Assembly (NCBI GenBank): GCA_964500985.1
Contig: CAZCRB010000002.1
Coordinates: forward strand, 36-64,035
DNA from: an uncultured Eubacteriales bacterium
Lineage (GTDB): Bacteria > Actinomycetota > Coriobacteriia > Anaerosomatales > PHET01
Length of the DNA stretch: 64,000 bases
Direction: 5' to 3'
Part shown: in pieces, positions 1-64,000 of the stretch
Layout: every line of letters begins with the position of its first letter
Position numbering within the stretch: the first letter of the stretch is position 1
Made by a program: the position numbers and the translations under genes
The notes under the pieces: generated by a model
Database searches by the model: none
What the model saw: the letters and a program-made list of their open reading frames with translations, nothing else
What the model was told of the DNA's origin: nothing

Positions 1-105
1 CCTGCGGGAGTTCGGGCATGAGTCATCCTCCTCATTCGAATGCGGGGTATCGCCCCGACCATCGAGGCACCTGCGATTGTAGACGATACCCTGCCCTGCG
101 CCGCG

Positions 106-1104
106 TCAGGCGGTCTGACGGATTTGACGTGAGCCCGCACACAACGACTCGGACACGTGCCCCGTGAACGCACGAGGTGCGTAGAGCGGTCGTCGAAACG
201 GATTCCCGGCGTCGGTCCAGGGCTCATCGAGCAGATACGCCCCGGTCAGCGCGGAGACGAACCCCGCCGCCTCGGCATCCATGTTGTCGCAGTTGTGGAG
301 CAGCAGAGCCTCGATCGTGCTCGGCCGCCGCGGTGATCCGAACTCCGTCTCGCCGTGATGGGAGGCGATGGCGTGCTCGAGGAGCGCTTGGGCGTGCGCA
401 CGCATCCGGGCCTGGGCCGCGGCGCATCCCACTCGCCGCAACCCGAGCACCACGTGCCCGAGCAGCCGCCCCTCGTCGGTGCAGCCGATTCCCGGGCCGA
501 CACACAGTTCTTCGACCTTGCCGACGTCGTGAAGCAGTGCCGCGGCGACGAGGAGGTCCCGGTCCACGCCCGAATACGCATCGGCGGCGGACACGCACAG
601 TCTCGCGACCGACAGGGTGTGCTCCAAAAGGCCACCGCGATAGACGTGATGGCGGGACTGCGAGCCCGGACATGCGCAGAAGCGCTCGAAGAACACGGGC
701 TCCCCGAAGACGGACCTCAGAACCCGGCGCAACTGCGTGTCAGAGACGGTGCCGACGATCGACTTGAGCTCGGCGACCATCTCGTCGTTCGAACGGGGCG
801 AGCGCGCGAGCAGCTCGTCCGCATCGTAGGCGTCTGCGGGCGCCAGGGAATCGACGCTGAGGCGCTTGGACCCCCGGAACGTCGACACCGTCCCGCACAC
901 GCGGACCGCCGCCCCACTGGGGACCGCAGCCGCCGCGGCCGAAGGGCGAAAGTGGACCGCGGGTATCGATCCGGTGCGATCCGACAGCTCAAGGGCCAGG
1001 TAGGCGTCTCCCGTCCGGGCAGCTCGCATGTCCCGCGACCGCACCACGAACACCGCATCGACGCGGGCGCCTTCGGTCATCTCGTTCACGTAGCGTGCCC
1101 TCAT
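106..1104 (-). CDS. YhaM/CBF1-like 3'-5' exoribonuclease (OB-fold + HD domain)
   Basis: N-terminal OB-like segment (GDAYLALELSDRTGSI) and HD motifs (HHVYRGGLLEHT, LLHDVGK, HHG, D). Start placed at MRARYV. Confidence 0.85.
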   Translation of the reverse strand: MRARYVNEMTEGARVDAVFVVRSRDMRAARTGDAYLALELSDRTGSIPAVHFRPSAAAAAVPSGAAVRVCGTVSTFRGSKRLSVDSLAPADAYDADELLARSPRSNDEMVAELKSIVGTVSDTQLRRVLRSVFGEPVFFERFCACPGSQSRHHVYRGGLLEHTLSVARLCVSAADAYSGVDRDLLVAAALLHDVGKVEELCVGPGIGCTDEGRLLGHVVLGLRRVGCAAAQARMRAHAQALLEHAIASHHGETEFGSPRRPSTIEALLLHNCDNMDAEAAGFVSALTGAYLLDEPWTDAGNPFRRPLYAPRAFTGHVSESLCAGSRQIRQTA

Positions 1105-1167
1105 GCCAACGCCTCTCGCTTCGCCGCCAACCTGGCTGCAACGTAGCAAGGGGGTCTGACATCGGTC

Positions 1168-1983
1168 CTACAGCGTGCGCAACCTGACGGCCGCGCCCGG
1201 CTGGACCCCGTAGCGGTCGGCGGCGCTGTCGAGATTCAGCGCAAGAGTCAGCCAACCCGAGGAGTCAACCAACACCACCGGCTCGCCTTCGTCGACGTCG
1301 GAGAAGGTGCGCCCCAGGGGTGCGGTGACGGCGTTGTGCCCCAAGGTCACCTCGAGGCGATCGGCGACCAGCCCGAGTGACTCGATGTCCTCGCCGGGGA
1401 CGTTGAACCTGAGGGACCCGAAGCGGTCGGCCTCGAGCACCTCGCCCACGATGTAGTCACCCTCACGCGAGCAAGGGCCGAACGGTGCCGGACAGAGGCA
1501 ATCGGTGTCGACCGGGGACCCGAGCGACTCGGGCCGCACCCCGCAGGCCAATGCGGCAGCCGCGGGCGCCAGCACGTCGCGTGCATGGAACGTCGGCAGC
1601 GGGCCGCGATAGTCGATCTTGGTGGGATCGATGGCGATGACCTGGACGATGCCGCCGGCGCGCCACGCGGCGGGCAACAGCACGCCGTTGTCCGGACCGA
1701 CCAAACGCGTGCCGTCCGCGGTGACGATGCACAGGTCGGCCCTGCCGCCACCCACGCCGGGGTCGACGACGATGAGGTGGATCGCTTCGGGCAGCTGGTA
1801 CACGCCCGCTGCCGCAGTCGCCGCCGCCTTGCGAACGTCGAACGGAGGGATCTGGTGCCCGAGGTCGACGACATGCGCGAGGGGACACGCGCGATAGATG
1901 ACGGCGTGGCACACACCGACCCACGTGTCTTCGAGCCCGAAGTCCGAGATGAAGCAGATCGTCGACTGCATGCGAACATCCAT
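1168..1983 (-). CDS. SAM hydroxide adenosyltransferase / DUF62 (SAM-dependent chlorinase/fluorinase superfamily)
   Basis: FISDFG, HLIVVDPGVG, GPDNG, TFHARD, DRFGSL and DSSGWL motifs. Confidence 0.9.
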   Translation of the reverse strand: MDVRMQSTICFISDFGLEDTWVGVCHAVIYRACPLAHVVDLGHQIPPFDVRKAAATAAAGVYQLPEAIHLIVVDPGVGGGRADLCIVTADGTRLVGPDNGVLLPAAWRAGGIVQVIAIDPTKIDYRGPLPTFHARDVLAPAAAALACGVRPESLGSPVDTDCLCPAPFGPCSREGDYIVGEVLEADRFGSLRFNVPGEDIESLGLVADRLEVTLGHNAVTAPLGRTFSDVDEGEPVVLVDSSGWLTLALNLDSAADRYGVQPGAAVRLRTL

Positions 1984-2037
1984 CCGTTCACGGTGCGCGG
2001 TTGTTACTATGGTAGTACCCGAGACTGGAGGTTGGCC

Positions 2038-2505
2038 GTGACAGGAGCCCTGAGGAACAGCGCCGCACTAGCCCTCGTCGGCGTCACACTCAGCGTCACC
2101 CTCGCACTGGCCGGCTGTGCGTCCGGACCGCAGTTCGTGGACGAGGGCGCCACCTACACCCTCGACAACGCCAGCACGGCCTTCGACAAGGCCGACACCA
2201 GTGACGTCGCGGGTCTGTCGGTCGGCGACGCGGACGAGCTGCAGCGCAAAGCGCTGTCCGGCTTGCGGTCCCAGGGGGGAGCGGCGGCCGACGCCGCCGA
2301 ACTGATCACGGCGACGTTCCCCAGTGGCGCCCGGTCCGTGCCGGTGTACGTCGAGCGCGCGACGGTCGATGGCGATCCGGCCTTGATCATCGTCGAAGTC
2401 ATCGGACCGAAGGCCGGGACCCTGCAAGATCAGCGGCTCTGGGTGATAAACGAATCCGGAGACGTGCTCTTGTCCGAGACGCGGTCCATCGACGACTCCA
2501 AGTAG
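2038..2505 (+). CDS. Putative lipoprotein
   Basis: GGAGG RBS, GTG start at 2038, hydrophobic signal peptide with lipobox LAGC. Confidence 0.65.
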   Translation: MTGALRNSAALALVGVTLSVTLALAGCASGPQFVDEGATYTLDNASTAFDKADTSDVAGLSVGDADELQRKALSGLRSQGGAAADAAELITATFPSGARSVPVYVERATVDGDPALIIVEVIGPKAGTLQDQRLWVINESGDVLLSETRSIDDSK

Positions 2506-2512
2506 GATCGTC

Positions 2513-2896
2513 TCACGCGCAGAGGCTGCCGTGGTACTCCTCCAGGACGTGCTGAGGGACCTTATCGCCCCATCCGCGCTGCAGCTCGTCCCAGATGTCC
2601 TCCGCGGGCCGACCGCAGTCGGCGAGGTCTGCGACGACGGCGGCTAGCACGAGCCGAGACGTGGCATCACACGGTTTGCGCAGGCGGCCGAGCCGACGCC
2701 GGACGACACCCCAGAAGTACGCGCTGACCCGAGACGGCGCGACCGGCCGCTCCTCGGGGCGCGCCGTGAAGCGAGCACGCGTGGCCCGCTCCGCCGCTGC
2801 GGCCACGTCCAGAGGGACTCCCCGCTCCTCCACCGCCTCGCATACCAGACTCCGGCAGTGCATCGCAACCGATGGCAGGCGTTCTGTCGAGTGCAT
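2513..2896 (-). CDS. Hypothetical protein
   Basis: 127-aa ORF with upstream GAAGGGGAG RBS; fills the gap between neighbours. Confidence 0.55.
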   Translation of the reverse strand: MHSTERLPSVAMHCRSLVCEAVEERGVPLDVAAAAERATRARFTARPEERPVAPSRVSAYFWGVVRRRLGRLRKPCDATSRLVLAAVVADLADCGRPAEDIWDELQRGWGDKVPQHVLEEYHGSLCA

Positions 2897-2954
2897 TGGT
2901 CTCCCCTTCCGAACGTTTGTTCGTAAGGAAGGTAGACCACGGGTCTGACACGCC

Positions 2955-3194
2955 CTAGTCGAGCGGGAACACCGCCGCGATACTCAAGCGGTTCACGGCC
3001 ATGTACGGAGGCCGAAAGAGCTCCTTGCCGGTGGTCGCATCGCACACGAGCGCGTCGGTCACCGCGATGAAGTCCTTGGCCTTGGAGTTCAACGAGTCGG
3101 TGAGCCGACTGTCCGCCAAGACGTGCAGATCGCCCTCGATACGCCAGTTGCCTGAGACGATCACGCACCGGACCTTGTCCTTCGACGTGTACAC
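2955..3194 (-). CDS. Small DUF6812-like hypothetical protein
   Basis: RIEGDLHV..RLTDSLN..FIAVTDA..MAVNR pattern; GAGGGG RBS before GTG at 3194. Confidence 0.6.
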   Translation of the reverse strand: MYTSKDKVRCVIVSGNWRIEGDLHVLADSRLTDSLNSKAKDFIAVTDALVCDATTGKELFRPPYMAVNRLSIAAVFPLD

Positions 3195-3284
3195 GGAGCC
3201 CCCTCGGTAGTTGTTCTCTGGACAAGAATCTAGCGCAAGCACCGCCGGAGGTGAACCCGTTCGCCCGCGGCGGCTACCGCCCGC

Positions 3285-3974
3285 TCAGGAGGACACGCCC
3301 GCCAGCGCGAACAACGCCACGCGCATCAACCCGGCAAGCCAGATCTCGACGAACGTGACCGCCAGGGCGATCGTGGCGGGCAAGATCAGCTGGCTGATGC
3401 GGTCCGCCGCACGGTCGAAGGGCGGCAGCATGCCGATGATGACGAGGTTTATCGCGGTGAAGGTGGCCAAGATGCACAGGGCTATCAGCAGCGGGTAGGC
3501 GATTCCCAGCAACGGCGCGAGCCACCACAACGCCGCCCACGTCACCGGCATCGCGACGACCCACACCGCGAGGCGCCAGGTCGGATCGAGGATCCGTGCT
3601 GACGAGGACCGCTTCCACAGTTCCTCGTTGAGCATCGGCGCCAGGATCGCGGCTGAGGCGAATCCGACGCCCAACCCTGTGATGAGTCGCAGCTCGTTGG
3701 TCGTCGTCCGCAACCCCGCATAGGACGAGAAGCCGTCGAACCCCATCCAGGCGACGAGAAGGCCGAACACGATCCAAGCTGCCGCCCCGGGGAACCCGCG
3801 GCGCCGTTCTCCCCGGTGCAGGAGCGCTACGAGCGCCAGGGACACCACGAACCCGATGTAGATCCCGGTGTCGCGCGCGCACACGGGTGCCTGGATGCCG
3901 CCCCCGAAGAAGGAGCGCTCAGGGAGCTGGTGGCACAGGCCAAAGCCCAACCACTGCAGAAACGCTGAGATCAT
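3285..3974 (-). CDS. DUF2085-family membrane protein
   Basis: CHQLPERSF..PVCARDTGIY motif and several TM helices. The upstream ORF extension is the tRNA sequence, so the start was moved to ATG 3974. Confidence 0.8.
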   Translation of the reverse strand: MISAFLQWLGFGLCHQLPERSFFGGGIQAPVCARDTGIYIGFVVSLALVALLHRGERRRGFPGAAAWIVFGLLVAWMGFDGFSSYAGLRTTTNELRLITGLGVGFASAAILAPMLNEELWKRSSSARILDPTWRLAVWVVAMPVTWAALWWLAPLLGIAYPLLIALCILATFTAINLVIIGMLPPFDRAADRISQLILPATIALAVTFVEIWLAGLMRVALFALAGVSS

Positions 3975-4032
3975 GGCCACCGTCTCGGAAAAGGTAACGG
4001 CGGGCCGCAAGCGGCCCGCCGTCAGTGCCAGA

Positions 4033-4109
<77 letters not shown>

Positions 4110-4213
4110 GCGAGGGGCTATGCTAGCACGCCCCCGCTGGCGAGCCAACCCTTTTGGGCCCAGCACTTTGAACCGGGTGCTTTTGCCGCCGCATCAACGG
4201 GTCGACAGACGCA

Positions 4214-4241
4214 GAGGAGCCCGGCATCCGCCGGGCTCCTC
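4214..4241 (-). terminator. Hairpin after the 24-heme cytochrome gene
   Basis: Perfect 12-bp stem GAGGAGCCCGGC-ATCC-GCCGGGCTCCTC, 33 nt past the stop codon. No strong U tract. Confidence 0.65.
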
Positions 4242-4274
4242 GTCACTCACTTGCGCACGTTCTCGCATGAACCC

Positions 4275-6446
4275 CTAGTTGAGCAGGCCCTTCTTCGCGA
4301 GGTTCACGTGGCAGTTCGCACAGAACGTCGGATCGTGGCACTCGAAGCACGGCTGAGCGCCGTCCTTCTTCACGATGTTCGGGTGGTAGCGCAGCCACGG
4401 CTTGTTGGCAACGGAACCCTTGTGGTGGCACGAGTCGCAGAATGCGGTGTCGTGACAGTTCGCGCACTGGGCCTTGTTGAACTGCTTCTTCGCGAAGCCG
4501 TCCTTGTGCGGGAACTTCTGGGGGTTGCCGTCGTCGATCTGGTGCGACATGTCGAGCTTGTGGCAGCCCTTGCAGAACGCGGAGTTCGGCAGCTGGGCCA
4601 CTTCGCCGGCGTGGCAGTAGGTGCAGACTTCGCCGTCGGACTTGTAGAGCTGCGTGTGTGCCGCAGGCTTCTTGTAGTCGCGAACGAAGTTCTTCGCCTT
4701 GTGCGACGCGGGTACGACCTTGCGCTTCGTGTGGCACGTCACGCAGTCGGTCTTCTTGTGGCACTTCTCGACACACCCGGCGGCGCCGTTGGCATTCACC
4801 GAACCGCCGTGGACCTGAATCCACGGAGTGGTGAACGACGAGCCGACGTGGTGGCAGTTGCTGCACAGCTCCTTCCACGTGTGGCAGTTCTCGCACGTGG
4901 CCTTGGTCTTGCGGCCGCTCACGTGGTTCGTCTTGAACTCAGCGGGGTGCGGCATCTGAAGCTTGTGGCAGCCGGCACAGAAGGGCGCGTTGGGGCCGCC
5001 ATCGCCGTGACAGATCTCGCACGACTCGATGGACTCTTCCGCCGAGAGAGCGTGCTTCGCGGACGGCTGGGCAGGCGTCTTGCCGTATACCGTCACCGTC
5101 GGGGTGGACGGCTTCGTCCAGTACTTCTGCTTGTGAGAGCCGGGAACCACCTTGCGGCTCGTGTGGCAGTCGACGCAGAACTTCTTGTCGTGGCACTTCG
5201 TGCACGACTCGATACCGGACTTGGCGACAGCCTGCGGGTGCTGCTGCGCGGTCCACGGCGACGCGGGATCGAACTCCCACTTCACGGCGGAGCCGTGATG
5301 GCAGTCGTCACAGAAGTGCGTCTTCTCGTTGGCACCGTGACACATCACGCACTTGGCCGGCTGCTGCTTCGAGATGGCCGGGTGACCCGCAGGATCCTCG
5401 GGGCTCTTGGGCTCCTTGAACGCCTCAGGGTGCGGCATCTCCATGCCGTGGCAATCGGTGCAGAACGTGCGCTTGTGGCACGTCTCGCAGTAGAAGATCG
5501 TCTCGACCTTGGGAAGCTTCTCGCCGACGCTCTCGGTGTCGCTCGCCCCGGCGGCCTTCTCCTCTTCGAGCACCTTGGCCACCGCGACCTGCGGAACCGG
5601 CGCAGCGGTACCCTCTGAAGTGGTGCCACCCTCGCGCTCGGCGGCGGACTCGGCCTCGCTGGTCTCGCCCTCGCCCTCGGCACTCAGGGACTCAGCCTTG
5701 GCCTTGGTGGCCTCGGCCTTGTACTCCTTGGCCATCTCACCGTGCGTGGCCGGAGCGAACTCAGAGGTGTTGTGGCTGGCCGGAACCAGATTGAAGCTGG
5801 CGGGGTGGCACGCGGTGCACGCACCCGGGGCCGCCGAGCCCTCTTCCTGGCCATGGCAGCGGAAGCACGCGGTCATCTTCATGAAGTCGGCGTGCTTGCG
5901 GTTGGGCTCACCGGTCTTGGGATCGGTGAGCGTCAAGTCGAAGTTCTCGACGTGCGCGACACGGTTGTGACACACCGGGCACGCCGCGTTGACCTCCGCG
6001 TGCGGCTTGTGGTCGATGATGATGCCCGCGCTCGGGGTCACCGAGCGGGTGTCCAGGTTGTGACACTGCGTGCACTGCTTGGTCTTCATCGTCAGTGACA
6101 CTTCGGATTCAGCGTTGAGCGGGAGCTCGAAGTTATCGGTGATGGTCAGATAGAGCTCGCCCAGTGCCTCGGCTTTGTGCAGGATGAAGATCACCGGATT
6201 GGCATTGACCGGCATGTGGCACGCCATGCAGTTGATCTTGTTGTGCGACGACGCCTGGTATGCCGTGATGGTGTCGTCTTGGACTTTGTGGCAGCCATTA
6301 GCACAGAACCAGTAGGTGGATGTCACCCCCAGCGCCACGATCATGACCGCGGCCAGCACCAGGACGCCGACACCCGTCCAGATGATGTAGCGCGGTCGGC
6401 GTACCGGGTCCTTGAACCCGGCCAGGGAGATCTTGGGCATACGCAT
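4275..6446 (-). CDS. Membrane-anchored NapC/NirT-type multiheme cytochrome c (~24 hemes)
   Basis: N-terminal TM followed by a NapC-like segment (STYWFCANGCH..YQASSH..CMACH). 22 CxxCH plus 2 CxxxCH motifs. Confidence 0.9.
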   Translation of the reverse strand: MRMPKISLAGFKDPVRRPRYIIWTGVGVLVLAAVMIVALGVTSTYWFCANGCHKVQDDTITAYQASSHNKINCMACHMPVNANPVIFILHKAEALGELYLTITDNFELPLNAESEVSLTMKTKQCTQCHNLDTRSVTPSAGIIIDHKPHAEVNAACPVCHNRVAHVENFDLTLTDPKTGEPNRKHADFMKMTACFRCHGQEEGSAAPGACTACHPASFNLVPASHNTSEFAPATHGEMAKEYKAEATKAKAESLSAEGEGETSEAESAAEREGGTTSEGTAAPVPQVAVAKVLEEEKAAGASDTESVGEKLPKVETIFYCETCHKRTFCTDCHGMEMPHPEAFKEPKSPEDPAGHPAISKQQPAKCVMCHGANEKTHFCDDCHHGSAVKWEFDPASPWTAQQHPQAVAKSGIESCTKCHDKKFCVDCHTSRKVVPGSHKQKYWTKPSTPTVTVYGKTPAQPSAKHALSAEESIESCEICHGDGGPNAPFCAGCHKLQMPHPAEFKTNHVSGRKTKATCENCHTWKELCSNCHHVGSSFTTPWIQVHGGSVNANGAAGCVEKCHKKTDCVTCHTKRKVVPASHKAKNFVRDYKKPAAHTQLYKSDGEVCTYCHAGEVAQLPNSAFCKGCHKLDMSHQIDDGNPQKFPHKDGFAKKQFNKAQCANCHDTAFCDSCHHKGSVANKPWLRYHPNIVKKDGAQPCFECHDPTFCANCHVNLAKKGLLN

Positions 6447-6644
6447 CTTCTCCTTGCTGTTCGGTCCCCTGAGAGCCCCTCAGGTGGGCGCTCGCCCACA
6501 CATTCATGAGAACCATATAAGAATGCCACACGAGCCACAACAAAAAGCGTTGTCTCAGGGCACGTTTCGACACGAGAAGGGTGCGTCCTGCCCGCACGCG
6601 ACAAAGAACCGACCACCGGGTCGGGTCGCAGTGCAGATGCGCTG

Positions 6645-7817
6645 CTAGCGGACGAGCAGCGTGTCCGCGAGCCGGTTGAGTTCGCTGATCGCCGACTGGA
6701 TCTGGCGTGAGCCCTCCGCGGCCTGCGTGGAGACCTGCGCCATCTCGCGCATGGAGATGACGACCTGGTCCGAGGCGGTCCGCTGCTGCTGGGTCGCGAT
6801 GGAGATCTGCTTGGCGGAGTCGGTGGTCTGCTCGACTTGGGAGACGATCTTGTCCAGCGAGTCGGCGGTACGGCGGGCAAGCATCTTGCCCTCCTCGACC
6901 TTCTTCTGCGCGCGCTCGGTCGACATGACCAGCGAACTGGCGCTGGACTGGATCTCGCGGACCACGCGGCCGATCTCGGAGGTGGACTCCGTCACCGAGT
7001 CGGCGAGCTTGCGGATCTCCTCGGCCACGACCGCGAAGCCCTTGCCCGCCTCACCGGCGCGCGCGGCCTCGATGGCCGCGTTGAGCGCGAGGATCTTGGT
7101 CTGCTCGGCGATGTCGTCGATGATGACGAGCACACGCCCGATCTCCTGGCTGCGCTCACCGAGCTGCAGGATCCGGTCGGACGCGATCTGCGTGGTCTCG
7201 CGAATCTCGTCGATGCCGCTGGCGGTGTCGGCCACCGCCTGCATGCCCTCCTCCGCAGACGCGAGCGTGCGCTCGGCGATGGCGGCGACGGACTGCGAGT
7301 TCTCTGCGATCTGCTTGGAAGTCTGCGCGAGCTCCTCGACCGTGGCGGAGGTCTCGGTGACCGCAGCGGCCTGCTGGGCGGCGCCACTGGCCTGCTGCTC
7401 CGTGGCAGCGAGAACCTCGCTCGTCAGCGCCCGCACGTCGTTGTTGACGGCCTTGGCCTGACCGAGCATCCCGGTGACCTCGCCAAAGAGCCGGATCACC
7501 TCCTGCTGCATCGCATCGCTGTCGCCGTCCATGTCGACGCGTACGCTGAACCGCTCAGTCGCGACCTCGAGAATGCTTCTGAACATCGATTCGCTCACGG
7601 AGGCGGCCACCATGGCACATACGACGCCGAGTGAGACTCCCGCGACCAGGCACAGCACCCAGAATGCGAGCCATGCGGACGGGCTCTTGGGCTCCACGAA
7701 GAACCCGACGGCCAGCGGGAACAGAATGCCGATGCCGAGACCCGCAGCTCCCATGTAGATGATGAGCTTCCTGCGCGTCGTCCCCATAGCGCCCTTTTTG
7801 GCCACGCCGTCCTCCAC
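6645..7817 (-). CDS. Methyl-accepting chemotaxis protein (2 TM, no obvious sensor domain)
   Basis: [37 protein letters not shown] signalling hairpin. Start uncertain (7817, 7805 or 7787). Confidence 0.93.
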
Positions 7818-7892
7818 TCACCGTCAGCCAGCACTCGTGCCTCGACACATACTATCAGGTGGCGGCCCGCGGCCGAAGGCGCCCAGCGGGGG

Positions 7893-7922
7893 TTGCCTGA
7901 AACATACCCCAAGGGGTATACT
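7893..7922 (+). promoter_or_regulatory. Sigma70-like promoter with overlapping CsoR/RcnR-family-type operator
   Basis: TTGCCT (7893) N18 TATACT (7917). Palindrome ATACCCC-AA-GGGGTAT at 7904-7919 lies in the spacer and overlaps the -10. Confidence 0.7.
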
Positions 7923-7970
7923 CCTGAGCGCAATGGGCCGTCGTCGTCAGCAAGTGAAAGGTACGCGAGA

Positions 7971-8174
7971 ATGACCAGTGTGCGCATCGAGAACAGTGTT
8001 TGCGACCGCTCCCCCGGGTGCCCCGCTCGGCGCGTCTGCCCCAAGGGTGCTATCGTCCCGGTCGAGGGTGGAACCTACCCGGGAGCCAACGGGTACACCA
8101 TCATCGACGAGAAATGCTCCGGCTGTGGCGTCTGCGCACGGGTGTGCGCCGGCGGAGCCGTGCGGCTGAGCTGA
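7971..8174 (+). CDS. Small 4Fe-4S ferredoxin-like protein
   Basis: CDRSPGCPARRVCP and CSGCGVCARVC motifs, 67 aa. Confidence 0.85.
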   Translation: MTSVRIENSVCDRSPGCPARRVCPKGAIVPVEGGTYPGANGYTIIDEKCSGCGVCARVCAGGAVRLS

Positions 8175-8183
8175 GGAGGATCC

Positions 8184-8528
8184 ATGAGTGACCCCATCAT
8201 CGTCGAGGTCTTCGACGTTCCCGCGACCACCGACTGCTTCTCCGGCGGATGAGGACCGTCCTGGTCTCCGGAGGAGATCACGGCAATCGTCCGCGCTGAG
8301 ATCGAGCGCCGCTACGGCGACGACGCACAGGTCCTCTACCACAACGTGGAACAGGACGAGACGCGCTCCACGCACGACAAGCTCATCACCGAGATCGAAG
8401 AGCGCGGGCTGCTCTATCCGGTGACCGTCGTCGACGGCGTGCCCGTCTACGACGGCGCGGTCAGCTACCCGGCGATCATGCGCGCGGTCAACAACAAGCT
8501 GCTGGAGCGCGAGCAGGCCCCCTCGTAG
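8184..8528 (+). CDS. Putative selenoprotein with thioredoxin-like fold (DUF1462/YuzD-like), Sec23
   Basis: GAGGAGG RBS and ATG 8184; in-frame TGA at 8250-8252 within DCFSGG-U-G; SECIS-like hairpin 8262-8280; the frame continues into ORF 8346..8528. Confidence 0.8.
8256..8283 (+). other. Bacterial SECIS-like hairpin
   Basis: TGGTCTCC-GGA-GGAGATCA stem with a G-first loop 17 nt after the UGA. Confidence 0.7.
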
Positions 8529-8545
8529 TGCGCTAGACTCGCCTC

Positions 8546-9691
8546 ATGAGCGAAGTCAGCATCGCGCGCTGCGCGGACTACCAGCTGGATCACATCGAGA
8601 GCGCACTCGACGCCGCCCTCTCCCCGCTCGGGGGGATGGCGGCGTTCGTGTCTCCCGGGGACCGCGTGTTCCTCAAGGTCAACCTGCTCTCGAAGGCATC
8701 GCCCGAGCGGGCGGTGACGACGCACCCCGAAGTCGTCCGGGCGGTCATACGCGCCGTTCGACGTGCCGGAGGGGTCCCGCGCGTCGGGGACAGCCCCGGA
8801 GGGCCCAACACCCCGGGCCAGTGGCGGCGGCTGTGCGAGGAGACCGGCATCGGCGCGGTGTGCGCCGAGGAGGACGCCGAGCTCGTGCTACTCGACGACG
8901 AGTGCACGCGCGTGGCCACGCCGTCGGGCACCCTCTACGGCGCGTTCACGGTCGGCAAGGCCGTGGTCGACGCCGACGTGCTGATCACGCTCCCCAAGTT
9001 CAAGACCCACGGCTTCATGATGTTCACCGGGGCGGTCAAGAACCTGTTCGGGTGCATCCCCGGACTCGAGAAGGCCCAGTTCCACCTCAAGGTCCCCGAC
9101 CGCAACGACTTCGGTTCGATGCTCGTGGATCTCATGCTCGCGGTGTCACCGTCGCTCGCGATCATGGACGCGATCGTCGGCATGGAGGGTGAAGGCCCGG
9201 CAGGCGGCACCCCGCGCGCGGTGGGCGCCCTCATCGCCTCTGCCGACAGCGCTTCGCTCGACGTCGTCGCGAGCGCCATGGCCGGCCTCTCGCCGATGGA
9301 GGTCTACACGAACAAGGCCGCGGCAGCGCGAGGTCTGTGCCCCGAACGCGCCGAGGACGTCGACGTGATCGGCGCCGACTGGCGCTCGCTGTCTCCGGAC
9401 GGCTTCGCGCTCCCCGCGCGCGACCTTTCCGCCATGATGCCGGCGTGGCTCGGCCGTCGCTTGGCGGGATGGACCACCGCGCGGCCGGTACTGGCGCGGC
9501 AGCAGGAGTGCACTCGCTGCGGGAAGTGTGCCGAGACGTGCCCGGTCGACGCGATCACCATCACCGACAAGGGACCGGTATTCGATCGGGATCTGTGCAT
9601 CAGGTGCTACTGCTGCCAGGAACTGTGCCCGCCGCAGGTCATCGGACTGACCGAGCCGCCGCTGGCGAAGTGGATCGGCCGGCGGCGCTGA
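8546..9691 (+). CDS. DUF362 domain protein with C-terminal 2x[4Fe-4S]
   Basis: VFLKVNLL, TTHPEVV, LPKFKTH, GAVKNLFG and DAIVGMEGEGP motifs; CTRCGKCAETCP and CIRCYCCQELCP. Confidence 0.9.
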   Translation: MSEVSIARCADYQLDHIESALDAALSPLGGMAAFVSPGDRVFLKVNLLSKASPERAVTTHPEVVRAVIRAVRRAGGVPRVGDSPGGPNTPGQWRRLCEETGIGAVCAEEDAELVLLDDECTRVATPSGTLYGAFTVGKAVVDADVLITLPKFKTHGFMMFTGAVKNLFGCIPGLEKAQFHLKVPDRNDFGSMLVDLMLAVSPSLAIMDAIVGMEGEGPAGGTPRAVGALIASADSASLDVVASAMAGLSPMEVYTNKAAAARGLCPERAEDVDVIGADWRSLSPDGFALPARDLSAMMPAWLGRRLAGWTTARPVLARQQECTRCGKCAETCPVDAITITDKGPVFDRDLCIRCYCCQELCPPQVIGLTEPPLAKWIGRRR

Positions 9692-9695
9692 CGCC

Positions 9696-10001
9696 TCAGG
9701 GCCGGCCGAAACGGTCGATGAACAGGCCGACCAGCCCAGCCTCCATGAAACGGTCCCACCCGCTCGGCGGTTCGGCGCGAAGCGTCGCGTCGTAGCGGGC
9801 CCTGCTCTCCGCGTCGCGCAGCACCGCGTACGCCTCGTTGATCCGTTGCATGCGACCCGTCGAGACGCGCCGGTCCTCCGGACGGGCGCGATCGGGATGG
9901 TGCTTCATCGAGAGCGCCTTGTAGGCGCGCTCGATCACCTCGGGTTCCGCGTCACGGGTGACTTGGAGCGCGCGATAGTGGTCAACCCTCGCGTGGCTCA
10001 T
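9696..10001 (-). CDS. DnaJ (J-domain) protein
   Basis: HYRALQV..AYKALSMKHHPD..INEAYAVL..RARYD. Confidence 0.88.
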   Translation of the reverse strand: MSHARVDHYRALQVTRDAEPEVIERAYKALSMKHHPDRARPEDRRVSTGRMQRINEAYAVLRDAESRARYDATLRAEPPSGWDRFMEAGLVGLFIDRFGRP

Positions 10002-11992
10002 CAGTGGACCTCACACGAATGCTTGGGGACCCGGGACGGATCGAGGTATATCTCGACCGGGTCGGGGCAGCGCGGATTGGCGAGCTGCATGGACTCTGGG
10101 CAGACGCGCACAACCACCTGGCCGGAGACGTCGGAGTCCGCGGTCGCGGCCTGCGGTGTGCCCAGTGCCATCGCGCCCTTCATGAACTGGGCCCATATCT
10201 TGGCGGGATAGCTGCCACCGGTGACCTTGATCCCGTGCACGTTGGTCATGTCGATCTGTCCCTGCGGGTACCCGACCCACACGGCCGTGCTGATGTCGCC
10301 GGCCCAGCCGACGAACCAGGCGTCCCGATACGACTGCGTGGTCCCCGTCTTGCCCGCGGCCCACGTTCCGATTCGTGCCGCGGAACCCGTTCCGTGCTCG
10401 ACGACGTCGTGGAGCATGAGCGAAGACTCGGCCGCGATGGCCTCGTCGAGCACGCGCTGGCGCGAAAGCTCGGGCTCGTACACCACGGCGCCCGTGTCGG
10501 TCGTGACCTTCTCGATGCCGGAGGGCGCGACATAGACGCCACCGTTGGCGATCGTCCCGTACGCCGACGCCATCTCAAGCGGCGAGACGCCGGTGGTGAG
10601 CCCGCCGAGCGCGATCGCAGGATCCGCATTGACCGGCGAGAGGATGCCGAGCCTTCGGGCCGTCTTGGCGACCTTGTCGGGGCCGACCTTGGTGATCAAC
10701 CGCGCATACACCGCGTTGACGGACCAGCTGGTCGCGGCCTGAAGGGTCATCGAGCCGTGGGTCACCGTGTTCTCGTAGTTCTCCACGTTCCACACGCCGT
10801 CTTTGACCGGGACCGAGAACGGGGCGGCGCTGTAGACGTCCTGCGGACGCACGCCCTGCTCGAGGGCGGTGACGAGCACGAACGGCTTGAACGCCGAACC
10901 GGGCTGCCGGCGGCCCTGCGCGGCGAGGTTGAACTGGTTGCTGGCGAAGTCGCGGCCGCCCACCATCGCGATGACCCGACCGGTGCTGTGGCGAATGGCC
11001 ACGACCGCCGCCTCGGGATCGTCACGCTGGAGCTGACCGGCGGCTTGCTCGGCCATCTTCTGCGCGGGGAGCTCGAGTGAGGTGTAGACCCTCAAGCCGC
11101 CGTTGTACACCCGGTCCGCACCGAGCCGGTCGATGAGGTCCTGCTTGACGTACTCGACGAAGTACGGCGCGACCGGGGGCACGTCGGTCGGCGGCGCGAG
11201 CGCGACGTCGGATGCTTGCGCCTCGTGCGCGGCATCTTGTGAGATGTAGCCCTGTTCCGCCATCAATGACAGCACGAGGTTGCGACGCTTCTTCGCCTCG
11301 ACGGGAGCGCGGAACGGGTCATAGCCGACCGGCGACCGGATCACGCCGGCGAGCATCGCCGCCTCAGGCAGCGTGAGCGTTGATGCCCCCTTGCCAAAGT
11401 AGTGCCGCGCCGCGCTCTCGACGCCGTATGCTCCGTTCCCGAAGTAGACGGTGTTCAGGTACGTCTCGAGCACCTGGTCTTTGTCGGCCTTGGTCTCGAA
11501 CTCGAAAGCGAGAAGCGCCTCGCGGACCTTGCGGGTGAGGGTGCGGTCGCCGTCGGTGAACAGGATCTTGACGAGCTGCTGGGTGATGGTCGACCCGCCC
11601 TCGCGCACCTTCCCCGCCGTCGCGTTGGCCCTGAGCGCTCGTCCTATCGCCTCGATGTCGACGCCGTTGTGCTCGTAGAAGCGGCGGTCCTCGACGGCGA
11701 CGACGGCATCGCGCAGGAACTCCGGCGTGGTGTCCAGCGCGACCACCGTGCGGTCCTGGTCGCCGTGCCACTGCGCGATCGGCGTCCCATCGGCCGCATA
11801 GACGACCGACGTCCTGGGCGTGCGCAACTGGGCGCCGTCGACCCTCAGGTCGGGCAGCGTCTGCGAAAGACTGAAGAGGTAGATGCTGAGCGCCGCAAGC
11901 GCCACCACGACCACGCCGAGGATGCCGGCGACGATCTGGAGTACGGTACGGACGCGCTTGTTCAGCGTCACCGACGTCTCCTCAGGGGCCAT
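10001..11992 (-). CDS. Class A penicillin-binding protein (PBP1A, transglycosylase + transpeptidase)
   Basis: AVEDRRFYEHNG, GGSTITQQL, YLNTVYFG, GSAFKPF, SVN and KTGT motifs; N-terminal TM. Confidence 0.95.
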   Translation of the reverse strand: MAPEETSVTLNKRVRTVLQIVAGILGVVVVALAALSIYLFSLSQTLPDLRVDGAQLRTPRTSVVYAADGTPIAQWHGDQDRTVVALDTTPEFLRDAVVAVEDRRFYEHNGVDIEAIGRALRANATAGKVREGGSTITQQLVKILFTDGDRTLTRKVREALLAFEFETKADKDQVLETYLNTVYFGNGAYGVESAARHYFGKGASTLTLPEAAMLAGVIRSPVGYDPFRAPVEAKKRRNLVLSLMAEQGYISQDAAHEAQASDVALAPPTDVPPVAPYFVEYVKQDLIDRLGADRVYNGGLRVYTSLELPAQKMAEQAAGQLQRDDPEAAVVAIRHSTGRVIAMVGGRDFASNQFNLAAQGRRQPGSAFKPFVLVTALEQGVRPQDVYSAAPFSVPVKDGVWNVENYENTVTHGSMTLQAATSWSVNAVYARLITKVGPDKVAKTARRLGILSPVNADPAIALGGLTTGVSPLEMASAYGTIANGGVYVAPSGIEKVTTDTGAVVYEPELSRQRVLDEAIAAESSLMLHDVVEHGTGSAARIGTWAAGKTGTTQSYRDAWFVGWAGDISTAVWVGYPQGQIDMTNVHGIKVTGGSYPAKIWAQFMKGAMALGTPQAATADSDVSGQVVVRVCPESMQLANPRCPDPVEIYLDPSRVPKHSCEVH

Positions 11993-12081
11993 AGGTCGAG
12001 TACACTTGCTGCCAACCGCCTGAAGCGGGCGGCACGCGGCGCAGCAGCGCCGCCGAGGGAGCGCATGGAGCGACGCACGAC

Positions 12082-12681
12082 ATGGTAGCACGCAAACAAG
12101 GTGCCGACTCTGCCGTCACGGGCACCGTTCAGGCACTCTTCCATGCGTGGCGCGGACTGCTGACGATCGTGGCAGAGGAGCTCTGGGGCGCCGTCCGCTC
12201 CACCCACCAGGGCCTCACCGCGCTCGCCCAAGGTGACGCGCAGGCCCTGACGGGCGGCGTCGCGGTCGCGGGCGGCGTCGCGTTCTTGGGCATCGGTGCC
12301 GCTCTGTCGATCGGGCTCGCTCCGGCAGGCCCCCCGCGAGCCTCCGCCGCGATCGGCGCTGCCGCGACCGTGCTGTGGTCGCTCGCCCGCCTCGCGCTGC
12401 TCCACATCGCCGCCGGCGGCAAGGCCGTGAGACCGGGCACGATCACCGGGGCATGGGCCGCGGGACTGATTCCGTACGCTCTGGCGGTGACGGCTTGGAT
12501 GCACCCGGTCGCGTGGGCGGCCTCCGGACTGCTGACGCTCCTGACCCTGTCGGCGCTGGGCACCGAGGCGCAGGTGGCGAGACGAGCGGTCCTGACCGCG
12601 TGGTCGGTCCAGGCGGCGGCGGTGGTCCTCGGCCGCATCGCAGCCAGCGCGTGGGTCGCCGTCCTGCTCGGCGGCGCCTAG
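12082..12681 (+). CDS. Hypothetical multi-pass membrane protein
   Basis: About 5 hydrophobic segments; fills the gap and converges on the DMT gene. Confidence 0.55.
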   Translation: MVARKQGADSAVTGTVQALFHAWRGLLTIVAEELWGAVRSTHQGLTALAQGDAQALTGGVAVAGGVAFLGIGAALSIGLAPAGPPRASAAIGAAATVLWSLARLALLHIAAGGKAVRPGTITGAWAAGLIPYALAVTAWMHPVAWAASGLLTLLTLSALGTEAQVARRAVLTAWSVQAAAVVLGRIAASAWVAVLLGGA

Positions 12682-13604
12682 AACACCGGCGACTCAGGCG
12701 GGCGCGGTGCCCCCTGCGCGATGCGCGCGGACAACTCCGCACCGACGACTCCGGCGAGAACCAACCCGGCACCCACCATCTGAAGCCCGGTCAGCCGCTC
12801 CCCGAGCACCCACCAGGCCAGCACGATGGTGAACAGCGGCTCGACGGTCGAGACCACGGCGGCCTGCGATGCGCCAAGACCGCGGATCCCTTCCAGGTAG
12901 AGCACGATCGCAAGAAACGTCGGCACCAGCACGATGATGCCGAGCATCACCCATGCCTGCGACTCCCAAGCGGCCGGCGAGAGCGCGCCGACACCGCCGG
13001 CCACCAGCGCTCCCACGGCCGGCAGGAGCATCGCGATGCCGAACGTGTAGGCCATCATCGTCAGTCGCGAGCGCCCGGGCAGCCAGCGATGCGAGAGCAG
13101 ATTGAACAGCGTGTAGCCCACCGCCGCCCCCAAGCCCAGGGCGATGCCCTGCCACTGCGCGTGCACGTCGCTGCTGCCGAGGCCGACGACCAGCGCGCAT
13201 CCCAGGAAGGTCGTGAGCACGGCCAGCCCCTGCTGCCACGTCGCCCGCTCCCCCAAGAACAGCCAGCCCGCGATCGTGACGAGCGCCGGATAGGCGTAGA
13301 GCAGCACGGCGACCACCGATGCGTCGGCGAAGGTGAGCGCGTAGAAGAAGCAGACCGAAGCGGCCCCGTAGCCGGTCAGCGCGAGAATCGCATAGCGCCC
13401 GAGATCCGCCCGCGGCACCAGGAGCGCCCGCGGCGACCGAAGCGATGCGAGGACACCGAGCAGCAACGCCGAGAACGCGAAGCGCCATGCGAGAAGCGGG
13501 AGCGGCTCGGCCCCGGCGTCGTAGGCCAGGGGGGTCAGTACGGCCAGCGTTCCAAAACAGGCTGCCGAGGCGATGACGGCGGCAAGCGCCCACTGTCGCT
13601 TCAC
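12678..13604 (-). CDS. DMT/EamA family transporter
   Basis: About 10 TM; FYALTFADASVVAVLLYAYP and VVSTVEPLF motifs; GAAGGAG RBS before GTG 13604. Confidence 0.9.
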   Translation of the reverse strand: MKRQWALAAVIASAACFGTLAVLTPLAYDAGAEPLPLLAWRFAFSALLLGVLASLRSPRALLVPRADLGRYAILALTGYGAASVCFFYALTFADASVVAVLLYAYPALVTIAGWLFLGERATWQQGLAVLTTFLGCALVVGLGSSDVHAQWQGIALGLGAAVGYTLFNLLSHRWLPGRSRLTMMAYTFGIAMLLPAVGALVAGGVGALSPAAWESQAWVMLGIIVLVPTFLAIVLYLEGIRGLGASQAAVVSTVEPLFTIVLAWWVLGERLTGLQMVGAGLVLAGVVGAELSARIAQGAPRPPESPVF

Positions 13605-13706
13605 GCGCTCTCCTTCTCGAAGTCGGGTGACGCCTACCCTCGCACCGAGCCCGGGTAGCGTCAACCCGCATGATAGACTCGGCGCCGACCTACCCGAGGA
13701 GCCCCG

Positions 13707-14096
13707 TTGACGACGCCTGTGACATCACGAATCCTGCGCTGGATACCCGCTGCCCTGTGGGCCGGCGCCATCTTCGCCGTCTCTTCGGTACCGGGCTCGA
13801 ACATCCCCGGACACTACGGCACGCAGGCACACTTCACCGAGTACGCGATCTTGGCCGCACTCGTCTTCTTCGCACTGCGAGCGACTCGGCCCGCCGCCAC
13901 CGCTGCGATCATCGCGCTGGCCGTGGCATCGGCCTACGGGGTGACCGACGAGTTCCACCAGAGCTTCGTCCCGTTGCGGACACCGGATGTCGTGGACTGG
14001 CTCGTCGACACCGCGGGTGCCGCGTTCGGCGTCGGCGCCGCGCTTGTCATCGACGCTATGGTCTCGCGACGGCGCTCGCGCCGGGCTAGACCCTAG
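13707..14096 (+). CDS. VanZ family membrane protein
   Basis: AHFTEYAIL..YGVTDEFHQSFVPLRTPDVVDWLVDTAG. Confidence 0.88.
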   Translation: MTTPVTSRILRWIPAALWAGAIFAVSSVPGSNIPGHYGTQAHFTEYAILAALVFFALRATRPAATAAIIALAVASAYGVTDEFHQSFVPLRTPDVVDWLVDTAGAAFGVGAALVIDAMVSRRRSRRARP

Positions 14097-15196
14097 TAGA
14101 CCCCGCTCGCTGCGGCGGCGTTGGGGTCGATCCCCAGCTGACGCACCTTGATCTTGAAGTCGTGCGCGTTGTGGGCCATCGCGATCGCGTCATCCAGCGT
14201 GATCTGGCGCTGCTGGTACAGGTTCAGCAGTGACTGGTCGAACGTCTGCATCCCGTAGTACGAGCCCTCTTCCATGGCGTCCCTGATCAGGTACGTCTTG
14301 TCCGGATCGTTGATGTACTCGCGAATCGTGCCCGTCATCACGAGCACCTCGACCGCGGGGACCAGGCCGCCTTGGATCGAGGGGACCAGCCGCAGGCACA
14401 CGATCCCCCGCAGCGTGGACGCGAGCATCAGCCGGACCTGCTTCTGCTGGTAAGGCGGGAAGAAGTCGATGACGCGCGTGATCGTCTCGGTCGCGTCGAT
14501 GGTGTGCAGGGTGGAGAGGACGAGGTTGCCGATCTCGGCCGCGGTCAACGCCGCCGAGACGGTCTCGTGGTCGCGCATCTCGCCGATGAGCACCACGTCC
14601 GGGTCCTGGCGCACGACATGGCGCAGTGCATCGGCGTAGCTATCGGTGTCGATACCGATCTCGCGCTGGTTCACGATGCACTTCACGTCCTGGTGAAGCA
14701 CCTCGATGGGGTCCTCGATGGTGACGATGTGGCCCTCGCGGGTGTGGTTGATGTGATCGATCATCGCCGCGAGCGTCGTGGTCTTGCCCGAGCCCGCCGT
14801 ACCCGTGACCAGGATGAGGCCACGCGGCTCGTCGGCGAGGCGGCGGATCACGGGCGGCAGGCCGAGGTCCTCGATGCTCGCACGGTCGGTGGCGACGCGC
14901 CGCAGGGTCATACCCACGCTGCCGCGCTGGTGGAACACGTTGATGCGAAAGCGGCCCACGCCGGGCAGCGAGTAGGCGAAGTCAGCCTCGCGGTGGTTCT
15001 CGAACGAGCGGAGCTGACGCTCGTCCATCATGCCCACCGCGAGCGTGTGGGTCTGCTCCGACGTCAGCGGGGGCAGCTCATGCAGCAGCACAAGCTTGCC
15101 GTTGAGGCGGATCGCCGGCGGGCTGCCGACCTTGACGTGCAGGTCCGAGCTGCCCCGTTCGCTCATGATCTTCAGCAGTCCGTCGATTTCCGCCAT
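14093..15196 (-). CDS. pilT: Type IV pilus twitching-motility ATPase (PilT/PilU family)
   Basis: GTAGSGKTTT Walker A, TIEDPIE, RQDPDVVLIGEMRD, STLHT and GMQTFDQSL motifs. Confidence 0.93.
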   Translation of the reverse strand: MAEIDGLLKIMSERGSSDLHVKVGSPPAIRLNGKLVLLHELPPLTSEQTHTLAVGMMDERQLRSFENHREADFAYSLPGVGRFRINVFHQRGSVGMTLRRVATDRASIEDLGLPPVIRRLADEPRGLILVTGTAGSGKTTTLAAMIDHINHTREGHIVTIEDPIEVLHQDVKCIVNQREIGIDTDSYADALRHVVRQDPDVVLIGEMRDHETVSAALTAAEIGNLVLSTLHTIDATETITRVIDFFPPYQQKQVRLMLASTLRGIVCLRLVPSIQGGLVPAVEVLVMTGTIREYINDPDKTYLIRDAMEEGSYYGMQTFDQSLLNLYQQRQITLDDAIAMAHNAHDFKIKVRQLGIDPNAAAASGVY

Positions 15197-15326
15197 CGCG
15201 AGTCATCTCCAAGTTCGAACGCGTGTTGGGCCCTAGTCTATCGCACGGCAAGGAGCGCCGGACGCGAAGCGCCCCCTCCGAAATCTATCGTCGTAAGGGG
15301 GCGCCGCCTGAAGTATGAGGTGGAGA

Positions 15327-16349
15327 CTAGGGCCTGCAGGCACCCGCGTAGTCGCCGCGGTCGAGCGCGGAGATCTTCACCACGTCGCCGGTATGCGGAG
15401 CGTGGATGTACATGCCGCCGCCCACGTAGATGCCGACGTGATGGATCGGCGACCCGAAGAACACGAGGTCCCCGGGCGCGAGGTCGCTGCGCGAGACCCG
15501 CTGGCCGCACCCGATCTGGGCGCGCGAGCTGTGCGGAAGCGACACGCCGACCTGTCGATACACGAACATCGTGAAGCCGGAGCAGTCGAACGAGTTGGGA
15601 CCGGCTGCGCCCCAGACATACGGCGCGCCGAGGTAGCGCTTCGCGATGCTGACGACCTCGCTGCGAGCCGCACGGGTCGGCGGCGGGAACTTCTTGCCGC
15701 CCCCGTTGCTCCTGACGAACCGGGGGGCGCGCGCAGCGCGAGCCCGCTCCTCCGCGGCCTCGAGTGCCGCGATCTGTGCCTCGAGTCCGGAGAGCTTGGC
15801 CTTGCGCTGCGCGAGCTGCGCCTGGATGGACTCCTTGTTCTTCTTCATCACCGCGACCTGGACCGCGGCCGCACGTTCCTTTGCCGCGAGGTCCTTGTGC
15901 GCGGCCCGCACCTCGGCGCGCAACTGCTTGAGCTCGGAGACGGACGCCGCGTCGCTCTGGTTGAGCCCCTTGAGCAGGTCCCACGTCGTGGCGAACTCCT
16001 CGAAGGACTGTGCACCGAGAAGCACGTCGAGGAACCCGGTGGGGCCCTGGCGGTACATGTTGTTCGCCCGCGTGCTCAGGTGCGTCTGCACGACATCCAT
16101 GCGCGCTTGGGTCTTCTTGAGCTTCTTCGCCGCGCTGTTCTTCTCGGCGATGAGCTTGTTGTGTTTGGCTTTCGCCTCGTTGTAGCGCTCGGCGGCCACC
16201 TCGACCTTCTTGTCGAGGCGGTCGATCTCCGCCTTCACCGATCGCGCCTGATCGAGTGTCGCGCCAGGCACCGCGTATGCGGGCACGGCGGCGAACACGA
16301 TCACGGCGGCTAGCGCCAATGAGACGAGTGTCCTCGTTCGGCCGGTCAG
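15327..16349 (-). CDS. Secreted coiled-coil + NlpC/P60 peptidoglycan endopeptidase
   Basis: Signal peptide, long coiled coil, PYVWGAAGPNSFDCSGF..HVGIY. Best RBS (GGAGG) precedes a CTG at 16349. Confidence 0.9.
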   Translation of the reverse strand: MTGRTRTLVSLALAAVIVFAAVPAYAVPGATLDQARSVKAEIDRLDKKVEVAAERYNEAKAKHNKLIAEKNSAAKKLKKTQARMDVVQTHLSTRANNMYRQGPTGFLDVLLGAQSFEEFATTWDLLKGLNQSDAASVSELKQLRAEVRAAHKDLAAKERAAAVQVAVMKKNKESIQAQLAQRKAKLSGLEAQIAALEAAEERARAARAPRFVRSNGGGKKFPPPTRAARSEVVSIAKRYLGAPYVWGAAGPNSFDCSGFTMFVYRQVGVSLPHSSRAQIGCGQRVSRSDLAPGDLVFFGSPIHHVGIYVGGGMYIHAPHTGDVVKISALDRGDYAGACRP

Positions 16350-16413
16350 ATCGTTTCCTCCCTGGCATACCGGGGGCTGGGCACTCCGCAGGATTCTACC
16401 ACGAAGCACCCTG

Positions 16414-17307
16414 TCACCCGAAGGCGAAGCACACCGCATCCAGCAGGATGACGGCTGCTCGCTGGTCGTTTCGTTCGTCGGTCGTACCGGATCCGCCCAC
16501 TTCCACGACGACTTGCGGGCAGTCGCCACGGTACGCGGCGACTGCCGTGAGCATCCGCGCCGAGACCGTCTCAGCGTCTTGAAGCCGGACCACGGGCCTT
16601 CCTGCAACAGCAGATGCCATGCCGACGCCGCAGACGAGCAACGCGATGTCCGCGGCACACTCCGACACCTGGTCTGCCGCCACGACGGTGACCCGCGCGT
16701 CGGCGGTGGTGGCCTGAGCGAGGTTGGCCATCCGGTTCGCGACCGCCTCACCGGAGGCGTCGAGCCCCGCCAGGGCGATGCTGACGCGCGACAGCACTTC
16801 GGCCGCGCGCGCCGGCGACCCGTGAGCGGCGGAATGGGACCGCGGCTCCTTGCCCTCCCAGACGTGCCGGAGCGACCTGATGACGCGCACGGTCTCCGGG
16901 CCGACGATCCCGTCGGCGGGAAGACCGGCGTTGCGCTGGAACTCACGCACCGCGCGCTCCGTGAACGCACCGAAGATCGCATCGGGTGCCCCGCACGCAA
17001 ACCCCAGCGCGTTCAGCGCCTGCTGCAACACCGCGACGTCGTGCCCGTGAAAGAACGGCACCCGCAGGTAGAGCATGCGGTCCCCGAGCGTGAAGGTCGC
17101 GTCGACCAGCGCCGACCAGGTCTCATCGCCAACGAGGCCGTCTTCGGACAGACCGTGCTGCAGCTGAAACGCCCTCACGGCGTCGAACGTGCGTCCATAG
17201 AAGACACCATCGACCCCGGTGGGACCGAGCTCGTGACCGAGCACGAGAAGCCGTCGCTGGATGTCTTCGACAGCCGGGCCTCTGTCGCCCGACCGAACAG
17301 GTTTCAT
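16414..17307 (-). CDS. Peptidoglycan-binding domain protein (two PG_binding_1 repeats, CwlM N-terminus-like)
   Basis: DGVFYGRTFDAVRAFQ..DGLVG and DAIFGAFTERAVREFQ..DGIVG repeats. Confidence 0.85.
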   Translation of the reverse strand: MKPVRSGDRGPAVEDIQRRLLVLGHELGPTGVDGVFYGRTFDAVRAFQLQHGLSEDGLVGDETWSALVDATFTLGDRMLYLRVPFFHGHDVAVLQQALNALGFACGAPDAIFGAFTERAVREFQRNAGLPADGIVGPETVRVIRSLRHVWEGKEPRSHSAAHGSPARAAEVLSRVSIALAGLDASGEAVANRMANLAQATTADARVTVVAADQVSECAADIALLVCGVGMASAVAGRPVVRLQDAETVSARMLTAVAAYRGDCPQVVVEVGGSGTTDERNDQRAAVILLDAVCFAFG

Positions 17308-17328
17308 CGGAGCCGTTCCTCCCTACGA

Positions 17329-17676
17329 TCAGCGGTCGCCGCTGTAGCGGTTCCTGAACCGCTCGGCACCCTTTCGCAGGTGCGCCTGGGCGCCGCCGGT
17401 GCGCAAGTACCGCTCGACTTCGAGTGCGAGCACCGGCTCGGGCGCGAAGCGGCAGGGCCTGAGGCGCGGGTCGCCGTCGCAGGATACCACGCGGGCGCGC
17501 GACAGGGCCGACAACACGGGCTCGACGCGAGCCGCCGACATGCCGGTGGCGCGACCGATGCGCTCGACGTCGACAGCCTCGGCGCGGTGCATCTCGAAGT
17601 ACGCGACGACCTCGCGCACGGTCGCCGCGGTCTCCCGGTCGTCGGGCAGGGCCTCCAGCGCCCTGCGCAGACTCAT
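17329..17676 (-). CDS. Hypothetical protein, possibly winged helix
   Basis: 115-aa ORF with GGAGG RBS, in line with the operon. Confidence 0.55.
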   Translation of the reverse strand: MSLRRALEALPDDRETAATVREVVAYFEMHRAEAVDVERIGRATGMSAARVEPVLSALSRARVVSCDGDPRLRPCRFAPEPVLALEVERYLRTGGAQAHLRKGAERFRNRYSGDR

Positions 17677-17712
17677 CTCGAACGCCTCCCTTGGGTGGTG
17701 GAGGGACCGGGC

Positions 17713-19212
17713 TCAGCAGCCGGTGACCTCCACGCGGTTCTTACCCGCGCGCTTCGCCCGGTACATGGCCGCATCGGCCAGCTCGAGCAGCCGCGCGGCA
17801 CTGGACGCATCGCGCGGGAACGAGGCCACACCGACGGACACCGTCCGCTTCACCGGGCCGCTCCCGCCGGTGTCCCAACTCAGATCACCCACGTCGGCAC
17901 GGATCCGGTCCGCCACCGCACTCGCCCCTTCGCAGTCGGTCTCCGGCAGCACCACGACGAACTCCTCGCCGCCGTAGCGCGCAGCGATGTCCATCTCCCG
18001 CAGGTTGCTGCGGATGATTCCCGAGACCGCCTTGAGCACCTTGTCTCCCTGGGGGTGTCCGTAGGCGTCGTTGAACTCCTTGAAGTTGTCGATGTCGAGC
18101 ATGATCAGCGACAGCGGGTGCCCAAAGCGCGCAGAGCGCTTGAACTCCTCCTCGAGGCGCTGCTGGAAGTAGCCGTGGTTGTACAGCTCGGTGAGACGGT
18201 CGGTGACCGACAGGCGCTCGAGCTCACCGTGCAGCAACGCGTTCTGGAGCGAGAGTGAGCTCTGGTTCCCCAGCACCTGCAACCGCTCCATCTCCTGGGG
18301 GGAGAGTTCGCGACGCGTCGCCGAGGCCATGACCATGACCCCGAAGACGTTCTCGCCCGCGCGCAGGGGGACCGCAGCCTGGCTCACGACGTCGCCGCGG
18401 TCCAGCACCCACGCATTCGACGAGACGTCCCGGTCCACGTCGGCCTCTTGCAGCGATCCCTCACGAAACGCGTACCCGAGGATCGTCTCGGATACGGGGA
18501 CGACGTGGCGAAAGGCCGTCTCGGGACGCCCCTGACTGGCCGCCAGCTTGAGCGTCCAGTCATCTCGGCTGAACAGGTAGACGCAGCTGATCTCGGCACC
18601 GAGGATGCCGTTGCACCCGTCGACGATCAACGAGCAGACGTCATCGACGGACGTGAAGTTCGTCAGCGCCTTGAAGAACTCGTGGGTGAAGAAGATCTCC
18701 GCGAGCCGGCTCTCCAGCTCCTCGTTCGCGCGCTCGAGGGCCTCTTTCGAGGTCTGCAGCCGGCGCTCGTGACTCCTGATCTTGTCGTAGGCGACCTGCA
18801 GCTCGACGAAGAGCCGTCCCTGCTCCTCGCCACGCTTCTTGGCGACGAGAAGGTCCCAGACCAGCTCCGAACCGCTCGCTCCGACGAGAGCGACCTGTGC
18901 CGGCTTCTGCGCCTCGAGCTGAGGGTAGATCCGCGGATCGTCGCTGATGTCGATGATCAGATCGAGGTCGGGAACCTGGAACACCTCGACGAGCTGGTCG
19001 GTCACGAACACGCCGAGGTCTTCGCCAAGGCGCACGGAGGGCGACGAGAGGTGCGGGGCGCAGACGGCCACGACGCGCGCGCCCTCCACGTCGTTCATGA
19101 GGCGCAACAGCGACGCGGCGCGGGTACCACCGCCCACGATGGCGAGCGTGATCGGCCCGCGGCTGGAACCGCGGAACTCGCCTGCCCGTTCTATCTCGTC
19201 CATCAGCGTCAT
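17713..19212 (-). CDS. Diguanylate cyclase (Rossmann-like domain, coiled coil, GAF, GGDEF)
   Basis: TDRLTELYN, DIDNFKEFNDAYGHPQGD and RYGGEEF motifs; GAF region; N-terminal AIVGGGTRA. Confidence 0.93.
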   Translation of the reverse strand: MTLMDEIERAGEFRGSSRGPITLAIVGGGTRAASLLRLMNDVEGARVVAVCAPHLSSPSVRLGEDLGVFVTDQLVEVFQVPDLDLIIDISDDPRIYPQLEAQKPAQVALVGASGSELVWDLLVAKKRGEEQGRLFVELQVAYDKIRSHERRLQTSKEALERANEELESRLAEIFFTHEFFKALTNFTSVDDVCSLIVDGCNGILGAEISCVYLFSRDDWTLKLAASQGRPETAFRHVVPVSETILGYAFREGSLQEADVDRDVSSNAWVLDRGDVVSQAAVPLRAGENVFGVMVMASATRRELSPQEMERLQVLGNQSSLSLQNALLHGELERLSVTDRLTELYNHGYFQQRLEEEFKRSARFGHPLSLIMLDIDNFKEFNDAYGHPQGDKVLKAVSGIIRSNLREMDIAARYGGEEFVVVLPETDCEGASAVADRIRADVGDLSWDTGGSGPVKRTVSVGVASFPRDASSAARLLELADAAMYRAKRAGKNRVEVTGC

Positions 19213-19227
19213 CAGTGCCCCACGTCG

Positions 19228-19746
19228 CTACAGCTGCTTCATGCCGAACTGGTAGCTGCGCACCACGACCAGCCCCGTGTCGAGGACGAACTCGACCGTT
19301 CGGGCATGCGCCTCACCTGTATCTTCGGCCACAAGCGGGATCGACATGAGCGCAAGTTGCCGCCTGACCTCGGCGATGTTGCGTTCGCCTATGCCCGCCG
19401 CCTGCGCATCGCCGTGGAACATCGCGGCGCCTCCGACGATCTTGGCCTGCAGCCGACGCCGCACGGAGCCGGCCGCGGCGAGGCGCTCCACGAGCTCCGG
19501 TACCGCCCAGTCGGCGAACCGCGCGCTGCGGCCGTCGACGCTGTCAGACGAGGGGCACGGCAGCATCACGTGCGCGAGTCCGCCGCGGCGCGCGAACGCG
19601 TCGTAGAGCGCGACCCCCACGCACGAGCCGAGAGCGGGCGTCATCAGACGCTCGGGGGCCTCGCCCACGACGATCTCGCCGATGCCCACCTCGATGAGTT
19701 CGATGTCGGTCGAGAAGATGCTGGAGCTGTCGACCTCTTCAGGCAC
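19228..19746 (-). CDS. cheD: Chemoreceptor glutamine deamidase CheD
   Basis: LGSCVGVALYD..GGLAHVMLP..AKIVGGAAMF..IGERN..EDTG. Confidence 0.93.
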   Translation of the reverse strand: MPEEVDSSSIFSTDIELIEVGIGEIVVGEAPERLMTPALGSCVGVALYDAFARRGGLAHVMLPCPSSDSVDGRSARFADWAVPELVERLAAAGSVRRRLQAKIVGGAAMFHGDAQAAGIGERNIAEVRRQLALMSIPLVAEDTGEAHARTVEFVLDTGLVVVRSYQFGMKQL

Positions 19747-19749
19747 CGG

Positions 19750-20361
19750 TCACGCCACCCCGAGACGGCCGAGGATGACCTCGAGGCTGTCGGGGTCGGG
19801 CACGAAGAACAGCGCGGCCTCGACGATCGACCCCTCGTCGATGAAGGAGGTCCGCACGAGCACCGCCTCGTCACCGCCCATCTCGACCTCCGAGACGACG
19901 GCCTCCAGCAGCGCCCCGGCCATGTCGAAAGACAGCGACGGCGCGGAGGGGAGCACGTCGAGGTCGGCCATGCGCGCGATCGCCGCCAAGTATGCGGAGA
20001 TGAGGATCGAGGCGGTGTGCCTGAGCAGCGCCTCCTCCTCGTGGCCGAGCGACTGCGCGGTGCCCACCGGGCGACCGTGCAGCAGGTCGGTCAGCGCCAA
20101 CGCACCGTGTCGATCGGTCATGAACAGCACGCCACCCGAGATGTCACCGAGCAGACGAGAGTAGACGGCGCCAACCAGTCGCTCGGGCCCGCCGAACACG
20201 TAGGGCACACGAGAGAACTCGAGCACTTCGATGCGGGGCACCTCGAGCGCGATCGGCCTGTCCACCAACTGCGACAGCGCGGTGGCGGCGTGGCCCGCGC
20301 CGATCCCGCCGACCTCGCGCAACGCGTCGAGCTGAAGCGCGCTCAGGGCATCGAGCCTCAT
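19750..20361 (-). CDS. cheC: CheY-P phosphatase CheC
   Basis: DALREVGGIGAGHAATALSQL; ATGA overlap with the cheA stop. Confidence 0.9.
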   Translation of the reverse strand: MRLDALSALQLDALREVGGIGAGHAATALSQLVDRPIALEVPRIEVLEFSRVPYVFGGPERLVGAVYSRLLGDISGGVLFMTDRHGALALTDLLHGRPVGTAQSLGHEEEALLRHTASILISAYLAAIARMADLDVLPSAPSLSFDMAGALLEAVVSEVEMGGDEAVLVRTSFIDEGSIVEAALFFVPDPDSLEVILGRLGVA

Positions 20362-22349
20362 ACGATCCACTCCTCGGAAGAGAAGATGGTGCGCGGGTCC
20401 AGGATCAGCATCACGCGGCCGTCCCCAAGGATCGTGGCGCCGCTGAAGCCGCGCGTATCGCGCAGGAGATTGGAGAGCGGCTTGACGACGATCTCGCTGC
20501 GTCCGAGCAGCGCGTCGACGTGCAGGGACTGGATCTCGCCCCCGGACTCGATCAACACGATGCTCGAGCGCGGGTCGGGCAGGGCGTGCGGATCGCTCCC
20601 GAACAACAACGCATCAAGCCGCCTGAGCGGCACGACGGCCCCATCGCGCAGAATCAGCACCAGCGCGCCGTCGACGGTGTCGATCACCGCCTCGGACGCG
20701 AGGAACACCTCGTCGACCGCGGACAGCGGCAGCGCGAACGTCTGGCCGCAGGACTCGACGAGGAGTGCCTGGACGATGGCCAGCGTGAGTGGGAGGCGCA
20801 AGATGAAGTCGGTTCCCTGCCCGAGTCGTGACCGGATCTGGAGGGTGCCGCCGAGGTGCTCGATCTTGCCCTTCACGACATCCATCCCGACGCCACGACC
20901 GGACACCTTCGTGGTGACCTCCGCCGTCGAGAACCCGGGGACGCACGTGAACAACAGGATGTCGCCGTCGTCGTAGTCGGGCCGGTCCCCCGCCTCGACC
21001 AGACCGGTCTTGACGGCTTTGGCCCACACCTTGTCGATATCGATGCCGCGCCCGTCGTCGCTCACGACGATGGCCACGTGATCGCGTTCGCGATTCGCGG
21101 ACAGCAAGATGCGCCCTGCGGGAGGCTTGCCGTGGGCCGCGCGATCATCGGCGGGCTCGATGCCGTGATCGATACTGTTGCGCAGGAGGTGCACGAGCGG
21201 ATCACCGATCTCGTCGAGTACCGTCCTGTCGAGCTCGATGTCGAGCCCGCGCATCTCGAACTCGACCTGTTTGCCCAGATCGAGGGCGAGGTCCCTGACC
21301 ATGCGGGGGAACCGGTTGAAGATGTTGCCGACCGGCACCATGCGGGTCTGCATGACCTCGTACTGCAGGTCCGTCGATATCCGGTGAAGATCGTCGACCG
21401 TCTCGGACAGCTGGGGGTCGGAGCGCTCGTCTGCGATGCGGTTGAGCCTTGAGCGCAGGATGACCAACTCGCCGACCAGGTCGACGAGCGTGTCGAGATG
21501 GCCGATGGCCACGCGCACCGTCTGCGTCTGGGAAAGCTTGGGCAGGTCACGCGTGCGCCGCGCCGGCAGGCGGCGCTGCGAGGAGTCCTCATCTCCCGCT
21601 TCTTGGTCGGAGGCGCTGCGCTTGACGATCGCGACCTCGACGCTTTCGACTTCGCTGACGTGTGCGGCCGCCTCCCGGACAGCCTCGACCGACGAGGCCG
21701 TGTCCAAGACCACCTCGAAGTCGCGACCGAACTGCTCGTCCTCGATCTCCTGTGCGGATGGCCGGGTCTCCACGACCCGCCCGAGGAAGGCCAGCCTCTT
21801 GAGAACCATGTAGGCGCGCACGGACTTCAGGACCGACGCCTCCTCTATGGTCACCTTGAGGAGCATGCGGTCCGACCCGTCGCTGAGCTCGGGCTCGTCC
21901 TCGGTGGTCGCATCGGACGGCACCGACAGCGGTGCGTCGACCGCAGGATCCGCGACGGGCGACGTGCCGGCGTCCGCGCCGAACGACTCCAGCGCGCCGA
22001 TCATCTCCGACGGGTCGATGTCGTTTCGCGCGTTGGACTCGTCGTCGATCAGGTCACGCACGAGGTCGACGGCGACGAGCATCAGCTCCACGGCCTCGCG
22101 CGACGCGGCGAGTTCGCCACGCCGGACGCGATCCATGAACGTCTCCATCTTGTGCGTCAGATCGGCGCTGCGCTCGTAGCCCATCGCCGCCGACATCCCC
22201 TTGAGGGAGTGCGCGCCGCGAAACACCGCTTCGACTGGGGCGGCGTCTCCCGGCTCCGACTCGAGCGCGAGCAGCGCGTCGGTGATCTGCTGAAGGTAAT
22301 CGCCGCTCTCGGCGAGGAAGACGTCGCGGTAGGCGTCCATCTCTCCCAT
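20358..22349 (-). CDS. cheA: Chemotaxis histidine kinase CheA
   Basis: FRGAHSLKGMS Hpt, P2 domain, LVHLLRNSIDHGIE, GRGVGMDVV, CheW-like C-terminus. Confidence 0.96.
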   Translation of the reverse strand: MGEMDAYRDVFLAESGDYLQQITDALLALESEPGDAAPVEAVFRGAHSLKGMSAAMGYERSADLTHKMETFMDRVRRGELAASREAVELMLVAVDLVRDLIDDESNARNDIDPSEMIGALESFGADAGTSPVADPAVDAPLSVPSDATTEDEPELSDGSDRMLLKVTIEEASVLKSVRAYMVLKRLAFLGRVVETRPSAQEIEDEQFGRDFEVVLDTASSVEAVREAAAHVSEVESVEVAIVKRSASDQEAGDEDSSQRRLPARRTRDLPKLSQTQTVRVAIGHLDTLVDLVGELVILRSRLNRIADERSDPQLSETVDDLHRISTDLQYEVMQTRMVPVGNIFNRFPRMVRDLALDLGKQVEFEMRGLDIELDRTVLDEIGDPLVHLLRNSIDHGIEPADDRAAHGKPPAGRILLSANRERDHVAIVVSDDGRGIDIDKVWAKAVKTGLVEAGDRPDYDDGDILLFTCVPGFSTAEVTTKVSGRGVGMDVVKGKIEHLGGTLQIRSRLGQGTDFILRLPLTLAIVQALLVESCGQTFALPLSAVDEVFLASEAVIDTVDGALVLILRDGAVVPLRRLDALLFGSDPHALPDPRSSIVLIESGGEIQSLHVDALLGRSEIVVKPLSNLLRDTRGFSGATILGDGRVMLILDPRTIFSSEEWIV

Positions 22350-23431
22350 CAGGATCCGCCTCCCGACTCGGTCTTTGCGCGAACGGAGCGCCGTATCTCG
22401 GCGGCGACGAGTCCGACCGAGACAACACGCGAAGCCGCGCCGAGTCGCATCGCCGTGCCCGGCATGCCCCACACCACACTGGTCTTCTCGTCCTGGACCA
22501 CCGTGTCCCCGCCGGCCAGCCTGATCGCCTGTGCCCCACGGGCCCCGTCGCAACCCATGCCGGTCAACACGACGCCCACCGATGAGGCCGCGCACGTCTC
22601 GGCGACGCTCTCGAACAGCAGGTCGGCCGCCGGCTTGACGCCGTGCATCGAGGGCTCGTCGCTGAACGCGATCTTGAGCGCGGTGCCGTGACGCTCCACG
22701 CGCATGTGCCGGCCGTGGGGCGCGATGTAGGCGTGCCCGGCACGGACCACCTCTCCGGCCGTCGCCTCGACGACCCGGATCTCGGATTCCGCGTCGATGC
22801 GCTTGGCCAACGATGCCGAAAAGCCCGCTGGCAGGTGCTGAACGACCAGGTACGCCGCCGACATGGAAGCGGGCAGTCCCGCGAACACCCGCTCGAGCGC
22901 AGGCGGGCCGCCCGTCGAGGCGGCGATGGCCACGATCACCGCAGGGGGCCCCTCCGGCGCCGCATCCGCCGTCAGTGACGGAAGCGCGTCGCGCCCGGTC
23001 GGACCCTGCTCTTGCATCGAGGCGAGCCGCTCGGGCGTGATGCGGTTGGCGGTCTTGATCTTCTTGAGCAACACGTCGGTGAGCTCGGTGATCGACCCGG
23101 CCATGCCGGCATGGGGCTTGGGAAGGAAGTCGACCGCGCCCAGCGCCAACGCGCGATACGTCGTGTCGGGGTCGTCGAGCGAGGAGAGCATCACGACACG
23201 CGCGTGAGAATGCTTCCGAATGTGTGGCAACGCCTCGAGCCCGCTGAGTTCGGGCATCTCGATGTCGAGCGTGATGACGTCGGGCTCCAGGTCCCGGGCC
23301 TTCTCGATCGCCTCAACGCCGGTCTTGCCGGTGCCCACGACCATGATGCGCGGGTCCATCGACAGGGCGCGCGTCAGCATCTGCCGTATCAGGGCAGAGT
23401 CGTCGACCACAAGCACCCGGATCTCGCGCAC
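22349..23431 (-). CDS. cheB: Chemotaxis methylesterase CheB (REC + esterase)
   Basis: VLVVDDS, DVITLDIEMP, AASTGGP, QHLP and VVLTGMGCDGA motifs. Confidence 0.95.
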   Translation of the reverse strand: MREIRVLVVDDSALIRQMLTRALSMDPRIMVVGTGKTGVEAIEKARDLEPDVITLDIEMPELSGLEALPHIRKHSHARVVMLSSLDDPDTTYRALALGAVDFLPKPHAGMAGSITELTDVLLKKIKTANRITPERLASMQEQGPTGRDALPSLTADAAPEGPPAVIVAIAASTGGPPALERVFAGLPASMSAAYLVVQHLPAGFSASLAKRIDAESEIRVVEATAGEVVRAGHAYIAPHGRHMRVERHGTALKIAFSDEPSMHGVKPAADLLFESVAETCAASSVGVVLTGMGCDGARGAQAIRLAGGDTVVQDEKTSVVWGMPGTAMRLGAASRVVSVGLVAAEIRRSVRAKTESGGGS

Positions 23432-23442
23432 GCGGCCCTCCG

Positions 23443-23814
23443 TCACCCGGCGTTGGCCTGGAGGCACTTCTTCACGGTCTCGAGCACCTTCGTCGGCTGG
23501 AACGGCTTGACGAGGAAGTCGAGTGCACCCGCCTCGAGCGCCTCGACGATCATCTTCTGCTGGCCCATGGCGCTCACCATGAGAACCCGCGCCTCGGTGT
23601 CCGCGTCGCGGATGGCGCGCAGGGCGGTGATGCCGTCCATCTCGGGCATGGTTATGTCCATGGTGACCAGGTCGGGCTGCAGCTCCGAGTACTTCTCGAC
23701 GGCATCCCGGCCGTTGACGGCCTCGTGGATGACGTAGCCCTCACGGGCGAGAATGTCGCGGATCATCATGCGCATGAAGGCTGCGTCGTCGACGACGAGG
23801 ATCGTCTTAGACAT
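23443..23814 (-). CDS. cheY: Response regulator CheY
   Basis: ILVVDDAAFMRMMIRDIL..MDITMPEMDG..FLVKPF. Confidence 0.95.
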   Translation of the reverse strand: MSKTILVVDDAAFMRMMIRDILAREGYVIHEAVNGRDAVEKYSELQPDLVTMDITMPEMDGITALRAIRDADTEARVLMVSAMGQQKMIVEALEAGALDFLVKPFQPTKVLETVKKCLQANAG

Positions 23815-24298
23815 CCAAGGCCCCTTCCTCGCTGGCATCGGTCGATAGTGCGGGGGCGTACTCGCGGCGCGGGACCGCCTCGTCAAGGTCGAGAAGTATC
23901 ACGAGGTCACCATCGCGCTCCACGACGCCGGTGAACGCGCGCGCCGTCTCGCCGGAGAGCACACCCTCTGGGACAGGCCGAACGGAGTCGATCGGGAACT
24001 CGGCGACCTCGCTCGCGGAGTCGACCGCGAGCCCCACCGGCCCCGCCTGCCCCTCGGCGACGACGATCCGTGACATGGGGCCGGGCTCGAACGCGGCGCG
24101 CGTGAAGCGCTTGCGCAGGTCGACGATCGGGATGACGCGGCCCCTCAGATTCACCACGCCAAGGACCGCCTCCGGGGAGCGCGGCACGGGCGTGGCCTCC
24201 TCGTAGCGGATGATTCCGCTGACGGTCGCCACGGGAAGGCCGTACTCTTCATCTCCGAGCCGGAACAGGACGTAGCTCGCCGAGACGCGGTCGCTCAC
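23807..24298 (-). CDS. cheW: Coupling protein CheW
   Basis: FRLGDEEYGL..GVVNLRGRVIPIVDL. Confidence 0.95.
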   Translation of the reverse strand: MSDRVSASYVLFRLGDEEYGLPVATVSGIIRYEEATPVPRSPEAVLGVVNLRGRVIPIVDLRKRFTRAAFEPGPMSRIVVAEGQAGPVGLAVDSASEVAEFPIDSVRPVPEGVLSGETARAFTGVVERDGDLVILLDLDEAVPRREYAPALSTDASEEGALDV

Positions 24299-24307
24299 GA
24301 CACCCTC

Positions 24308-25624
24308 CTACTCGACCTTGAATCGGTGAACGGTGTCGTCGAGTCGCTGCGCCATGTCCGCCAGGTCCTGAGCCGACGCGGTGATCTCCTGCATGCACGC
24401 CGTCTGCTCTTCGGCCGCGGCGGCCGTCTCCTCGGCCGAGGCCGCGTTCTGCTCGACCACGGCTGCGATCTCGTGCATCGCGCGGTCCACTTCGAAGGTG
24501 CGCTGGGCCTGCTGGCCCATCGAGTTCGCGATCGTCGCGGCGAGTGCCGAGGTGCGCGAGACCGCGTCGGTGATGGCCCGCAACGACTCGTTGGTGCGGC
24601 CCACGACCTCGCTTCCGACCTCAACCTCACGCGTTCCGATCTCCATGTAGCGCACGGCCTTGGCGGTCTCGGCCTGGACCTCCTTGATGAGCTCGCCGAT
24701 CTGCTCGGCGGCACGTCCCGAGCCCTCGGCGAGCTTGCGGACCTCTTCAGCGACGACCGAGAACCCGCGTCCCGACTCGCCGGCGCGCGCGGCCTCGATC
24801 GCGGCGTTGAGGGACAGCAGGTTCGTCTGGTCGGCGATCTGGGTGATCACGTCGACGATCCCACCGATCTGCTCGCTGCGCTTCCCGAGCACCTCGACCG
24901 ACTCGGCGAGCGTCTCGATGGCCTGCTGGACCTCGCCGATCTTGACGATGGCCTGCTCGGTGGCCTCCTCGCCCCTGCGTGCGAGCGAGCCAGCCTCCTC
25001 GGTGGTCTTGACCGCCTCGCTGGCCTGCACCGCCACTTGCTCGGTCGTCGCCGCGATCAGCGCCATCGAGCGGCTCGTGTCGTCTACCTTGCGCGACTGC
25101 AGCTCGGCTCCATGCGCGATCTGTTGGACCGAAGAGGAAATCTCGATCGTTGAGGAATTGATCTCCTCGGACGAAGCGCTCAGCTCGGACGCGGCCGCCG
25201 AGACGGACTCGGCGGACCGACGCACCGACGACGCGATGTCGGAGAGGGACGAGATAAGGGCGTTGCATTCGGTCGCCAGCGCGCCGATCTCGTCGTTGTG
25301 GTGAACCTCGGCGCGGACCATGAGGTCGCCCTGCCCGGCCTCGACCATGACGCCGCCGAGGTCACGCAGCGGCCGCAGGATCCGCTTCTTGAACTGCACG
25401 CGCCACAGCCACGTGCCGACCGGCGCCATGAGGAGCATGGCTACAGCCCCGAACGCGATGACCGGCAACATCTCGGACCACGAAAGCTTCAGGTACCACT
25501 CAGCGAAGAACGCCGTGACGACCAGACCGAACATCACGGCGGGTCCGATCGCAACCCACGTGAGCACCGTGAAGATGAACGACAAGCCACCTCGCATTGA
25601 GCTGTGACGATGCTCCTGAGCCAT
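24308..25624 (-). CDS. Methyl-accepting chemotaxis protein (2 TM + HAMP)
   Basis: HAMP (RPLRDL..DEIGALA) and [21 protein letters not shown] hairpin. Confidence 0.95.
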
Positions 25625-25666
25625 CGAACGACGCTCCTTCCTTGCGTTTCGCTCGACCGGACGGCG

Positions 25667-26512
25667 CTACGGCCGCACGGGCTTTCGGTATATCCGTTCC
25701 TTGCCGTCGATCGCCTCGAATGCGATCGCCGCTTCCGGCGACAGCTTCTCGCTGCGCCCCAACACCAAGTAGCCACCGCGGTTCAGTGACCGGTAGAAGT
25801 TGTCAAGAACGCGCGCCTGCTGCGCGCGATCGAAGTAGATGAACACGTTGCGGCACATCACGAGGTCGATCACGCGCAGAGGGGCCTCGTCGAACAGGCT
25901 CCTCTGCTGGAAGCGCACGAGCTTCCTGACCTCGGGAACGATCTCGAATGTGCCGGGTCCCGCCATCCGAGTGAATCGTACCTGATAACCGGGTGCGATG
26001 CGCTTGAGCATGGCCGAGTCGTACACGCCCCGTTCGGCCTTGGCGAGCGCCTCCGGGTCGAGGTCGGTCGCCGTGACCGAGATGAGGAAGCGTGGGGCCT
26101 CCGGGCCGAGGGCATCGAGCAGCGCCATGGCGATCGAGTACGGCTCCTCGCCGGTCGCACAGCCGGCCGACCATATCCTGATGGTGCGGTTGCGCCCGGT
26201 GCGCTTGGCCTCGATCAGCGGCGGCAGCACGTTGCGCTTGATCTGGTCCCAGACGACCTTGTCCCTGAAGAACTCGGTCACGTTGATGGTGAGCGTGTCG
26301 AGCAGCTGTGCGTACTCGCCACTGTCCTGATCCAGCCGATCGGCGTACTGCCGGTACGAATGGAGCTCCAGCACGCGCATGCGAGCGGCGATTCGGCGCT
26401 CAAGGTAGGCGCGCCGATAGAGGCCGAGATCGATGCCGCGCGCGTCGTTGACCCGCGAGATCAGCTTATCGATGTTGCCGCGATACAGCTGCGAGCCAGA
26501 CGCGTCCGGCAA
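25667..26512 (-). CDS. cheR: Chemotaxis methyltransferase CheR
   Basis: TINVTEFFRD, IWSAGCATGEEPYS and CRNVFIYF motifs; TTG start after a purine-rich RBS. Confidence 0.95.
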   Translation of the reverse strand: MPDASGSQLYRGNIDKLISRVNDARGIDLGLYRRAYLERRIAARMRVLELHSYRQYADRLDQDSGEYAQLLDTLTINVTEFFRDKVVWDQIKRNVLPPLIEAKRTGRNRTIRIWSAGCATGEEPYSIAMALLDALGPEAPRFLISVTATDLDPEALAKAERGVYDSAMLKRIAPGYQVRFTRMAGPGTFEIVPEVRKLVRFQQRSLFDEAPLRVIDLVMCRNVFIYFDRAQQARVLDNFYRSLNRGGYLVLGRSEKLSPEAAIAFEAIDGKERIYRKPVRP

Positions 26513-26624
26513 TCCCTCTCCCCCTGTCAGAGCCAGCACGCCGACCCGAGCGGGTGACGAGCGCACTTCAGTCTATATAATAGTACGCAGAGCGTCGTTG
26601 CGAGCACCCCTCGGAGGTACGCAA

Positions 26625-27680
26625 GTGAGTTCATCCACAGTGACCCGTACCGCGCTCTCCGTGGTCTTGGCGGTCGCGTTGCTCGCTGCCTCCGCCACGA
26701 TGGCGTGGGCCGCGGCCTTCGACTTCCAGGCACGCTCGACGGTGCCCGCCGGCGTCACCATCGCCGGCACCGACCTCTCAGGCATGTCCGAGGCTCAGGC
26801 GCGCAGCGCCATCGAGTCCGCGGTCTCCTCGCCGGTCATGCGCCCCGTCGCCGTCACGGCAGACGGGAAGCAGTTCACGTTCGACCCGCGAGGCGCCGTG
26901 ACCGTCGACGTCGACGCCATGCTCGGCGAGGCGTTCGCGCCGCGGCGCAAGGCAGCCCTCGTCGCGCGCCTGCGCAGCGACGTGGCCGGTACGCCGCTCA
27001 CCACCGAGGTCGAGCCCCGCTACAGCGTCGACGCGACCGCACTGGCCGAGTGGCTGTCCGGCGTCGCCAAACAAGTCGACCGGCGCGCGGTCAACGCGTC
27101 GCTGACCGTCGAGAACAGCGCGGTGCGCATCGTTCCCGAAGCGTCGGGGCGCAAGACCGACCCGGATGGCGCGGCCAAGGCGCTCGCCGCCGCGTTCGCA
27201 GGTCAGGCGGCGCTTGCCGATACGACGCGCACCGTCGTGTTGCCCGTAGCGGAAGTCGCGCCCAAGGTGAAAGCGTCGAGCTTCGGCAAGACCATCGTCG
27301 TGGACCTCTCCGAGCGCAAGATCCGGCTCTTCAACGGTGCCACCCTCGAGAAGACCTACCGGTGCGCAATCGGAACACCCGATCACCCCACCCCGGCCGG
27401 GCACTTCGAGATCGTCCAGAAGCGCTACATGCCGACATGGATGAACCCGGGCAGCGAGTGGGCCAAGAGCATGCCCAAGTCCATCCCGCCGGGGCCGACG
27501 AACCCGCTGGGCACGCGGGCGCTCAACCTGAGCGCGTCGGGGATACGGTTCCACGGCACGACGAACATCGGGTCGGTCGGAACGGCCGCGAGCCACGGCT
27601 GCATGCGCATGGTGCGCGGCGACATCGAGGACCTCTACGATCGCGTCGAGGTCGGGACGCAGGTCTACATCGTCAGGTAG
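26625..27680 (+). CDS. L,D-transpeptidase (YkuD) with PG_binding_4-type domain
   Basis: Signal peptide; GIRFHGT..ASHGCMRM catalytic motif; GGAGG RBS before GTG 26625. Confidence 0.92.
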   Translation: MSSSTVTRTALSVVLAVALLAASATMAWAAAFDFQARSTVPAGVTIAGTDLSGMSEAQARSAIESAVSSPVMRPVAVTADGKQFTFDPRGAVTVDVDAMLGEAFAPRRKAALVARLRSDVAGTPLTTEVEPRYSVDATALAEWLSGVAKQVDRRAVNASLTVENSAVRIVPEASGRKTDPDGAAKALAAAFAGQAALADTTRTVVLPVAEVAPKVKASSFGKTIVVDLSERKIRLFNGATLEKTYRCAIGTPDHPTPAGHFEIVQKRYMPTWMNPGSEWAKSMPKSIPPGPTNPLGTRALNLSASGIRFHGTTNIGSVGTAASHGCMRMVRGDIEDLYDRVEVGTQVYIVR

Positions 27681-27694
27681 ACCGTCATGGTCGG

Positions 27695-29275
27695 CTAGCG
27701 CGCGACGACGGTCCGATCGAGGGCCGCGCTGACGTTGCCGAGCGCATCGGCGAACGAACCCGCAGGTGCCTGCACGCGGACCTGACGCCCCGTGACCAGC
27801 TTGCTGGTACGCAACCGGACGGTCGTGCCGTCCGTGCTGAGCGAGACACCCCTGAGCAGCGCTCCCTTGACCACGAAGTCACCGGCGGTGACGGTGCCGG
27901 CGCTCAGGGCCTCAGAGAACCTCACGTCGATGGCGTATGCACTGACTTGGCGGATGTGGATGGCTGAGGGGCCCTTGGTGTCGAGGGTGAACGAACGCGT
28001 GGCGGCCTGGCTCGAGTTGCCCGCCGCATCCCGCGTGATCGCGCTGACGGTGACCGGGGAGAGCTCACCCTTCGGCGTGACCCAGGAGTACGACCACGTG
28101 GCGAGCGTCGGACTCGCGCCAGCCGTCAGGGAAGCCACCGACGACTGCCAGGAGCTCCCGTTCCAGTACGCACCGTCCGCGTCACGGCGGACTCGAACCG
28201 TCACCGACTGGATCGCCGTTGCCGGGTCGACCGAAGCGGTGCCCGTAATCTGCACGGCACTCGGCCCGCCGACTGTCGCGGCAGCTGCCGGAGCGGTCAC
28301 CGCCGCAGTCGGCTGAGTGAGCCGAGCGGGCACCGACGCAGACGTCACCTCGACGGCTCGCCCGTACCCGGTCGTGGCGTCCCACACCTGCACCGCGTAG
28401 CGATACGCGGTGCCGCCCGGAGCCGTGGTGTCGACGAACGACACCGTCGCGGCCTGGTCGACGATCCTGGCCGGGGTGATCTCGGACCAAGTGGAGGTGC
28501 CTTGCGGCGCGCGGTACACGCGGTAGCCGATGGTGCGCTCCTCCATCACGGTGCTCGCCACGGCGCGGTAAGGCCGCAGCCACGACACCGTGACGTCACT
28601 GCCGGAGACCGCCGTCGCGAGCGAGCGCACGGGCCCGTACTTCCAGCCCTGTATCGCGACGTCGTCGAGCGTGACCCCCTCGCCCTCCGTCGGCGAGCCG
28701 AAGTTCTCGTACTGGTCGAACCACTTGAACACGACGTCACCGGCGGTCCGGGACAGCGACGAGAAGCGCGGGTCTGCGGTGAGGTCGTACTCGAGCCGGC
28801 TCCAGCCGTTGAGGGTGGTCAGCGGGAGCCCGCTGATCGTGGAGCTCGTCGGAACGCTCTTGGCCGACCACTCGACGCCAAAGGAGTTCGCGTCGGATAC
28901 GCCGAGGCTCGGCATCGTGTAGTAGAACACCAGCGAGGACTCGTAGTAGTCGGCGGCCTGCGACAGGTCGAACGTCGCATAGCCCTTCGAGTCGGCTGCG
29001 TAGTAGGGCCAAGTGGTGCCGTTGGTACCCGAACACCACAGGCCGTTGAGCCCTGAGCGCTTGCGCTTGGCGGAAGGCGCCCACCACGCCGTGCTCGCCG
29101 GGATGCCGCCGATGGGTGACGTGAAGTACGTGGGTGTCGTGCCCGACTCGAAGCCCTCACTGATGAAGGTGGCCGGGGAGGTCGTGGGGCCGGCCGCGAA
29201 AGCCGGTGTCACGCCCAGTGAGACGACGAGTACGGTGGCGACCGCGGTCCTGAGGATCCGATGCATCTCGCTCAA
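27695..29275 (-). CDS. Secreted multidomain surface protein (jelly-roll/MAM-like, FN3, Ig-like, SbsA-Ig-like)
   Basis: Signal peptide; EGFESG..LDDVAI jelly-roll; FN3 (VTVSW..GYRVYR..YRYAVQ); TLDTKGP Ig boundary; Thr/Ala-rich. Confidence 0.7.
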   Translation of the reverse strand: MSEMHRILRTAVATVLVVSLGVTPAFAAGPTTSPATFISEGFESGTTPTYFTSPIGGIPASTAWWAPSAKRKRSGLNGLWCSGTNGTTWPYYAADSKGYATFDLSQAADYYESSLVFYYTMPSLGVSDANSFGVEWSAKSVPTSSTISGLPLTTLNGWSRLEYDLTADPRFSSLSRTAGDVVFKWFDQYENFGSPTEGEGVTLDDVAIQGWKYGPVRSLATAVSGSDVTVSWLRPYRAVASTVMEERTIGYRVYRAPQGTSTWSEITPARIVDQAATVSFVDTTAPGGTAYRYAVQVWDATTGYGRAVEVTSASVPARLTQPTAAVTAPAAAATVGGPSAVQITGTASVDPATAIQSVTVRVRRDADGAYWNGSSWQSSVASLTAGASPTLATWSYSWVTPKGELSPVTVSAITRDAAGNSSQAATRSFTLDTKGPSAIHIRQVSAYAIDVRFSEALSAGTVTAGDFVVKGALLRGVSLSTDGTTVRLRTSKLVTGRQVRVQAPAGSFADALGNVSAALDRTVVAR

Positions 29276-29279
29276 CTCC

Positions 29280-30074
29280 CTAGCGCGCGGCTGGCAAGGT
29301 GGCCGCCACGTCGAGGGCGTGCTGTTTCAGTTCGGCCGCGGAGACGCCCGGCTGAGCGGTCGCAATCACTTCGAACGCATACCGGCCGCGCGAGAACGCC
29401 ACGACGGCGACGCGAACACCGTCGGTGCCGAAGTACGCGTCCGGCACGACCCCCACAGCGACTTTCGCGCCGTCTTGCGCGTATGCCTCGCCGTCCACCT
29501 TGGTCACGAACTCCTTGGCGGCGGCGGCAGAACCCCGGTCGTGGGCGTTCACGATCACGCGAACGACCTGCCGAGAAGGCGCCGTCCGCGCCTCGGGCTC
29601 GAAGGTCACCAGCGCGTCTTTACCCTCGACGACCACGCTACCCGCCGACCAGCCCGTGATGGCGGCAGGCAGGAGAGCCGCGAGCTTGATCTCCTTGAGA
29701 TAGGCATCCTGCGAAGGCTGCGTACTGGGCTTCGCCGGCGGCTTGGCGCCTGCGTCGGCGTTCGCCTTCTCGGCCTCGTCGATCCGGTCGAGCACCGTGC
29801 GCGCCGCAGCGTTGGCCGCGTCGAGCTTGAGTGCCTGCTGGGCAAGCTGGCGGGCAGCGGCGGTGTCCTCACGCGAGGCGGCCGCCTGTGCGTCGGCAGC
29901 CAGCCCCTGCGCCTGCAGCTCAGCCGACTGCGCTGTGTTCTGAGCGGGCTCGTCGGCCGACTTTGGCGACGAGACGGCCGCCACGACGAAGATGACCACT
30001 GCGAGAGCGACGACCGCGGCGGTGAGCCACAGGACCCGCTTCACGCCCGGGGTCAAAACGGTGCCCTTACCCAT
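29280..30074 (-). CDS. Membrane-anchored hypothetical protein (TPR-like helix, Pro/Lys linker, conserved C-terminal domain)
   Basis: N-terminal TM; C-terminal YFGTDGVRVAVVAF shared with 42767..43603. Confidence 0.75.
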   Translation of the reverse strand: MGKGTVLTPGVKRVLWLTAAVVALAVVIFVVAAVSSPKSADEPAQNTAQSAELQAQGLAADAQAAASREDTAAARQLAQQALKLDAANAAARTVLDRIDEAEKANADAGAKPPAKPSTQPSQDAYLKEIKLAALLPAAITGWSAGSVVVEGKDALVTFEPEARTAPSRQVVRVIVNAHDRGSAAAAKEFVTKVDGEAYAQDGAKVAVGVVPDAYFGTDGVRVAVVAFSRGRYAFEVIATAQPGVSAAELKQHALDVAATLPAAR

Positions 30075-30129
30075 GTCCTACCTCCATACCATGCCCGCGT
30101 GTGGTGTTCCGGCCACCCGCGCGCATCGT

Positions 30130-33100
30130 CTATCGGCTATACGATTTCGCCACCAGCGGTAGCGTGTGGCAGTCCGCGGTGCACGAGCCGCCCGTGCCGC
30201 TCGGTGTCCAGGTGAACGGGCCGCTGCCGGCCCAGTATCGGAGCAGATGTTCCTGCTGAGGTACGCCGTGGCTCGCATGGCACGCCTCGCAGGCGACGCC
30301 GAACGATGCGTGCCGCGCGTGCAGCGGGGTGCCGGGCGAACCCGACGCATAGAAGCCGCTACGGTCGCCGGCCACGCCGTCATCGGCGCCGGTGCCGTAC
30401 ACCGATTCCTTGTGGCACCGGTAGCACAGCATGCCGCTGTCGGCAGAGGTCGCCCCACGATACGGGCGCTGCAGCAGCGGAGCGTCCGGCGAGCGATGCG
30501 GTCCGCTCGGGCCGGAAGCCGATGAGGTCCCATGACACGAACCGCACCGGATCGTGCCACCGACCGCCGCCGCGGTCGTCATGGTCGAGCCGGTGGCGTT
30601 CGTCGACGTGTCCAGCGATCCCTCGATCGGATGGTACGAGGCGCCCAGCGTGTTGACCTGTGAAGCGATGCGGGTACGCGCGGGGGCCGCGGGATCCCAC
30701 TTCGAGTGGCAGAAGAAGCACGCCTCGTACTCCGCGGCTGCGCGGACGGGACCCGTCAGGGTCAGCGTGGTTGCCGTCGAGTTCTCGACCGCGACGCCAC
30801 GGGCACCGATCAACTCGCCGGGCAGGGCCGCCGTGTCGGCGGCGCCCGACTTGGCCAGATGCGAGTCATGGCAGTCGGCGCACTCGACATGGCGCGAGGC
30901 AGGGCTCGACTCGGTCGAGACGTGCGATGCGACCGCCGCACCCACCGGGTGCCGCGACGGCCCCACAGCGCCGAGGTCGGCCACGAGCACGGTCGCCGCG
31001 GTGCCGCCGACCTCCGCGCCACCGGCCGTCAACGCGAAGGCGGGGGTGACGTCGGTACCGGACCCGTTGGGCGTGTAGACAGCGATACGCGGCTCGACCG
31101 CGGTGGACGTACGAGTGAAGGCGCCGGCGAGCGCAACGAGCAGGTCTTTGTCGCCATCGCCGTCAGCGTCGCCAAACGCCAATGACGCGGCGTTGGTCCG
31201 CGTCCCGGTTGAGTGGTTGACCGCCGACCCGAACCCGCCACCGGCCGCCTGCTCGATGACGCGCACGCCGCTCGCGCCGTTCGAATCGGCATAGGCGAGC
31301 GCCACTTCGGCCCCGGACGTTCCCGCGGGCGTCACCCCATCGAGTATGTCGGCCGCAAGGATCGCGGTCGGCACGGTGCCCGCCGGCAACGGTCCGCCGC
31401 CATCGGCATAACGGGCGCCGGAGCCGTCGAAGAACGAGACCGTCTCGGAAGGAACCGCCGAGCTCACGCTGGCCACCGCGATCTCGCGCTTCGCGGAATC
31501 GCCGTCGAGGTCCGCGACCGCCACGGCGACCGGCTGGTCGTTGGTCGGATACGTGCCGCTCTCGACGGGCGTACCCGTCACGGCGGAGTAGATGCTCAGC
31601 TCGTCAGTGGCCTCAAAGGTGAGCACCAGCTCGGACTGCACTCCGGCGGCGATGTCGCCCGCCGCGATGGCGGAGGGCACCCGGGACAGCGGCAGCGAAC
31701 CGACGGCGTCGAGTGAGCCGCCACTGAGCCTCAAGACCCTGAGGACATCGTCCGCGGTCACGACGATGACCTCGGGCAGGCCGCTCGGATCCGCTTCCAC
31801 GTCGGCGACGGCAAGCAGCCTGACCACGGAACCGCCGGGCACCGAGAGCAACCGCGAACCGATGCCGCCCGCCTCGGCGTCCCGCTCAACGAGCGCGAGC
31901 TGGGCTGCGGCGGCGTCGGCGACGAGCAGCTCCTTGACGCCGTCCCCATCGATGTCGCCGGCTGCGGCGGCACCGACCGCCGAGACCGGCGCGACCTCAC
32001 GCGGTCCGACCGGCTCTGCGGCCGCCGTCGCGATGCGGGCGAACACCTGGACGCGCCCGTACTGCGCGCTCGCAGCCGAGCCCCAGGCGCCGATCACCTC
32101 GAGGCCCGGGGTGGTGGGCGCATAGCGCAGCGCCGCGAAGTCCGTGGATGCCGGACCGGACGAATCGTGGCAGGAGTCGCACAACGCACGGCCCTGCGCC
32201 TGGAGCATGTCGGGAACCACGGAACCGGACGCATCGGTGGCACCCATGACCGCGTGACAGGCCTGGCATTCGCCGACGCGGCGCGACATTGGCGCGTCCA
32301 CCCACTCGCCCGCAACGGTCACCGTCGCCGTCGAGGAGGCGTGGGACGAGCCCGGATACGTCGCCGCACCGGACCAAGTCCCGAGCGAGGCTCCGTGACA
32401 GCCGAAGCACTGGGTGCGGTCGTTGGCGGTCACGGTGGCCGGCACCGAGGCCGACGGGGTCGTCAGGCGCGTCCTCAGCGAGGGTGCCACCGGCGATCCG
32501 TGGGGGTCGTGACACGCCGAGCAGACGATCGCCGTGCCGCCGGCCGCCGTCGGGATGCGCGAGTGCGGGGTCTGCTGCCAGACGGCGAGTCCGGGAAACG
32601 CGCTGCCCGGGCGCACGCCGTGGCAGGTACCGCAGACGGCATCACCCGAGAAGACCAGCGTGCCGGTCGCCGTCGCCGTCCGCAACAGTGCCGCATACGG
32701 GGTACCACTGGCGTTTCGTGCCGCGCCGTGGGTGTCGTGGCACGTGCTGCACTGCTTGGAGGGCCCAAAGGCCGAGGCCGACGGCTCAAGCGAGTGACCG
32801 GACGCCGTTGAGAACGCGCTTTCGACGTCGGAACCGGAGCCCAGAGCATCGACCCCATGACACGAGAAGCACAGCCCCGTGTCGCCAAGGCCCCCCGAAC
32901 CCACGAGCAGCGCGTTGCGCGACGGGGAGTCGGAAGTGGGCTTGAACGCGGTGGCGTCATTGAACGACGTGTGGCCCCGATGACACATGGCGCAGGTGTC
33001 GGTGTCGGCCGATGTCGACACGTGTGGCGGGGCGACGGTGCCGGCGGTCGCAGCACTCGGGAACGCGATCGCGCATGCGACCGCAAACACGGCGAAGGCC

Positions 33101-33153
33101 GCGAGGGCTGAACCCCCGCGGCCTAGAGCGTATGTCCGAGTGCGTGGCGTCAC
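30130..33153 (-). CDS. Secreted multiheme cytochrome c with central FG-GAP/VCBS beta-propeller (~14 hemes)
   Basis: Signal peptide; 8 CxxCH, then repeats (GDIDGDGVKELLV, ADLDGDSAKREIAV, GDADGDGDKDLLV), then 5 CxxCH and 1 CxxxCH. Confidence 0.88.
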   Translation of the reverse strand: MTPRTRTYALGRGGSALAAFAVFAVACAIAFPSAATAGTVAPPHVSTSADTDTCAMCHRGHTSFNDATAFKPTSDSPSRNALLVGSGGLGDTGLCFSCHGVDALGSGSDVESAFSTASGHSLEPSASAFGPSKQCSTCHDTHGAARNASGTPYAALLRTATATGTLVFSGDAVCGTCHGVRPGSAFPGLAVWQQTPHSRIPTAAGGTAIVCSACHDPHGSPVAPSLRTRLTTPSASVPATVTANDRTQCFGCHGASLGTWSGAATYPGSSHASSTATVTVAGEWVDAPMSRRVGECQACHAVMGATDASGSVVPDMLQAQGRALCDSCHDSSGPASTDFAALRYAPTTPGLEVIGAWGSAASAQYGRVQVFARIATAAAEPVGPREVAPVSAVGAAAAGDIDGDGVKELLVADAAAAQLALVERDAEAGGIGSRLLSVPGGSVVRLLAVADVEADPSGLPEVIVVTADDVLRVLRLSGGSLDAVGSLPLSRVPSAIAAGDIAAGVQSELVLTFEATDELSIYSAVTGTPVESGTYPTNDQPVAVAVADLDGDSAKREIAVASVSSAVPSETVSFFDGSGARYADGGGPLPAGTVPTAILAADILDGVTPAGTSGAEVALAYADSNGASGVRVIEQAAGGGFGSAVNHSTGTRTNAASLAFGDADGDGDKDLLVALAGAFTRTSTAVEPRIAVYTPNGSGTDVTPAFALTAGGAEVGGTAATVLVADLGAVGPSRHPVGAAVASHVSTESSPASRHVECADCHDSHLAKSGAADTAALPGELIGARGVAVENSTATTLTLTGPVRAAAEYEACFFCHSKWDPAAPARTRIASQVNTLGASYHPIEGSLDTSTNATGSTMTTAAAVGGTIRCGSCHGTSSASGPSGPHRSPDAPLLQRPYRGATSADSGMLCYRCHKESVYGTGADDGVAGDRSGFYASGSPGTPLHARHASFGVACEACHASHGVPQQEHLLRYWAGSGPFTWTPSGTGGSCTADCHTLPLVAKSYSR

Positions 33154-34535
33154 GCGCCAGCGCCCTCCTTCTCGGCGCCAAGCGCCGTTTCGACATCTGT
33201 CGGGTCAGGGACTCGTCCCTGCTCGGCGGCAACATCCACCGCTCTCATAAGCGCGGCATATGCCAACTGCGGCTCAGTGTCCTCAGGAATCGCACTCGCG
33301 ATACGGTCGGCCCACGAAGGCGCGGCGCCATCGAGCGATGCGCGCATGAGCCAGGCCACCGCCGCAGCGGCGCTATAGGGCGAATCAGCCATGCCGACGT
33401 CGTTGAGTTCGGTGAACTCCCACGACACCTTCAGGCCGGACGCGAACGCCTCTTCGACCTCCGGAGCGACCCCCGGCGGAATCAGCAGAACGAGGATCGC
33501 GACGCCCTTGAGGGCCCAGCGAAGCTCCATGAGCGTGCTGGCGATCTTGGCACGCAGGTCGGCGGGGGCGCCGGTGAACATGTCGAACCGGTCGAGGATG
33601 ATCGCGGTCGCACGATAGCGGGCCTGCGCGTAACGGAGGATGGCGGCGAGGGTCTTTGTCGGGGCCTTGGAGATCTTGAGCTCCTCGGCCATCGAACCGG
33701 TGCCCTGGGCGACGTAAGCGCGGATACCGCGGGCCACGACCGGCGACAGCGACTCCTCGGTTGCAGCCACGACGTAGTCGCGCACGAGCGCATCGACGTC
33801 GACCGTCTCGCCCGGCGGCAGCTCCCGCTCGCGCACCTCACCGAGGGGCGTGACGAACGCATCGGCCATCGGGTCGTCGAGCGCGGCCTCGTCATCGGGG
33901 ACGGCACCGTCCTCGCCGGGGTCCGAGTCGAGGCGGTCGAGGCGGGCGGTGGCCACCCGCATGAGCACTTCCGTGTCCTCCGCGCCCTCGCGGGTCATCT
34001 CGGGCGCGCCGAACACGCGTGCGACGAAGGCGGCAGGATCGGCGTCCAGCTCTGCGATCAGCGCAGTGACGTCCGCGTCCACGAGAAGCGCCGACCACTG
34101 GTCCAGCGACGAGACCGGTTCCACGAGCATCTTGCGAGTCCAAGCGGCCAGCATCAGGTCGCACCCACCGCCGCTGACGCGCTCCGCAGCCGCGGAGAGC
34201 ACCGCACGGACGCGACCCACGCGCATCATGTCCAGCGGCACGTAGACTCCGAGAACGCCCTCGACCGGGTCCTGCTCGGCGAGGGACTTCATGACCTGGG
34301 CAAGGGCGGCGACCGGATAGAACGGCGGCACCTTGTCGGTCTTGGCAACGGCGATCGGCCGCATCTCTGCCTCGTCGGCGGTGCGGTCGATTGCCGCGAG
34401 AACGCCGAGCGCGGCGGAGCGGACGCTCAGCCGATTACCCATGGGATCGTACTCGCCGGCCTCGGTCGGCGTGAAGGGATTCGCGACGAGTCCGAGCGAA
34501 CGAGGGCCGCCCGTGGCGGCATCGAGTTCAGGCAC
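33150..34535 (-). CDS. Hypothetical protein, possibly degenerate AAA/ExeA-like ATPase
   Basis: GLVANPF N-terminus and Walker-B-like IILDRFD, but no Walker A; GTGA overlap with the next gene. Confidence 0.6.
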   Translation of the reverse strand: MPELDAATGGPRSLGLVANPFTPTEAGEYDPMGNRLSVRSAALGVLAAIDRTADEAEMRPIAVAKTDKVPPFYPVAALAQVMKSLAEQDPVEGVLGVYVPLDMMRVGRVRAVLSAAAERVSGGGCDLMLAAWTRKMLVEPVSSLDQWSALLVDADVTALIAELDADPAAFVARVFGAPEMTREGAEDTEVLMRVATARLDRLDSDPGEDGAVPDDEAALDDPMADAFVTPLGEVRERELPPGETVDVDALVRDYVVAATEESLSPVVARGIRAYVAQGTGSMAEELKISKAPTKTLAAILRYAQARYRATAIILDRFDMFTGAPADLRAKIASTLMELRWALKGVAILVLLIPPGVAPEVEEAFASGLKVSWEFTELNDVGMADSPYSAAAAVAWLMRASLDGAAPSWADRIASAIPEDTEPQLAYAALMRAVDVAAEQGRVPDPTDVETALGAEKEGAGA

Positions 34536-34620
34536 GCGTATGCACTTCCTTACCTCTGGGGCTCTGGGACGAATCGGCCGGATTCCTGCGCCCGTCGGGC
34601 GCTACCCCGTAGTGTCTTAG

Positions 34621-34626
34621 ATTATA
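34621..34626 (-). promoter_or_regulatory. -10 box (TATAAT) for the 34535..27695 operon
   Basis: Perfect TATAAT 86 nt upstream of the start. -35 region is non-consensus; a half-site of the island palindrome lies at 34654-34660. Confidence 0.5.
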
Positions 34627-34699
34627 GGCTTTCAGCAAAGTTTGTGCACCGTTGTTACAAGCCAGACGCGCAGGTGATGAGCACGCCGCAGAGCCGCGA

Positions 34700-34732
34700 G
34701 AGGGCCCCGGACGAATGTCGTCCGGGGCCCTC
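34700..34732 (-). terminator. Hairpin after OmcS-like gene 1
   Basis: Perfect 15-bp stem GAGGGCCCCGGACGA-ATG-TCGTCCGGGGCCCTC. Confidence 0.7.
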
Positions 34733-34769
34733 CGTTGCACGCCCCTGGGCGTGGGTGCCTGGTTGCGCG

Positions 34770-36062
34770 CTACTTGTTGTGGCAGCGCTCGCACACGCCG
34801 CGGTTGTCGGTGCGCAGAAGCGCGCTCGACACGTTCGGGGTGACGCCGGCCTTGCCACCAACGAGCGTGGTGGTGGGCTCGACGGTCCACGTAACGACTG
34901 CGGTCGGGTGATTCACGAGGCGGGCATTGGCCCAACCGCTCATCTGAGCAGCGGTGCCGTGCGCACGGTGGCACGTCAGGCAACCGAGGTTGTCCTGAAG
35001 CTCGTACTCACCGCGAGCGGCCGTGCTGTTGGGACGGCGCTCGAGCGGCAGAACGCTCGAGGTGACCGCGTCGCTACCCCAGCCGTTGAGCTGGGTCACC
35101 GTGACCGGGGCCACGTTGACAGGGTGGCGGTGGCGAGCACGCGCGCCGACCGAAGCGGTCCCGCCGGTCACGCTGAGCGTGCCGTTGGCATCGCGAGCGA
35201 CCGTGCCGTTGGACTCGAACTGGCCGTAGTCCAGCGTGCCGGTGCGATCGTCGTACTGGGTGTGGCAAGCCGCACACCAGGTCGACATCGAACGATAGGC
35301 GGTACCCGAGTAGCCAGCCGGGAACTTGAACGCGTACTCCGCGGTCGTGTAGTTCGGGCGATACGACGCCATCTGGGTCGCGCCGGGGTTGTGCTTGAGC
35401 CAGCCGCCGTTGATCGCCGAGGCGTTCGAGTTGACGGGGTAGCCCTGCTCAGCCGAGAAGACGAACGGCTGGGGGGTGTCGCCGTTGTAACCACCGACGG
35501 TGACACCGTTGACCGTGTCCTTCAGCAGGCGGTAGTTCGACGAACCGTGCGGATCGTGGCAACCGGTGCAGGTGAGGTTCGTGCCGCCGGAAGCGGAGGA
35601 ACCCGAGCCCCACATCGGATCGGTGGCCGCACCCTTGTCCATGTCGTGCATGGAGGTCGAGATGCCGGTGTTGAACGCACCACCGTTCAGGCCGCCGAGG
35701 AACGCGGAGTTGGTCTCATACATGATCGAGCCGCCCGCGGTCTGAGTCGCAGACCCGGAAGGGCCGGAGTCGAAGAGGCCCATCTCTACGTTGGTCGAAG
35801 CGCCCGGAGCACCGTCGCCGTGGCAGGCGTAGCAGAACTCCTCCATCGTCTGCGCAGATGACACGAGCAGAGCGCTGTGGTCATTGCCCGCAACGTCTTC
35901 CCATGACAGGTTCGAGAACGAGGTGTGAGCGCGGTGACAGCCGGCGCACGCGTCGGTGTCCAGTGCATAGCCGCCGTGCGGTCCGAAGTTGGCGAACGCA
36001 GAACCGGCGGTCGCGAAGAGCGCTACAACGCTGATCGCGAGGATGATTGCTAGTTTCTTCAC
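34770..36062 (-). CDS. Secreted OmcS-like hexaheme cytochrome c (hydrogenase module)
   Basis: Sec signal peptide; 6 CxxCH in 430 aa; HGG..CAGCHRAH, CHDPHG..YRLL, MSTWCAACH, RHP, CLTCHRAH; C-terminal CERCHNK. Confidence 0.82.
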   Translation of the reverse strand: MKKLAIILAISVVALFATAGSAFANFGPHGGYALDTDACAGCHRAHTSFSNLSWEDVAGNDHSALLVSSAQTMEEFCYACHGDGAPGASTNVEMGLFDSGPSGSATQTAGGSIMYETNSAFLGGLNGGAFNTGISTSMHDMDKGAATDPMWGSGSSASGGTNLTCTGCHDPHGSSNYRLLKDTVNGVTVGGYNGDTPQPFVFSAEQGYPVNSNASAINGGWLKHNPGATQMASYRPNYTTAEYAFKFPAGYSGTAYRSMSTWCAACHTQYDDRTGTLDYGQFESNGTVARDANGTLSVTGGTASVGARARHRHPVNVAPVTVTQLNGWGSDAVTSSVLPLERRPNSTAARGEYELQDNLGCLTCHRAHGTAAQMSGWANARLVNHPTAVVTWTVEPTTTLVGGKAGVTPNVSSALLRTDNRGVCERCHNK

Positions 36063-36079
36063 TCAGTTCACCCCCTTCT

Positions 36080-38236
36080 CTAGTGGACCGCGCACGCGAT
36101 GCACGGATCGAAGGACTGGGCAACACGCAGGGCCTCAACGCCACCACCGGCACCGCCGGCGATCGGGGCACCAGCACCACCCTTGGCCGCAGTCTTGGTC
36201 AGAGAGTACTCGACGTTGAGCATCGACTGCTCCATCGGGCCCTCGACGCCGCTGTGGTCCTTGGGCGATGCGTTCCAGGTGGTCGGCACGATGCACTGGT
36301 AGCGATCGATCTTACCCGCGGTGATCGTGCACATGTGCATGAGAGCACCACGCGGAGCCTCGGTCGCACCAAAGCCCTCGGTCGTACCGGGGTTCGGGGC
36401 CATCTGGTAGTACGAGTCGGCGCCCACCGGCAGAATGCTGAGCTGCTTGAGCCAGCCCCCGTCGGCGAACGTCACGGGCAGCGCGGCGGTTGCCGGAGCT
36501 GCGACGGCGCCGATCATCTGCTGGATCAGCACGAGCGACTCGATCGCGCGGGCGCGCAGGCGGTCCATGTTGGACAGCCCGGCCTTGAGACCGAGTACCC
36601 AGTCAGCCACGGGGCCGGTGATGACCGCGTGAGCGTGCTGGTAGGCCGTGACGATCGTGGCCTTGTCGAGACCGGAGATGACCGTGTCGTCGACCACGAG
36701 GTCGGGGCCGCCACCCGCGAGGCCGCCGACAACCGTCAGCGTGGCCACGCCGGAACGGACACACGCGACCGCGAGGTCGGGGTGGATCAGCTTGGGCTCG
36801 AGGCCGGTGACCGCACCGTCGACCTTCTTGTACGCGGCGTAGCCGGTGATCCCGGGCGCAGCGACGGTCGAGGCCAGGGTCTGGCCGCCCTTGAAGATGC
36901 CGTTGACGGCCAGGCGCGCGAGCGGCCCGACCTCCATCGGGTTGCCGTTCCAGCGCGGGGCCTTGAGCCAGGAGTACTTGGCGTCATCGGTGCGCAGCGG
37001 AGCGGTGCGGACCTCGGTGCGGGGGTTCGTGATGTCGGTCGCCGCATCGATGACGGCGGTGCCGTCGGCGTTGAGGGCCGTGACCGAACCCTGATAGCGC
37101 GAGTACGTGATGTGCTCACGCAGGTTGTTGTGCACGTCGGTCTTCGAGATGAACGACTTGGTGCCGCCAGCCAGGTAGGTGGCCTTGAGCATGAAGCCGC
37201 GGCCGATACCCAGCGTGCCGTTGGTCTGCGGGAACGCACCCCATGCGAGGAAGTTGCCGCAGCCGCCGCCCCAGCCGGTGTTGGTAGCGTCCGGATCGCC
37301 AGCGGCGCTCTTGTTGCCAAGCGCCCACAGCGTCGGGTACGCGCCCTTCAGCAGGGTGGCGTTGTCGAGGTTGTCGTAGTTCGGGTACAGCGCGCCGAGC
37401 GCAAGGAACAGCGGCACGTACTCGCGAACGATGAAGTCACCGATCTCCGTCATCATCGAGCGGAAGCGGGTGATCTTGGTCGACAGGTCCTCGTTCTTGT
37501 TGGTGGTGACGCCACCGCCGACGAAGCACGAGGTCATCGGCATACGTCCGGCGAACATCGCGCCGGCCTCGAAGGTGAGGCGACGGATGCGCAGCGCCTT
37601 GACGTACTGCTTGATGACCGCCGACCACAGCTCCTTGGAGAAGCCCTCGACATCGACCGGCAGCGTGCCATGGGCAGCGTCAGCCGGATTGGCAGCCGCA
37701 CCGTTGCCCTGCGAGAGCAGGAGCGGGTGGTAGAAGCTGTCGTCGAAGTACGGCGTCCACGGCGGGACGTTGGGGCCCTGAACGTAGCTCGGGGCGGCAA
37801 GGTGATACATGTGCGTGATGCTCGACATGAGGAACTCGGCCGAGAGCACGAGGTTGCGGACGTGAACCGCCTTCTCCGGGATGCCCTGACCGGTCGGCAC
37901 GGGTACCGTGCTGCTGCCGTCGGTGCTCGAGAGCTGGTTGCCGCCCTTGACCCACGTCTGGAAGCAGTCGTTGTAGCCGAGGACCGAATCGACCGCGAAG
38001 GTCGAGGCCTGGCCGTGCGGTACCGGACACACACCGCAGATGCGCTGCGTGAACGTGATCGCATCGTTGATGTCGCGGCCGATGAGGAAGTTCTCAAAGC
38101 CACGCCACAGGTTGCCGTGGACGTCGGCGCCGGTTACTTTCTCGGCGTCGGTGCGACCGGCGATCGGGGCGGTGGTGAGCTTCACGCCGAGGTGACCCTC
38201 GATGCGTGAAATAGGATCGACTTCCTTGATTGCCAT
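36080..38236 (-). CDS. [NiFe] hydrogenase large subunit, group 1 (1a/Hys-like, Cys form)
   Basis: DPISRIEGH; L1 QRICGVCPVPH; EAPRGAL; L2 FDPCIACAVH followed directly by the stop codon. Confidence 0.95.
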   Translation of the reverse strand: MAIKEVDPISRIEGHLGVKLTTAPIAGRTDAEKVTGADVHGNLWRGFENFLIGRDINDAITFTQRICGVCPVPHGQASTFAVDSVLGYNDCFQTWVKGGNQLSSTDGSSTVPVPTGQGIPEKAVHVRNLVLSAEFLMSSITHMYHLAAPSYVQGPNVPPWTPYFDDSFYHPLLLSQGNGAAANPADAAHGTLPVDVEGFSKELWSAVIKQYVKALRIRRLTFEAGAMFAGRMPMTSCFVGGGVTTNKNEDLSTKITRFRSMMTEIGDFIVREYVPLFLALGALYPNYDNLDNATLLKGAYPTLWALGNKSAAGDPDATNTGWGGGCGNFLAWGAFPQTNGTLGIGRGFMLKATYLAGGTKSFISKTDVHNNLREHITYSRYQGSVTALNADGTAVIDAATDITNPRTEVRTAPLRTDDAKYSWLKAPRWNGNPMEVGPLARLAVNGIFKGGQTLASTVAAPGITGYAAYKKVDGAVTGLEPKLIHPDLAVACVRSGVATLTVVGGLAGGGPDLVVDDTVISGLDKATIVTAYQHAHAVITGPVADWVLGLKAGLSNMDRLRARAIESLVLIQQMIGAVAAPATAALPVTFADGGWLKQLSILPVGADSYYQMAPNPGTTEGFGATEAPRGALMHMCTITAGKIDRYQCIVPTTWNASPKDHSGVEGPMEQSMLNVEYSLTKTAAKGGAGAPIAGGAGGGVEALRVAQSFDPCIACAVH

Positions 38237-38260
38237 CTAACGTTTCCCTCCTTCCATCAC

Positions 38261-39685
38261 TTAGAGGATCACGAACGGCAGGAAGGCGTCCGGATAGCCC
38301 TTTTCCGTGCAAGCCATGCACGGGTGGCCACCGGCGACGCAGTTGCCGCCCTTGTTTCCGTTGGTTCCACCGACTCCGTAGTCGAGCGTGGAGTCGTTGC
38401 GCGGGTTCTGGCCGTTCCAGCCGTGAGGACCACAGAGAGTCATGGTCTGCGGGCCCTTGCAGCCGATGAGCTGCAGGCAGCCCGGCTCGCCCGGCTTGGT
38501 CGCGAACACGCCGTTGAGGGCGTCCTGGTAGCGCTTGCAGTACGGACCGTGCAGCGGCACACCGTAGACAGCCTTGAGGCGGCGCTGCTTGTCGACCGCG
38601 CTCGCGTTGATCGACACGTTCAGTCCGGCGCCATTGCGGTGCAGGATCTTGAGCGGGCCGTCAGCGCCGACTGCGGACTGGGTGAAGTCCACGAGCCACG
38701 CAACGACTGTCAGCACGAACCACCACGGGTTGGTCGGGCAACCGGGGACCGCGACGACCTTGTCGGCGGCAGCGATACCCGCCGCGCCGCACTTGGTCCG
38801 CAGGAACTCCTCGGTGCCAAGAGCACCGGTCTGGCCCTCGCCCAGGATCGGCGAGACACATGCCGGGTATCCACCGAAGCACGCACACTGGCCGATCGGG
38901 ATGATCGCGGCGCACTTGGGGTGGGTGGCGAGATCCTTGACGGTCTCGTCAAACGAATGCTCGGCGGTGCCGGCCTCGTTCATGCCGATGGAACACCACG
39001 CGGCGCCATCGTGCAGCGCGCCGTCGCCGGCGTTCCAGTAGCCGCCCTCGTCCTTGGGCTGAATCGAGCCCTCGACGACGAGAACGAACGGGGTGGAGGC
39101 GCCGGCCGTGTCCTTGCGGAGCTGGTCGAGCCACTGGTACGCGAGGTCGCCGCCCATACCCATGACCGTCTCATGATACTGAAGGTCGATGAAGTCGATG
39201 AGCACGTCGGCGATCGTCGCGACGAAAGCGCTGTTGCCGCCATTGGTGCCGGCAGACTCGAAGTTCACGCCGGTACCCGAAAGGGCACTCGCGGCGCTGG
39301 ACTCGAAGATGGTGCGGTGACCGTACGGGTGATCCGCACCGGTCTCCTTGGTGATGCCGAGAGCGGCCGCAGTGGCCGAGCCGGCTACGTTCCCGCCGTC
39401 GCCGTTGCCACCAACGGCGTAGTCGAGAGCCTTCAGCGTAGAGATGCTGGTGCCCTCGATAGCGGTGCCTCTGACGTCTTCGAAGAGACCCAGAAGCGAG
39501 GTCGAGCAGCCCGTGCACTCCGCGCCATGAACCCAAACCACCTTGGGCTTGTCGGTCCATGCGCCCGTCCATACGGAGCCGTGAGCAAATGCTTCGGCGA
39601 CCTTTGCGAGGTCGACTTGGCTCATGCCCATGGCCGCTGCCAGGGTGCCCAACCGGGTGACAAACTGTCGCCTGGTTATCGCCAT
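38261..39685 (-). CDS. [NiFe] hydrogenase small subunit with Tat signal
   Basis: ITRRQF twin-arginine motif; HGAECTGCS, GQCACFGG, PGCP, HGPYC, GCKGP and GHPCMAC motifs. Confidence 0.95.
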   Translation of the reverse strand: MAITRRQFVTRLGTLAAAMGMSQVDLAKVAEAFAHGSVWTGAWTDKPKVVWVHGAECTGCSTSLLGLFEDVRGTAIEGTSISTLKALDYAVGGNGDGGNVAGSATAAALGITKETGADHPYGHRTIFESSAASALSGTGVNFESAGTNGGNSAFVATIADVLIDFIDLQYHETVMGMGGDLAYQWLDQLRKDTAGASTPFVLVVEGSIQPKDEGGYWNAGDGALHDGAAWCSIGMNEAGTAEHSFDETVKDLATHPKCAAIIPIGQCACFGGYPACVSPILGEGQTGALGTEEFLRTKCGAAGIAAADKVVAVPGCPTNPWWFVLTVVAWLVDFTQSAVGADGPLKILHRNGAGLNVSINASAVDKQRRLKAVYGVPLHGPYCKRYQDALNGVFATKPGEPGCLQLIGCKGPQTMTLCGPHGWNGQNPRNDSTLDYGVGGTNGNKGGNCVAGGHPCMACTEKGYPDAFLPFVIL

Positions 39686-39944
39686 GCTGTCCCTAACCTC
39701 CTTCACACACTCTGAAGTGCTGGTTTTCCGTTGCCGAGTGGAGCGGATGAAGAAAGGCCACCTCCTTTACGCGAGCCCCATCTCGGGTTCGGTCGGAGGC
39801 GGCCTTGTCATCAGGACAGCGAAGACACCGAACGAGGGACACTGCGCCCCGTGTGGGGAATGGTGTCCTGGTCTCGTTCGAGGGCCCGATTGCCGGCTCC
39901 GACCCGTCGTACGTGATATTCGGTTTTTCAAGGCGTAACACCGT

Positions 39945-40003
39945 TTGTAACGGTTGTTACATTACCTCTGGCTAATCCTATCGCGCCCGTCCGAGGCGGT
40001 CAA
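39945..40003 (-). promoter_or_regulatory. Hydrogenase operon promoter with palindromic operator
   Basis: TTGACC (40003-39998) N17 TAGGAT (39980-39975); operator TTGTAACGGTTGTTACAT at 39945-39962. Confidence 0.75.
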
Positions 40004-40041
40004 CGATAAGTTCGCTAATTCTCGACAGAATCTTCACGTTC

Positions 40042-41559
40042 TCAGCTGGTCGGCGGCTGGTCACCGGCGCGATCCGCGTACTTCTTGGAGAGCGGTGTCC
40101 GCGCGATGAACTCCTCGCTGTCGACCACGGGTGCCTCAAGGACACGTGCGATACGACGCAGCTCGGCGTCCTCGGTGCAGAAGAGCTTCGCGCGCTGTGC
40201 GACCGCCATGATGCCCGCGTCTCGCCAACTCAGCTCATAGCGCTCCTGCAGTGCGCGTGCATCCGACTCGGAGAACTCGACGGGATTCAGCAGTTCGGCG
40301 AGCGAGATGCCGTCCTGGGCGAGGCCCTTGAGGTCCTCGTAGTCCTCCGTCATGACCTCCCAGCGCACGCGGCGGATGTCCATGCGCGCGATCTCGCCTG
40401 CGGCGAACAGCGCGTACACGAAGTCAGGCGTGGCGAAGTAGCGGCGGCGGCGCAGCAACAGCAGCAGCGGCAGGAGCAGCAGCGGCGAGAGGCACAGCAG
40501 CCACCCGGTCGGCGTTGTGGGCGTCGGAATCGGGTTGGCGGCCGCCGGCCAGCCCCACACCTGGATGCGCCCGTTGGCGGTGTCGGCGATGAATATGCGG
40601 CGGCGGGCGTCGACCGACGTGTCGTTGGGGTAGCTGAACTGCCCCTCCAGCACGCCATGCTCGCCGAAGGAGACGACCTTCTCGGCCTTGCGAGCGTCCC
40701 AGATGGTGCCGTCGTGGGCGAGCGTGTCGATGACCACCAGACGGCGCGGCTCTTCCTTCTTGAGCTTGGGCAGGAAGTCGAACCCGCGCGGGAGTCCCTG
40801 CGTGATGACCATCCGCTTGTACTCGCCCGCCCGGTCGAAGACCTGGATGCGGCGGTTGTTGGAATCGGCGACCCAGACCTCGTTACCGATGACCTTGATC
40901 GAGTTGGGGAACTGGAAGACCCCGGGGCCCTCCGACGCCTCGTTGACGAGGCCGGCGGTGCCCACGCTACGACGGAACGTGCCGTCGGGCGCGAAGATGA
41001 GCATGCGGTGGCCGTTGAGTATCTCGGTCACGTAGAGGGTGCCGTCGGGCGCAAAGTCCAAGGCGACGGGCGCCCACTGGAAGCCCTGCGTATCGAACTT
41101 GGGAAGCTGGTCGGCGGGCAGCTTGGGATCGAACTGCTTCTTGAACTTGCCGTCCTTCGAGAAGATGAACACGCCCTTCTTGCGGCGGTCCGTCACGTAG
41201 TAGTCCCCCGTCTTGGGGTGCTGCGCGACGTAGAGCGGGACGAGCAGATTGCCCTTGCCCCAAGTCGCGATGTGCGTGCCGCGAGGCGTGAACACCTCGA
41301 TGGCGCCCTTGCGCGAATCGGTCACGAGGACCTTGTTGTCGGCGGAGAGCACCCCGAGCGGCCTGACCAGCTGGCTCTGCCCGGCACCCGAGAAGGAGTA
41401 CAGGTACTGCGGGGCGGGCAGCAGCTCGGCTTGGTTGAAGTCGATCTGCACACCGATCGTCCGCGTGTTGCGGTAGTTGACGTACGCGGCGCCGATGAGC
41501 GCCAGCAAGACGATGAGCGCGACTATCGCGATGATCTGACGGATTCGCCTGCGAGACAT
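40042..41559 (-). CDS. NHL-repeat beta-propeller protein with two TM anchors and a PIN-like C-terminal tail (copy 1)
   Basis: NHL repeats (FQFPNSI..VADSNNRRIQVF; FSYPND..IADTANGRIQV); TM at both ends; tail RDAGIMAVA..CTEDAELRR. Confidence 0.85.
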   Translation of the reverse strand: MSRRRIRQIIAIVALIVLLALIGAAYVNYRNTRTIGVQIDFNQAELLPAPQYLYSFSGAGQSQLVRPLGVLSADNKVLVTDSRKGAIEVFTPRGTHIATWGKGNLLVPLYVAQHPKTGDYYVTDRRKKGVFIFSKDGKFKKQFDPKLPADQLPKFDTQGFQWAPVALDFAPDGTLYVTEILNGHRMLIFAPDGTFRRSVGTAGLVNEASEGPGVFQFPNSIKVIGNEVWVADSNNRRIQVFDRAGEYKRMVITQGLPRGFDFLPKLKKEEPRRLVVIDTLAHDGTIWDARKAEKVVSFGEHGVLEGQFSYPNDTSVDARRRIFIADTANGRIQVWGWPAAANPIPTPTTPTGWLLCLSPLLLLPLLLLLRRRRYFATPDFVYALFAAGEIARMDIRRVRWEVMTEDYEDLKGLAQDGISLAELLNPVEFSESDARALQERYELSWRDAGIMAVAQRAKLFCTEDAELRRIARVLEAPVVDSEEFIARTPLSKKYADRAGDQPPTS

Positions 41560-41601
41560 GCTTGCGCTGTCCTCTCCGTGAAGGGAACTTCGGGATCGCT
41601 T

Positions 41602-42636
41602 CTACTTGCCGAGTGACGCCTGGAGCTGCGCGATCTCTTTGTTGCTCGTGTCGAGCTTCGCGGCCTCGGTGAGGACCTGCTTCGCGCCCTTCTTGTCGCC
41701 CTTGGCGATGAGGATCTTGGCGTGAAGTATCGCAGCATCGACATCGCTCGGCTCGAGCGCGCGTGCGAGCAGGACCGCCTCGACCGCCTCGTCCAAGCGC
41801 TTGTCGGCGTAGGCGGCCTGGGCCTGCTTCAGCGCGTCTTCGCCGCTACCGAGCTTCTCGAGGGCCTTGCGCGGCAGGTCGGCCTCGGGGGCGAGGTCCG
41901 CGGCTTTGCGCAGGTGCACGGCCGAGTTGATCTTGTCGTTGCGCGCCAGGAGGATGATCCCGTAAAGGTAGTGGGCCTCAGCGTAGTTCGGATCGAAGGC
42001 GAGGGCGGCATCAAGCTGCTCGAGGGCGGCGTCATCGTCCTCGAGCCCGTGGAGGGACTGCGCGAGGAGGTAGTAGGTGTCGGACGCGTCCTTGCGGATG
42101 CGCAACGACGCCTTGAAGAAGCCGGCGGCATCCTCGTAGCGCTTGTCGTCGAGGGCGATCTCGCCCAGATGGAACAGCGCGGTCTCGCGGCGCTGGTTGA
42201 TGTTCTCCATCGTCTGGCCCTCGGTCAGCTCGACGACCTTGGTGAAGTAGCGCTCTGCGTTGGCGGTGTCCTTGGTCTCCATGGCGACGAGGCCGAGGTC
42301 GAGGTACGCGCCCGTGTGCTTGTTGTCTAGCTTGATGGCGGCCTTGAACTGCTCGGTGGCATCACGGTAGACGCCGGCCGAAGCGAGCGCCTCACCGTAG
42401 CGAACGCGGGCCGCCGCGCTGTTGGGGTTCTTCTTGACGAAGTTGCGGAGCTCGACCAGCGCGCGCTGGGCCGGGGTGGCCGTCGCCTCGACGCGAGTGC
42501 TCTGCCAGATGGTGTAGCCGAACAGCGCGGCAAGGCCGAGGACTCCGGCGACGAGCGCGATGATGACGTAGCGAAGAAGCGAATCGGTCCGGTCGGAACG
42601 GACGTCGGGCGTGGCGCCCGATGCGTGTTCTGTCAT
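41602..42636 (-). CDS. Membrane-anchored TPR protein (copy 1)
   Basis: N-terminal TM; multiple TPR repeats (ALAFDPNYAEAHYLYG). Confidence 0.88.
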   Translation of the reverse strand: MTEHASGATPDVRSDRTDSLLRYVIIALVAGVLGLAALFGYTIWQSTRVEATATPAQRALVELRNFVKKNPNSAAARVRYGEALASAGVYRDATEQFKAAIKLDNKHTGAYLDLGLVAMETKDTANAERYFTKVVELTEGQTMENINQRRETALFHLGEIALDDKRYEDAAGFFKASLRIRKDASDTYYLLAQSLHGLEDDDAALEQLDAALAFDPNYAEAHYLYGIILLARNDKINSAVHLRKAADLAPEADLPRKALEKLGSGEDALKQAQAAYADKRLDEAVEAVLLARALEPSDVDAAILHAKILIAKGDKKGAKQVLTEAAKLDTSNKEIAQLQASLGK

Positions 42637-42694
42637 GCGAGTCCCTTACCTTGTCTGATCGCGTGCCGGAGGCCTGCCGGGGCCTGAATCCAGC

Positions 42695-42741
42695 TTGTAA
42701 CTGTTGTTACGAACGATACTCGGCGCCCACAGGAGCGTCAA
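42695..42741 (-). promoter_or_regulatory. TPR-NHL (copy 1) promoter with palindromic operator
   Basis: TTGACG (42741-42736) N17 TATCGT (42718-42713); operator TTGTAACTGTTGTTACGA at 42695-42712. Confidence 0.75.
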
Positions 42742-42766
42742 CCGCGCCCCCACGTGGCGCCGCATG

Positions 42767-43603
42767 CTAGGGAAGCTGCTTGACCACCTCGGTGATCGCG
42801 CTCTTGAGCGAGTCCGGCGAACCGCTCTTGACCGCCGCCATCTCCACGGCCACCATCACCGAGGCGTCCGTGAAGCCTACGACCGCGAAACGACGGCCAT
42901 CGGTACCGAAGTACACGTCGTGCCCGTTGACCTTGAAGGTCGCGGCGTCCTTGGGATAGCGCTGCTTGACCTGACTGGTCAGCGCCTTCTGCGCATCCGC
43001 GCCGGTCCGGAACTGCTCCGCCGAGATCACGAGCTGGACGACATCGGCGTTGCCGGCCGGCAGGTACTGACGCGTGACGGACAAGGCATCGTTGGCTGCC
43101 TTTCGCGCGGTGTAGCCCGTGATCGCATCGGGAACCCACGCCGCCAACGCACCATTGGGCGTGACCCCCGGATCCGGCGTGGACGTGGGATTCTTGGTCC
43201 CACCCGAGCCCGACGACCCCTTGTCGGATGTCGGCGACTTGCCGGCGTTGATCGCGTCGAGCTGGGATGCGGCGCTCTTGAAGCCGGCGTCCCCGGCGAC
43301 AACCGCGGCGAGCTTCTCTTTGGCGGTGGTCAGATCGCCCGCCGCGAGCGCGCTCTGTGCCTGTGCATAGAGGGCCTCGAGCTTGCGATGCTTGTCGCAC
43401 ACGATCGTCTTCTCCTTGACGCGGTACTTGGCCGCGTCCTTCGAAGGTACCTCGATGGTGCGCACGCTGTCGGAGACCTCGTGCCCGTAGGTGCACATGA
43501 CGCGCTCGCCGGTCTGAACCTCGACTTTGCGCTGACACCCGGCGAGCGAACCCGCGCTCAGCGCGAGAACGAGTGCGAGCACCGCGAGCAGTGGTCTTCT
43601 CAT
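42767..43603 (-). CDS. Lipoprotein, paralog of 29280..30074
   Basis: Lipobox LAGC after ATG 43603 (ATGA overlap with the upstream gene); C-terminal YFGTDGRRFAVVGF. Confidence 0.8.
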   Translation of the reverse strand: MRRPLLAVLALVLALSAGSLAGCQRKVEVQTGERVMCTYGHEVSDSVRTIEVPSKDAAKYRVKEKTIVCDKHRKLEALYAQAQSALAAGDLTTAKEKLAAVVAGDAGFKSAASQLDAINAGKSPTSDKGSSGSGGTKNPTSTPDPGVTPNGALAAWVPDAITGYTARKAANDALSVTRQYLPAGNADVVQLVISAEQFRTGADAQKALTSQVKQRYPKDAATFKVNGHDVYFGTDGRRFAVVGFTDASVMVAVEMAAVKSGSPDSLKSAITEVVKQLP

Positions 43604-45045
43604 CCCTGGTCCTTCCGCGGCCCGCGCGCGAGCAGCGCGAGCGCAATCGAGAACACCGCGGCGGCCGCACCGACCACGCACGACACGAGTGCGACGGGCG
43701 CGGCCACGGGTTCGAGAACAAGAGCAGCATACTCCGTGCCGTAAGCCTGCTGAACCTCGGCCGGCACAAACGAACTCCACGTCTGAAGCGTGACGGCAGT
43801 GAGCATCGGGTACGCGGCAGCGCACGCCAACGACGCGATTCCCGCCGAGACGACCGCGCCGGTCGAGCGCTCAGGCAGCGCGAGGGCAGCGGTCAGCGCA
43901 AGCGCGCACGCTGCGAAGACCAGCCATCCGCCCGCCGACGCGTACCCCGGCTGCAGCCACGTTCCGCTGAAGAACGCCTCGCCGGTCCCCCGCCCCTCGG
44001 CTGTGGCGCGGATCGCCGGCAGGAACAGGGCCACAGACGAGCCGACGAAGGCCACGGACGCGATGGCGATGGCGATGGCTGCAAGGTTGCGTCGGCCACG
44101 GCCGATCTTGTCGACTGACCGGGATGGCGCCTGCGCGAACCAGACCGCCGCCGCGGAGGCGAGCACCGCCGCAGCTCCGGACAACGCGCCGGCCCACGAA
44201 ACGGGATCGGGACCGAAAGACGCCGTCGCCTTCTCCAGCAGGGTCAGCGCGCTGACCGCGACCGGAGCGACGAGCAGGGCCGTTGAGGCGCGCGCTACAC
44301 CCTGCGCGCCGACGGACCGGACCCACCCCATGGCGAACACCGCGACCGCCAACCCCAGCGCGATGAGTCCTGGCCAGGCGCGCTCAAGGGACGTGGACTG
44401 CCCTGCGACCGCAGGGAGCGCCCAGAGCAGTGCCGGAACCGCCGCGCCGATGACCGCCAGAGCGACGGTGCGACGTGCGCCGATTCTGAGCGCCACCACC
44501 CGCAGAGAGATCGACGCGACCGCAAACGCCGCACCCGCGGCGAGCATGACCAGCTCGGGCACTGGGAACTTGATGAAGGGCGAGAACGAACTCGGGCGCT
44601 CCCAATTGGCGAGCAGCGCCGCTGAGCCCGCCAGTGCGCCGACGGCACCCGCAATCCCCGAGAGTGCCGTGCGAGGCTTGTGGGCGAAGAACGCCAGCGC
44701 CACGCACAGAGCGCCCCACGCCACCGTGGTGAAGAACAGGACCTCGGAGCCGGACGGCGCATCGCTGGACCGCTGGGCAAGGGCGATGAGGGGGGCGGCC
44801 CAGAACGCGGTGGCGCCCGCCACTACGGCGAGGACGAGCTCGGAACGGCTTTGCGCCCAGAGCGACCGCATCGGCACGAGGCCCTCAGCGATCAGGACCA
44901 CGACCAGAGCCACTCCCAGAGACGCCCCCAGTATCAGGGCGTCCGGAAGACCTTCCATGAGGACCGTCGTGATGACGAATGTCGCCGCCGCCCCGACGAG
45001 GGACGAAGCGATTGCCAGAAGGTGTTTGGGGGCGAATCGGGCCAC
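43600..45045 (-). CDS. Polytopic membrane protein, EamA/DMT-like with C-terminal extension
   Basis: About 13-14 hydrophobic segments; GVARASTALLVAPV DMT-like motif. Confidence 0.65.
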   Translation of the reverse strand: MARFAPKHLLAIASSLVGAAATFVITTVLMEGLPDALILGASLGVALVVVLIAEGLVPMRSLWAQSRSELVLAVVAGATAFWAAPLIALAQRSSDAPSGSEVLFFTTVAWGALCVALAFFAHKPRTALSGIAGAVGALAGSAALLANWERPSSFSPFIKFPVPELVMLAAGAAFAVASISLRVVALRIGARRTVALAVIGAAVPALLWALPAVAGQSTSLERAWPGLIALGLAVAVFAMGWVRSVGAQGVARASTALLVAPVAVSALTLLEKATASFGPDPVSWAGALSGAAAVLASAAAVWFAQAPSRSVDKIGRGRRNLAAIAIAIASVAFVGSSVALFLPAIRATAEGRGTGEAFFSGTWLQPGYASAGGWLVFAACALALTAALALPERSTGAVVSAGIASLACAAAYPMLTAVTLQTWSSFVPAEVQQAYGTEYAALVLEPVAAPVALVSCVVGAAAAVFSIALALLARGPRKDQG

Positions 45046-45074
45046 GGTCCTCCTTGCATGCCGTTCTCATCCGA

Positions 45075-45112
45075 CGGAAAGGGCCGGGGTCGCGTGCCCC
45101 CCGGCCCTTCCG
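45075..45112 (-). terminator. Hairpin after OmcS-like gene 2
   Basis: Inverted repeat GGAAAGGGCCGGGG..CCCCGGCCCTTCC. Confidence 0.65.
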
Positions 45113-45141
45113 ACGGTATCAGATTGTGATGCGAGAACCGG

Positions 45142-46446
45142 CTACTTGTTGTGGCAGGACTCGCACACGCCCCGGTTGTCCAGGCGCAACAGCGCGCTGG
45201 GGCTGGCCGGGAACTGGTTGCGGGCGACGCCGTCAGTGTCGACGACGAGGGTGCCCGTGGCCGCGTAGCCCGTCATCGCTGCCGCAGTACCGTGGGCACG
45301 GTGGCAGGTCAGGCACTCGATCCAGTCACTGTCCGTCTTGGCGGGTGCGCCGACGGTCGAGGACTCGTTGAGCGAGTTGGCAAGCGGGATCGGCAGCGCA
45401 CCGATCACCATGGACGACTTGTCAGGACCGTTGTAGGTGCTGAGCTCGACGTTCATGGGGTGGCGGTGGCGCAGACGGTAGTTGCCGCCGTCGCCAGCGT
45501 CGTACATGGTCGCGGAGGCCGCGTACGTAGTGCCATCGGAGCGCGTGATCACGCGAACCGGCTGCAGGTACGTGCTGTGGCACCCGGTGCACCAACCGCT
45601 CATGCCCTTGGTCGGGTCCTCGACGAGGTTGCCTGCGGCAGCCTGCTTCATGTCGTAGCCCTTGGCGTAGCGCGGCGTGGTGTAGTCAGGCTGGTAGCTC
45701 GGGTAGGCCGTGTGCAGGCGGAAGCCGCCGGCGGGCCAGCCGCGCTCAGTCGACGAGACGAAGCCGTCGGGATCCGGGTTCACCGAGCTGTTGGTGTTGT
45801 CGTAACCACCCACGCGGTTGCCGTTGACCATCGACTTCAGGATGCGGTAGTTGGCGCTGCCGTGCGGGTCGTGGCAGGTCGCACAGTCCATCTTGACTGC
45901 GGTCGACTCACCCTTGTCGCGCGGCTTGCCGTTGGTCGGATCGGTACCAGGCGAACCATCAGTGGTCGCGTCGGTGGCCGACTTGCCGTAGTAGCCACCG
46001 CCGTACGCACCCCACGACGCACCCTGGTACATGTGCACCGAGGAGACCGGCACGGTGACCGTGGCCCCGAGCGAGGTGTCGTACTTCTGCATGGTGCTGA
46101 AACCGCCGCCGTTGAGGACACCGTTCTGGACACCGTAGAGCGTGCCCTCGTAGATGCCGTTCTCGACGTTGGTGTCGGCGCCCTGCGCGCTGCCGTCGTG
46201 GCAGGCGTAGCAGAACTGGTACATCTCGGTCGCGGTGCTCACGAGCAGTGCGCTGTGGTCGTTCGCGCCAGCGTCCTGCCACGTGATCGAGCTGACGGAG
46301 GTGTGCGCCCGGTGACAACCGGCACATGCGTCGGTATCGGCCACGTAGTTGCCGTGGATCGCGAAGTTGGCGTTCGCGGCGACAGGGACCATGAGCGCCA
46401 CGAGGGCGGCCAGGGCGAATGCGAGTGCGAATCTCTTGGTAGTCAT
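45142..46446 (-). CDS. Secreted OmcS-like hexaheme cytochrome c (formate dehydrogenase module)
   Basis: Signal peptide; 6 CxxCH in 434 aa; HGN..CAGCHRAH, CHDPHG..YRIL, MSGWCTGCH, RHP, CLTCHRAH; C-terminal CESCHNK. Confidence 0.82.
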   Translation of the reverse strand: MTTKRFALAFALAALVALMVPVAANANFAIHGNYVADTDACAGCHRAHTSVSSITWQDAGANDHSALLVSTATEMYQFCYACHDGSAQGADTNVENGIYEGTLYGVQNGVLNGGGFSTMQKYDTSLGATVTVPVSSVHMYQGASWGAYGGGYYGKSATDATTDGSPGTDPTNGKPRDKGESTAVKMDCATCHDPHGSANYRILKSMVNGNRVGGYDNTNSSVNPDPDGFVSSTERGWPAGGFRLHTAYPSYQPDYTTPRYAKGYDMKQAAAGNLVEDPTKGMSGWCTGCHSTYLQPVRVITRSDGTTYAASATMYDAGDGGNYRLRHRHPMNVELSTYNGPDKSSMVIGALPIPLANSLNESSTVGAPAKTDSDWIECLTCHRAHGTAAAMTGYAATGTLVVDTDGVARNQFPASPSALLRLDNRGVCESCHNK

Positions 46447-46449
46447 GCC

Positions 46450-47388
46450 CTACACCTCCCCACCGGTCAGCGCTTCGGACTCGTTCTTGGTCCGGCGGGC
46501 GGAAAGCGCCGCAAGACCGCCGACGACGAGCGTCGGCAGGAGAAGCTTAGCACCAGTGCCCGACAGCATGCTCGACGCCATCGGAGCGACGTGATCCTCG
46601 ATGAACGGATCAGCCTTGGGCGGCGCGAGCAGGAAGTTCTTGCTCGCCCAGAACATCGAACCGCTACCGATCCAGTTCTTGGTGCCGGCGGCGGGACCCG
46701 AGGTGAGGGTGTAGCCGTTGGCCGGATCCTCGAGGTACTTGATGATGTTGTCGCGGGCGTCCCACTTCATCGCCTTGGCCGGGCAGCTCGACACGCACGC
46801 CGGCTCATGAGCGAGCTCGGGCACGATCGGCACCGGCAGCGCGCCGGTGCTCAGAGTGATGCTGCTGACCCAGTTGCCCGAGGCGTCCTTCACGGCACGC
46901 GTGGGCAGGGCGGTCGCGGGATCGACCACGCCATCGGCGCCGGCGCGACCGTTGCACAGGGTGCACTTGTTCATCTTGACGTCGGTGGTGTCCTCGTAAG
47001 CGACGCCGACCTTGGGATAGCCGCCGCGCTGACAGCCGAACTCACACGGCTTGGGACCCGGGCCCACTTTGCAGACGTTGGGCTTGCACAGCGCCTTGTC
47101 GACGCTGACCGCACCGGTTGCCTCTTTCTTCATGGCACCGAGCGGGCAGGCCTTGACGCAGGGCGGGTCGTAACAGTGCCAGCAGGTGTAGCGCATGAAC
47201 GCGCCCATATCCGAACGCTTGAGGCTCTTGATCGCCAGCCGCTGACGCGGGTTGACGACGGAGCGCTGCGGGATCACCTGGGCGATGTTGTCGGGGTTCT
47301 TGAGACCCCACTCGCGCTTACAGGCGATGACACAGCCGTTGCAGCGCATGCACTTATCGACATCCTGGAATACTGCCATCACAGTCAT
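46450..47388 (-). CDS. fdhB: Formate dehydrogenase iron-sulfur (beta) subunit with C-terminal TM
   Basis: CMRCNGCVIAC, CWHCYDPPCVKACP and KCTLC..PACVSSCP motifs; C-terminal hydrophobic helix as in FdnH. Confidence 0.85.
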   Translation of the reverse strand: MTVMAVFQDVDKCMRCNGCVIACKREWGLKNPDNIAQVIPQRSVVNPRQRLAIKSLKRSDMGAFMRYTCWHCYDPPCVKACPLGAMKKEATGAVSVDKALCKPNVCKVGPGPKPCEFGCQRGGYPKVGVAYEDTTDVKMNKCTLCNGRAGADGVVDPATALPTRAVKDASGNWVSSITLSTGALPVPIVPELAHEPACVSSCPAKAMKWDARDNIIKYLEDPANGYTLTSGPAAGTKNWIGSGSMFWASKNFLLAPPKADPFIEDHVAPMASSMLSGTGAKLLLPTLVVGGLAALSARRTKNESEALTGGEV

Positions 47389-47401
47389 CGGTCACACCTC
47401 C

Positions 47402-50400
47402 CTACATCTTCTCGAGTCGGCAGAGACAGGCCTTGAACTCAGGGATCGTCGTGTTCGCGTCCATCGCGTCGATGGTCAGGTCGTTCGCCCGCGAACCGGT
47501 CGACAGACCCTGCTCGCCCCAGTGCCACGGAATTGCCACGACACCCTGGGCCACACGCTGGTTGGACTGGATTCCCACGCCGACACGGGCGACGAAGCCC
47601 TTGCCGTAGTTGTCGAGCGCGTTGACGACGCCCTGGGCGTTGGTGTTGCCGTCGGTGCGGGCGGTGACGACCTTGACGTAGTCGCCATCCGCGATGCCGA
47701 GCAGGCGTGCGTCGACGTTGTTGAGCTCGATCCACGGCTCCGGCTCGGCCTCGACGTTCCACCAGTTGTTACGGGTGATGGGGCCGCCCTGGAAGTGCTC
47801 GACGCACCGGATGGTGGTCAGCACCAGCGGGTACTTGCTCGGCTTACCGATGGTCGTGCCGTCGTAGATCAGGTTCAGAGGACCGGCAGCCTGGATAGCG
47901 GTGCTATCGGCGCTGTTGTAGCCCCAGACCAGATCGCCGAGGTCATCGGCGCGCGGAGTCTCGTACGGCTCGGTGTGCGCCGGGAAGCGACCGGGCTCGA
48001 CGTGGATCGCCGGAGCGGTCCCGTTTGCGAGATACGGCTTGTCGGCGAGCACGTGCGAAGTCGGCGCAAGGATCGTGCGGTACCAACGCGAGTAGTTGTA
48101 GATCGTCGTGCCGGTGGGAGCCCACGCGCTCTGGCCCTTCGGGGAGAAGAGGCGCACGCACGAGTCCGGACCCATGAAGAAGTCCGACTGGTCACCGACG
48201 ACTTCGGCGTTGTTGTACAGCACGCGGCGGTTGACGAGCCACGAGTAGCCCCACTTGTGGGAAGCGAGGGTGCCGTACGGATCCTGGCGGTCACGGCTCT
48301 TGGAGCGGTTCGAGACTTCCCAGGTGCTGTAGGCGCCGTAGAGGCGACCCATGCCCTTGGCGGTGTCGTAGCCCTCCGTGTAGATCCAGATCGTACCGCC
48401 GGCAGAGACGCTGCTCGTGTACTCGCGGAACACCATCTCAGCGACGAACTCGGAGCCCTGGACCTTGGTTGAGGTCGCGGGGTTGAGCGCGGCGTAGGTG
48501 GTGCCGGCGCCGGTCCACGCACCAGGCGTGGCGTAGTCGATCGTCAGGCCGGTCGTGTCGCTGCCTGCCGCGGTGAACGCAACCGCGCCACCGGGAGTCC
48601 AACCGTACGGCGTGCCGTAGAGGTTGGCGTAGGCGGCCTTGGAAGCCCAGCCCTGGACGGACTCGATGTGAGCGAAGCAGTCAGCGTCGTTGAGCGCCTT
48701 GGCGAACCGGAGCAAGAGCTCGTTGTCGTCCTTGCTGTTGCCCTTGGGGTCAACGGCCTTGTAGCGCCACTGCAGGGTACGACCGGAGTTCGTGGCCGCG
48801 CCCGCCTTCTCGACGTGGGCCGCCGACGGGATCAGGTACGTGACACCCGTGCACTTGCGGGACACCGCAGCGGTCTCGTTCATGAACATGTCGACGCAGA
48901 CGAGCGTGTCGAGGTTGTAGAGCCCCTCGCGGACCTTCGCCTGGTTCGGCTCGGTGACGGCGGGGTTCTGTCCCCACACGACGAGCGACTGGATGCGGGT
49001 CGCGTCGGTGTGCGTCATGTACCTGAACATCTTGATGTGGTTGAAGCCGTTGCCCTTGGGCCACAACGAGTACGCCTTGTCCACGATGGCGCGCCGTGCG
49101 GCGAGCGTGGTGGCGCTGGTCGCAGCGGAGTATCCGCCGAACCACTTGAGCGTCATGTTGTAGAACCCGCGCTGTTGCAGCTGCATGGCGCCCGTGTTGT
49201 AGGCGTCGTCGTAGCTGTTGTCCATCTTGGAACGCACGGTGCCGCTGAAGTCAGTGGTCCCGGTGGTTCCGGACAGAGGCAGGCCCCACAGCCCGTCCAT
49301 GTACTTGCCGAACGCCTTGTTGGTGTCCGTACCGTCCACGGCCGTGACCTGGGTGCCCGGGTTGCCCGAGTAGCCGGGGATGTTGCCGTAGAGCAGGCCC
49401 ATGTCCGTCGAACCCTGGACATTGTGGATGCCGCGCAGCGCGTTGATGCCGCCGCCGGCGCGTCCCGTGTTGCCCATCATCGACTGCAGGTTGGCCATTG
49501 CCTTGACGTTCTGCGCACCGTAGGTGTGCTGCGTCAGACCCATGGCGTACAGGATCGTCGTGGCGCGGTAGCCGGCCTGCGGTGCCTGGTCGGTATCGAC
49601 CGTGTAGGTGACGAGAACCTTGTCGCCTGCGTTGATGCCGCCCGCGACGGCGACGCGCTTGAGCGTGCCGAGCGAACGCGAGTTGGTACCGGCGACCACG
49701 GTGTAATGCGTACCGGCCGTGTAGGTGGTCAGACCATCAAGGCTCTTGACCGAGGCAACGGACAGGTTCCAGCCCCACATCGGCACCGCGTCAGGAACGC
49801 CGGCGGTGTCGGTCAGGCGCACCACGCGGTCGGTGAACGTGACGTTCGACGACACGGAGGAGCAGCGGCTGTTCTGGATGATCGCGTCACCGACGAGCGC
49901 GATGTCGGCGACCGTGCAGCCGCAGATGTCGGCAACGACGGTGTCACTGTAGGCGGCAAGGTGCTGCTTCATGCGCGAGAACACCGTGCCGGCGGCGTCA
50001 CACGCGGCGGCCTTCTTGGGGAAGTTCGAGATCAGCAGGTTGTTGGTCTCGGTGCCCAAGGGGGTTCCGCCGGTGGTGGTGACGGTACCGCGATCGTAGT
50101 CCGTGCCGTTGAGCATGAACCGCGCGTCGGTGTACTTGGAGCTGCCCGCCACGGTGGCGACCTGCGTGCTCGCGTGCGTTGCGTCGCCGTCCGTGAAGAA
50201 CGTGCCGTTGCCGCTCTGGTTCAGGTACGCCCAGTACTCGGTCTTCGTGGCGGCGGGGATCTCGGTGCCGTCAGCGAAGTACGTCGTCTGGTCGGTCCGC
50301 ATCTTCTCGATGATGTAGGCCATCACGCCGTTGGCCAACGCGATGTCGGTTCCGGGACGGATGCGGACGTAGTCATCGGCCTGCAGCGCGGTGCGCGTCT

Positions 50401-51283
50401 TGCGGGGGTCGATGACGATGAAGCGCGCAGGCTTCTTGTTGGCACGGTCACCCGAGAAGTACTGCTTGGGGAAGCGTGCGCGGTTGACGTGCGCCATGCA
50501 CGCCGGGTGGTTCTCAGTGGGGTTGGCACCCCACGCGATAACGAGCGAAGCATTGGCGATGTCCGCCCAATGGTTCGTCATCGCGCCTCGTCCGAATGCG
50601 GCGGCCAGACCGGCCACCGTGGACGAGTGTCATATACGGGCCTGATGCTCGACGTTGCTGGTACCGAAGTTCGCGATGATCTTGCGGTACAGGTAGTTCG
50701 ACTCGTTGTTCATGTGCGAACTACCGAGGAACGCAACGGTCTTGCTGTTGTACTTCATCGAGCCCGGCACCCAGTTGGTGGCGTCGGCGTCACGCGCCGT
50801 CTTGAGGCGAGTGGCGATATCGGCCAGCGCGGTGTCGATCGGCACGGCGGACCAAGGGCCATCGCCGGTGCGCTTGTACGCGATCGGGTTGCTGGTGCCG
50901 TCGGCCGCGAACACGTTGTCGACCGGGTGCGTGCCCGTGAACGCGCCGATACGGCGCGGGTTGTTCACGAGCTGGAGCGCCCCTGCGCCCTTGGCACACA
51001 GGCCGCCCGAGTTCATGGGCGACTCGAAGTCACCGTAGACGTCTACAACGACCGTCGGGTCGGATTTCTTGACGACGACGCGCTGCCCGCAGCTTGCGGA
51101 GCAGTACGGGCACGTCGTCGTGGTGATCTGGTAGTCAGCTGAGTTCTCGTACGCGGACGCCTTTTCAGGATCGTACGCGAACTCGAGGCCGCAACCGACC
51201 ACCGCGGTGGCAGCTGCGGCGGTTTTGATGAAGTCACGCCTGGTGACCCCACCAACCGGCTGCCCGGTGTCCCTAGTTGCCAT
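47402..51283 (-). CDS. fdhA: Selenocysteine-containing Mo/W formate dehydrogenase alpha subunit (Tat-exported, 1293 aa, Sec218)
   Basis: ORFs 50630..51283 and 47402..50617 are in frame across TGA 50632-50630 in EHQARI-U-HSSTVAGLAAAFGRGAMTNHW. Tat motif TRRDF; CPYC..C..LCAKG; ALRGIHNVQG; EFKACLCRLEK. Confidence 0.95.
50587..50627 (-). other. SECIS element of fdhA
   Basis: CTCGTCC-A-CGGTGGCC-GGTCT-GGCCGCCG-CATTC-GGACGAG directly after the UGA; GGUCU loop as in the fdhF-type SECIS. Confidence 0.88.
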
Positions 51284-51426
51284 ACCTCGTTCCCTTCCGA
51301 GTCATGGACATGGCATGTATGGCTTGCGAGAAAACTGAGCTCCCACCCCTCACCGGGGCGTTGCTCGGCGCCGGCCTGAGCCAGCCCTCCTTTCCGTGCA
51401 GTGTGGTGCCGTGCCTGCGGGAGCGG

Positions 51427-51480
51427 ACAACAAAAAGACCGGCATCCGAGACAGCCGTAGGCCGTACCCATGCTCCGGTC
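51427..51480 (-). terminator. Leader (attenuator) terminator upstream of fdhA
   Basis: GACCGG..CCGGTC stem followed by TTTTTGTTGT, about 145 nt upstream of the start codon. Confidence 0.6.
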
Positions 51481-51599
51481 GAAGAACACATATGCGGACG
51501 AGCCTCCCTTACCCTGGGTCGTAGCGCGACAACGAGCGGGCCATTGCCGGTGGCTTCCACTCAGGACTCCCCGTTTGCCGGCGAGAAGCCCGTCGCGCC

Positions 51600-51698
51600 G
51601 ATTCTCTTTCCAAGGCGGGAGGCGCCACCGTTTCCAGTGACACCCTATCGGCCCGAGTACCGTGGCAAGACGCGGTAGGTCGCGGGGGCTCGAGAATC
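51600..51698 (-). ncRNA. Molybdenum/tungsten cofactor (Moco/Tuco) riboswitch, P3-less type
   Basis: P1 GATTCTC/GAGAATC; AGGG, P4 with GAAA loop (GTCACTG-GAAA-CGGTGGC), GCCTCCC, TGGAAAG; located in the leader of a molybdopterin enzyme. Confidence 0.82.
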
Positions 51699-51754
51699 GT
51701 CCATATCCTGTTGTATCAAGCGGTCGCACTGCTCGTCGAAGAGACTTCTGTGCC

Positions 51755-51815
51755 TTGTAACACGAGTTACAAGTACCGCACGTTCACCTTACTCTCGGGC
51801 GCAACCCCGCGTCAA
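51755..51815 (-). promoter_or_regulatory. FDH operon promoter with palindromic operator
   Basis: TTGACG (51815-51810) N18 TAAGGT (51791-51786); perfect-arm operator TTGTAACACGAGTTACAA at 51755-51772. Confidence 0.75.
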
Positions 51816-51842
51816 TGGGAGAACACTCACGATTTCTCCACA

Positions 51843-53402
51843 TTACGAGGGGGACGGCTTGGCCCCTTTACCGCTGCCGAGGTACATCGACTTGAACTCC
51901 TCGACGTCGACCACGCGCACGTCGGCGAGCACGCCGATCCTGCGCAGGTCGCGGTCCTCGGTGCCGAGTGCGCGTGCGCGCTGGGCCATGGAGACCACGA
52001 TAGCCTCACGCTGGGCCACATCGAGACGATCGACGAGCGCACGGGCGTCGGACTCGGAGTACTGCTCGAACTCTATGAGCTCGGTCAGCGTGACACCGTC
52101 GACCACCTTGCCCTCGTAGGCCGCGAGGTCCTCTTCCGGTGCCACCAGGCGCAGTCTGCGGCGATCAGCGACCGCGCGGATCTCGCCGGCTGCGGCGAGT
52201 GAGTCGACGAAGTCGGGCGTCACGACGATGCGGACACGGCGGCGCAGGAGCAGCAGCGGGAGGAGGAGCAACGGCGACAGGCACAGCAGCCAGCCGAGCG
52301 GCGTGGTGGGGGCGGCGACCGCAGGCGGCTGCGCGACCGGCCAGCCCCAGACCTGGACCTGGTTGTTGTCGCGGTCGGTCACGTAGATGCGCGCCCCGCT
52401 CACGGCGACGTCGTTGGGATAGTTGAACTGCCCGGGGCCGAAGCCCTGGCTGCCGAACTGCGTGAGCCGCTTGCCGTCGAGGTCGTAGACGTCGACGGTG
52501 TGCGCGACGGCATCGACCGCGTAGAGACGCTGCTTGGCATCGATGGCGATACCGCGCGGTATGCCCGAGGTGTCGACGAAGCGCTTGAACTCGCCCTTCT
52601 CGTCGAACACCTGGACCCGGCGGTTGTCACCGTCGGAGACGAAGATCTCCCCGCGTCGCGAGACGGCCAGGCCGTTGGGGAAGTAGAAGCCGCCGGGAGA
52701 CTCCTCGGCAGACTTGACCTGTACGGTCTTGCCGACGGTCGCCGTGCGGCTGCCGTCTTCACTGAAGATCATCAGCTGGTGCTTGCTGGTGTTGTCCACG
52801 TCGGTGACGCGCAGCGCGCCGGCGCTGTCGAACGTGAGTGCGAGCGGCGTCCAGTCGAGCGTCTCGTTCTTGGGCTCGAACATCTTCTTGAACGCGCCCT
52901 GCGTGCTGAAGATGACGATGTTGCGAAGTCTGCGGTCGGTGACCCACACCTCGTCGCCCTTGACGGCGAGATGCACGGGGCTCTGCAGGTTGCCGTCGGC
53001 CGTCTTGGCGAACGAGCGCACGTAGCGGCCGTTACGGGTGAACGCGCTGATGCGGTTGTGGCCGAAGTCCGCGACGAACACGGTCTGCCCGTCGGTGGAC
53101 ACGCCCACCCCGATCGGGCGATCGAGCGCGCTTGCTCCCTGCCCGGTGATCGAGAAGAGGTACTGCGGCGGGTCGATCATCGCCTCAGGTGCGGCTATGT
53201 CGACGCTGGGCAGTCTGCGGTTCTGGATGAAGTAGTAGGTGGAGTACGCGAGCAACGCCAGGAGCACGACGAGCAGCGACAGCAGCAGGATGCGCTTGCG
53301 CACCTCACGCTTGGTCAACTTCGGCCTCCCCTGTGTGCGGGGAGCCTCCGGCTGCGGCGGAACCTGTGGTGCGTTCGTGGCGGACATCTCGTCAGGAGCC
53401 AT
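51843..53402 (-). CDS. NHL-repeat beta-propeller protein with two TM anchors and a PIN-like tail (copy 2)
   Basis: Same architecture as 40042..41559, including GWLLCLSPLLLLPLLLL and SESDARAL..TEDRDLRR. Confidence 0.85.
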   Translation of the reverse strand: MAPDEMSATNAPQVPPQPEAPRTQGRPKLTKREVRKRILLLSLLVVLLALLAYSTYYFIQNRRLPSVDIAAPEAMIDPPQYLFSITGQGASALDRPIGVGVSTDGQTVFVADFGHNRISAFTRNGRYVRSFAKTADGNLQSPVHLAVKGDEVWVTDRRLRNIVIFSTQGAFKKMFEPKNETLDWTPLALTFDSAGALRVTDVDNTSKHQLMIFSEDGSRTATVGKTVQVKSAEESPGGFYFPNGLAVSRRGEIFVSDGDNRRVQVFDEKGEFKRFVDTSGIPRGIAIDAKQRLYAVDAVAHTVDVYDLDGKRLTQFGSQGFGPGQFNYPNDVAVSGARIYVTDRDNNQVQVWGWPVAQPPAVAAPTTPLGWLLCLSPLLLLPLLLLRRRVRIVVTPDFVDSLAAAGEIRAVADRRRLRLVAPEEDLAAYEGKVVDGVTLTELIEFEQYSESDARALVDRLDVAQREAIVVSMAQRARALGTEDRDLRRIGVLADVRVVDVEEFKSMYLGSGKGAKPSPS

Positions 53403-54396
53403 CGGTCACCCGTTTCAGTCCCGCTTCTGCGTCCTTGTTGCCCGGGTCCGCCGCCAACGCGCGACGGTACGCGAGCGCTGCCGCGTTCAGGTTCTTGCTC
53501 TGTTCGTAGAGCTGGCCCACCGCGAGCAGCGCAGGCGCCGACGCCGGATCGAGCGCTGCGGCGACGCGAGCCTCTACCAGCGCGGCCTTGGGGTCACTCG
53601 CTTTGAGGCTCTGCGCCTTGGCCAGACGCGCGCTGACGGTTCCCAGCTTCGCGAGCGCCTCAGCCGGCTTCTCGGCCTTGGGCGCCGAGTCCGCGGAGGT
53701 GCGGAAGTGCTCGGCTGCGCCCGCGACGTCACCGTCGGCGAGAAGCACGTTGCCGTAGTCGTAGTTGGCCTCGGGCATCTTGGGGTCGAACAGCAGCGTC
53801 GCCTCGAGCTCCTCGCGGTACTCGTCTTCGCTGCCGAGCTCGCGGAAGCAGACGGCGAGCGCGTAGTGGGAGTCGGACGCGTCACGGCGGATGCGGATGG
53901 CCTCCTTGAAGTTGCGCGCGGCCTCCTCGTACTCCTTCTGCTCCATCAACGCGGTGCCCAGATAGAAGTACGCGGTCTCCAGCTCGGCGTTCTGCCGGGT
54001 CATGTCCGTGCCCTGGAGCAGGTCGACGACCTTCTGGAAGTAGTTCTCACCGACCTTGTACTGCTTCTGCTTCAGCGCGATGAACCCGAGACCGGACAGC
54101 GCCGGCGCGTAGTCCTTGCGCACCTTGAGGATCTGCTCGTACTGCGTGGCGGCCTCGCGGTCGCGCCCGGCGACCGAGTAGGTCTGGGCGAGGCGCATAC
54201 GCGTGTCGATATCGTTGGGATTGGCGCGTACCTGCGCGATGAGCCCGCCGATGGCTCGAGCCGCCGGCGTGGAAGCCTCCACCGTGCGATTGCTCTGCCA
54301 TACCGAGTAGCCGAGAAAGACGCCGAGCCCCAGAACGAGGACGGCGACGACCGCGATGGCGGCATCGAGAGGACGTACCGACTTCAGGTCGGGCAC
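53392..54396 (-). CDS. Membrane-anchored TPR protein (copy 2)
   Basis: N-terminal TM; TPR repeats (LLFDPKMPEANYDYG); AAGGAG RBS before GTG 54396. Confidence 0.88.
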   Translation of the reverse strand: MPDLKSVRPLDAAIAVVAVLVLGLGVFLGYSVWQSNRTVEASTPAARAIGGLIAQVRANPNDIDTRMRLAQTYSVAGRDREAATQYEQILKVRKDYAPALSGLGFIALKQKQYKVGENYFQKVVDLLQGTDMTRQNAELETAYFYLGTALMEQKEYEEAARNFKEAIRIRRDASDSHYALAVCFRELGSEDEYREELEATLLFDPKMPEANYDYGNVLLADGDVAGAAEHFRTSADSAPKAEKPAEALAKLGTVSARLAKAQSLKASDPKAALVEARVAAALDPASAPALLAVGQLYEQSKNLNAAALAYRRALAADPGNKDAEAGLKRVTDGS

Positions 54397-54466
54397 GCGA
54401 AGCACTCCTTACCCTGTGAGCGCCGGGCCTGCCGGGGCCCGTGCGGCGCGCATCGTTTCGAGATCG

Positions 54467-54504
54467 AATCTAGCGACGCGCCAACATTGTGTCAATTGTT
54501 ACGA
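54467..54504 (-). promoter_or_regulatory. TPR-NHL (copy 2) promoter with palindromic operator
   Basis: TTGACA (54495-54490) N17 TAGATT (54472-54467); operator TTGTGTCAATTGTTACGA at 54487-54504 covers the -35. Confidence 0.7.
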
Positions 54505-54550
54505 AGTCGCACCGCGACCCCGCGCTTGCCGAACCGAGATCAGTGCCGGA

Positions 54551-56167
54551 TCAGATGTTCAGATCCGAGTGGCACTGGATGCACAGCTCGGCTCCCGGAT
54601 ACGGGGCGATCACCTGGTTCTGGTAGTCGACCGCTCCGTGGCAGCCGTAGCACAAGCGAACATCGTGCCCCGCGTCGGGAAGCCCACCGGTACTGGTCTG
54701 ACCTTCATGCTGCTTGGACGCCCCTGACGTGGTGAACCCGATGTGGCAGTCGTCGCAGGTGTAGGGCTTGCCCTTCTTCTTCGCGACATTGAAATGCACC
54801 GCGTGCTCGGCGAAGCCCTTGTTCTTGAGCTTGGTGGGCTGATTGGTCTTCATCTGCGGATGGCACGGCGTGCAGTTCTCCTTGACGAGCTCGGCTCGCG
54901 ACACCGACGCGTGGTGGCACTTCTGACACGAATCGCGATTCGTGTGGCACACATTGCAGTCCTCGTTGGGAACGCCCGGCGCGGGTTTGTGGTTCTCGAT
55001 CCAGCCGACCGGGTGCGGCATGACCGTCTTGTGGCAGCGCTTGCACGACTTGTCCGTGTGGCACGAACCGCAGGCGCCCTTGCCGTCGAGGAACTTGCCC
55101 CCGTGCTTGGCGCGCCAGTCAGCGCGCTTGTGGTCGGTGGGGATGACCGCGACGCCCGGCGCATTGGGGCTCGTCTTCTTGCCGGTATGGCAGCCGACAC
55201 AGAAGGCCGAAGGGTGACACATGGCGCAGTAGGCGGGGTCCTGGTTTGCGATGACCTTGTGCGTGCCCTTGATGAACCGCTTGGTGTGGTTCGCGGGCGT
55301 CAGGTCGAACTCCTTGGGGTGACACGCTTCGCACTTCTCGGTGGCCACCTGGCCCTGGCCGTTGTGCTGCAGGCCGTGACAGCGGTAGCACGACTGCATG
55401 TCGGGAACGACGACCCGCTCCTCTTTGTGCGCGAAGGTCGGGTGGCACGCCTCGCACGAGTAGTTGCGCTGCAGGTGCGTCGCGTGCGCGAAGATCAGGC
55501 GGCCGGGCGTGATCGCGTCGAGGTCCGGGTGGCAGTAGACGCACTGTGACATCGTGACCGGGCCGTCAGGATAGATCAGGATCGACGGGCCCTTGGGGCG
55601 CTCGCCCACGGTGGGATGATAGATGTTGGGGATCGCCGGGACCGGCGGCACCGACTTGGCGTGGCACTCGTTGCAGTCCTTGGGCGCGTCGTGACACATC
55701 ATGCAGCGGTTCACGCCACCGCGCTTGGCGGCATCCGCGTGCGGGACCTTGGCCCAGTCCTTCGAGTGGGTGGTCGGACGCAGCTCGAACGACGGCGTGT
55801 GGCAGTCTTCGCACTTGCCGGTCGCGAGCTCCCCCTGGGGACCGTGCTGGACGCCGTGGCAGGCGAAGCACACGTCCATGGGAACGCGCTCGGTCACCCC
55901 GTCGCGGTGGGGCATGCGCGAATGGCAGCCGTCGCAACTGATGAGCAGGTGGTTACCGTGGCTGAACGTCAGCCCGGGGACGTTGACGTCGCCCAGATCG
56001 AGATGGCACGGCGCACACTGCGAAGGCGAGATGGGCGCGCCGGTGTCGATGGGCTGATCGGTCGTGGCCGCATCGGTGAAAGCCGCGGGCGCAAGCAGGA
56101 AGGCGGCCGCGAGCACTATCGCGGCCACCCCCCAGAGCACTATCCGTATGTCGTGGCGGCGAATCAC
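54551..56167 (-). CDS. 20-heme cytochrome c
   Basis: N-terminal signal/TM; 20 CxxCH; internal duplication of a six-heme unit. Confidence 0.92.
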   Translation of the reverse strand: MIRRHDIRIVLWGVAAIVLAAAFLLAPAAFTDAATTDQPIDTGAPISPSQCAPCHLDLGDVNVPGLTFSHGNHLLISCDGCHSRMPHRDGVTERVPMDVCFACHGVQHGPQGELATGKCEDCHTPSFELRPTTHSKDWAKVPHADAAKRGGVNRCMMCHDAPKDCNECHAKSVPPVPAIPNIYHPTVGERPKGPSILIYPDGPVTMSQCVYCHPDLDAITPGRLIFAHATHLQRNYSCEACHPTFAHKEERVVVPDMQSCYRCHGLQHNGQGQVATEKCEACHPKEFDLTPANHTKRFIKGTHKVIANQDPAYCAMCHPSAFCVGCHTGKKTSPNAPGVAVIPTDHKRADWRAKHGGKFLDGKGACGSCHTDKSCKRCHKTVMPHPVGWIENHKPAPGVPNEDCNVCHTNRDSCQKCHHASVSRAELVKENCTPCHPQMKTNQPTKLKNKGFAEHAVHFNVAKKKGKPYTCDDCHIGFTTSGASKQHEGQTSTGGLPDAGHDVRLCYGCHGAVDYQNQVIAPYPGAELCIQCHSDLNI

Positions 56168-56192
56168 GAAGTCTGCCGCAGCTCCTTTGTCG

Positions 56193-57488
56193 TCACTGAC
56201 CGCGTATGCGGTTGATCACCTGCATCAGCGGATTCTCCTCGGCGGCCGACTGCTTCTGGTGGATCAGAGCGGCCGCGTCCGCACCGAACTGCTCGTCCGA
56301 ACCGCTGTGGCAACCTTCCTGACCACAGGTGGTTCCGACGTTCTTCGCGTTGACCGAGGACTCGGGGTCGGCCGAGGGCAGGACCTCGTGGGCCTCGTGG
56401 CACTGCCAGCAGGCAGGAGCATCCGGCGCGCCGGCCTTGTAGGCCTTGCCGTGATAGTAGTCGTCGTAGGTGTCGTAGTCATCACCGTGCTGCTTGCAGC
56501 GTGCGCAGGTGCGATAGGCGGCCGAGTGCATCCGGGCCTTGGCGGCCTCGGTGTTCGACTTGTTGATGAAGTGGCCACCGTGGCACGAGGCACAGGTCGC
56601 GGCATCGAAGTTGCCCTCGTTGACCTGCTTGCCGTGGATCGACTTCTCCCACTCGGGCACCGGGGCAGACAGCGAGGTCTCCTCGGACGCGCGGTGGCAG
56701 TCAGCGCAGGCGTAGCCGGCGTTGACGTTCCACAGCGGGGTGCGCGAGGGCTTGTCGTCATAGCGGTAGTCCACGTGGCACTGCTGGCAGCTCAGGTCGC
56801 GGTGCGCCGAGAGCTCGAGACCCGAGACCTGGAACGACTTGCTGCCGCTCATGGACTGCTTGAGGAGCTGCGACTGCTCGTGGCAGCTCATGCAGCCGTC
56901 GCCCGCGTCGTAGTCCCAGCTCTTGGGCGCCCACTCCACGAGCTCGCGATCGTGGCAGTCGGTGCAGGTCTCAGGGGTGTGGCACATCGCGCACCGGGTG
57001 TTGAACGCCTCCTCGGCGGGCTTCACGTGCGGCTCGCCCTTCCACCCGAACGTGTGGAACGCGGGGCGCAGGCGCTCGCGCGGGGTGACGTGGCAGTCCT
57101 CGCACTTGCCCGTGGCGAGGATGCCCATGGAGCCGTGCCGCAGCCCGTGGCAGTCGAAGCAGCCCTTCATCGTGGGGCGCTCGGTACCCTCGGGACGGTG
57201 CGGGAAACGCGAGTGGCACGAGGAGCACTGCAGCACGATGTGGTTACCGTGGCTGAAGATCACCTCGGACGAGTAGTTCTTGGTCTTGGCGATGTTGCCG
57301 TGGCACGCGCGACACGTCTGCTCGACGACCGGGGCACCGAGGTCGATGACCACGCTGTTCCCACTGTCGAGCGGCGTCGATACGTCAGCCGCGAACGCGG
57401 CACCCGCCCCCAGAACGGCGAAGAACGCCGATGCGGCGAGCGCGAGGGCGAGCAGCCTGCCGGGGCGTGCTCGGAACCGAAGCGCCAT
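56193..57488 (-). CDS. Multiheme cytochrome c (11 CxxCH + 2 atypical)
   Basis: Signal peptide from ATG 57488; atypical CARCKQH and CGQEGCH motifs. Confidence 0.9.
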   Translation of the reverse strand: MALRFRARPGRLLALALAASAFFAVLGAGAAFAADVSTPLDSGNSVVIDLGAPVVEQTCRACHGNIAKTKNYSSEVIFSHGNHIVLQCSSCHSRFPHRPEGTERPTMKGCFDCHGLRHGSMGILATGKCEDCHVTPRERLRPAFHTFGWKGEPHVKPAEEAFNTRCAMCHTPETCTDCHDRELVEWAPKSWDYDAGDGCMSCHEQSQLLKQSMSGSKSFQVSGLELSAHRDLSCQQCHVDYRYDDKPSRTPLWNVNAGYACADCHRASEETSLSAPVPEWEKSIHGKQVNEGNFDAATCASCHGGHFINKSNTEAAKARMHSAAYRTCARCKQHGDDYDTYDDYYHGKAYKAGAPDAPACWQCHEAHEVLPSADPESSVNAKNVGTTCGQEGCHSGSDEQFGADAAALIHQKQSAAEENPLMQVINRIRGQ

Positions 57489-57538
57489 GTTGTCCCTTAC
57501 CTTTCGCGTTGGGGTCCCCGCGAAGCGCGGACCCATCC

Positions 57539-58465
57539 TTACCCCTGTCCGGTGATCCACGAGCCGATCTGCTGGACCGCTCCGCCGATGGCGTTTCTGG
57601 CGGCATCGATGGCCGACCAGAACGGAATCGATGCGTAGACGTCCTCTTTGCTGTGAACAAGCTGGCCGTACTCGACAAACGCCTCATCGGTGTTGATGTG
57701 GCACTTGTCCTCCATGCTGCACGTCTCGGGCAGCCTCACGGGGTTGACCATCGAGTTGCGGTTCTTGGCCGGCAGGATTTCGTGGGTGCCGTGGCAGTCC
57801 CAGCATGCCGGCGAATCGTAGGCGCCGCGCTGGTAGGCGGCGCCGTGGTAGTAGTCCATGTAGGTGGTCGCGAACTCCTCGTGGCACTGCCCGCAGACGT
57901 CGAGCGCCGAGGAGTGATAGACGGCCTGGGCCGCCGTATCCTCTTTGCTCGGGATCCCGTGGCCGCCGTGGCAGTCGCCGCACAGCGGCACGCGGGCGGG
58001 CTTGCCGGCCGCGACGCGCGCCGCGGCCGTGGCACTGGCGTCCTCGCCCGGCTTACCGGCCGGCGAGTGGGCACTCGAGGCGTAGGCCGAGAAGGCTTCG
58101 GCGTGGCAGTTCTTGCACGCCAGTTTGGCGACCGCACGCCAGTCCTCGCCGTTGACGACGTTGTCGTGCGGCGTCTTGTAGGCGAAGTCGATGTGGCAAC
58201 CGGTGCACGCGACGTCTTTGTGAGCCGACTCGTTGAGGATCTCGGTGTTCACATAGATCGACGTGGTCGAGTCAACGGTCGTCTTCACGAGGTTGGGATC
58301 GGAGTGGCAGACCGTGCAGCCCGACTTGCCCTCCGTGGGGAGCGTGAAGTCGAGGTTGTAGGTCTGGGTCGCGGGTACGGCCGGCTTGGCCGCCGCCCCC
58401 GCGACAGCGGGAACCGCAAGCAGGACCGCGAGGGCCGCGACTGCTATGAGGGTCCGAAAGCGCAC
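57539..58465 (-). CDS. Multiheme cytochrome c (6 CxxCH + 1 atypical), CbcL-heme-domain-like
   Basis: Signal peptide from GTG 58465; SAH..CTGCH, CGDCHGGH, YHG..ACWDCHGTH motifs. Confidence 0.88.
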   Translation of the reverse strand: MRFRTLIAVAALAVLLAVPAVAGAAAKPAVPATQTYNLDFTLPTEGKSGCTVCHSDPNLVKTTVDSTTSIYVNTEILNESAHKDVACTGCHIDFAYKTPHDNVVNGEDWRAVAKLACKNCHAEAFSAYASSAHSPAGKPGEDASATAAARVAAGKPARVPLCGDCHGGHGIPSKEDTAAQAVYHSSALDVCGQCHEEFATTYMDYYHGAAYQRGAYDSPACWDCHGTHEILPAKNRNSMVNPVRLPETCSMEDKCHINTDEAFVEYGQLVHSKEDVYASIPFWSAIDAARNAIGGAVQQIGSWITGQG

Positions 58466-58490
58466 GTGCGGGTCTCCGATGCCGGGTGTG

Positions 58491-59345
58491 CTAGACGTGC
58501 TCGGCCGTGGCGTAGGCCGGGACCGTCTCGGGTGCGTGAACGTCGTCCTCGCCGTGGCCGTCATGATCGCCGTGGCCGTCGTCCTCGTGGCCCGCATTGC
58601 GGTCGAGGGCACCCAGGCCGAAGAAGTCGAGGAAGGCCGGGAAGTCCTCGGTGACCGACAGGTACACGTGGATGGTGGTCAGGATGATGAACAGCCAGTT
58701 GATCACATAGTGGGCGGTACGCACCCACCACACGTTGGTCGCGCCGATGAGCGTGGCGACCAGCTGCTGGAAGCTCATGTCGATCAGCGGGAACTGGAAG
58801 CGCCACAGCATCAGGCCGGTGATGGCCTGCAGGATCAGCAGCGGCACGAACAGGATGTAGGTGCCCTTCTGCATCACGTTGTACTTGCCGAGGTGCGGCT
58901 TGGAAGGCTTCACGAAGATGTAGTAGAGGATGACCTTGGGCGCGGTCGTGATGTCACGCTTGGTGACCGCGAACTCCTTGTAGTCACGCTGGCGCGACGC
59001 GAAGGCGTACCAGAGGCGCACGACGAGGTTGATGATGACGATGATCATCGCGATGTAGTGCACCCAGCGCATCCCGGTCCGCCCGTAGTTGAAGAACGGG
59101 AAGCGGATGTACATGCCGGAGATCGCCAGAGCGATCATCGCCGCCACGTGCTGGAAGTGCAGGACCTTGGGCAGCGCGGGCGGATGGCTGTCATGGTGCG
59201 GCCATGCCCACTCCTTGCCGAACCTGCGCTTGGCGCGACCCGTCAGGATGTTACCGACGAAGTGCGCGGATAGGCCGAGCAGCACCACCGTGTACAGCGA
59301 TGTGAACACGACGTCGAGCCAGACATTCAGTTGCGTCAGTCCCAC
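58491..59345 (-). CDS. Cytochrome b subunit (HyaC/FdnI-like di-heme b, quinone-interacting)
   Basis: TM histidines (HFQH, WVHY, TAHY, TIHVY) and GKYNVMQK motif; His-rich C-terminal tail. Confidence 0.88.
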   Translation of the reverse strand: MGLTQLNVWLDVVFTSLYTVVLLGLSAHFVGNILTGRAKRRFGKEWAWPHHDSHPPALPKVLHFQHVAAMIALAISGMYIRFPFFNYGRTGMRWVHYIAMIIVIINLVVRLWYAFASRQRDYKEFAVTKRDITTAPKVILYYIFVKPSKPHLGKYNVMQKGTYILFVPLLILQAITGLMLWRFQFPLIDMSFQQLVATLIGATNVWWVRTAHYVINWLFIILTTIHVYLSVTEDFPAFLDFFGLGALDRNAGHEDDGHGDHDGHGEDDVHAPETVPAYATAEHV

Positions 59346-59466
59346 GAACTGACACCCCCTACTCCCTATGAGTCACCCGGACGCCGGGCGGTCCACTTCC
59401 CAGTCCGCTGCCCGAGAGGGCCACCGGCCCGCGTTGTCCGGACGCGTGCGGCACGATCTGGAAAGC

Positions 59467-59515
59467 TTGTAACAGCAGTTACGAGCAGAATAGGCACGGC
59501 GAGCGCGAGTGTCAA
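59467..59515 (-). promoter_or_regulatory. Cytochrome b/multiheme operon promoter with palindromic operator
   Basis: TTGACA (59515-59510) N17 TATTCT (59492-59487); operator TTGTAACAGCAGTTACGA at 59467-59484. Confidence 0.8.
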
Positions 59516-59538
59516 CGAAGCGAGCGCCTCTCGGACAC

Positions 59539-59784
59539 TCACCGATCGGTGATCTCGGCACGCACGGCCACCGCGATCTGGGCGTTGGAAAGGTAGCGCT
59601 CGGCCCTCTCGGCGTCCGCTACCTCGACGCGCAACGCGATACCGCAGGTGGCAGAGACCGAGGCCGGGGCGGGGATGGGCACGACGTCGATTCCCATGTC
59701 GTCGAGAAGCGCCTCGGCATCGAGCGCGTCATGGGTGGACGCGAAGCCGTAGACGATGAAGGGCCGCTCGCCGGCGGCGCTCAC
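59539..59784 (-). CDS. DUF3343 family protein (putative Se/S carrier-like)
   Basis: FASTHDALDAE..VVPIPAP..SATCGIALR pattern. Confidence 0.8.
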   Translation of the reverse strand: MSAAGERPFIVYGFASTHDALDAEALLDDMGIDVVPIPAPASVSATCGIALRVEVADAERAERYLSNAQIAVAVRAEITDR

Positions 59785-60962
59785 GAGAGCTCACCGACCA
59801 GCTCGCGCAACGCGGACAGTGCCGCAGCGACGTCGTAGCGCGTGTTGCCGTAACCCAGCCCGAACCGCAGGGCCCCGCCACCGAGCGTGCCGAGCGTCTC
59901 GTGCGCCCAGGGAGCACAGTGCAGTCCGGCGCGCACCGCGATGCCGAACCGGCGGTCGAGCGCGAAGGCGAGACGGTCGGCATCGATCGCGGGGTGGACG
60001 GCCGAGACGACCGGCACACGGGGCTCGCCAGGCTCGGGACCGAGAACGCGGAACCCCAGCTCGAGCAGCCCGACGAGCAGGTCCTGTGTGAGGCGGGCCT
60101 CGGCCGTGCGCTGTTCGGCGGCGTGCTCGGCCAGCCAGCGCACGGACGCGCCGAGACCGAGGATGCCGGGGGTGTTGGGCGTTCCCGCCTCGTAGCGGTC
60201 GGGACGCGCCGTGGGCTGGAGCGGCTCCTCGCTTCCGCCGGAACCGGTGCCGCCGGTGACGAGCGGGTCGGCGTCGACGTGACCCGCGAGGTAGAGCACG
60301 CCGATGCCCTGCGGACCGAGCAGGCCCTTGTGGCCCGAGCAGGCCCAGGCATCGACACCCAGGGCGGCCAGGTCGACCGGCAGGTGCCCGCCGGCCTGGG
60401 CGCCGTCGACCACGAGCAGCGCATCGTGCGCGTGCGCGACGTCGGCGAGATCAGCGATGGGCTGGATCGCCCCGGTCACGTTGCCGGCGTGCTGGGCGAT
60501 GACGGCGCGGGTGGGGGCGGCGCGGACCGCGGACTCGAGCTCGTCGGCATCGACGACGCCGGCCTCATCGGTCTGGACGACGACGACCTCGACACCGCGC
60601 GCGACCAGCGTGTTGAGCGGGCGTGCGACGGCGTTGTGCTCGACCGACGTCGTCACCACGCGGTCACCGGGTCGGACCAGCCCGAGGATCGCGAGGTTGG
60701 TGGCGTAGGTGCAGCCGGGCTGGAACAGCAGGTCGTGGGTATCGGGCACCCCGAGGAAGGCGGCGATGTCGCGGCGGGCCGCATGGATGGCGCGCGTCGT
60801 CTGCAGCGCGAGGCGGTAGGCACCGCGCCCGGGGTTGCCGCCGTAGGTCACCACGGAGCCGGCGAGCGCCTCTGCGACGCCCGGCGGCTTGGGCCACGAG
60901 GTGGCGCCGTGATCGAGGTAGATGACCTCGCGCGTGTCCGGGCCGGCGGCGTCCGACGACAT
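59781..60962 (-). CDS. Class V PLP aminotransferase; cysteine desulfurase/selenocysteine lyase-like
   Basis: YLDHGATSWPKP, VEHNAV, VDGAQ, SGHKGLLGPQG, EAGTPN and RAGLHCAP motifs. Confidence 0.9.
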   Translation of the reverse strand: MSSDAAGPDTREVIYLDHGATSWPKPPGVAEALAGSVVTYGGNPGRGAYRLALQTTRAIHAARRDIAAFLGVPDTHDLLFQPGCTYATNLAILGLVRPGDRVVTTSVEHNAVARPLNTLVARGVEVVVVQTDEAGVVDADELESAVRAAPTRAVIAQHAGNVTGAIQPIADLADVAHAHDALLVVDGAQAGGHLPVDLAALGVDAWACSGHKGLLGPQGIGVLYLAGHVDADPLVTGGTGSGGSEEPLQPTARPDRYEAGTPNTPGILGLGASVRWLAEHAAEQRTAEARLTQDLLVGLLELGFRVLGPEPGEPRVPVVSAVHPAIDADRLAFALDRRFGIAVRAGLHCAPWAHETLGTLGGGALRFGLGYGNTRYDVAAALSALRELVGELS

Positions 60963-61448
60963 CTAGGCGTGCCCGCCGCCCGCCATCATCTCGACGGCGT
61001 GCTCAAGCTGATCGGCGACGAAGGCGAACGACTCGCGCGCGGCCTTCTCGGAACCGGGGAAGTTGATGATGAGGGTGCGCCCGCGCAGGGCGGACACGGC
61101 GCGCGAGAGCATCGCGCGGCCGGTGATCTCGAGCGAACGCTGGCGCAGGTAGTCCGCGATCCCGGGAACCATGCGTTCCGCGACGTCCGCGGTCGCCTCG
61201 GGCGTGTTGTCGCGGGGACCGAGGCCGGTGCCCCCGCACGTGAAGACGACGTCGGCCTCCTCCACGTCGGCCATGTCCATCAGCGACGCGGTGATGCATT
61301 CGCGGTCGTCCGGGCAGACGTGGTAGGCGACCACGAGCCACCCGCGCTCCTCGGCCAACTCGATCAGGGCACGGCCGGCGGTGTCGTCGGCCTCGCCGCG
61401 CGAGCGGGTGTCCGAGCATGTCAGCACGCCGATTCTCAGTTCAGCCAC
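60963..61448 (-). CDS. mog: Molybdopterin adenylyltransferase (MogA/MoaB family)
   Basis: LTCSD, TCGGTGLGPRDNTPEA, MLSRA and INFPGS motifs. Confidence 0.9.
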   Translation of the reverse strand: MAELRIGVLTCSDTRSRGEADDTAGRALIELAEERGWLVVAYHVCPDDRECITASLMDMADVEEADVVFTCGGTGLGPRDNTPEATADVAERMVPGIADYLRQRSLEITGRAMLSRAVSALRGRTLIINFPGSEKAARESFAFVADQLEHAVEMMAGGGHA

Positions 61449-61495
61449 GCCGCTCTCCCCTGGCCGGACCGGCGGCATCGGCCGCCGGCGCGTGT

Positions 61496-62050
61496 CTACT
61501 CAGATGCTATCTTGCGACATTCGTTGGCCGCGCGCACCTCTGCGGATGCCGCGAGCGAGTCTTCCGGCGAGCGATCGCACGTCCCGTCACCGATCTCGGT
61601 GACCTCGACCACGTCGCCAACGACGACGTCACCGGGCACCCGAACGACCGCGAAGATGCCCTCGCGCGGCATGACGCAGTCGCCGGCCTGGTAGTAGATC
61701 GCGCACTTGGTGTGGCAGACCTTCCCGACCTGCGAGAGCTCGAGCACGGCGGTCTCGCCGACGCGGATGATGGTGCCCACAGGCAGCGTCATCAGATCCA
61801 CGCCCTGCGTGGTGATGTTCTCGGCGAAGTCGCCGGGGCCGACGTCGAGCCCCTTGGCCCGCATCGAGTCGATGGACTCGCCGGCCAGCAGCGAGACCTG
61901 GCGATGCCAGTCGCCGGCGTGCGCGTCACCCTCGAAGCCGCGGTCGAGCACGAGCGTGCCGCGCTCGAACCGCTGCTTGCGGACGGTCTTTTTCTCCGAC
62001 AGGTTCACCGAGACGACGCGTCCGGTGCGCCCGAGCGTGGTTTCACTCAT
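61496..62050 (-). CDS. MOSC domain protein
   Basis: [37 protein letters not shown]. Confidence 0.88.
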
Positions 62051-62547
62051 CGCGACTCCTCCTTGCGGGTCCAGGTGCCGGACTTGCCGCCCTCTTTGAG
62101 CACGAGTCGCACCTCGCCGATCTCCATGCCGCGGTCGACGGCCTTGCACATGTCGTAGAGCGTGAGCGCGGCGACAGCGGCCGCCGTGAGCGCCTCCATC
62201 TCGACGCCGGTCTTGCCGTCGGTCTCGGCGGTCGCGGTGACGTGGACGCCGTGCCGGGACTGGTGCTCGGGCTCGAGCTCGACGCTGACTCGCGTCAGCG
62301 ACAGCGGGTGGCACAACGGTATCAGCTCGCTCGTGCGCTTCGCAGCCATGATGCCGGCTATGCGTGCGGTCGCGAGCACGTCGCCTTTGGGTGCGCGGCC
62401 CTCGACGATCATGTTGAGCGTGGCGTGCTCCATGGCGATGAACGCCTCGGCCACCGCGCGGCGGTGCGTGACCGCCTTGTCGGCGACGTCGACCATGTGG
62501 GCGTTGCCGCTCGCGTCGAGATGCGTGAGTCGGGCTTCGTCGGCCAT
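62047..62547 (-). CDS. moaC: Cyclic pyranopterin monophosphate synthase MoaC
   Basis: [32 protein letters not shown] and KEGGKSG motifs. Confidence 0.95.
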
Positions 62548-62549
62548 GC

Positions 62550-63584
62550 TCACCCTCCTATCTGGCTCATGCGCCGCTCGGTACCGACGCGCATGTTGTG
62601 GCTCTCGGGCTTGTCGTTCAAGGCGCGCTTCACTGCGGCGCGGACGTCCTCGTCGGTGCCCGTGCGCAAGACCGTGCGAACGTCGAGCTCGTGGTCGGAG
62701 AACAGGCACGGGCGCAGCCGGCCGTCGGCGGTCAGCCGCAGGCGGTTGCACTCTGCACAGAAGTGGTGGGACAGCGGCGAGATGACTCCCACCGTGCCGC
62801 GCGCGCCCTCGAAGCGGTAGTAGCGGGCGGGGCCCCAGCCGCCGGGGGCCGCCTCGCGCGCGACCGGCAGAAGCTCGCCGAGCCCTGCAGCGGCAGCTTC
62901 GGAGGCGATACGCTCGAGCACCTCGTCACTGGGCACGGAGTCCTCGCGGGTCCAGCCGGCCTCATCGGAGGTGCCATCGGTGTGACAGCCGGTCCCCTCC
63001 TCGGCATCGCCGAGCGGCATGTACTCGATGAAGCGGACGTGCAGCGGCCGCTCGAGCGTCAGGCGTGCGAATCCGAGCAGGTCCTGGTGCAGCGAACGGA
63101 CGACGACGACGTTGAGCTTGACCGGGTCGAAACCGGCATCGAACGCGGCGTCGAGCCCGGCCAGCGCGCCGGCAAGCGAGCCGCCGCGCGTGATCTGCTC
63201 GTAGACCGCCGGGTCGAGCGAGTCGAGCGACACGTTGACCCGCGACAGGCCGGCCTCGCGCAACTCGGCGGCGTAGCGCGGCAGCAGCGTGGCGTTGGTG
63301 GTCAGCGCGACCGAGTCGAGCCCGGGCAGCGCGAGGAGCTCGCGCACCAGGTCCGGGACACCGCGGCGCACGAGCGGCTCTCCGCCGGTCAGGCGCACCT
63401 TGCTGATGCCCTCCTCGGCCGCGATGCGCGCGAGCCTGACGATCTCCTCGAAGGTCAGGATCTCCTCGTGGGGCTTGAAGGCGACACCGTCGGCAGGCAT
63501 GCAGTAGCGGCAGCGCAGGTTGCAGCGGTCGGTGATGCTGATCCGCAGGTAGTCGATGCGGCGGCCGTGCGCGTCAGTCGCCAT
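62550..63584 (-). CDS. moaA: GTP 3',8-cyclase MoaA (radical SAM)
   Basis: [32 protein letters not shown] motifs; C-terminal MSQIGG. Confidence 0.96.
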
Positions 63585-64000
63585 CTGCAGCACCCGCCAG
63601 GAACTTGTCGACGATGAGGTCCGCCACTCCGGCGGCATCATCGAGCGCGAAACGTGGCACGCCGTCGCACGCGACGGCGCTGTTGTCCGTCACGAGCGCC
63701 AACATCTCGGACGGATCGCAGACGATCTCGTCGGAGCGGGCGAGGCGCGAGACCTCGATGCGGTTGACGCCCTCGCGCTTGAACCCCTCGGTGAGCAGGA
63801 TGTCGCACCCGGAGTCCGCCGCGACGCGCGCGAGCATCGGCAGCGTCATCTCGGAGGCGACCTGGCTGATCAGCGCGAACTTGTCCGGGCTCGAGACCAT
63901 CGTGGTGACCGCGCCCGCGCGGGCGTGGCGCCACGAGTCCTTGCCGGGCGTGTCGATGTCGTAGTCGTGGACGTGGTGCTTGACGGTGGCGACGCGCCAT
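63574..64000 (-). CDS. mobB: Molybdopterin-guanine dinucleotide biosynthesis protein MobB (5' end outside the window)
   Basis: VATVKHHVHDYDIDTPGKDSWRHARAGA and LLTEGFKRE motifs. Confidence 0.9.
   Translation of the reverse strand, partial: WRVATVKHHVHDYDIDTPGKDSWRHARAGAVTTMVSSPDKFALISQVASEMTLPMLARVAADSGCDILLTEGFKREGVNRIEVSRLARSDEIVCDPSEMLALVTDNSAVACDGVPRFALDDAAGVADLIVDKFLAGAADGD

What the first reader, a model, noticed from the sequence alone, without database searches (positions are those of the whole stretch)
34770..36062. OmcS-like hexaheme 1 keeps all six distal His positions, including the filament-forming one
Motif order, size (~430 aa) and termini match G. sulfurreducens OmcS as I recall it: H-x-G..CxxCHxxH, LL..CxxCH, a lone His, CxxCHDPHG..YR-hydrophobic-L, MSxWCxxCH, RHP, CLxCHRAH, and a terminal CxxCHxK. 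In OmcS the His of the first CxxCHxxH ligates a heme of the neighbouring subunit; CAGCHRAH preserves that position. There is no TM or sortase anchor. Caveat: CxxCHxxH is common in doubled-CXXCH cytochromes, so polymerisation is an inference.
Basis: partly seen in the sequence, partly recalled or inferred. Interest (0 to 1): 0.88.

Follow-up and report, generated by a model that had tools for sequence, protein, structure and literature searches.

The report
OmcS-type hexaheme cytochrome wired to hydrogenase
This gene encodes a secreted six-heme cytochrome that is a distant but real relative of the Geobacter "nanowire" protein OmcS. In this Gram-positive actinobacterium and its relatives it is nearly always the third gene of a hydrogenase operon, so it most likely carries electrons between H2 oxidation and the cell surface; whether it forms filaments is still untested.

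Summary
Window 34770-36062 (-) is a 430-aa ORF with a Sec signal peptide, exactly 12 Cys in six CxxCH motifs, and no membrane or sortase anchor.

- **Homology:** the single sequence does not find OmcS. A family profile hits OmcS (6EF8) as the best solved structure, full length (E 3e-10), and a profile-profile comparison gives 99.6%.
- **Distal His:** in a joint 136-sequence alignment, five of the six non-motif His (H46, 139, 172, 313, 368) are invariant and H29 is at least 90% conserved. H46 aligns with OmcS His16.
the gene lies 17 nt downstream of an anchorless, Tat-exported [NiFe] hydrogenase (HydS-HydL) and is followed by a strong hairpin. A 38%-identical paralog (45142-46446) follows a selenocysteine formate dehydrogenase (FdhAB). 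This layout recurs in 19 of 21 Coriobacteriia/Actinomycetota loci, and the two types form separate clades.

Best reading: an OmcS-superfamily cytochrome that is the dedicated redox partner of extracytoplasmic hydrogenase (the paralog serves FDH) and feeds cell-surface multihemes. OmcS-like polymerisation is plausible (about 0.4) but untested: a pTM 0.79 AlphaFold model gave no Foldseek hit, and only one of four Geobacter paralogs is known to form wires. A wall-spanning OmcS-like polymer was already proposed for Thermincola CwcA. Verdict: a new variant of a known kind.

The parts
34770..36062 (-). OmcS-like hexaheme c-type cytochrome 1 (430 aa), the finding itself
   Evidence: ORF and six CxxCH motifs. 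Family profile against PDB: best hit OmcS 6EF8, E 3.1e-10. hhalign against the OmcS family: 99.6%.
35991..36062 (-). Sec-type signal peptide (residues 1-24, probable cleavage AFA|NF). The predicted mature N-terminus NFGPHGGY is near-invariant in the family.
   Evidence: Hydrophobic segment at residues 4-22 only. Conservation of A22-S48. The cleavage site is read from the sequence and was not predicted with a dedicated tool.
35925..35927 (-). Codon of His46 (in CAGCHRAH), the equivalent of OmcS His16, the inter-subunit heme ligand in OmcS filaments
   Evidence: Aligned to OmcS H16. Invariant in 136 sequences of both families. The role of His16 in OmcS is from my own knowledge of Wang et al. 2019; inter-subunit His ligation of heme 5 is confirmed in general terms by PMC12307469 and PMC7911101.
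34699..34733 (-). GC-rich hairpin 36 nt after the stop codon, the likely operon terminator (no U-tract)
   Evidence: RNA fold of -45.1 kcal/mol, z = -5.7 against shuffles. Sequence.
36063..36079 (-). 17-nt intergenic spacer with a Shine-Dalgarno-like sequence between hydL and the cytochrome gene
36080..38236 (-). [NiFe] hydrogenase large subunit (718 aa), ending at DPCIACAVH
   Evidence: Pfam NiFeSe_Hases, E 6e-79. Closest solved structures are Desulfovibrio periplasmic [NiFeSe]/[NiFe] hydrogenases.
38261..39706 (-). [NiFe] hydrogenase small subunit (481 aa) with Tat motif RRQFV and no C-terminal membrane anchor
   Evidence: Pfam Oxidored_q6 and NiFe_hyd_SSU_C. Hydropathy scan.
39975..40003 (-). 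Promoter-like site upstream of hydS (TTGACC-17-TAGGAT)
   Evidence: Consensus scan only.
45142..46446 (-). OmcS-like hexaheme 2 (434 aa), a paralog 38% identical, 3 nt downstream of fdhB
   Evidence: FDH-linked clade.
46450..47388 (-). FdhB-like 4Fe-4S subunit with a hydrophobic C-terminal tail
   Evidence: Pfam Fer4_11 and related families. Sequence.
47402..51283 (-). FdhA-like molybdopterin oxidoreductase with a Tat signal and an in-frame TGA (selenocysteine) at 50630-50632
   Evidence: Pfam Molybdop_Fe4S4, Molybdopterin, Molydop_binding and TAT_signal. TGA in the context EHQARI-U-HSS.
40042..41559 (-). NHL-repeat beta-propeller membrane protein 1 (two TM segments), upstream of hydS
   Evidence: Pfam NHL, E 1e-19. 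TM segments. Conserved position in related loci.
41602..42636 (-). TPR membrane protein 1
   Evidence: Pfam TPR families, plus a weak CcmH/CycH TPR hit. Conserved position.
51843..54405 (-). Second TPR (53392-54405) and NHL (51843-53402) pair, upstream of fdhA
33150..34535 (-). Conserved 461-aa protein of unknown function, downstream of the cytochrome and with its own promoter-like site
   Evidence: No Pfam, NCBIfam or PDB match. Found downstream of the cytochrome in 8 loci.
30130..33153 (-). 13-heme cytochrome with FG-GAP repeats (1007 aa), a candidate surface reductase
   Evidence: Conserved in related loci.
54551..59345 (-). Multiheme module: cytochrome b (58491-59345), 6-heme (57539-58612), 11-heme (56193-57560) and 20-heme (54551-56167) proteins
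   Evidence: Found upstream of the TPR-NHL pair in many related loci.

Best explanation
The gene encodes a Sec-exported, anchorless hexaheme c-type cytochrome of the OmcS superfamily. It is co-transcribed with, and serves as the dedicated redox partner of, a Tat-exported soluble [NiFe] hydrogenase (HydS-HydL) that has neither a membrane anchor nor a cytochrome b.

Proposed mechanism:
1. H2 is oxidised outside the cytoplasmic membrane.
2. Electrons leave the distal Fe-S cluster of HydS and enter the six bis-His hemes of the cytochrome.
3. [quoted passage not shown]

The flow may run in reverse on a cathode. The paralog at 45142-46446 does the same job for the selenocysteine formate dehydrogenase FdhAB.

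**Shown:**
- OmcS-superfamily homology.
- Conservation of all six heme motifs and six candidate distal His.
- The export signal and the lack of an anchor.
- The operon structure, its conservation, and the split into hydrogenase-linked and FDH-linked clades.

**Inferred:**
- Direct electron transfer from the hydrogenase.
- The downstream route.
- Head-to-tail oligomerisation through His46-heme 5' ligation, as in OmcS, which would let the protein span the Gram-positive wall. I put this last step at about 0.4.
For: **Homology to OmcS**
- The family profile finds OmcS 6EF8 as the top PDB hit, full length, E 3.1e-10; next is OmcE 7TFS at E 0.025.
- hhalign of A1 against A2 gives 99.6% probability, E 7e-25.
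- tblastn gives 24-25% identity over 407-454 aa to Geobacter omcS, a better match than to omcT or the GSU2501-like gene.
- In the joint alignment H46, H139, H172, H313 and H368 are invariant, and H29 is at least 90% conserved.
- Motif spacing is nearly the same in both proteins. C(heme 1) to C(heme 2) is 38 residues in both, and heme 3 to heme 4 is 98 against 99.

**Operon structure**
- The gap after hydL is 17 nt and holds a Shine-Dalgarno-like sequence.
- A -45 kcal/mol hairpin follows the stop codon.
- A promoter-like site lies before hydS.

**Partner role**
- HydS has a Tat motif and no TM segment. HydL has no TM segment. There is no cytochrome b in the operon.
- The closest solved hydrogenases are the Desulfovibrio periplasmic enzymes. 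From established knowledge, these use a soluble multiheme cytochrome c3.

**Synteny**
- HydS-HydL-hexaheme occurs in 7 loci, and FdhA-FdhB-hexaheme in 12 loci, out of 21 Coriobacteriia/Actinomycetota genomes.
- The two types form separate clades.
- The same two-cassette spacing is seen in the HGW-Actinobacteria-7 locus tags.

**Expression and physiology**
- In strain EMTCatB1 (my locus L011) the FDH genes 1c0408/1c0407 'with' the multiheme cytochrome 1c0406 are among the top 10% of transcripts on a working biocathode (PMC7943316).
- Cultured Anaerosomatales grow only on H2 or formate. One is an obligate Fe(III) reducer with no detectable quinones, and its appendages appear only when ferrihydrite is present (PMC9686372).
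Against: - No biochemical data exist for any member of this family.
- One close relative (L004) is not next to a hydrogenase.
- Gene adjacency does not prove direct electron transfer.
- If both H2 oxidation and Fe(III) reduction happen outside the membrane, the pathway as drawn moves no charge across it. How energy is conserved is unexplained.
- The structural comparison failed. Foldseek returned nothing significant, not even OmcS, for either model, so fold identity rests on sequence profiles alone.
- On polymerisation: only OmcS among the four Geobacter paralogs is known to form a wire.
- The Geobacter companion genes that were retrieved have no homologs here, apart from a weak match to an NHL-like protein.
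Confidence: 0.7

Rival explanations
1. It is first of all a true OmcS-type nanowire subunit. Monomers stack head to tail, with His46 of one subunit ligating heme 5 of the next. The resulting filament spans the peptidoglycan and extends beyond it. The hydrogenase and FDH are simply the charging modules at its base.
For: - His46 is invariant and aligns with OmcS His16.
- The whole ligand set and the motif spacing are kept.
- The protein and HydSL both lack any anchor in a monoderm cell, so something must retain them.
- The AlphaFold model is confident except for residues 21-50, the N-terminal arm carrying heme 1 and His46. This is what one would expect if that arm docks on a neighbouring subunit.
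- Thermincola CwcA, an OmcS-like hexaheme, was insoluble on expression and was modelled as a wall-spanning polymer (PMC7911101).
- Parvivirga makes thin appendages only when grown on ferrihydrite.
- An NHL-type propeller gene sits next to omcS in Geobacter as well.
Against: - There is no structural or experimental test.
- Low pLDDT in a heme-less model has other possible causes.
- The Geobacter paralogs OmcT, OmcJ and GSU2501 are not known to polymerise.
- Two enzyme-specific paralog clades fit specific docking partners better than one bulk filament.
- A one-gene-per-operon position next to the enzyme subunits is typical of a redox subunit.
- Homologs of the YncE-like, 718-aa and LpoB-like genes of the Geobacter block were not found.
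Confidence: 0.4
2. It is a non-polymerising cytochrome: either a soluble shuttle or a tightly bound third subunit of HydSL. It would be the functional analogue of Desulfovibrio type I cytochrome c3 or the cytochrome of FdhABC3. His46 would ligate a heme within the same chain, or across a dimer.
For: - Operon position and 1:1:1 gene layout.
- Enzyme-specific paralogs.
- The hydrogenase is most similar to periplasmic enzymes that use c3.
- CxxCHxxH is a common doubled motif (Pfam Paired_CXXCH_1). The second His of the same motif at heme 5 (H368) is presumably intramolecular.
Against: - The homology is to OmcS, not to cytochrome c3. There are only weak, partial c3/c7 Pfam hits.
- If the linear OmcS heme chain is kept, a His three residues after the heme 1 ligand cannot reach heme 5 of its own chain. 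This is an inference from the OmcS architecture.
- A freely soluble protein would be lost from a monoderm cell.
Confidence: 0.45
3. The physiological direction is the reverse. The cytochrome delivers electrons taken up from a cathode, Fe(0), or a syntrophic partner to the hydrogenase and FDH, which then release H2 and formate outside the cell.
For: - The ortholog-bearing strain EMTCatB1 dominates a methane-producing biocathode.
- It expresses the FDH-cytochrome genes highly there, and its authors propose direct electron uptake (PMC7943316).
- Both [NiFe] hydrogenases and FDHs are reversible enzymes (established knowledge).
Against: - Cultured Anaerosomatales consume H2 and formate with Fe(III) or sulfur compounds as acceptor.
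- Nothing in the sequence fixes the direction.
- This concerns direction of flow, not the identity of the protein, so it is compatible with the main explanation.
Confidence: 0.3
4. The resemblance to OmcS is a chance or convergent product of heme-motif-rich sequence. The protein would be an unrelated generic multiheme cytochrome.
For: - The single sequence does not detect OmcS.
- Pfam and NCBIfam give only generic multiheme hits.
- Foldseek found no match.
Against: - The profile hit is full length, collinear, and covers all six motifs at E 3e-10.
- hhalign gives 99.6%.
- Conserved non-heme positions are shared across both families: G128, F130, G173, R178, G190, P197, P339, and the W before heme 4.
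- Motif spacing is nearly identical.
Confidence: 0.02

Closest known systems
Geobacter sulfurreducens OmcS (GSU2504; PDB 6EF8/6NEF), the hexaheme nanowire subunit
   Same: - Similar size (430 aa against 432-434 aa for the precursor).
- A signal peptide followed by a His-bearing N-terminus.
- Six CxxCH motifs in the same order and with nearly the same spacing.
- Shared signatures CxxCHxxH at hemes 1 and 5, CxxCHDPHG, W-CxxCH, RHP, and a C-terminal CxxCHxK.
- Six conserved distal His, including the His16 equivalent.
- Significant profile homology.
   Different: - Only 24-25% identity, not detectable with the single sequence.
- About 32 extra residues between heme 4 and the RHP motif, and shorter spacers after it.
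- The host is a monoderm actinobacterium with no outer membrane.
- The gene lies in a hydrogenase operon rather than an omcS-omcT-GSU2501 cluster with its companion block.
- Filament formation has not been shown.
Thermincola CwcA (TherJR_1122 / Tfer_0075), the cell-wall hexaheme of a Gram-positive Fe(III) reducer
   Same: - A hexaheme, OmcS-like cytochrome in a monoderm bacterium.
- It has been proposed, from a homology model, to stack into a wall-spanning polymer in which heme 5 is ligated by a His of the next subunit (PMC7911101).
   Different: - CwcA is placed in a quinol-oxidising chain (ImdcA-PdcA-CwcA-OcwA), not in hydrogenase or FDH operons.
- It comes from a different phylum (Bacillota).
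Desulfovibrio type I tetraheme cytochrome c3 and the cytochrome subunit of FdhABC3. These are partners of periplasmic hydrogenases and formate dehydrogenases (established knowledge).
   Same: - This is a functional analogy. A multiheme c-type cytochrome accepts electrons from a soluble, Tat-exported hydrogenase or FDH that lacks a membrane subunit, and in some cases is encoded next to it.
- The hydrogenase here is most similar to those Desulfovibrio enzymes.
   Different: - It is not homologous to cytochrome c3 (only weak, partial Pfam c3/c7 hits).
- It has six hemes and is about 4 times larger.
- It belongs to the OmcS superfamily.
Geobacter OmcT, OmcJ and the GSU2501-like hexahemes (OmcS paralogs)
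   Same: Same superfamily and the same six-heme layout. tblastn also detects them.
   Different: - They match less well than OmcS itself (E 2.5e-7 and 1e-4, against 1.3e-9 for OmcS).
- Their functions are unknown, and they are not known to polymerise (PMC12977616).
- This is the main caution against inferring filaments from homology.

Membership tests
OmcS superfamily (hexaheme cytochromes related to PDB 6EF8) | Six CxxCH motifs in conserved order and spacing in a protein of about 430 aa | tested here: met
   C-to-C spacings are 38/88/98/98/63 here against 38/93/99/89/72 in OmcS.
OmcS superfamily (hexaheme cytochromes related to PDB 6EF8) | Statistically significant sequence homology over the whole chain | tested here: met
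   Profile against PDB: 6EF8 is the best hit, E 3.1e-10, positions 38-428 against 8-406. hhalign: 99.6%, E 7e-25, over 161-430. Single-sequence phmmer was negative.
OmcS superfamily (hexaheme cytochromes related to PDB 6EF8) | Six conserved non-motif His (candidate distal ligands), including the His16 equivalent | tested here: met
   H29, H46, H139, H172, H313 and H368 are invariant in A1. They match OmcS-family H2, H16, H110, H147, H257 and H335. In the joint alignment five are invariant and H29 is at least 90% conserved.
OmcS superfamily (hexaheme cytochromes related to PDB 6EF8) | Same three-dimensional fold and linear heme packing | tested here: inconclusive
   The first AlphaFold2 model was poor (pLDDT 53.6). 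The second was good (pLDDT 78.5, pTM 0.79). Foldseek against the PDB found no significant match for either, not even OmcS. The models lack hemes and are mostly coil, and I had no coordinates for a direct superposition.
OmcS nanowire (functional class: polymerised cytochrome filament) | Head-to-tail homopolymer with an inter-subunit His-heme bond | not testable with these tools
   No multimer or heme-aware predictor was available, and no experiment. The only supporting facts are conservation of His46 and low model confidence for the N-terminal arm at residues 21-50.
OmcS nanowire (functional class: polymerised cytochrome filament) | Linked companion genes for maturation and secretion (the Geobacter GSU2500-2493 block; PMC12977616) | tested here: not met
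   tblastn of all the window's cassette proteins against the Geobacter locus found only the hexahemes and a weak match between the window's NHL proteins (best NHL2, E 9e-6) and the 315-aa gene upstream of omcS. Only the first three genes of the block were in the retrieved locus, and a monoderm cell would not need outer-membrane parts.
Dedicated cytochrome partner of an extracytoplasmic hydrogenase or FDH (functional class) | Encoded in the same operon, directly after the catalytic subunits, and conserved across genomes | tested here: met
   A 17-nt gap with a Shine-Dalgarno-like sequence, and a hairpin after the stop codon. 7 hydrogenase-linked and 12 FDH-linked loci out of 21, with one exception, L004. 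Separate clades.
Dedicated cytochrome partner of an extracytoplasmic hydrogenase or FDH (functional class) | The enzyme is exported and lacks its own membrane or quinone-reducing subunit | tested here: met
   HydS has the Tat motif RRQFV and no C-terminal TM segment. There is no cytochrome b gene in the hyd operon.
Dedicated cytochrome partner of an extracytoplasmic hydrogenase or FDH (functional class) | Direct electron transfer between the enzyme and the cytochrome | not testable with these tools
   This needs purified proteins or genetics.
Class III cytochrome c3 family | Homology to tetraheme c3 (Pfam Cytochrom_CIII / c3_2) | tested here: not met
   Only a partial Cytochrom_c3_2 hit: 29 bits, with no stretch passing on its own. 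It may work like c3 but is not a member of the family.
Thermincola CwcA family | Sequence homology to TherJR_1122 / Tfer_0075 | not tested
The comparison rests on the description in PMC7911101.

The most novel reading that the evidence does not exclude
Uncultured Coriobacteriia (Anaerosomatales-like) build OmcS-type cytochrome filaments that are plugged directly into anchorless extracellular hydrogenase and selenocysteine formate dehydrogenase. There would be one enzyme-specific paralog for each enzyme. Such 'enzyme-charged nanowires' would span the Gram-positive wall and couple H2 and formate directly, and reversibly, to minerals, electrodes or partner cells, without any quinone pool.
Probability: 0.3. 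Interest if true: 0.85.

Novelty: new variant of a known kind. Interest (0 to 1): 0.62.

Why it matters
OmcS-type cytochromes are the model for biological long-range electron transport. So far they have been studied almost only in Gram-negative Geobacter-like bacteria, where small periplasmic cytochromes charge them.

This work finds a large, unnamed branch of the same superfamily: at least 1400 clusters at 50% identity, apparently centred on subsurface and sediment Coriobacteriia. In this branch the hexaheme gene is fused at operon level to a hydrogenase or a formate dehydrogenase. That has three consequences.

- It gives a concrete, testable route for how monoderm, apparently quinone-free H2- and formate-oxidising Fe(III) reducers and biocathode actinobacteria move electrons across a thick wall.
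- It offers a natural enzyme-cytochrome pair for H2 or formate bioelectrocatalysis.
- It provides two enzyme-specific paralogs with which to ask what decides polymerisation versus partner docking in this family.

The literature I could search contains no paper linking OmcS to Coriobacteriia or OPB41. The biocathode study noted the FDH-associated cytochrome but not its relation to OmcS.

Tried and rejected
- **Single-sequence phmmer against the PDB:** only noise from octaheme nitrite reductases, and no OmcS. The profile search was needed.
- **Pfam and NCBIfam:** only generic doubled-CXXCH, MtrC-domain and c3/c7 hits. NCBIfam has no OmcS model, since even Geobacter OmcS hits none. The name 'c-type cytochrome OmcS' on one Coriobacteriia homolog (P0085) is therefore not HMM-based evidence.
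- **AlphaFold2 with a 37-sequence alignment:** pLDDT 53.6, unusable. The Foldseek search on it was meaningless.
- **AlphaFold2 with the 136-sequence two-family alignment:** a much better model, but Foldseek again found nothing above noise. I treat this as inconclusive, not as evidence against the fold.
- **Geobacter omcS neighbourhood, fetched to look for shared assembly genes:** none were found beyond a weak NHL-type propeller.
- **Cluster look-up of intermediate representatives to trace the taxonomic spread:** almost all are unnamed metagenome proteins.
- **Search for tandem two-module fusions that would mimic a filament dimer:** none were found. 75 of 88 full-length representatives have six hemes, and size variation comes from loop insertions.
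- **A cultured, named carrier such as Parvivirga or Anaerosoma:** not found among the listed hits.
- **The 461-aa downstream protein:** no Pfam, NCBIfam or PDB match.
- **Wang et al. 2019 and Shen et al. 2025:** neither could be read. The His16/His332 detail rests on my own knowledge and on the general statements.
Full report
**1. The observation**

The coordinates 34770-36062 delimit one minus-strand ORF of 430 codons (GTG start, TAG stop). A Shine-Dalgarno-like GAAGGGGGTG lies about 8 nt upstream.

The protein has 12 cysteines, all in six CxxCH motifs, at residues 39-43, 77-81, 165-169, 263-267, 361-365 and 424-428.
- H29-G-G near the mature N-terminus
- CAGCHRAH46
- ALL...CYACH
- a lone H139
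- CTGCHDPH172G...NYRLL
- MSTWCAACH
- RH313P
- CLTCHRAH368
- C-terminal CERCHNK

The only hydrophobic stretch is the signal peptide (residues 4-22, probable cleavage AFA|NF). There is no LPxTG motif. GC3 is 0.83, typical of real genes in this 67% GC window.

**2. Is it related to OmcS?**

The single sequence does not find OmcS in the PDB. Pfam and NCBIfam return only generic multiheme domains, and NCBIfam has no OmcS model at all.

The protein does belong to a large family. One search gave 1163 hits. A profile search gave 1432 clusters at 50% identity, 179 of them below E 1e-30. Where the hits carry a name, it is Coriobacteriia, Anaerosomatales or Actinobacteria MAGs.

A profile of 37 members (A1) finds OmcS (6EF8/6NEF) as the best of all solved structures. 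The alignment is collinear, covering profile 38-428 against OmcS 8-406 and matching all six heme motifs, at E 3.1e-10. The next hit is the tetraheme nanowire protein OmcE (7TFS), E 0.025.

I rebuilt OmcS residues 8-406 from that tool output and collected its own family (alignment A2). I then compared the two profiles. hhalign gives 99.6% probability, E 7e-25, over residues 161-430. Direct tblastn against a Geobacter genome locus gives 24.8% identity over 407 aa for this protein, and 24.2% over 454 aa for its paralog. Both match omcS better than omcT or the GSU2501-like gene.

**3. The distal histidines**

Within the Coriobacteriia family, the invariant His outside the heme motifs are H29, H46, H139, H172, H313 and H368. 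Within the OmcS family, the conserved non-motif His are mature H2 (at least 90%), H16, H110, H147, H257 and H335.

In a joint 136-sequence alignment of both families, H46, H139, H172, H313 and H368 are invariant and H29 is at least 90% conserved. Several non-heme positions are conserved too: G128, F130, G173, R178, G190, P197 and P339.

Motif spacing is nearly the same. Heme 1 to heme 2 is 38 residues in both proteins, and heme 3 to heme 4 is 98 against 99. The main difference is about 32 extra residues between heme 4 and the RHP motif.

So the statement [quoted passage not shown] is supported. That His16 ligates heme 5 (proximal His332) of the neighbouring subunit in OmcS is my own recollection of Wang et al. 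2019, which I could not open. Two papers I could read confirm inter-subunit His ligation of heme 5 in OmcS (PMC12307469; PMC7911101). One search confirms that His332 is the proximal His of the fifth motif.

**4. Structure**

The first AlphaFold2 run, with 37 sequences, failed (pLDDT 53.6). The run with the two-family alignment gave pLDDT 78.5 and pTM 0.79.

Foldseek against the PDB found nothing significant for either model, not even OmcS. The models have no hemes and are mostly coil, which is unfavourable for a 3Di search. I had no coordinates for a direct superposition or for measuring His-His pairs. The fold test is therefore inconclusive.

One detail is worth noting. The only long low-confidence segment of the good model is residues 21-50. 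This is the mature N-terminal arm carrying the heme 1 motif and His46. Low confidence there would be expected if the arm packs on a neighbouring subunit, but it has other possible causes.

**5. Context, which changes the picture**

*The hydrogenase operon.* The gene starts 17 nt after the stop of a [NiFe] hydrogenase large subunit (36080-38236). That gene follows the small subunit (38261-39706).
- HydS has a Tat motif (RRQFV) and no C-terminal anchor.
- HydL has no TM segment.
- There is no cytochrome b gene in the operon.
- A promoter-like site precedes hydS.
- A -45 kcal/mol hairpin (z = -5.7) follows the cytochrome's stop codon.
- The next gene has its own promoter-like site.
- The closest solved hydrogenases are the periplasmic [NiFeSe]/[NiFe] enzymes of Desulfovibrio. 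By established knowledge, their physiological acceptor is a soluble multiheme cytochrome c3.

*The FDH operon.* A 38%-identical paralog (45142-46446) sits 3 nt downstream of an FdhB-like Fe-S subunit and a Tat-exported FdhA-like molybdoenzyme. That enzyme contains an in-frame TGA in the canonical selenocysteine context.

*Neighbouring genes.* Each enzyme operon is preceded by a TPR membrane protein and an NHL-propeller membrane protein. Large multiheme cytochromes surround the region: 13-heme with FG-GAP repeats, 20-heme, 11-heme, 6-heme plus cytochrome b, and 22-heme.

**6. Conservation of that context**

A scan of species-representative genomes returned 21 loci, all from Coriobacteriia or Actinomycetota. 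I compared all the window's cassette proteins with these loci by tblastn:
- HydS-HydL-hexaheme occurs in 7 loci (L001-3, L005-7, L013).
- FdhA(Sec)-FdhB-hexaheme occurs in 12 loci (L008-12, L014-15, L017-21).
- Both usually have the TPR-NHL pair and the 20- and 11-heme genes upstream.
- One close relative, L004, stands alone with no hydrogenase nearby.
- L016 has too little upstream sequence to tell.

In a neighbour-joining tree the hydrogenase-linked and FDH-linked hexahemes form separate clades. L013 falls at the base of the FDH clade, and Geobacter OmcS is a distant outgroup.

The MAG HGW-Actinobacteria-7 has both types at the same seven-gene spacing as the window, judging by its locus tags.

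**7. Published support**

- Locus L011 is Coriobacteriaceae sp. EMTCatB1. In that strain the FDH genes 1c0408/1c0407 "with" the multiheme cytochrome 1c0406 are among the top 10% of transcripts on a methane-producing biocathode. The authors propose direct electron uptake (PMC7943316). They did not note the relation to OmcS.
- The cultured Anaerosomatales use only H2 and formate (plus one aromatic acid in one strain). Neither strain has detectable quinones. Parvivirga hydrogeniphila is an obligate Fe(III) reducer whose thin appendages appear only with ferrihydrite. Its multihemes cluster with a molybdopterin oxidoreductase (PMC9686372).

**8. Interpretation**

The best-supported reading is this. 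The protein is an OmcS-superfamily hexaheme that acts as the dedicated electron acceptor (or donor) of an exported, anchorless hydrogenase. Its paralog serves the FDH. Both link these enzymes to wall and surface multihemes for extracellular electron transfer.

What is shown: the homology, the ligand conservation, the export signal, the operon structure and its conservation. What is inferred: direct electron transfer, and the route onward.

Whether the protein also polymerises like OmcS is open, and I estimate about 0.4.
- In favour: invariant His46 and a complete ligand set; no anchor on either the cytochrome or HydSL in a monoderm cell; the floppy N-terminal arm in the model; the CwcA precedent; and the ferrihydrite-induced appendages.
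- Against: only one of the four Geobacter paralogs is known to form a wire, and authors warn that HMMs cannot identify authentic nanowires outside the genus (PMC12977616). Enzyme-specific paralogs suggest docking partners. The retrieved Geobacter companion genes (YncE-like propeller, a 718-aa protein, an LpoB-like protein) have no counterparts here, apart from a weak NHL-type propeller next to omcS.

One problem remains unexplained. If H2 oxidation and Fe(III) reduction both occur outside the membrane, this route alone moves no charge across it. Energy conservation must therefore involve other components, perhaps the cytochrome b-multiheme module.

**9. Comparison and novelty**

In ancestry the protein is a divergent member of the OmcS superfamily. 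In function it works like the cytochrome c3 partners of Desulfovibrio periplasmic hydrogenases and FDHs, to which it is not homologous.

The idea of an OmcS-like, wall-spanning polymer in a Gram-positive bacterium was already put forward for Thermincola CwcA in 2021. That OmcS homologs are widespread is also known (PMC10954620).

As far as the searchable literature shows, what is new is the following (no paper combines OmcS with Coriobacteriia or OPB41):
- a very large actinobacterial branch of the superfamily;
- its fixed operon linkage to a hydrogenase or a selenocysteine FDH;
- its split into enzyme-specific clades.

I rate it a new variant of a known kind, with interest 0.62. If filaments directly charged by these enzymes were demonstrated, the interest would be much higher.

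Noticed in passing
window 50630-50632 (-), within fdhA 47402-51283: There is an in-frame TGA in the context EHQARI-U-HSSTVAGLAAAFGRGAMTNHW. The FdhA-like molybdoenzyme is almost certainly a selenoprotein, and ORF callers split it in two (50630-51283 and 47402-50617). No SECIS element was looked for.
   Followed up: partly
window 36080-38236 (-): The hydrogenase large subunit is unusually long (718 aa, against about 500-600 for solved relatives), with large insertions. It ends exactly at ...DPCIACAVH, without the C-terminal extension that a maturation protease normally removes. No hydrogenase protease or cytochrome b gene lies in the operon.
   Followed up: partly
window 40042-42636 and 51843-54405 (-): The TPR plus NHL-propeller membrane-protein gene pair is duplicated, with one copy ahead of each enzyme-cytochrome operon, and this is conserved in related loci. 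The NHL proteins have an N-terminal TM segment, a propeller, a second TM segment (LLCLSPLLLLPLLLL) and a C-terminal domain of about 130 aa with a weak PIN hit. TPR1 weakly matches the CcmH/CycH apocytochrome-chaperone TPR domain. They might anchor or mature the cytochromes. A weak NHL-type propeller gene also sits directly upstream of omcS in Geobacter (L022 8809-9756).
   Followed up: partly
window 33150-34535 (-): A conserved 461-aa acidic protein with no signal peptide and no Pfam, NCBIfam or PDB match lies directly downstream of the hydrogenase-linked hexaheme in 8 related loci. Its function is unknown.
   Followed up: partly
window 42767-45045 (-) and 29280-30074 (-): Downstream of the FDH-linked hexaheme lies a polytopic membrane protein with many predicted hydrophobic segments (43600-45045, no Pfam hit) and a probable lipoprotein with an LAGC lipobox (inside 42767-43825). 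The lipoprotein is distantly related to the 264-aa protein at 29280-30074. Both are conserved in related loci.
   Followed up: no
window 14093-26566 (-): A complete Che-type signalling cluster is present (CheR, MCP, CheW, CheY, CheB, CheA, CheC, CheD). It is followed by a GAF-GGDEF diguanylate cyclase, a peptidoglycan-binding protein and a PilT/T2SSE-type ATPase. This is notable because the cultured relatives are described as non-motile but as bearing pili-like appendages.
   Followed up: no
window 4275-6446 (-) and 30130-33153 (-): There is a 22-heme cytochrome (723 aa, with an N-terminal TM segment) and a 13-heme cytochrome with FG-GAP propeller repeats (1007 aa). The latter is conserved near both cassette types and is a candidate terminal surface reductase.
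   Followed up: partly
window 34699-34733 (-): A very stable GC-rich hairpin (-45 kcal/mol, z = -5.7) without a U-tract lies 36 nt after the cytochrome's stop codon. A TGCACA-16-TATAAT promoter-like site follows it at 34621-34648.
   Followed up: yes
window about 59500-64000 (-): By eye, the right-hand end of the window encodes molybdenum-cofactor genes (a MoaA-like radical-SAM protein at 62550-63641 and a MoaC-like protein at 62047-62751) and a class V aminotransferase or cysteine desulfurase-like gene (59781-60962). This fits the nearby molybdoenzyme. None of these was checked with a tool.
   Followed up: no
L004 10001-11350: One close relative of the hydrogenase-linked hexaheme (53.5% identical) sits in a different neighbourhood, with no hydrogenase, FDH, TPR or NHL genes within 10 kb upstream. 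It is the only exception to the synteny.
   Followed up: partly

What the first reader, a model, noticed from the sequence alone, without database searches (positions are those of the whole stretch)
36080..39685. Oversized Hys-like hydrogenase with Cys instead of Sec and large insertions in both subunits
The large subunit ends at DPCIACAVH with no cleavable extension, a trait of group 1a [NiFeSe]-type enzymes. It uses TGC at the Sec position even though the organism appears to make selenoproteins. At 718 and 474 aa both subunits are far longer than typical (~500 and ~300 aa). There is an ~87-codon Gly/Ala/Ser-rich insert at about 39215-39476 in the small subunit and a ~100-codon region at about 36580-36900 in the large subunit. 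These could be docking or oligomerisation surfaces for the hexaheme (inference).
Basis: partly seen in the sequence, partly recalled or inferred. Interest (0 to 1): 0.62.

Follow-up and report, generated by a model that had tools for sequence, protein, structure and literature searches.

The report
Oversized exported hydrogenase with hexaheme partner
This is a real, transcribed nickel-iron hydrogenase from an undescribed actinobacterial clade whose two subunits are about 40% larger than their nearest relatives, which skips the usual final trimming step, and which always sits next to a six-heme cytochrome; the extra pieces look like variable surface additions, not a conserved docking site.

Summary
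The sequence facts hold. The small subunit HydS (38261-39685, 474 aa) carries a Tat export signal. The large subunit HydL (36080-38236, 718 aa) has RICGVCPVPH and a terminal DPCIACAVH followed directly by TAG, with TGC at the Sec-equivalent position. A hexaheme gene lies 17 nt downstream.

The enzyme belongs to a monophyletic, uncharacterised clade of Actinomycetota (119 full-length large subunits, 644-934 aa). All members use Cys and none has a C-terminal extension. Its nearest relatives are short (~455-490 aa) group-1a/[NiFeSe]-type enzymes at about 30% identity.

Sec-type relatives do carry 15-17 aa extensions, so the missing extension is a trait of this clade, not of [NiFeSe] enzymes. The hexaheme shows no sequence similarity to OmcS.

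The excess length is spread over 11 sites in HydL (224 aa) and 9 in HydS (161 aa). The HydL inserts are predicted to fold, but they are the least conserved and most length-variable parts. Relatives carry up to about 250 further residues at the same sites.

Oversized hydrogenase and hexaheme co-occur in every locus, searched in both directions, but this reflects a single evolutionary origin. I read it as an extracytoplasmic uptake hydrogenase feeding its own hexaheme. The better docking candidates are small conserved changes near the distal and medial clusters. Verdict: new variant of a known kind.

The parts
38261..39685 (-). hydS, [NiFe]-hydrogenase small subunit, 474 aa. It has a Tat signal (MAITRRQF...) and no C-terminal membrane anchor.
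   Evidence: Pfam Oxidored_q6 and NiFe_hyd_SSU_C. The best NCBIfam and PDB matches are the NiFeSe small subunit, below cutoff. Invariant cluster ligands are C57, C60, C267, C316 / C418, C449, C456, C459 / H379, C383, C403, C409. None of 120 homologues has a hydrophobic C-terminus.
39218..39475 (-). Main small-subunit insert (aa 71-156), rich in Gly/Ala/Ser/Thr. It has conserved islands (TL.ALD.AVGG, H..GHRT, G.DFD) and variable linkers.
   Evidence: The segment is absent from 35 short relatives. Family occupancy is 0.76 and top-residue frequency 0.44, against 0.75 in the core. AF2 confidence is moderate for aa 68-120 and below 50 for aa 128-149. H..GHRT is present in 70 of 120 homologues.
38342..38410 (-). 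Small conserved inserts between the first and second Cys of the medial cluster (aa 426-448). Together with the H-x3-C spacing of the distal-cluster ligands (H379/C383), these are the clade-specific changes nearest the electron exit.
   Evidence: Occupancy is about 1.0 and top-residue frequency 0.55-0.76. H-x3-C occurs in 38 of 38 family members, against H-x2-C in 31 of 31 short relatives with the motif.
36080..38236 (-). hydL, [NiFe]-hydrogenase large subunit, 718 aa plus the stop codon.
   Evidence: Pfam NiFeSe_Hases, 6e-79. AF2 gives pLDDT 88.6 and pTM 0.92. The best Foldseek match is 1cc1_L, TM 0.82 normalised to the target.
38015..38044 (-). L1 motif RICGVCPVPH (aa 65-74), holding two of the four Ni-Fe cysteines.
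36083..36109 (-). L2 motif DPCIACAVH (aa 710-718), the last residues of the protein. A TAG stop follows, and the first Cys is TGC where [NiFeSe] enzymes have TGA/Sec.
   Evidence: All 119 full-length homologues end at this His and use Cys.
36593..36880 (-). Largest cluster of large-subunit inserts (aa 453-466, 472-477, 480-487, 495-548), predicted to form a small alpha/beta subdomain.
   Evidence: segments and conservation. In one search the 10-residue blocks over aa 451-550 have mean pLDDT 72-96 (most 90-96), with strands and helices at 470-548.
37886..37972 (-). Large-subunit insert aa 89-117.
   Evidence: occupancy 0.59, top-residue frequency 0.30.
37643..37711 (-). Large-subunit insert aa 176-198.
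   Evidence: occupancy 0.61, top-residue frequency 0.33.
37280..37375 (-). Large-subunit insert aa 288-319. Relative P0104 carries a further 40 aa at this site.
37040..37168 (-). Two short large-subunit inserts, aa 357-366 (37139-37168) and aa 386-399 (37040-37081).
   Evidence: top-residue frequency 0.30 and 0.21.
36461..36514 (-). Large-subunit insert aa 575-592. Relatives P0063 and P0111 carry about 250 further residues at this site.
36158..36205 (-). Gly-rich large-subunit insert aa 678-693, just before the C-terminal helix and L2 motif.
   Evidence: pLDDT is about 70.
34770..36062 (-). hexA, a secreted hexahaem c-type cytochrome of 430 aa (six CxxCH, signal peptide ending ...AFA|NF). It starts 17 nt after hydL and is the presumed electron acceptor.
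   Evidence: It lies downstream of every oversized hydL. It has no PDB sequence match, OmcS included.
39975..40003 (-). Promoter-like site in the 356-nt gap upstream of hydS.
   Evidence: consensus match only. Metatranscriptome contigs cover hydS-hydL-hexA but hardly cover the flanking genes.
40042..42636 (-). Conserved upstream pair: a membrane-anchored TPR protein (41602-42636) and an NHL beta-propeller protein with two predicted TM segments (40042-41559).
   Evidence: Pfam. The pair is present upstream in every oversized locus with enough flank.
29280..34535 (-). Conserved downstream genes: p461 (33150-34535, no Pfam match), a 1007-aa multihaem cytochrome with FG-GAP repeats (30130-33153), and p264 (29280-30074, membrane-anchored).

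Best explanation
hydS-hydL-hexA encodes an extracytoplasmic, Tat-exported [NiFe] uptake hydrogenase with its own hexahaem cytochrome c acceptor. It belongs to an uncharacterised, monophyletic clade of anaerobic Actinomycetota (Coriobacteriia-like; closest genome HGW-Actinobacteria-7). The catalytic core is that of a group-1a-type enzyme: four Cys at the Ni-Fe site (Cys, not Sec), three Cys/His-ligated clusters with a four-Cys medial cluster, no cytochrome b and no membrane anchor. Inferred path: H2 is oxidised outside the membrane of a single-membrane cell, electrons leave through the distal cluster to HexA, and they pass on to neighbouring multihaem proteins, either to the cytochrome b/quinone pool or to extracellular acceptors such as Fe(III). 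The large subunit is made without the C-terminal extension, so the usual endopeptidase checkpoint before Tat export is skipped. The extra ~385 residues are clade-specific additions at permissive surface loops. They are folded in HydL but evolve fast in sequence and length, and in some relatives have grown into whole extra segments. I infer that they are surface elaborations (for example for retention or packing outside the cell membrane) and not the conserved cytochrome-docking site. The small conserved changes next to the distal and medial clusters (H-x3-C spacing, the aa 426-448 inserts) are the better candidates for adaptation to HexA. Shown: identity, motifs, clade, gene order, transcription. 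Inferred: direction of electron flow, partner, role of the inserts.
For: - Identity and closest relatives.
- Motifs and codons.
- Cluster ligands are invariant in 38 small subunits. None of 120 has a C-terminal anchor.
- All 119 full-length homologues use Cys and lack the extension.
- The clade is distinct. Scores drop from over 380 to about 200 bits, core identity is 68% within the clade against 37.5% to short relatives, and NJ monophyly is 50/50.
- The TPR-NHL-hydS-hydL-hexA-p461 gene order is conserved in all 15 oversized loci and absent from 71 other loci. In the reverse search, 29 of 77 hexahaem loci follow an oversized hydL and 36 follow an FdhAB-like pair.
- No cytochrome b or endopeptidase lies in the operon or within +/-10 kb in L001/L002, and no Pfam match to a hydrogenase maturation protein was found among the 43 window ORFs scanned.
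- The inserts are folded in HydL but poorly conserved and indel-rich. Larger additions sit at the same sites in relatives.
- The conserved changes near the distal and medial clusters are shown.
- Transcription: metatranscriptome contigs, some with 0-1 mismatches, cover hydS, hydL and hexA.
Against: - No biochemical data exist for any clade member.
- HydDB classification and a maximum-likelihood tree with reference sets were not run.
- No complex model or model coordinates were available, so the position of the inserts relative to the distal cluster or HexA is unknown.
- The small-subunit model is poor (pLDDT 60.6).
- Some insert pieces are conserved (aa 480-494 of HydL; TL.ALD.AVGG and H..GHRT in HydS) and could still be partner contacts.
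- Neither HydSL nor HexA has an obvious anchor, so how the enzyme is retained is unexplained.
- Contig depth from metatranscriptomes is a weak measure, and conserved genes recruit relatives.
Confidence: 0.6

Rival explanations
1. One reading: the large inserts in both subunits are docking or oligomerisation surfaces for the adjacent hexahaem cytochrome.
For: - Oversized subunits and hexA co-occur strictly in both search directions.
- The HydL inserts are predicted to be ordered.
- Some insert cores are conserved.
- The divergent relatives (P0261, P0263, P0264) have shorter inserts at the same sites. The related lineage seen in L018 keeps hexA with a shorter large subunit.
Against: - The inserts are the least conserved parts (0.21-0.44 against 0.71-0.75) and vary in length, while hexA is 40-67% identical across the clade.
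- Unrelated extra segments of 40-250 aa sit at the same sites in relatives.
- Short relatives pair with other multihaem cytochromes without inserts.
- The co-occurrence is one phylogenetic event.
- The main HydS insert lies in the N-terminal (proximal-cluster) domain by sequence position, not in the domain that holds the distal cluster (inference).
Confidence: 0.2
2. The inserts are functionally neutral accretions at tolerant loops, and the enzyme works like any short group-1a hydrogenase.
For: - Conservation is low and indels are frequent.
- The composition is G/A/S/T-rich.
- The neighbouring exported FdhA-like enzyme is also about 280 aa longer than D. vulgaris FdhA, which suggests a lineage-wide tendency.
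Against: - The inserts are retained at the same sites throughout a clade whose large-subunit cores have diverged to a minimum of 58% pairwise identity.
- Most are predicted to fold with high confidence.
- Conserved islands lie within them.
Confidence: 0.15
3. The enzyme is not a respiratory uptake hydrogenase. It would instead be an H2 sensor (which would explain the missing extension) or an H2-evolving enzyme that takes up extracellular electrons.
For: - A natural lack of the C-terminal extension is known mainly from sensory (2b, 2d) and group 4c/4e/4g enzymes (PMC7294309).
- A chemotaxis gene cluster lies about 3-10 kb downstream here and in L001.
- [NiFe] enzymes are reversible in principle.
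Against: - The Tat signal, full cluster set and hexahaem partner are unlike cytoplasmic sensors.
- Similarity is to group 1a, not group 2.
- The chemotaxis synteny is absent in the more distant L002.
- Related organisms grow on H2 with Fe(III) or sulfur acceptors (PMC9686372). That paper describes a different hydrogenase in them.
Confidence: 0.05

Closest known systems
[NiFeSe] hydrogenase HysAB of Desulfovibrio vulgaris Hildenborough / Desulfomicrobium baculatum (group 1a)
   Same: It is the best sequence and fold match for both subunits. Shared features are Tat export, no cytochrome b, no anchor, a four-Cys medial cluster and a c-type cytochrome as partner.
   Different: - Identity is about 24-30%, and scores are far below the NCBIfam cutoffs (304.6 against 600; 139.6 against 470).
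- It has Cys (TGC) instead of Sec.
- It has no C-terminal extension, whereas the Sec-type relatives found here have 15-17 aa.
- It carries 224 extra residues in the large subunit and 161 in the small subunit.
- The distal-cluster ligands are spaced H-x3-C.
- The partner is a dedicated 430-aa hexahaem, not cytochrome c3.
Short Cys-type group-1a-like hydrogenases (~455-490 aa) of Desulfobacterota, Planctomycetota, Syntrophomonadaceae and others
   Same: They are the nearest relatives by HMMER. They share the L1/L2 motifs and the four-Cys medial cluster. Some have adjacent multihaem cytochromes.
   Different: They have none of the inserts. Most have a 13-50 aa C-terminal extension, with five exceptions. 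None has a hexA homologue or the TPR/NHL genes.
Group 1i 'Coriobacteria-type' [NiFe] hydrogenase
   Same: It occurs in the same broad taxon and is also a group-1 uptake type (PMC5037454; PMC9686372).
   Different: The presumed 1i-type locus L046 is only 26% identical. It has a 20-aa C-terminal extension and a cytochrome b gene directly downstream. The published 1i clusters include cytochrome b and a maturation protease. Neither is present here.
H2-sensing regulatory hydrogenases (groups 2b/2d) and group 4c/4e/4g enzymes
   Same: Their large subunits also naturally lack the C-terminal extension (PMC7294309).
   Different: They are cytoplasmic or membrane-integral and not Tat-exported, and they belong to different sequence groups. 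Here the lack of an extension occurs in an exported group-1 enzyme, where cleavage is normally the checkpoint before export.
OmcS hexahaem nanowire cytochrome of Geobacter
   Same: It has six CxxCH haem sites, a similar size (~430 aa) and is secreted.
   Different: No detectable sequence similarity. phmmer against all PDB chains found no OmcS chain at E<=10. Filament formation was not tested.

Membership tests
[NiFe] hydrogenase, group 1 (exported respiratory uptake type) | Large-subunit L1 (RxCGxCxxxH) and L2 (DPCxxCxxH) motifs supplying four Cys to the Ni-Fe site | tested here: met
   RICGVCPVPH (aa 65-74) and DPCIACAVH (aa 710-718).
[NiFe] hydrogenase, group 1 (exported respiratory uptake type) | Small subunit with a twin-arginine signal and ligands for three Fe-S clusters | tested here: met
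   MAITRRQF is present, and the invariant ligands are C57/C60/C267/C316, C418/C449/C456/C459 and H379/C383/C403/C409.
[NiFe] hydrogenase, group 1 (exported respiratory uptake type) | Large-subunit precursor with a C-terminal extension removed by a specific endopeptidase | tested here: not met
   A stop codon follows the final His, as in all 119 full-length homologues. No protease gene is seen in L001/L002 or the window.
Group 1a / [NiFeSe] Hys-type | Selenocysteine at the first Cys position of L2 | tested here: not met
   The codon is TGC, and all 119 full-length homologues have Cys.
Group 1a / [NiFeSe] Hys-type | Scores above the curated family cutoffs (NCBIfam NF033181, NF045518, NF045520) | tested here: not met
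   304.6 against 600, 266.7 against 780 and 139.6 against 470 bits. These are nevertheless the best-matching families.
Group 1a / [NiFeSe] Hys-type | Four-Cys medial cluster; soluble heterodimer without cytochrome b or anchor; c-type cytochrome acceptor | tested here: met
   Four invariant Cys, no hydrophobic C-terminus, and hexA directly downstream. That hexA is the acceptor is inferred from gene order.
Group 1a / [NiFeSe] Hys-type | Assignment by the HydDB classifier or a reference phylogeny | not testable with these tools
   HydDB is not available here. An NJ tree of session sequences shows a separate monophyletic clade next to short 1a-like enzymes.
Group 1i Coriobacteria-type | Operon with a cytochrome b subunit and a maturation protease; close sequence similarity | tested here: not met
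   There is no cytochrome b or protease in the operon. Identity to the cytochrome-b-linked Coriobacteriaceae enzyme L046 is 26%.
OmcS-like cytochrome (for the adjacent hexahaem) | Six haem-binding CxxCH motifs | tested here: met
   Six CxxCH at positions 39, 77, 165, 263, 361 and 424.
OmcS-like cytochrome (for the adjacent hexahaem) | Sequence or fold homology to OmcS; polymerisation into filaments | tested here: not met
   No PDB sequence hit to OmcS at E<=10.

The most novel reading that the evidence does not exclude
Anaerobic single-membrane Actinomycetota use a modular, wall-side electron-collecting system. In it, paralogous secreted hexahaems each serve one oversized exported dehydrogenase (HydSL for H2, a Sec-FdhAB-like enzyme for formate) and feed a shared cytochrome b/multihaem conduit to quinone or to extracellular Fe(III). 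The clade-specific inserts and the loss of the proteolytic maturation checkpoint would then be adaptations to assembling and holding these large complexes outside the membrane, possibly on a polymerising cytochrome.
Probability: 0.2. Interest if true: 0.75.

Novelty: new variant of a known kind. Interest (0 to 1): 0.5.

Why it matters
- It defines a widespread, transcribed but unstudied lineage of H2-oxidising enzymes in subsurface, sediment, soil and sludge Actinomycetota, organisms already suspected of H2-driven metal reduction (PMC5520028, PMC9686372).
- It is an exported group-1 hydrogenase that naturally lacks the C-terminal extension. That makes it a natural test case for the debated role of the cleavage step as a checkpoint before Tat export (PMC7294309).
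- The paired H2 and formate modules, each with its own hexahaem, give a concrete, testable model for how bacteria with a single membrane wire extracytoplasmic dehydrogenases into respiration or extracellular electron transfer.
- The insertion hot spots show which surface loops of the [NiFe] fold tolerate large additions, which is useful for enzyme engineering.

Tried and rejected
- Exact look-up of the window's HydL in public assemblies found nothing on record. Context was taken from homologues instead.
- The search for related loci with the single protein gave only 5 loci. An alignment query was needed.
- tRNA-Sec or SECIS by ARAGORN/Rfam: none in the window. The evidence for selenoproteins rests on the in-frame TGA of the FdhA-like gene.
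- OmcS similarity of the hexahaem: rejected at sequence level.
- Group 1i membership: rejected.
- Pfam identity of the large extra segments in relatives: none above threshold, only a sub-threshold DUF2460 hit in P0104.
- The AF2 small-subunit model is too poor (pLDDT 60.6) to judge its insert.
- Mapping inserts onto a HydS-HydL-HexA complex was not possible.
- Literature searches found no description of this clade or of a hydrogenase-hexahaem operon in Actinomycetota. One search was malformed.
- The first MAFFT run timed out and was repeated on a thinned set.

Full report
**What is at the coordinates.**

- On the minus strand, 38261-39685 encodes a 474-aa [NiFe]-hydrogenase small subunit (HydS), with Pfam Oxidored_q6 and NiFe_hyd_SSU_C.
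- 36080-38236 encodes a 718-aa large subunit (HydL), with Pfam NiFeSe_Hases at 6e-79.
- The two genes are 24 nt apart.
- A 430-aa cytochrome with six CxxCH motifs (hexA, 34770-36062) starts 17 nt after hydL. Each gene has a purine-rich, ribosome-binding-site-like stretch upstream.
- HydL has L1 RICGVCPVPH and ends ...DPCIACAVH followed by TAG. The Cys at the position that is Sec in [NiFeSe] enzymes is TGC.
- HydS starts MAITRRQF (Tat motif), as do its homologues.

**Closest known enzymes.**

- NCBIfam ranks the [NiFeSe] families first for both subunits, but far below their cutoffs (304.6 against 600 bits; 139.6 against 470).
- PDB sequence searches give the D. vulgaris and Dm. baculatum [NiFeSe] hydrogenases as best hits, matched in 4-5 separate stretches with long unmatched gaps in the query.
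- An AlphaFold2 model of HydL built on 42 homologues is confident (pLDDT 88.6, pTM 0.92).
- Its best Foldseek matches are again the [NiFeSe] enzymes (1cc1_L, TM 0.82 on the target but 0.57 on the query). The core fold is kept and about a third of the model is extra.

**A clade, not an oddity.**

- The large-subunit search returned 119 full-length homologues at 44-63% BLASTP identity, 644-934 aa long (median 700). They come mostly from Coriobacteriia/Actinobacteria MAGs.
- Every one has Cys in L2 and ends exactly at the His.
- The 120 small-subunit homologues are 428-517 aa. None has a hydrophobic C-terminal anchor.
- An exhaustive search of 1.8 billion representatives shows a sharp break. Clade members score above 380 bits, a few intermediate lineages of 616-651 aa score 270-290 bits, and ordinary enzymes of about 460-540 aa score around 200 bits.
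- On 421 shared columns, identity is 68% within the clade and 37.5% to the short relatives.
- In neighbour-joining trees the clade is monophyletic in 50 of 50 bootstraps, and in 46 of 50 when the three intermediate lineages are included.
- The published description of cultured OPB41/Anaerosomatales mentions only a group 1i hydrogenase with cytochrome b and a protease (PMC9686372).
- A Coriobacteriaceae enzyme of that architecture (L046, cytochrome b directly downstream) is only 26% identical to HydL.
- I found no paper describing the present clade.

**The missing C-terminal extension.**

- Reading past the L2 motif in 84 genomic loci shows that the four Sec-type relatives (L040, L067, L078, L080) all carry 15-17 aa extensions. 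Most Cys-type short relatives carry 13-50 aa.
It is a trait of this clade and of five scattered short enzymes (L024, L033, L051, L053, L060).
- One divergent hexA-linked lineage (L018, 35% identity) still has a 22-aa extension. Loss therefore happened inside the wider group.
- The literature lists natural absence of the extension for groups 2b, 2d, 4c, 4e and 4g, not for exported group-1 enzymes (PMC7294309).
- No endopeptidase or hyp gene lies in the window or near the homologues examined.

**Cys versus Sec.**

- The organism very probably does make selenoproteins.
- A Tat-exported FdhA-like gene at about 47402-51280 has an in-frame TGA at 50630-50632, within the motif HQARI-*-HS. It aligns with the Sec position of D. 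vulgaris FdhA.
- A stable hairpin follows the TGA (z = -3.4). A Moco riboswitch lies upstream.
- Cys in HydL is nevertheless universal in the clade. It is an inherited state and not a recent switch in this genome.

**Anatomy of the extra length in HydL.**

- Against 35 short relatives, HydL has 224 extra residues in 11 segments.
- The segments are aa 89-117, 176-198, 288-319, 357-366, 386-399, 453-466, 472-477, 480-487, 495-548, 575-592 and 678-693.
- Within the family, the inserts have a top-residue frequency of 0.21-0.40 and occupancy of 0.47-0.91. The one exception is aa 480-487 (0.65, occupancy 0.99). The core scores 0.71 and 0.96.
- AlphaFold2 nevertheless predicts most inserts as ordered. 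The region aa 451-550 forms a small alpha/beta subdomain; its 10-residue blocks have mean pLDDT 72-96, most 90-96.

**Anatomy of the extra length in HydS.**

- HydS has 161 extra residues in 9 segments.
It is 57% G+A+S+T.
- It contains conserved islands (TL.ALD.AVGG; H..GHRT in 70 of 120 homologues; G.DFD) between variable linkers.
- The HydS model is poor (pLDDT 60.6). Half of this insert scores below 50, so its order cannot be judged.

**Insertion hot spots.**

- Relatives carry further material at the same sites:
  - about 250 aa after residues ~578-598 (P0063, P0111);
  - 40 aa after residue 289 (P0104);
  - about 80 aa after residues 447-454 (P0077);
  - a 153-aa N-terminal addition (P0032 and similar).
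- None of these segments has a Pfam match above threshold.
- The intermediate lineages have shorter inserts at the same positions.
- This is the pattern expected of permissive surface loops that accumulate variable additions.

**Link with the hexahaem.**

- Forward test: all 15 loci with an oversized hydL show TPR-NHL-hydS-hydL-hexA-p461 where the flanks allow. None of the 71 other hydrogenase loci has a hexA homologue.
- Reverse test: of 77 loci found with a hexahaem profile, all in Actinomycetota, 29 follow a hydL. All of these are oversized (616-827 aa where the ORF is intact and complete).
- Another 36 follow a molybdopterin/4Fe-4S pair like the window's FdhA-like enzyme. The rest are in other contexts.
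It is a single inherited state, however, and the hexahaem family is not specific to hydrogenases.
- Several short relatives without inserts sit beside other multihaem cytochromes (9-haem proteins in Planctomycetota, 8-haem in others). In two loci the ORF holding the small subunit also contains four CxxCH motifs. Pairing with a cytochrome does not in itself require inserts.
- The hexahaem has no detectable sequence similarity to OmcS or any other solved protein.

**Where adaptation to the partner more plausibly lies.**

- In known periplasmic hydrogenases, electrons leave through the distal cluster in the C-terminal domain of the small subunit (established knowledge).
- The family has an H-x3-C spacing of the distal His/Cys ligands in 38 of 38 members. 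All 31 short relatives in which the motif was found have H-x2-C.
- It also has conserved short inserts (aa 426-430 and 435-448) between the first two Cys of the four-Cys medial cluster, with full occupancy and top-residue frequency of 0.55-0.76.
- These are better candidates for a HexA interface than the large variable insert, which by sequence position sits in the N-terminal, proximal-cluster domain. This is inference.

**Wider locus.**

- The window holds two paralogous modules on the same strand.
- Module 1 runs from cytochrome b (58494-59372) and three multihaem genes (54554-58678), through a TPR gene (53395-54408) and an NHL gene (51846-53405), to the Sec-FdhA-like gene, a 4Fe-4S subunit (46450-47391), hexB (45142-46446), a polytopic membrane protein and p352.
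- Module 2 is TPR, NHL, hydS, hydL, hexA, p461, a 1007-aa multihaem/FG-GAP protein and p264.
- The paralogue pairs are 40% (TPR), 43% (NHL), 38% (hexahaem) and 28% (p264/p352) identical.
- In L002 the cytochrome b and multihaem genes directly precede TPR-NHL-hydSL.
- This supports a model in which exported dehydrogenases hand electrons to dedicated hexahaems and on to a shared multihaem/cytochrome b system.

**Transcription.**

- The stretch is near-identical in sludge metagenomes (87% of sampled words).
- Contigs from metatranscriptomes, some with 0-1 mismatches, cover hydS, hydL, hexA, hexB and the Fdh genes. The TPR, NHL, p461 and multihaem flanks are almost uncovered.
- A promoter-like site lies upstream of hydS, and another upstream of p461.
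- Caveats: contig depth is a weak measure, conserved genes recruit relatives, and the promoter matches are consensus hits only.

**Verdict.**

- It is wrong on the extension and on OmcS, and unsupported on the docking role of the big inserts.
- The enzyme fails the tested defining features of [NiFeSe]/Hys equivalogs, of group 1i, and of the canonical extension-plus-protease maturation. It keeps the group-1a-type catalytic and cluster set.
- I file it as a new variant of a known kind.

Noticed in passing
window 47402-51301 (-), TGA at 50630-50632; riboswitch 51587-51707 (-): A Tat-exported FdhA-like molybdo/tungsto-enzyme has an in-frame TGA at the catalytic Sec position (HQARI-U-HS), followed by a SECIS-like hairpin, and is preceded by a Moco riboswitch. 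At about 1290 aa it is about 280 aa longer than D. vulgaris FdhA, so it too is 'oversized'.
   Followed up: partly
window 29280-59372 (-): Two paralogous modules are present: TPR, NHL, exported dehydrogenase, hexahaem, and a p264/p352-family protein. One is built around the hydrogenase and the other around the Fdh-like enzyme. Paralogue identities are 28-43%. A cytochrome b and three multihaem genes (54554-59372) lie at the head.
   Followed up: partly
loci L111-L163: The hexahaem family is confined to Actinomycetota in the 77 loci found. It follows an FdhAB-like pair (36 loci) even more often than a hydrogenase (29 loci). In Thermoleophilia it follows TPR-NHL directly with no enzyme (L130, L133; L152 has a similar layout).
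   Followed up: partly
P0063, P0111, P0104, P0077, P0032 (relatives): Some clade members carry 40-250 further residues at the same insertion sites, or a 153-aa N-terminal addition. These segments have no Pfam match above threshold; P0104 gives only a sub-threshold DUF2460 hit.
   Followed up: partly
window 38537-38551 (HydS H379-C383): The distal-cluster ligands are spaced H-x3-C in all 38 family small subunits examined. All 31 short relatives in which the motif was found have H-x2-C.
   Followed up: yes
window 39320-39340 (HydS aa 116-122, HPYGHRT): A two-histidine motif, H..GHRT, lies inside the big small-subunit insert. It is conserved in 70 of 120 homologues and absent in one subclade. Its function is unknown.
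   Followed up: partly
L007:8467-9972 and L021:8742-9917: In two short-enzyme loci the open reading frame that holds the small subunit also contains four CxxCH motifs. This may be a small subunit fused to a tetrahaem cytochrome.
   Followed up: no
L018 (Actinomycetes MAG nzgw113), 8772-13230: A divergent lineage (35% identity) has the same TPR-NHL-hydS-hydL-hexahaem order but smaller subunits (402 and 642 aa) and a retained 22-aa C-terminal extension. It looks like an evolutionary intermediate.
   Followed up: partly
window 30130-33153 (-) and 4278-6479 (-): Two further large multihaem cytochromes are present. One is a 1007-aa protein with FG-GAP repeats (its homologues have 13 CxxCH). The other is a 734-aa MtrC/MtrF-domain protein.
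   Followed up: no
window 19231-26572 (-): A chemotaxis gene cluster (CheD, response regulator, CheW, MCP, CheR) lies downstream. It is syntenic in the close relative L001 but not in L002.
   Followed up: no
window 34553-39488 and 45042-47500: Soil and other metatranscriptome assemblies contain fragments of hydS, hydL, hexA, hexB and the Fdh genes, some of them identical to the window. The flanking TPR, NHL, p461 and multihaem genes are almost absent from these assemblies.
   Followed up: partly

What the first reader, a model, noticed from the sequence alone, without database searches (positions are those of the whole stretch)
39945..59515. Five-promoter regulon marked by an 18-bp palindrome TTGTAAC-N4-GTTACRA
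Sites lie at 39945, 42695, 51755, 54487 and 59467, upstream of the hydrogenase, both TPR-NHL pairs, the FDH and the cytochrome b/multiheme operon. Each overlaps or lies within about 14 bp downstream of a TTGAC(A/C/G)-N17/18-TAnnnT promoter, which is a repressor geometry. The motif resembles but differs from the Rex box (TTGTGAA-N4-TTCACAA) and also fits TGTA-N8-TACA of NtcA-type Crp factors. This ties the island together as one regulated system. No regulator gene is in the window, so its identity is inference; a redox-sensing Rex variant is my preferred guess.
Basis: partly seen in the sequence, partly recalled or inferred. Interest (0 to 1): 0.8.

Follow-up and report, generated by a model that had tools for sequence, protein, structure and literature searches.

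The report
Conserved repressor operator on respiratory island
An 18-bp DNA palindrome sits on five strong promoters of a hydrogenase, formate dehydrogenase and multiheme-cytochrome gene island and is conserved at the same promoters in about 80 related uncultured Coriobacteriia genomes, so it is almost certainly a repressor binding site, but the repressor is unidentified and is probably not Rex as first guessed.

Summary
Five copies of wTGTAAC-N4-GTTACAw lie at 39945, 42695, 51755, 54487 and 59467. They score 27-34 bits against 7 bits for the next best hit. All are intergenic, and each is fused to a minus-strand TTGACn-N17/18-TAnnnT promoter.

In 79 loci from related genomes (uncultured Coriobacteriia/Anaerosomatales-type MAGs) the palindrome recurs at the same operon heads: hydS 34 times, the cytochrome b operon 22, TPR-NHL 7, FDH 5. 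Of 103 strong sites, 99 are intergenic. About 90 of 100 start 0-14 nt after the -10 hexamer. A second class, at TPR promoters, merges one half-site with the -35. Sequence is conserved rather than base pairing, so this is a protein operator in repressor geometry.

The Rex guess is not supported. The clade's Rex keeps the Arg-Lys pair that reads TTGTG, but the motif has A at that position in 99 of 100 sites. None of 13 rex loci carries the palindrome. The same palindrome is used next to CRP/FNR, TetR, MarR, PadR and ChrB_N genes in other phyla, so the motif alone cannot name the factor. No regulator is encoded in the window.

Extras: a Moco riboswitch lies in series with the FDH operator, a conserved Rfam-unknown terminator-containing leader precedes hydS, the FDH contains selenocysteine, and the NHL proteins carry PIN-like cytoplasmic tails.

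The parts
39945..39962 (-). Operator O1 (minus strand ATGTAACAACCGTTACAA), 12 nt downstream of the -10 of the hydrogenase promoter
   Evidence: orthologous site upstream of hydS in 34 loci
39975..40003 (-). Promoter P_hyd: TTGACC-N17-TAGGAT
39686..39944 (-). hydS 5' leader. Conserved block GGGTCGGAGCCGGCAATCGGGCCC at 39905-39882; terminator arms at 39804-39795 and 39765-39756; T-run 39755-39749; RBS 39704-39697; true start ATG at 39685 (MAITRRQF, TAT signal)
   Evidence: no Rfam match
34770..39685 (-). Hydrogenase operon: [NiFe(Se)] small subunit 38261-39685, large subunit 36080-38236, multiheme cytochrome 34770-36062. It probably continues into 33150-34535, 30130-33153, 29280-30074 and 27695-29275
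   Evidence: Pfam/NCBIfam; conserved gene order
42695..42712 (-). Operator O2 (TCGTAACAACAGTTACAA), directly abutting the -10
42713..42741 (-). Promoter P_TPR-A: TTGACG-N17-TATCGT
40042..42636 (-). TPR (41602-42636) and NHL beta-propeller (40042-41559) pair A. The NHL protein has two TM helices and a PIN-like cytoplasmic tail
51755..51772 (-). Operator O3 (TTGTAACTCGTGTTACAA, perfect palindrome arms), 13 nt after the -10
51786..51815 (-). Promoter P_fdh: TTGACG-N18-TAAGGT
51587..51707 (-). Moco (molybdenum/tungsten cofactor) riboswitch between O3 and the FDH gene
   Evidence: Rfam RF01055, 57.6 bits against gathering score 36
42767..51283 (-). FDH-type operon: TAT signal and Fe4S4 domain 50630-51283, read through TGA (Sec, ...HQARI-U-HSSTV) into 47402-50629; 4Fe-4S subunit 46450-47388; multiheme cytochrome 45142-46446; unknowns 43600-45045 and 42767-43825
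54487..54504 (-). Operator O4 (TCGTAACAATTGACACAA). The promoter-distal half-site doubles as the -35 TTGACA (54495-54490)
   Evidence: the same fused arrangement (ATGTAACTATTGACACAA) occurs at TPR promoters of L016, L022, L023, L030, L051
54467..54495 (-). Promoter P_TPR-B: TTGACA-N17-TAGATT
51843..54405 (-). TPR (53392-54405) and NHL (51843-53402) pair B
59467..59484 (-). Operator O5 (TCGTAACTGCTGTTACAA), 2 nt after the -10
   Evidence: orthologous site upstream of cytB in 22 loci
59487..59515 (-). Promoter P_cytB: TTGACA-N17-TATTCT
54551..59345 (-). Cytochrome b (58491-59345) and three multiheme c-type cytochromes (57539-58612, 56193-57560, 54551-56167)

Best explanation
The palindrome wTGTAAC-N4-GTTACAw is the DNA operator of a dimeric sequence-specific repressor encoded outside the window. 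Each of the five operons is driven by a near-consensus sigma-70-type promoter. The operator covers the region from just after the -10 hexamer to about +25, or at one TPR promoter the -35 hexamer. A bound repressor would therefore block RNA polymerase binding, open-complex formation or promoter escape. When an unknown signal releases it, the whole electron-transfer module would switch on together: Group-1 [NiFe(Se)] hydrogenase, Sec-formate dehydrogenase, cytochrome b with multiheme cytochromes, and the TPR/NHL accessory pairs. Shown: the sites, their statistics, their promoter geometry, their conservation at orthologous promoters across about 80 genomes, and that sequence rather than pairing is conserved. 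Inferred: that a protein binds, that it represses, and that the operons respond together. The factor's family is not identified. The resident Rex is unlikely, and a dedicated repressor of another HTH family is most likely. Two operons carry a second, RNA-level control in series: a Moco riboswitch on the FDH operon and a terminator-containing leader on hydS.
For: Five sites score 27-34 bits against a 7-bit background and 0.11 are expected by chance. In 79 orthologous loci there are 103 sites of >=20 bits, 99 of them intergenic in 88 %-coding DNA; the 4 exceptions lie at the 5' edge of ORFs that are probably over-called. Downstream genes are hydS 34, cytB 22, TPR 7, FDH 5 and the 29280-family 2. 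The frequency matrix of 100 sites has an almost invariant TGTAAC/GTTACA core and flanks with no information, so promoter homology by descent is excluded. About 90 of 100 sites have TTGACn-17/18-TAnnnT upstream, with the operator 0-14 nt after the -10 (modes 2-5 and 11-13); a distinct conserved class is fused to the -35. An independent promoter scan agrees. Arms do not covary at variable positions, and only 12 of 41 core deviations stay pairable. All ~28 clade hits of a collection-wide promoter+operator scan are island promoters. The three Thermoleophilia loci with NHL homologues lack the motif.
Against: No binding protein has been identified, and none is encoded in the window or recurrently next to the sites. 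There are no expression or TSS data, so promoter assignment rests on consensus matches. Position 10 of the site is T in 78 %, while its symmetric partner is A in only 40 %. This asymmetry is not explained by a simple symmetric dimer.
Confidence: 0.78

Rival explanations
1. The binder is Rex (a variant ROP box). The NADH/NAD+ ratio would then control the island.
For: The operator has the same 18-bp length, the same 7-4-7 architecture and the same outer TTGT/ACAA bases as the Rex box. The geometry is that of a repressor. Rex exists in this clade (Pfam-confirmed; 13 loci) and is clustered with NHL and multiheme cytochrome genes (also noted for Parvivirga hydrogeniphila in PMC9686372). No canonical Rex box was found in any clade locus, so the clade Rex's real box is unknown.
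Against: In Rex-DNA structures, Arg48 reads the first G and Lys49 the second G of TTGTG, and Arg60/Gly61 read the TT (PMC8836258). The clade Rex keeps all of these residues (AQVRKDLSY...GTRGIGY). Its recognition helix is nearly identical to that of an outgroup Rex that has a perfect canonical box upstream of its own gene (L095). The operator has A, not G, at position 5 in 99/100 sites and C, not A, at position 7 in 100/100. None of 13 clade rex loci has the palindrome near rex or its neighbouring cytochrome genes. No typical Rex targets appeared among the clade hits of the pattern scan.
Confidence: 0.13
2. The binder is a CRP/FNR-family protein of the HcpR2/NtcA kind, acting here as a repressor.
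For: The core GTAAC-N4-GTTAC is identical to the motif predicted for HcpR2 (PMC1274295). In low-GC Firmicutes and Bacteroidales loci the same palindrome lies directly upstream of CRP/FNR-like genes (L105, L108, L137, L174, L208).
Against: No CRP/FNR-like ORF was found in the window or in about 1.24 Mb of clade sequence. None of 100 sites is centred near -41.5 or -61.5; they lie at about -6 to +25 or about -35. No hcp gene is among the targets. The CRP/FNR probes were sequences recalled from memory, used only for detection.
Confidence: 0.1
3. The neighbouring LysR-type regulator, encoded just upstream of the Moco/Se genes and the cytochrome b operon, is the binder.
For: It is the only DNA-binding protein recurrently encoded beside the island: 15 of about 31 loci with enough upstream sequence, always on the same strand, and sometimes directly abutting the cytB promoter.
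Against: Its own upstream region has no resemblance to the palindrome; best PWM scores are negative, and it carries a Fur-type box instead. LTTR boxes are typically T-N11-A dyads near -65/-35 (established knowledge), not 7-4-7 palindromes at +1. It is not visible in the window and is absent from about half of the loci.
Confidence: 0.06
4. The palindrome acts as RNA: a 5'-terminal stem-loop that stabilises the mRNAs or binds an RNA-binding protein, for example the PIN-tailed NHL proteins.
For: Sites that start 11-14 nt after the -10 would be fully transcribed. The arms could form a 7-bp stem. The island encodes membrane proteins with PIN-like cytoplasmic domains.
Against: About half of the sites start 0-5 nt after the -10 or overlap the -35, so they are not, or only partly, transcribed. 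Pairing at variable positions is no more frequent than chance (40 vs 46, 38 vs 45, 44 vs 42), and only 12 of 41 core deviations remain pairable. The bases themselves are invariant, which is typical of protein-DNA reading.
Confidence: 0.03

Closest known systems
Rex operator (ROP), TTGTGAA-N4-TTCACAA, and the Rex redox regulon of Gram-positive bacteria
   Same: 18-bp 7-4-7 inverted repeat with TTGT...ACAA ends. The operator overlaps or follows the core promoter, which is repressor geometry. Targets are respiratory and hydrogenase genes.
   Different: The inner three bases are AAC/GTT instead of GAA/TTC, invariantly. The clade's Rex has unchanged base-contacting residues. There is no site at rex. 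The regulon appears confined to one gene island rather than being global.
HcpR2 (CRP/FNR family) motif GTAACnnnnGTTAC, predicted upstream of hcp in Clostridia, Bacteroides, Thermotogales and Treponema (PMC1274295)
   Same: Identical 14-bp core.
   Different: HcpR2 is a predicted activator of hcp with the regulator gene adjacent. Here there is no hcp, no adjacent CRP/FNR gene and no activator positioning.
Palindromes in front of chrB(N)-chrB(C)-chrA operons, seen here in 18 loci of many phyla
   Same: The same TGTAAC-N4-GTTACA palindrome just downstream of a TTGAC-N17-19-TAnnnT promoter.
   Different: The gene content differs (chromate resistance), and no ChrB_N gene is found in the window or any clade locus. 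Whether ChrB_N is the DNA binder there is itself untested.
TetR-, MarR- and PadR-type autoregulatory operators
   Same: The same palindrome abuts genes of these families in L148, L167, L152, L216 (TetR), L158 (MarR) and L191 (PadR). These are dedicated repressors with promoter-overlapping sites.
   Different: Those are single local operators next to the regulator gene. Here one operator type serves 3-6 promoters per genome and no such gene is adjacent.
Gram-positive LexA (Cheo) box, CGAAC-N4-GTTCG (own knowledge, not tested)
   Same: 5-4-5 architecture, differing by one base per half-site.
   Different: The targets are respiratory genes rather than SOS genes. G to T at the first core position is invariant here.

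Membership tests
Rex operator / Rex regulon | Operator sequence TTGTGAA-N4-TTCACAA (G at position 5, A at position 7) | tested here: not met
   Position 5 is A in 99/100 sites and position 7 is C in 100/100. There are 0 canonical boxes at <=2 mismatches in 1.24 Mb of clade loci plus the window.
Rex operator / Rex regulon | 18-bp 7-4-7 inverted repeat overlapping the core promoter (repressor position) | tested here: met
Rex operator / Rex regulon | A rex gene in the genome whose base-reading residues fit the operator | tested here: not met
   Rex is present in 13 clade MAGs, but R-K and R-G are retained as in canonical Rex. Presence in the window's own genome could not be checked.
Rex operator / Rex regulon | Operator at rex itself or at classical Rex targets | tested here: not met
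   0 of 13 clade rex loci. The outgroup L095 has a perfect canonical box upstream of its rex.
Rex operator / Rex regulon | NADH-sensitive binding of Rex to the site | not testable with these tools
   Needs EMSA with and without NADH/NAD+.
HcpR2-type CRP/FNR site | Core GTAAC-N4-GTTAC | tested here: met
HcpR2-type CRP/FNR site | Co-localised CRP/FNR-family gene and an hcp target | tested here: not met
   No CRP/FNR ORF in the window or clade loci. The targets are hydS, cytB, TPR and FDH.
HcpR2-type CRP/FNR site | Site centred near -41.5 (class II activation) | tested here: not met
   Site centres lie at about +3 to +16 or about -35.
Repressor operator at a sigma-70-type promoter (generic) | Dyad-symmetric site overlapping -35, -10 or +1, conserved in sequence at orthologous promoters and rare elsewhere | tested here: met
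Repressor operator at a sigma-70-type promoter (generic) | Demonstrated protein binding and derepression | not testable with these tools
   Needs pull-down/EMSA, reporter assays and RNA-seq.
ChrB_N-associated operator | Adjacent chrB_N / chrA genes | tested here: not met
   An HMM built from 10 ChrB_N proteins has no hit in the window or clade loci.
Moco riboswitch (RF01055), window 51587-51707 | Covariance-model score above Rfam's gathering threshold, upstream of a molybdoenzyme | tested here: met
   57.6 bits against 36, full-length match 1-135. The downstream gene is a Sec-FDH.
Intrinsic-terminator attenuator (hydS leader) | GC-rich helix supported by covariation, followed by a T-run, located between the promoter and the RBS | tested here: met
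   RNAalifold helix; closing pair CG10/AU9/GC5/GU2/UG2/UA1. A T-run follows. 32 of 46 leaders keep GGAGGTGG followed by a T-run. Ligand or protein control is untested.

The most novel reading that the evidence does not exclude
The palindrome is the operator of an as yet uncharacterised sensor-repressor that is neither Rex nor CRP/FNR. This factor switches the entire hydrogen/formate-to-multiheme-cytochrome electron-transfer island of OPB41/Anaerosomatales-type Coriobacteriia. It acts in series with two RNA devices: a Moco riboswitch on the FDH operon, and a new, Rfam-unknown attenuator leader specific to the Group-1 [NiFe] hydrogenase operon.
Probability: 0.5. Interest if true: 0.62.

Novelty: new member of a known kind. 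Interest (0 to 1): 0.5.

Why it matters
OPB41/Anaerosomatales are widespread subsurface Actinomycetota. Their iron reduction and their hydrogen and formate use have only recently been tied to cultured strains, and nothing is known about how these pathways are regulated. A single operator that marks every promoter of the hydrogenase, formate dehydrogenase and multiheme-cytochrome module gives three things: a sequence tag for finding the complete electron-transfer regulon in any genome of the group, a bait for fishing out the regulator, and a prediction that hydrogen and formate oxidation and extracellular electron transfer are switched together. The work also shows that a Rex-like or HcpR2-like box cannot be assigned to a regulator family by resemblance, because the same palindrome serves at least five families. 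The hydS leader is a separate lead to a possibly new cis-regulatory RNA for a [NiFe] hydrogenase.

Tried and rejected
1. Extending beyond the window on its 81.7-kb source contig with the look-up of encoding contigs. Two end genes were not on record, and the third returned only 2.3-kb Logan contigs.
2. Looking for the regulator in the window. Pfam/NCBIfam on essentially all ORFs found only che genes, a GGDEF protein and no HTH regulator.
3. Rex. Found in relatives, but there is no site at rex and the specificity residues are unchanged.
4. CRP/FNR. Not found in any clade sequence held.
5. LysR and Fur-family neighbours. No palindrome upstream of LysR, and the Fur-type box there is different.
6. 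The NHL protein's cytoplasmic tail as a DNA-binding domain. It is PIN-like, not an HTH.
7. Unknown island proteins. No family hits.
8. RNA 5'-hairpin reading. Rejected for lack of covariation and because of position.
9. A collection-wide promoter+operator scan to find an autoregulated regulator. It was truncated at 120 loci; all ~28 clade hits were island promoters and none preceded a regulator.
10. Reaching the cultured isolates (rex-less Anaerosoma tenue, rex-containing Parvivirga hydrogeniphila) through HydS homologues. No named isolate was among the 120 hits listed.
11. Weak PWM hits of the form TGCnnnnnnTGTCAC are CXXCH heme-motif codons, not sites.
12. The plus-strand ORF 42704-43744 facing O2 is an antisense artefact. 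The real gene is 42767-43825 (-), a paralogue of 29280-30074.

Full report
OBSERVATION. The window has 67 % G+C, and from about 27 to 64 kb almost all genes run on the minus strand. The exact pattern TTGTAAC-N4-GTTACRA occurs at 42695, 51755 and 59467. Allowing up to three mismatches to TTGTAAC-N4-GTTACAA adds 39945 (one mismatch) and 54487 (three). That gives 5 matches against 0.11 expected, and none of 100 shuffles reached 5. A position-weight matrix built from the five sites scores them at 27-34 bits, while the next best position in 64 kb scores 7.3 bits. All five lie in intergenic gaps.

GENES. Pfam, NCBIfam and direct reading identify the downstream minus-strand operons.
- A [NiFe(Se)]-type hydrogenase: small subunit (true start ATG 39685, MAITRRQF TAT signal), large subunit and a multiheme cytochrome.
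- A membrane TPR protein plus an NHL beta-propeller protein (pair A).
- A TAT-exported formate-dehydrogenase-type molybdoenzyme. Its apparent split at 50630 is a TGA inside ...HQARI-U-HSSTV, the classic selenocysteine motif. It is followed by a 4Fe-4S subunit, a multiheme cytochrome and two unknown proteins.
- A second TPR+NHL pair (pair B).
- A cytochrome b plus three multiheme cytochromes.

Upstream of the cytochrome b operon lie a Se/S-carrier protein, a SclA-like cysteine desulfurase/selenocysteine lyase, and Moco genes (MoCF, MOSC, MoaA). No DNA-binding regulator is encoded anywhere in the window.

PROMOTER GEOMETRY. Read on the minus strand, each site is attached to a near-consensus promoter: TTGACC-17-TAGGAT, TTGACG-17-TATCGT, TTGACG-18-TAAGGT, TTGACA-17-TAGATT and TTGACA-17-TATTCT. 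The operator starts 12, 0, 13 and 2 nt after the -10 hexamer at four sites. At 54487 the deviant half-site (TTGACACAA) is itself the -35 hexamer. An independent consensus scan of 39650-59600 found five promoter-like sites (2.1 expected), and four of them are these promoters.

CONSERVATION. Homologues of the NHL protein come from uncultured Actinomycetota. An alignment-based scan of one-genome-per-species contigs returned 79 loci, nearly all labelled Coriobacteriia or Anaerosomatales, or mislabelled 'Eubacteriales'.
- Scanning these loci gave 103 sites of at least 20 bits. Of these, 99 are intergenic although the loci are 88 % coding. The four exceptions lie at the 5' edge of ORFs that my crude caller probably over-extended.
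- The genes downstream of the sites are hydS in 34 loci, the cytochrome b operon in 22, TPR-NHL in 7, the FDH in 5 and a homologue of 29280-30074 in 2.
- Gene order is conserved: [LysR][Moco/Se genes] site cytB-cytochromes (site) TPR-NHL site hydS-hydL-cytochrome-unknowns.
- Three Thermoleophilia loci with more distant NHL homologues lack the motif.
- The frequency matrix of 100 sites in gene orientation is w-T-G-T-A-A-C-w-n-y-T-G-T-T-A-C-A-a. The core is essentially invariant and the flanks carry no information. The similarity is therefore maintained by selection on the palindrome, not inherited from duplicated promoters.
- About 90 of the 100 sites have TTGACn-17/18-TAnnnT upstream, with the operator 0-14 nt after the -10. 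A separate, conserved class at TPR promoters (ATGTAACTATTGACACAA) fuses one half-site with the -35.

DNA OR RNA? A 7-bp hairpin at the mRNA 5' end is conceivable for the sites that are fully transcribed. However, about half of the sites overlap the -10/+1 or the -35. At the variable positions the two arms pair no more often than independent assortment predicts (40 vs 46, 38 vs 45, 44 vs 42). Only 12 of 41 deviations in the core stay pairable. Base identity is conserved, not pairing. This is a protein-DNA operator in repressor position.

WHO BINDS?

Rex. A phmmer screen used Rex, CRP and FNR sequences recalled from memory, as probes only. It found no CRP/FNR-like ORF and one Rex in the window plus 1.24 Mb of loci. 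Pfam confirmed the Rex. Thirteen further rex loci of the clade were fetched.
- None of them has the palindrome or a canonical Rex box near rex or the adjacent NHL and multiheme genes. A Gemmatimonadaceae outgroup, by contrast, has a perfect TTGTGAAATTCTTCACAA about 50 nt upstream of its rex.
- In the T. maritima Rex-DNA structure, Arg48 reads the first G and Lys49 the second G of the half-site, and Arg60/Gly61 read the TT in the minor groove (PMC8836258).
- The clade Rex keeps all of these residues (AQVRKDLSY...GTRGIGY), and its recognition helix is nearly identical to the outgroup's.
- The operator nevertheless has A at the Lys-read position in 99 of 100 sites and C where Rex boxes have A.
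- Rex is therefore unlikely, but not excluded, because no canonical box was seen in the clade either.

CRP/FNR. The core is identical to the HcpR2 motif GTAACnnnnGTTAC (PMC1274295). However, no site is in an activator position, no hcp gene is a target, and no such regulator was found nearby.

LysR. The LysR gene accompanies the island in 15 of about 31 informative loci, but its own upstream region has no trace of the palindrome.

The NHL tail. The NHL proteins' roughly 130-residue cytoplasmic tail, which JGI labels 'nucleic acid-binding', folds as a PIN domain (pLDDT 95; best Foldseek hits PAE2754, VapC21, Nob1 and SMG6). It is not an HTH.

Collection-wide scan.
- The ~28 hits from this clade are all island promoters and none precedes a regulator gene.
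- This suggests that the regulon is essentially the island, and that the regulator is not autoregulated with this architecture.
- In other phyla the same palindrome abuts CRP/FNR-like genes (5 loci), TetR (4), MarR (1) and PadR (1). ChrB_N-domain genes occur in 18 of these pattern-hit loci, with the palindrome directly beside the gene in about 10, usually heading chrB(N)-chrB(C)-chrA operons.
- The palindrome is thus a recurrent solution used by several regulator families and cannot identify its reader. No ChrB_N gene exists in the clade sequence held.

LITERATURE. The paper describing Anaerosomatales mentions the Group 1i hydrogenase, the multiheme clusters, a molybdopterin-oxidoreductase cluster and a Rex gene in one cytochrome cluster of Parvivirga hydrogeniphila that is absent from Anaerosoma tenue. 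It describes no operator or regulon (PMC9686372). I could not reach the isolates' sequences, so the clean test, whether a rex-less genome keeps the palindrome, remains open.

SECOND-LAYER CONTROLS.
- Between operator O3 and the FDH gene lies a full-length Moco riboswitch (RF01055, 57.6 bits against 36). The order is promoter, operator, riboswitch, gene.
- The 260-nt hydS leader is conserved in 36 aligned genomes. It has a block cGGGTyGGAGCCGGCAC...CCC, followed by a helix GCCrCCTCC...GGAGGTGGC and a T-run just before the RBS.
- RNAalifold recovers that helix, and its closing pair covaries (CG 10, AU 9, GC 5, GU/UG 4, UA 1).
- The block occurs 52 times in 2.29 Mb, 46 of them within 400 nt upstream of a hydS start.
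- Rfam has no match even at E <= 10. This looks like a hydrogenase-specific transcription attenuator of unknown trigger.

VERDICT. The regulon-and-repressor interpretation is well supported by comparative evidence. The Rex attribution is not supported, and the regulator remains unidentified. As a kind of thing, a repressor operator defining a regulon, it is ordinary. As an instance, it is new and useful for an understudied group, and it comes with a possibly new RNA leader.

Noticed in passing
window 39686-39944 (minus strand); block 39905-39882, terminator arms 39804-39795 and 39765-39756, T-run 39755-39749: The hydS 5' leader carries a strongly conserved block (GGGTyGGAGCCGGCAC...CCC) and a covariation-supported intrinsic terminator just before the RBS. 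It is conserved in 36 aligned genomes, is specific to hydS leaders (46 of 52 occurrences in 2.29 Mb) and has no Rfam match. It is a candidate new attenuator or riboswitch for a [NiFe] hydrogenase operon.
   Followed up: partly
window 51587-51707 (minus strand): A Moco riboswitch (RF01055, 57.6 bits) lies between operator O3 and the FDH start, so that operon is under protein and RNA control in series. The ORF 51043-51729 (-) listed mechanically is therefore spurious.
   Followed up: yes
window 50627-50635 (minus strand), within 47402-51283: The formate-dehydrogenase-type catalytic subunit contains an in-frame TGA in ...HQARI-U-HSSTVAG, i.e. selenocysteine. A Se/S-carrier gene (59539-59784) and a SclA-like selenocysteine lyase/cysteine desulfurase (59781-60962) lie nearby.
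   Followed up: partly
window 40042-41559 and 51843-53402 (minus strand): The NHL beta-propeller proteins have an N-terminal TM helix, an extracytoplasmic propeller, a second TM helix (WLLCLSPLLLLPLLLLLRRRR) and a roughly 130-aa cytoplasmic PIN-like domain (AF2 pLDDT 95; Foldseek PAE2754, VapC21, Nob1). A membrane-tethered PIN domain paired with a TPR protein in every electron-transfer module is unusual and unexplained.
   Followed up: partly
L098, L102, L103, L119, L120, L132, L135, L138, L150, L156, L172, L178, L181, L190-L192, L194, L200: In many phyla the same TGTAAC-N4-GTTACA palindrome, downstream of a consensus promoter, heads chrB(N)-chrB(C)-chrA-type operons or P-type ATPase loci. It is a candidate operator for ChrB_N-type chromate or metal regulators.
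   Followed up: partly
window 34627-34661 (minus strand), between 34770-36062 and 33150-34535: After a hairpin that follows the cytochrome gene there is a half-operator, TTGTAACAACGGTGCACAA (6.5 bits), overlapping the -35 region of a perfect TATAAT. It may be an internal promoter with a degenerate site for the distal part of the hydrogenase cluster.
   Followed up: no
L014, L022, L027, L030, L049, L055, L064, L079: region between the divergent Fur-family and LysR genes: A conserved Fur-type box (AAGTGAGAAnnnTTaTCACTT) lies between a Fur-family gene, which is next to a CbiM/NikM-like transporter, and the LysR gene upstream of the island. It is probably a nickel or metal uptake regulon and is unrelated to the palindrome.
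   Followed up: no
L046:1011-1649 and L082-L094: In this clade rex follows a TPR/O-antigen-ligase-like gene with almost no gap and is followed by another NHL-repeat gene and two multiheme cytochromes. Neither a canonical Rex box nor the palindrome occurs in these loci, so what this Rex binds is unknown.
   Followed up: partly
L101, L193, L201 (Chloroflexota/Dehalococcoidia): The same promoter plus palindrome precedes a DUF1800-DUF1501(-NHL) operon. This is a different target set with the same operator type.
   Followed up: no
window 4036-4109 (minus strand): A tRNA gene (Rfam 67.9 bits) overlaps the 5' part of the mechanically listed ORF 3285-4166. That ORF's start must therefore lie further downstream.
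   Followed up: no
window 42767-43825 and 29280-30074 (minus strand): Both electron-transfer modules end with members of the same unknown protein family (28 % identity over 180 aa, E 7e-10). In L023 and L064 the 29280-type gene has its own copy of the operator.
   Followed up: partly
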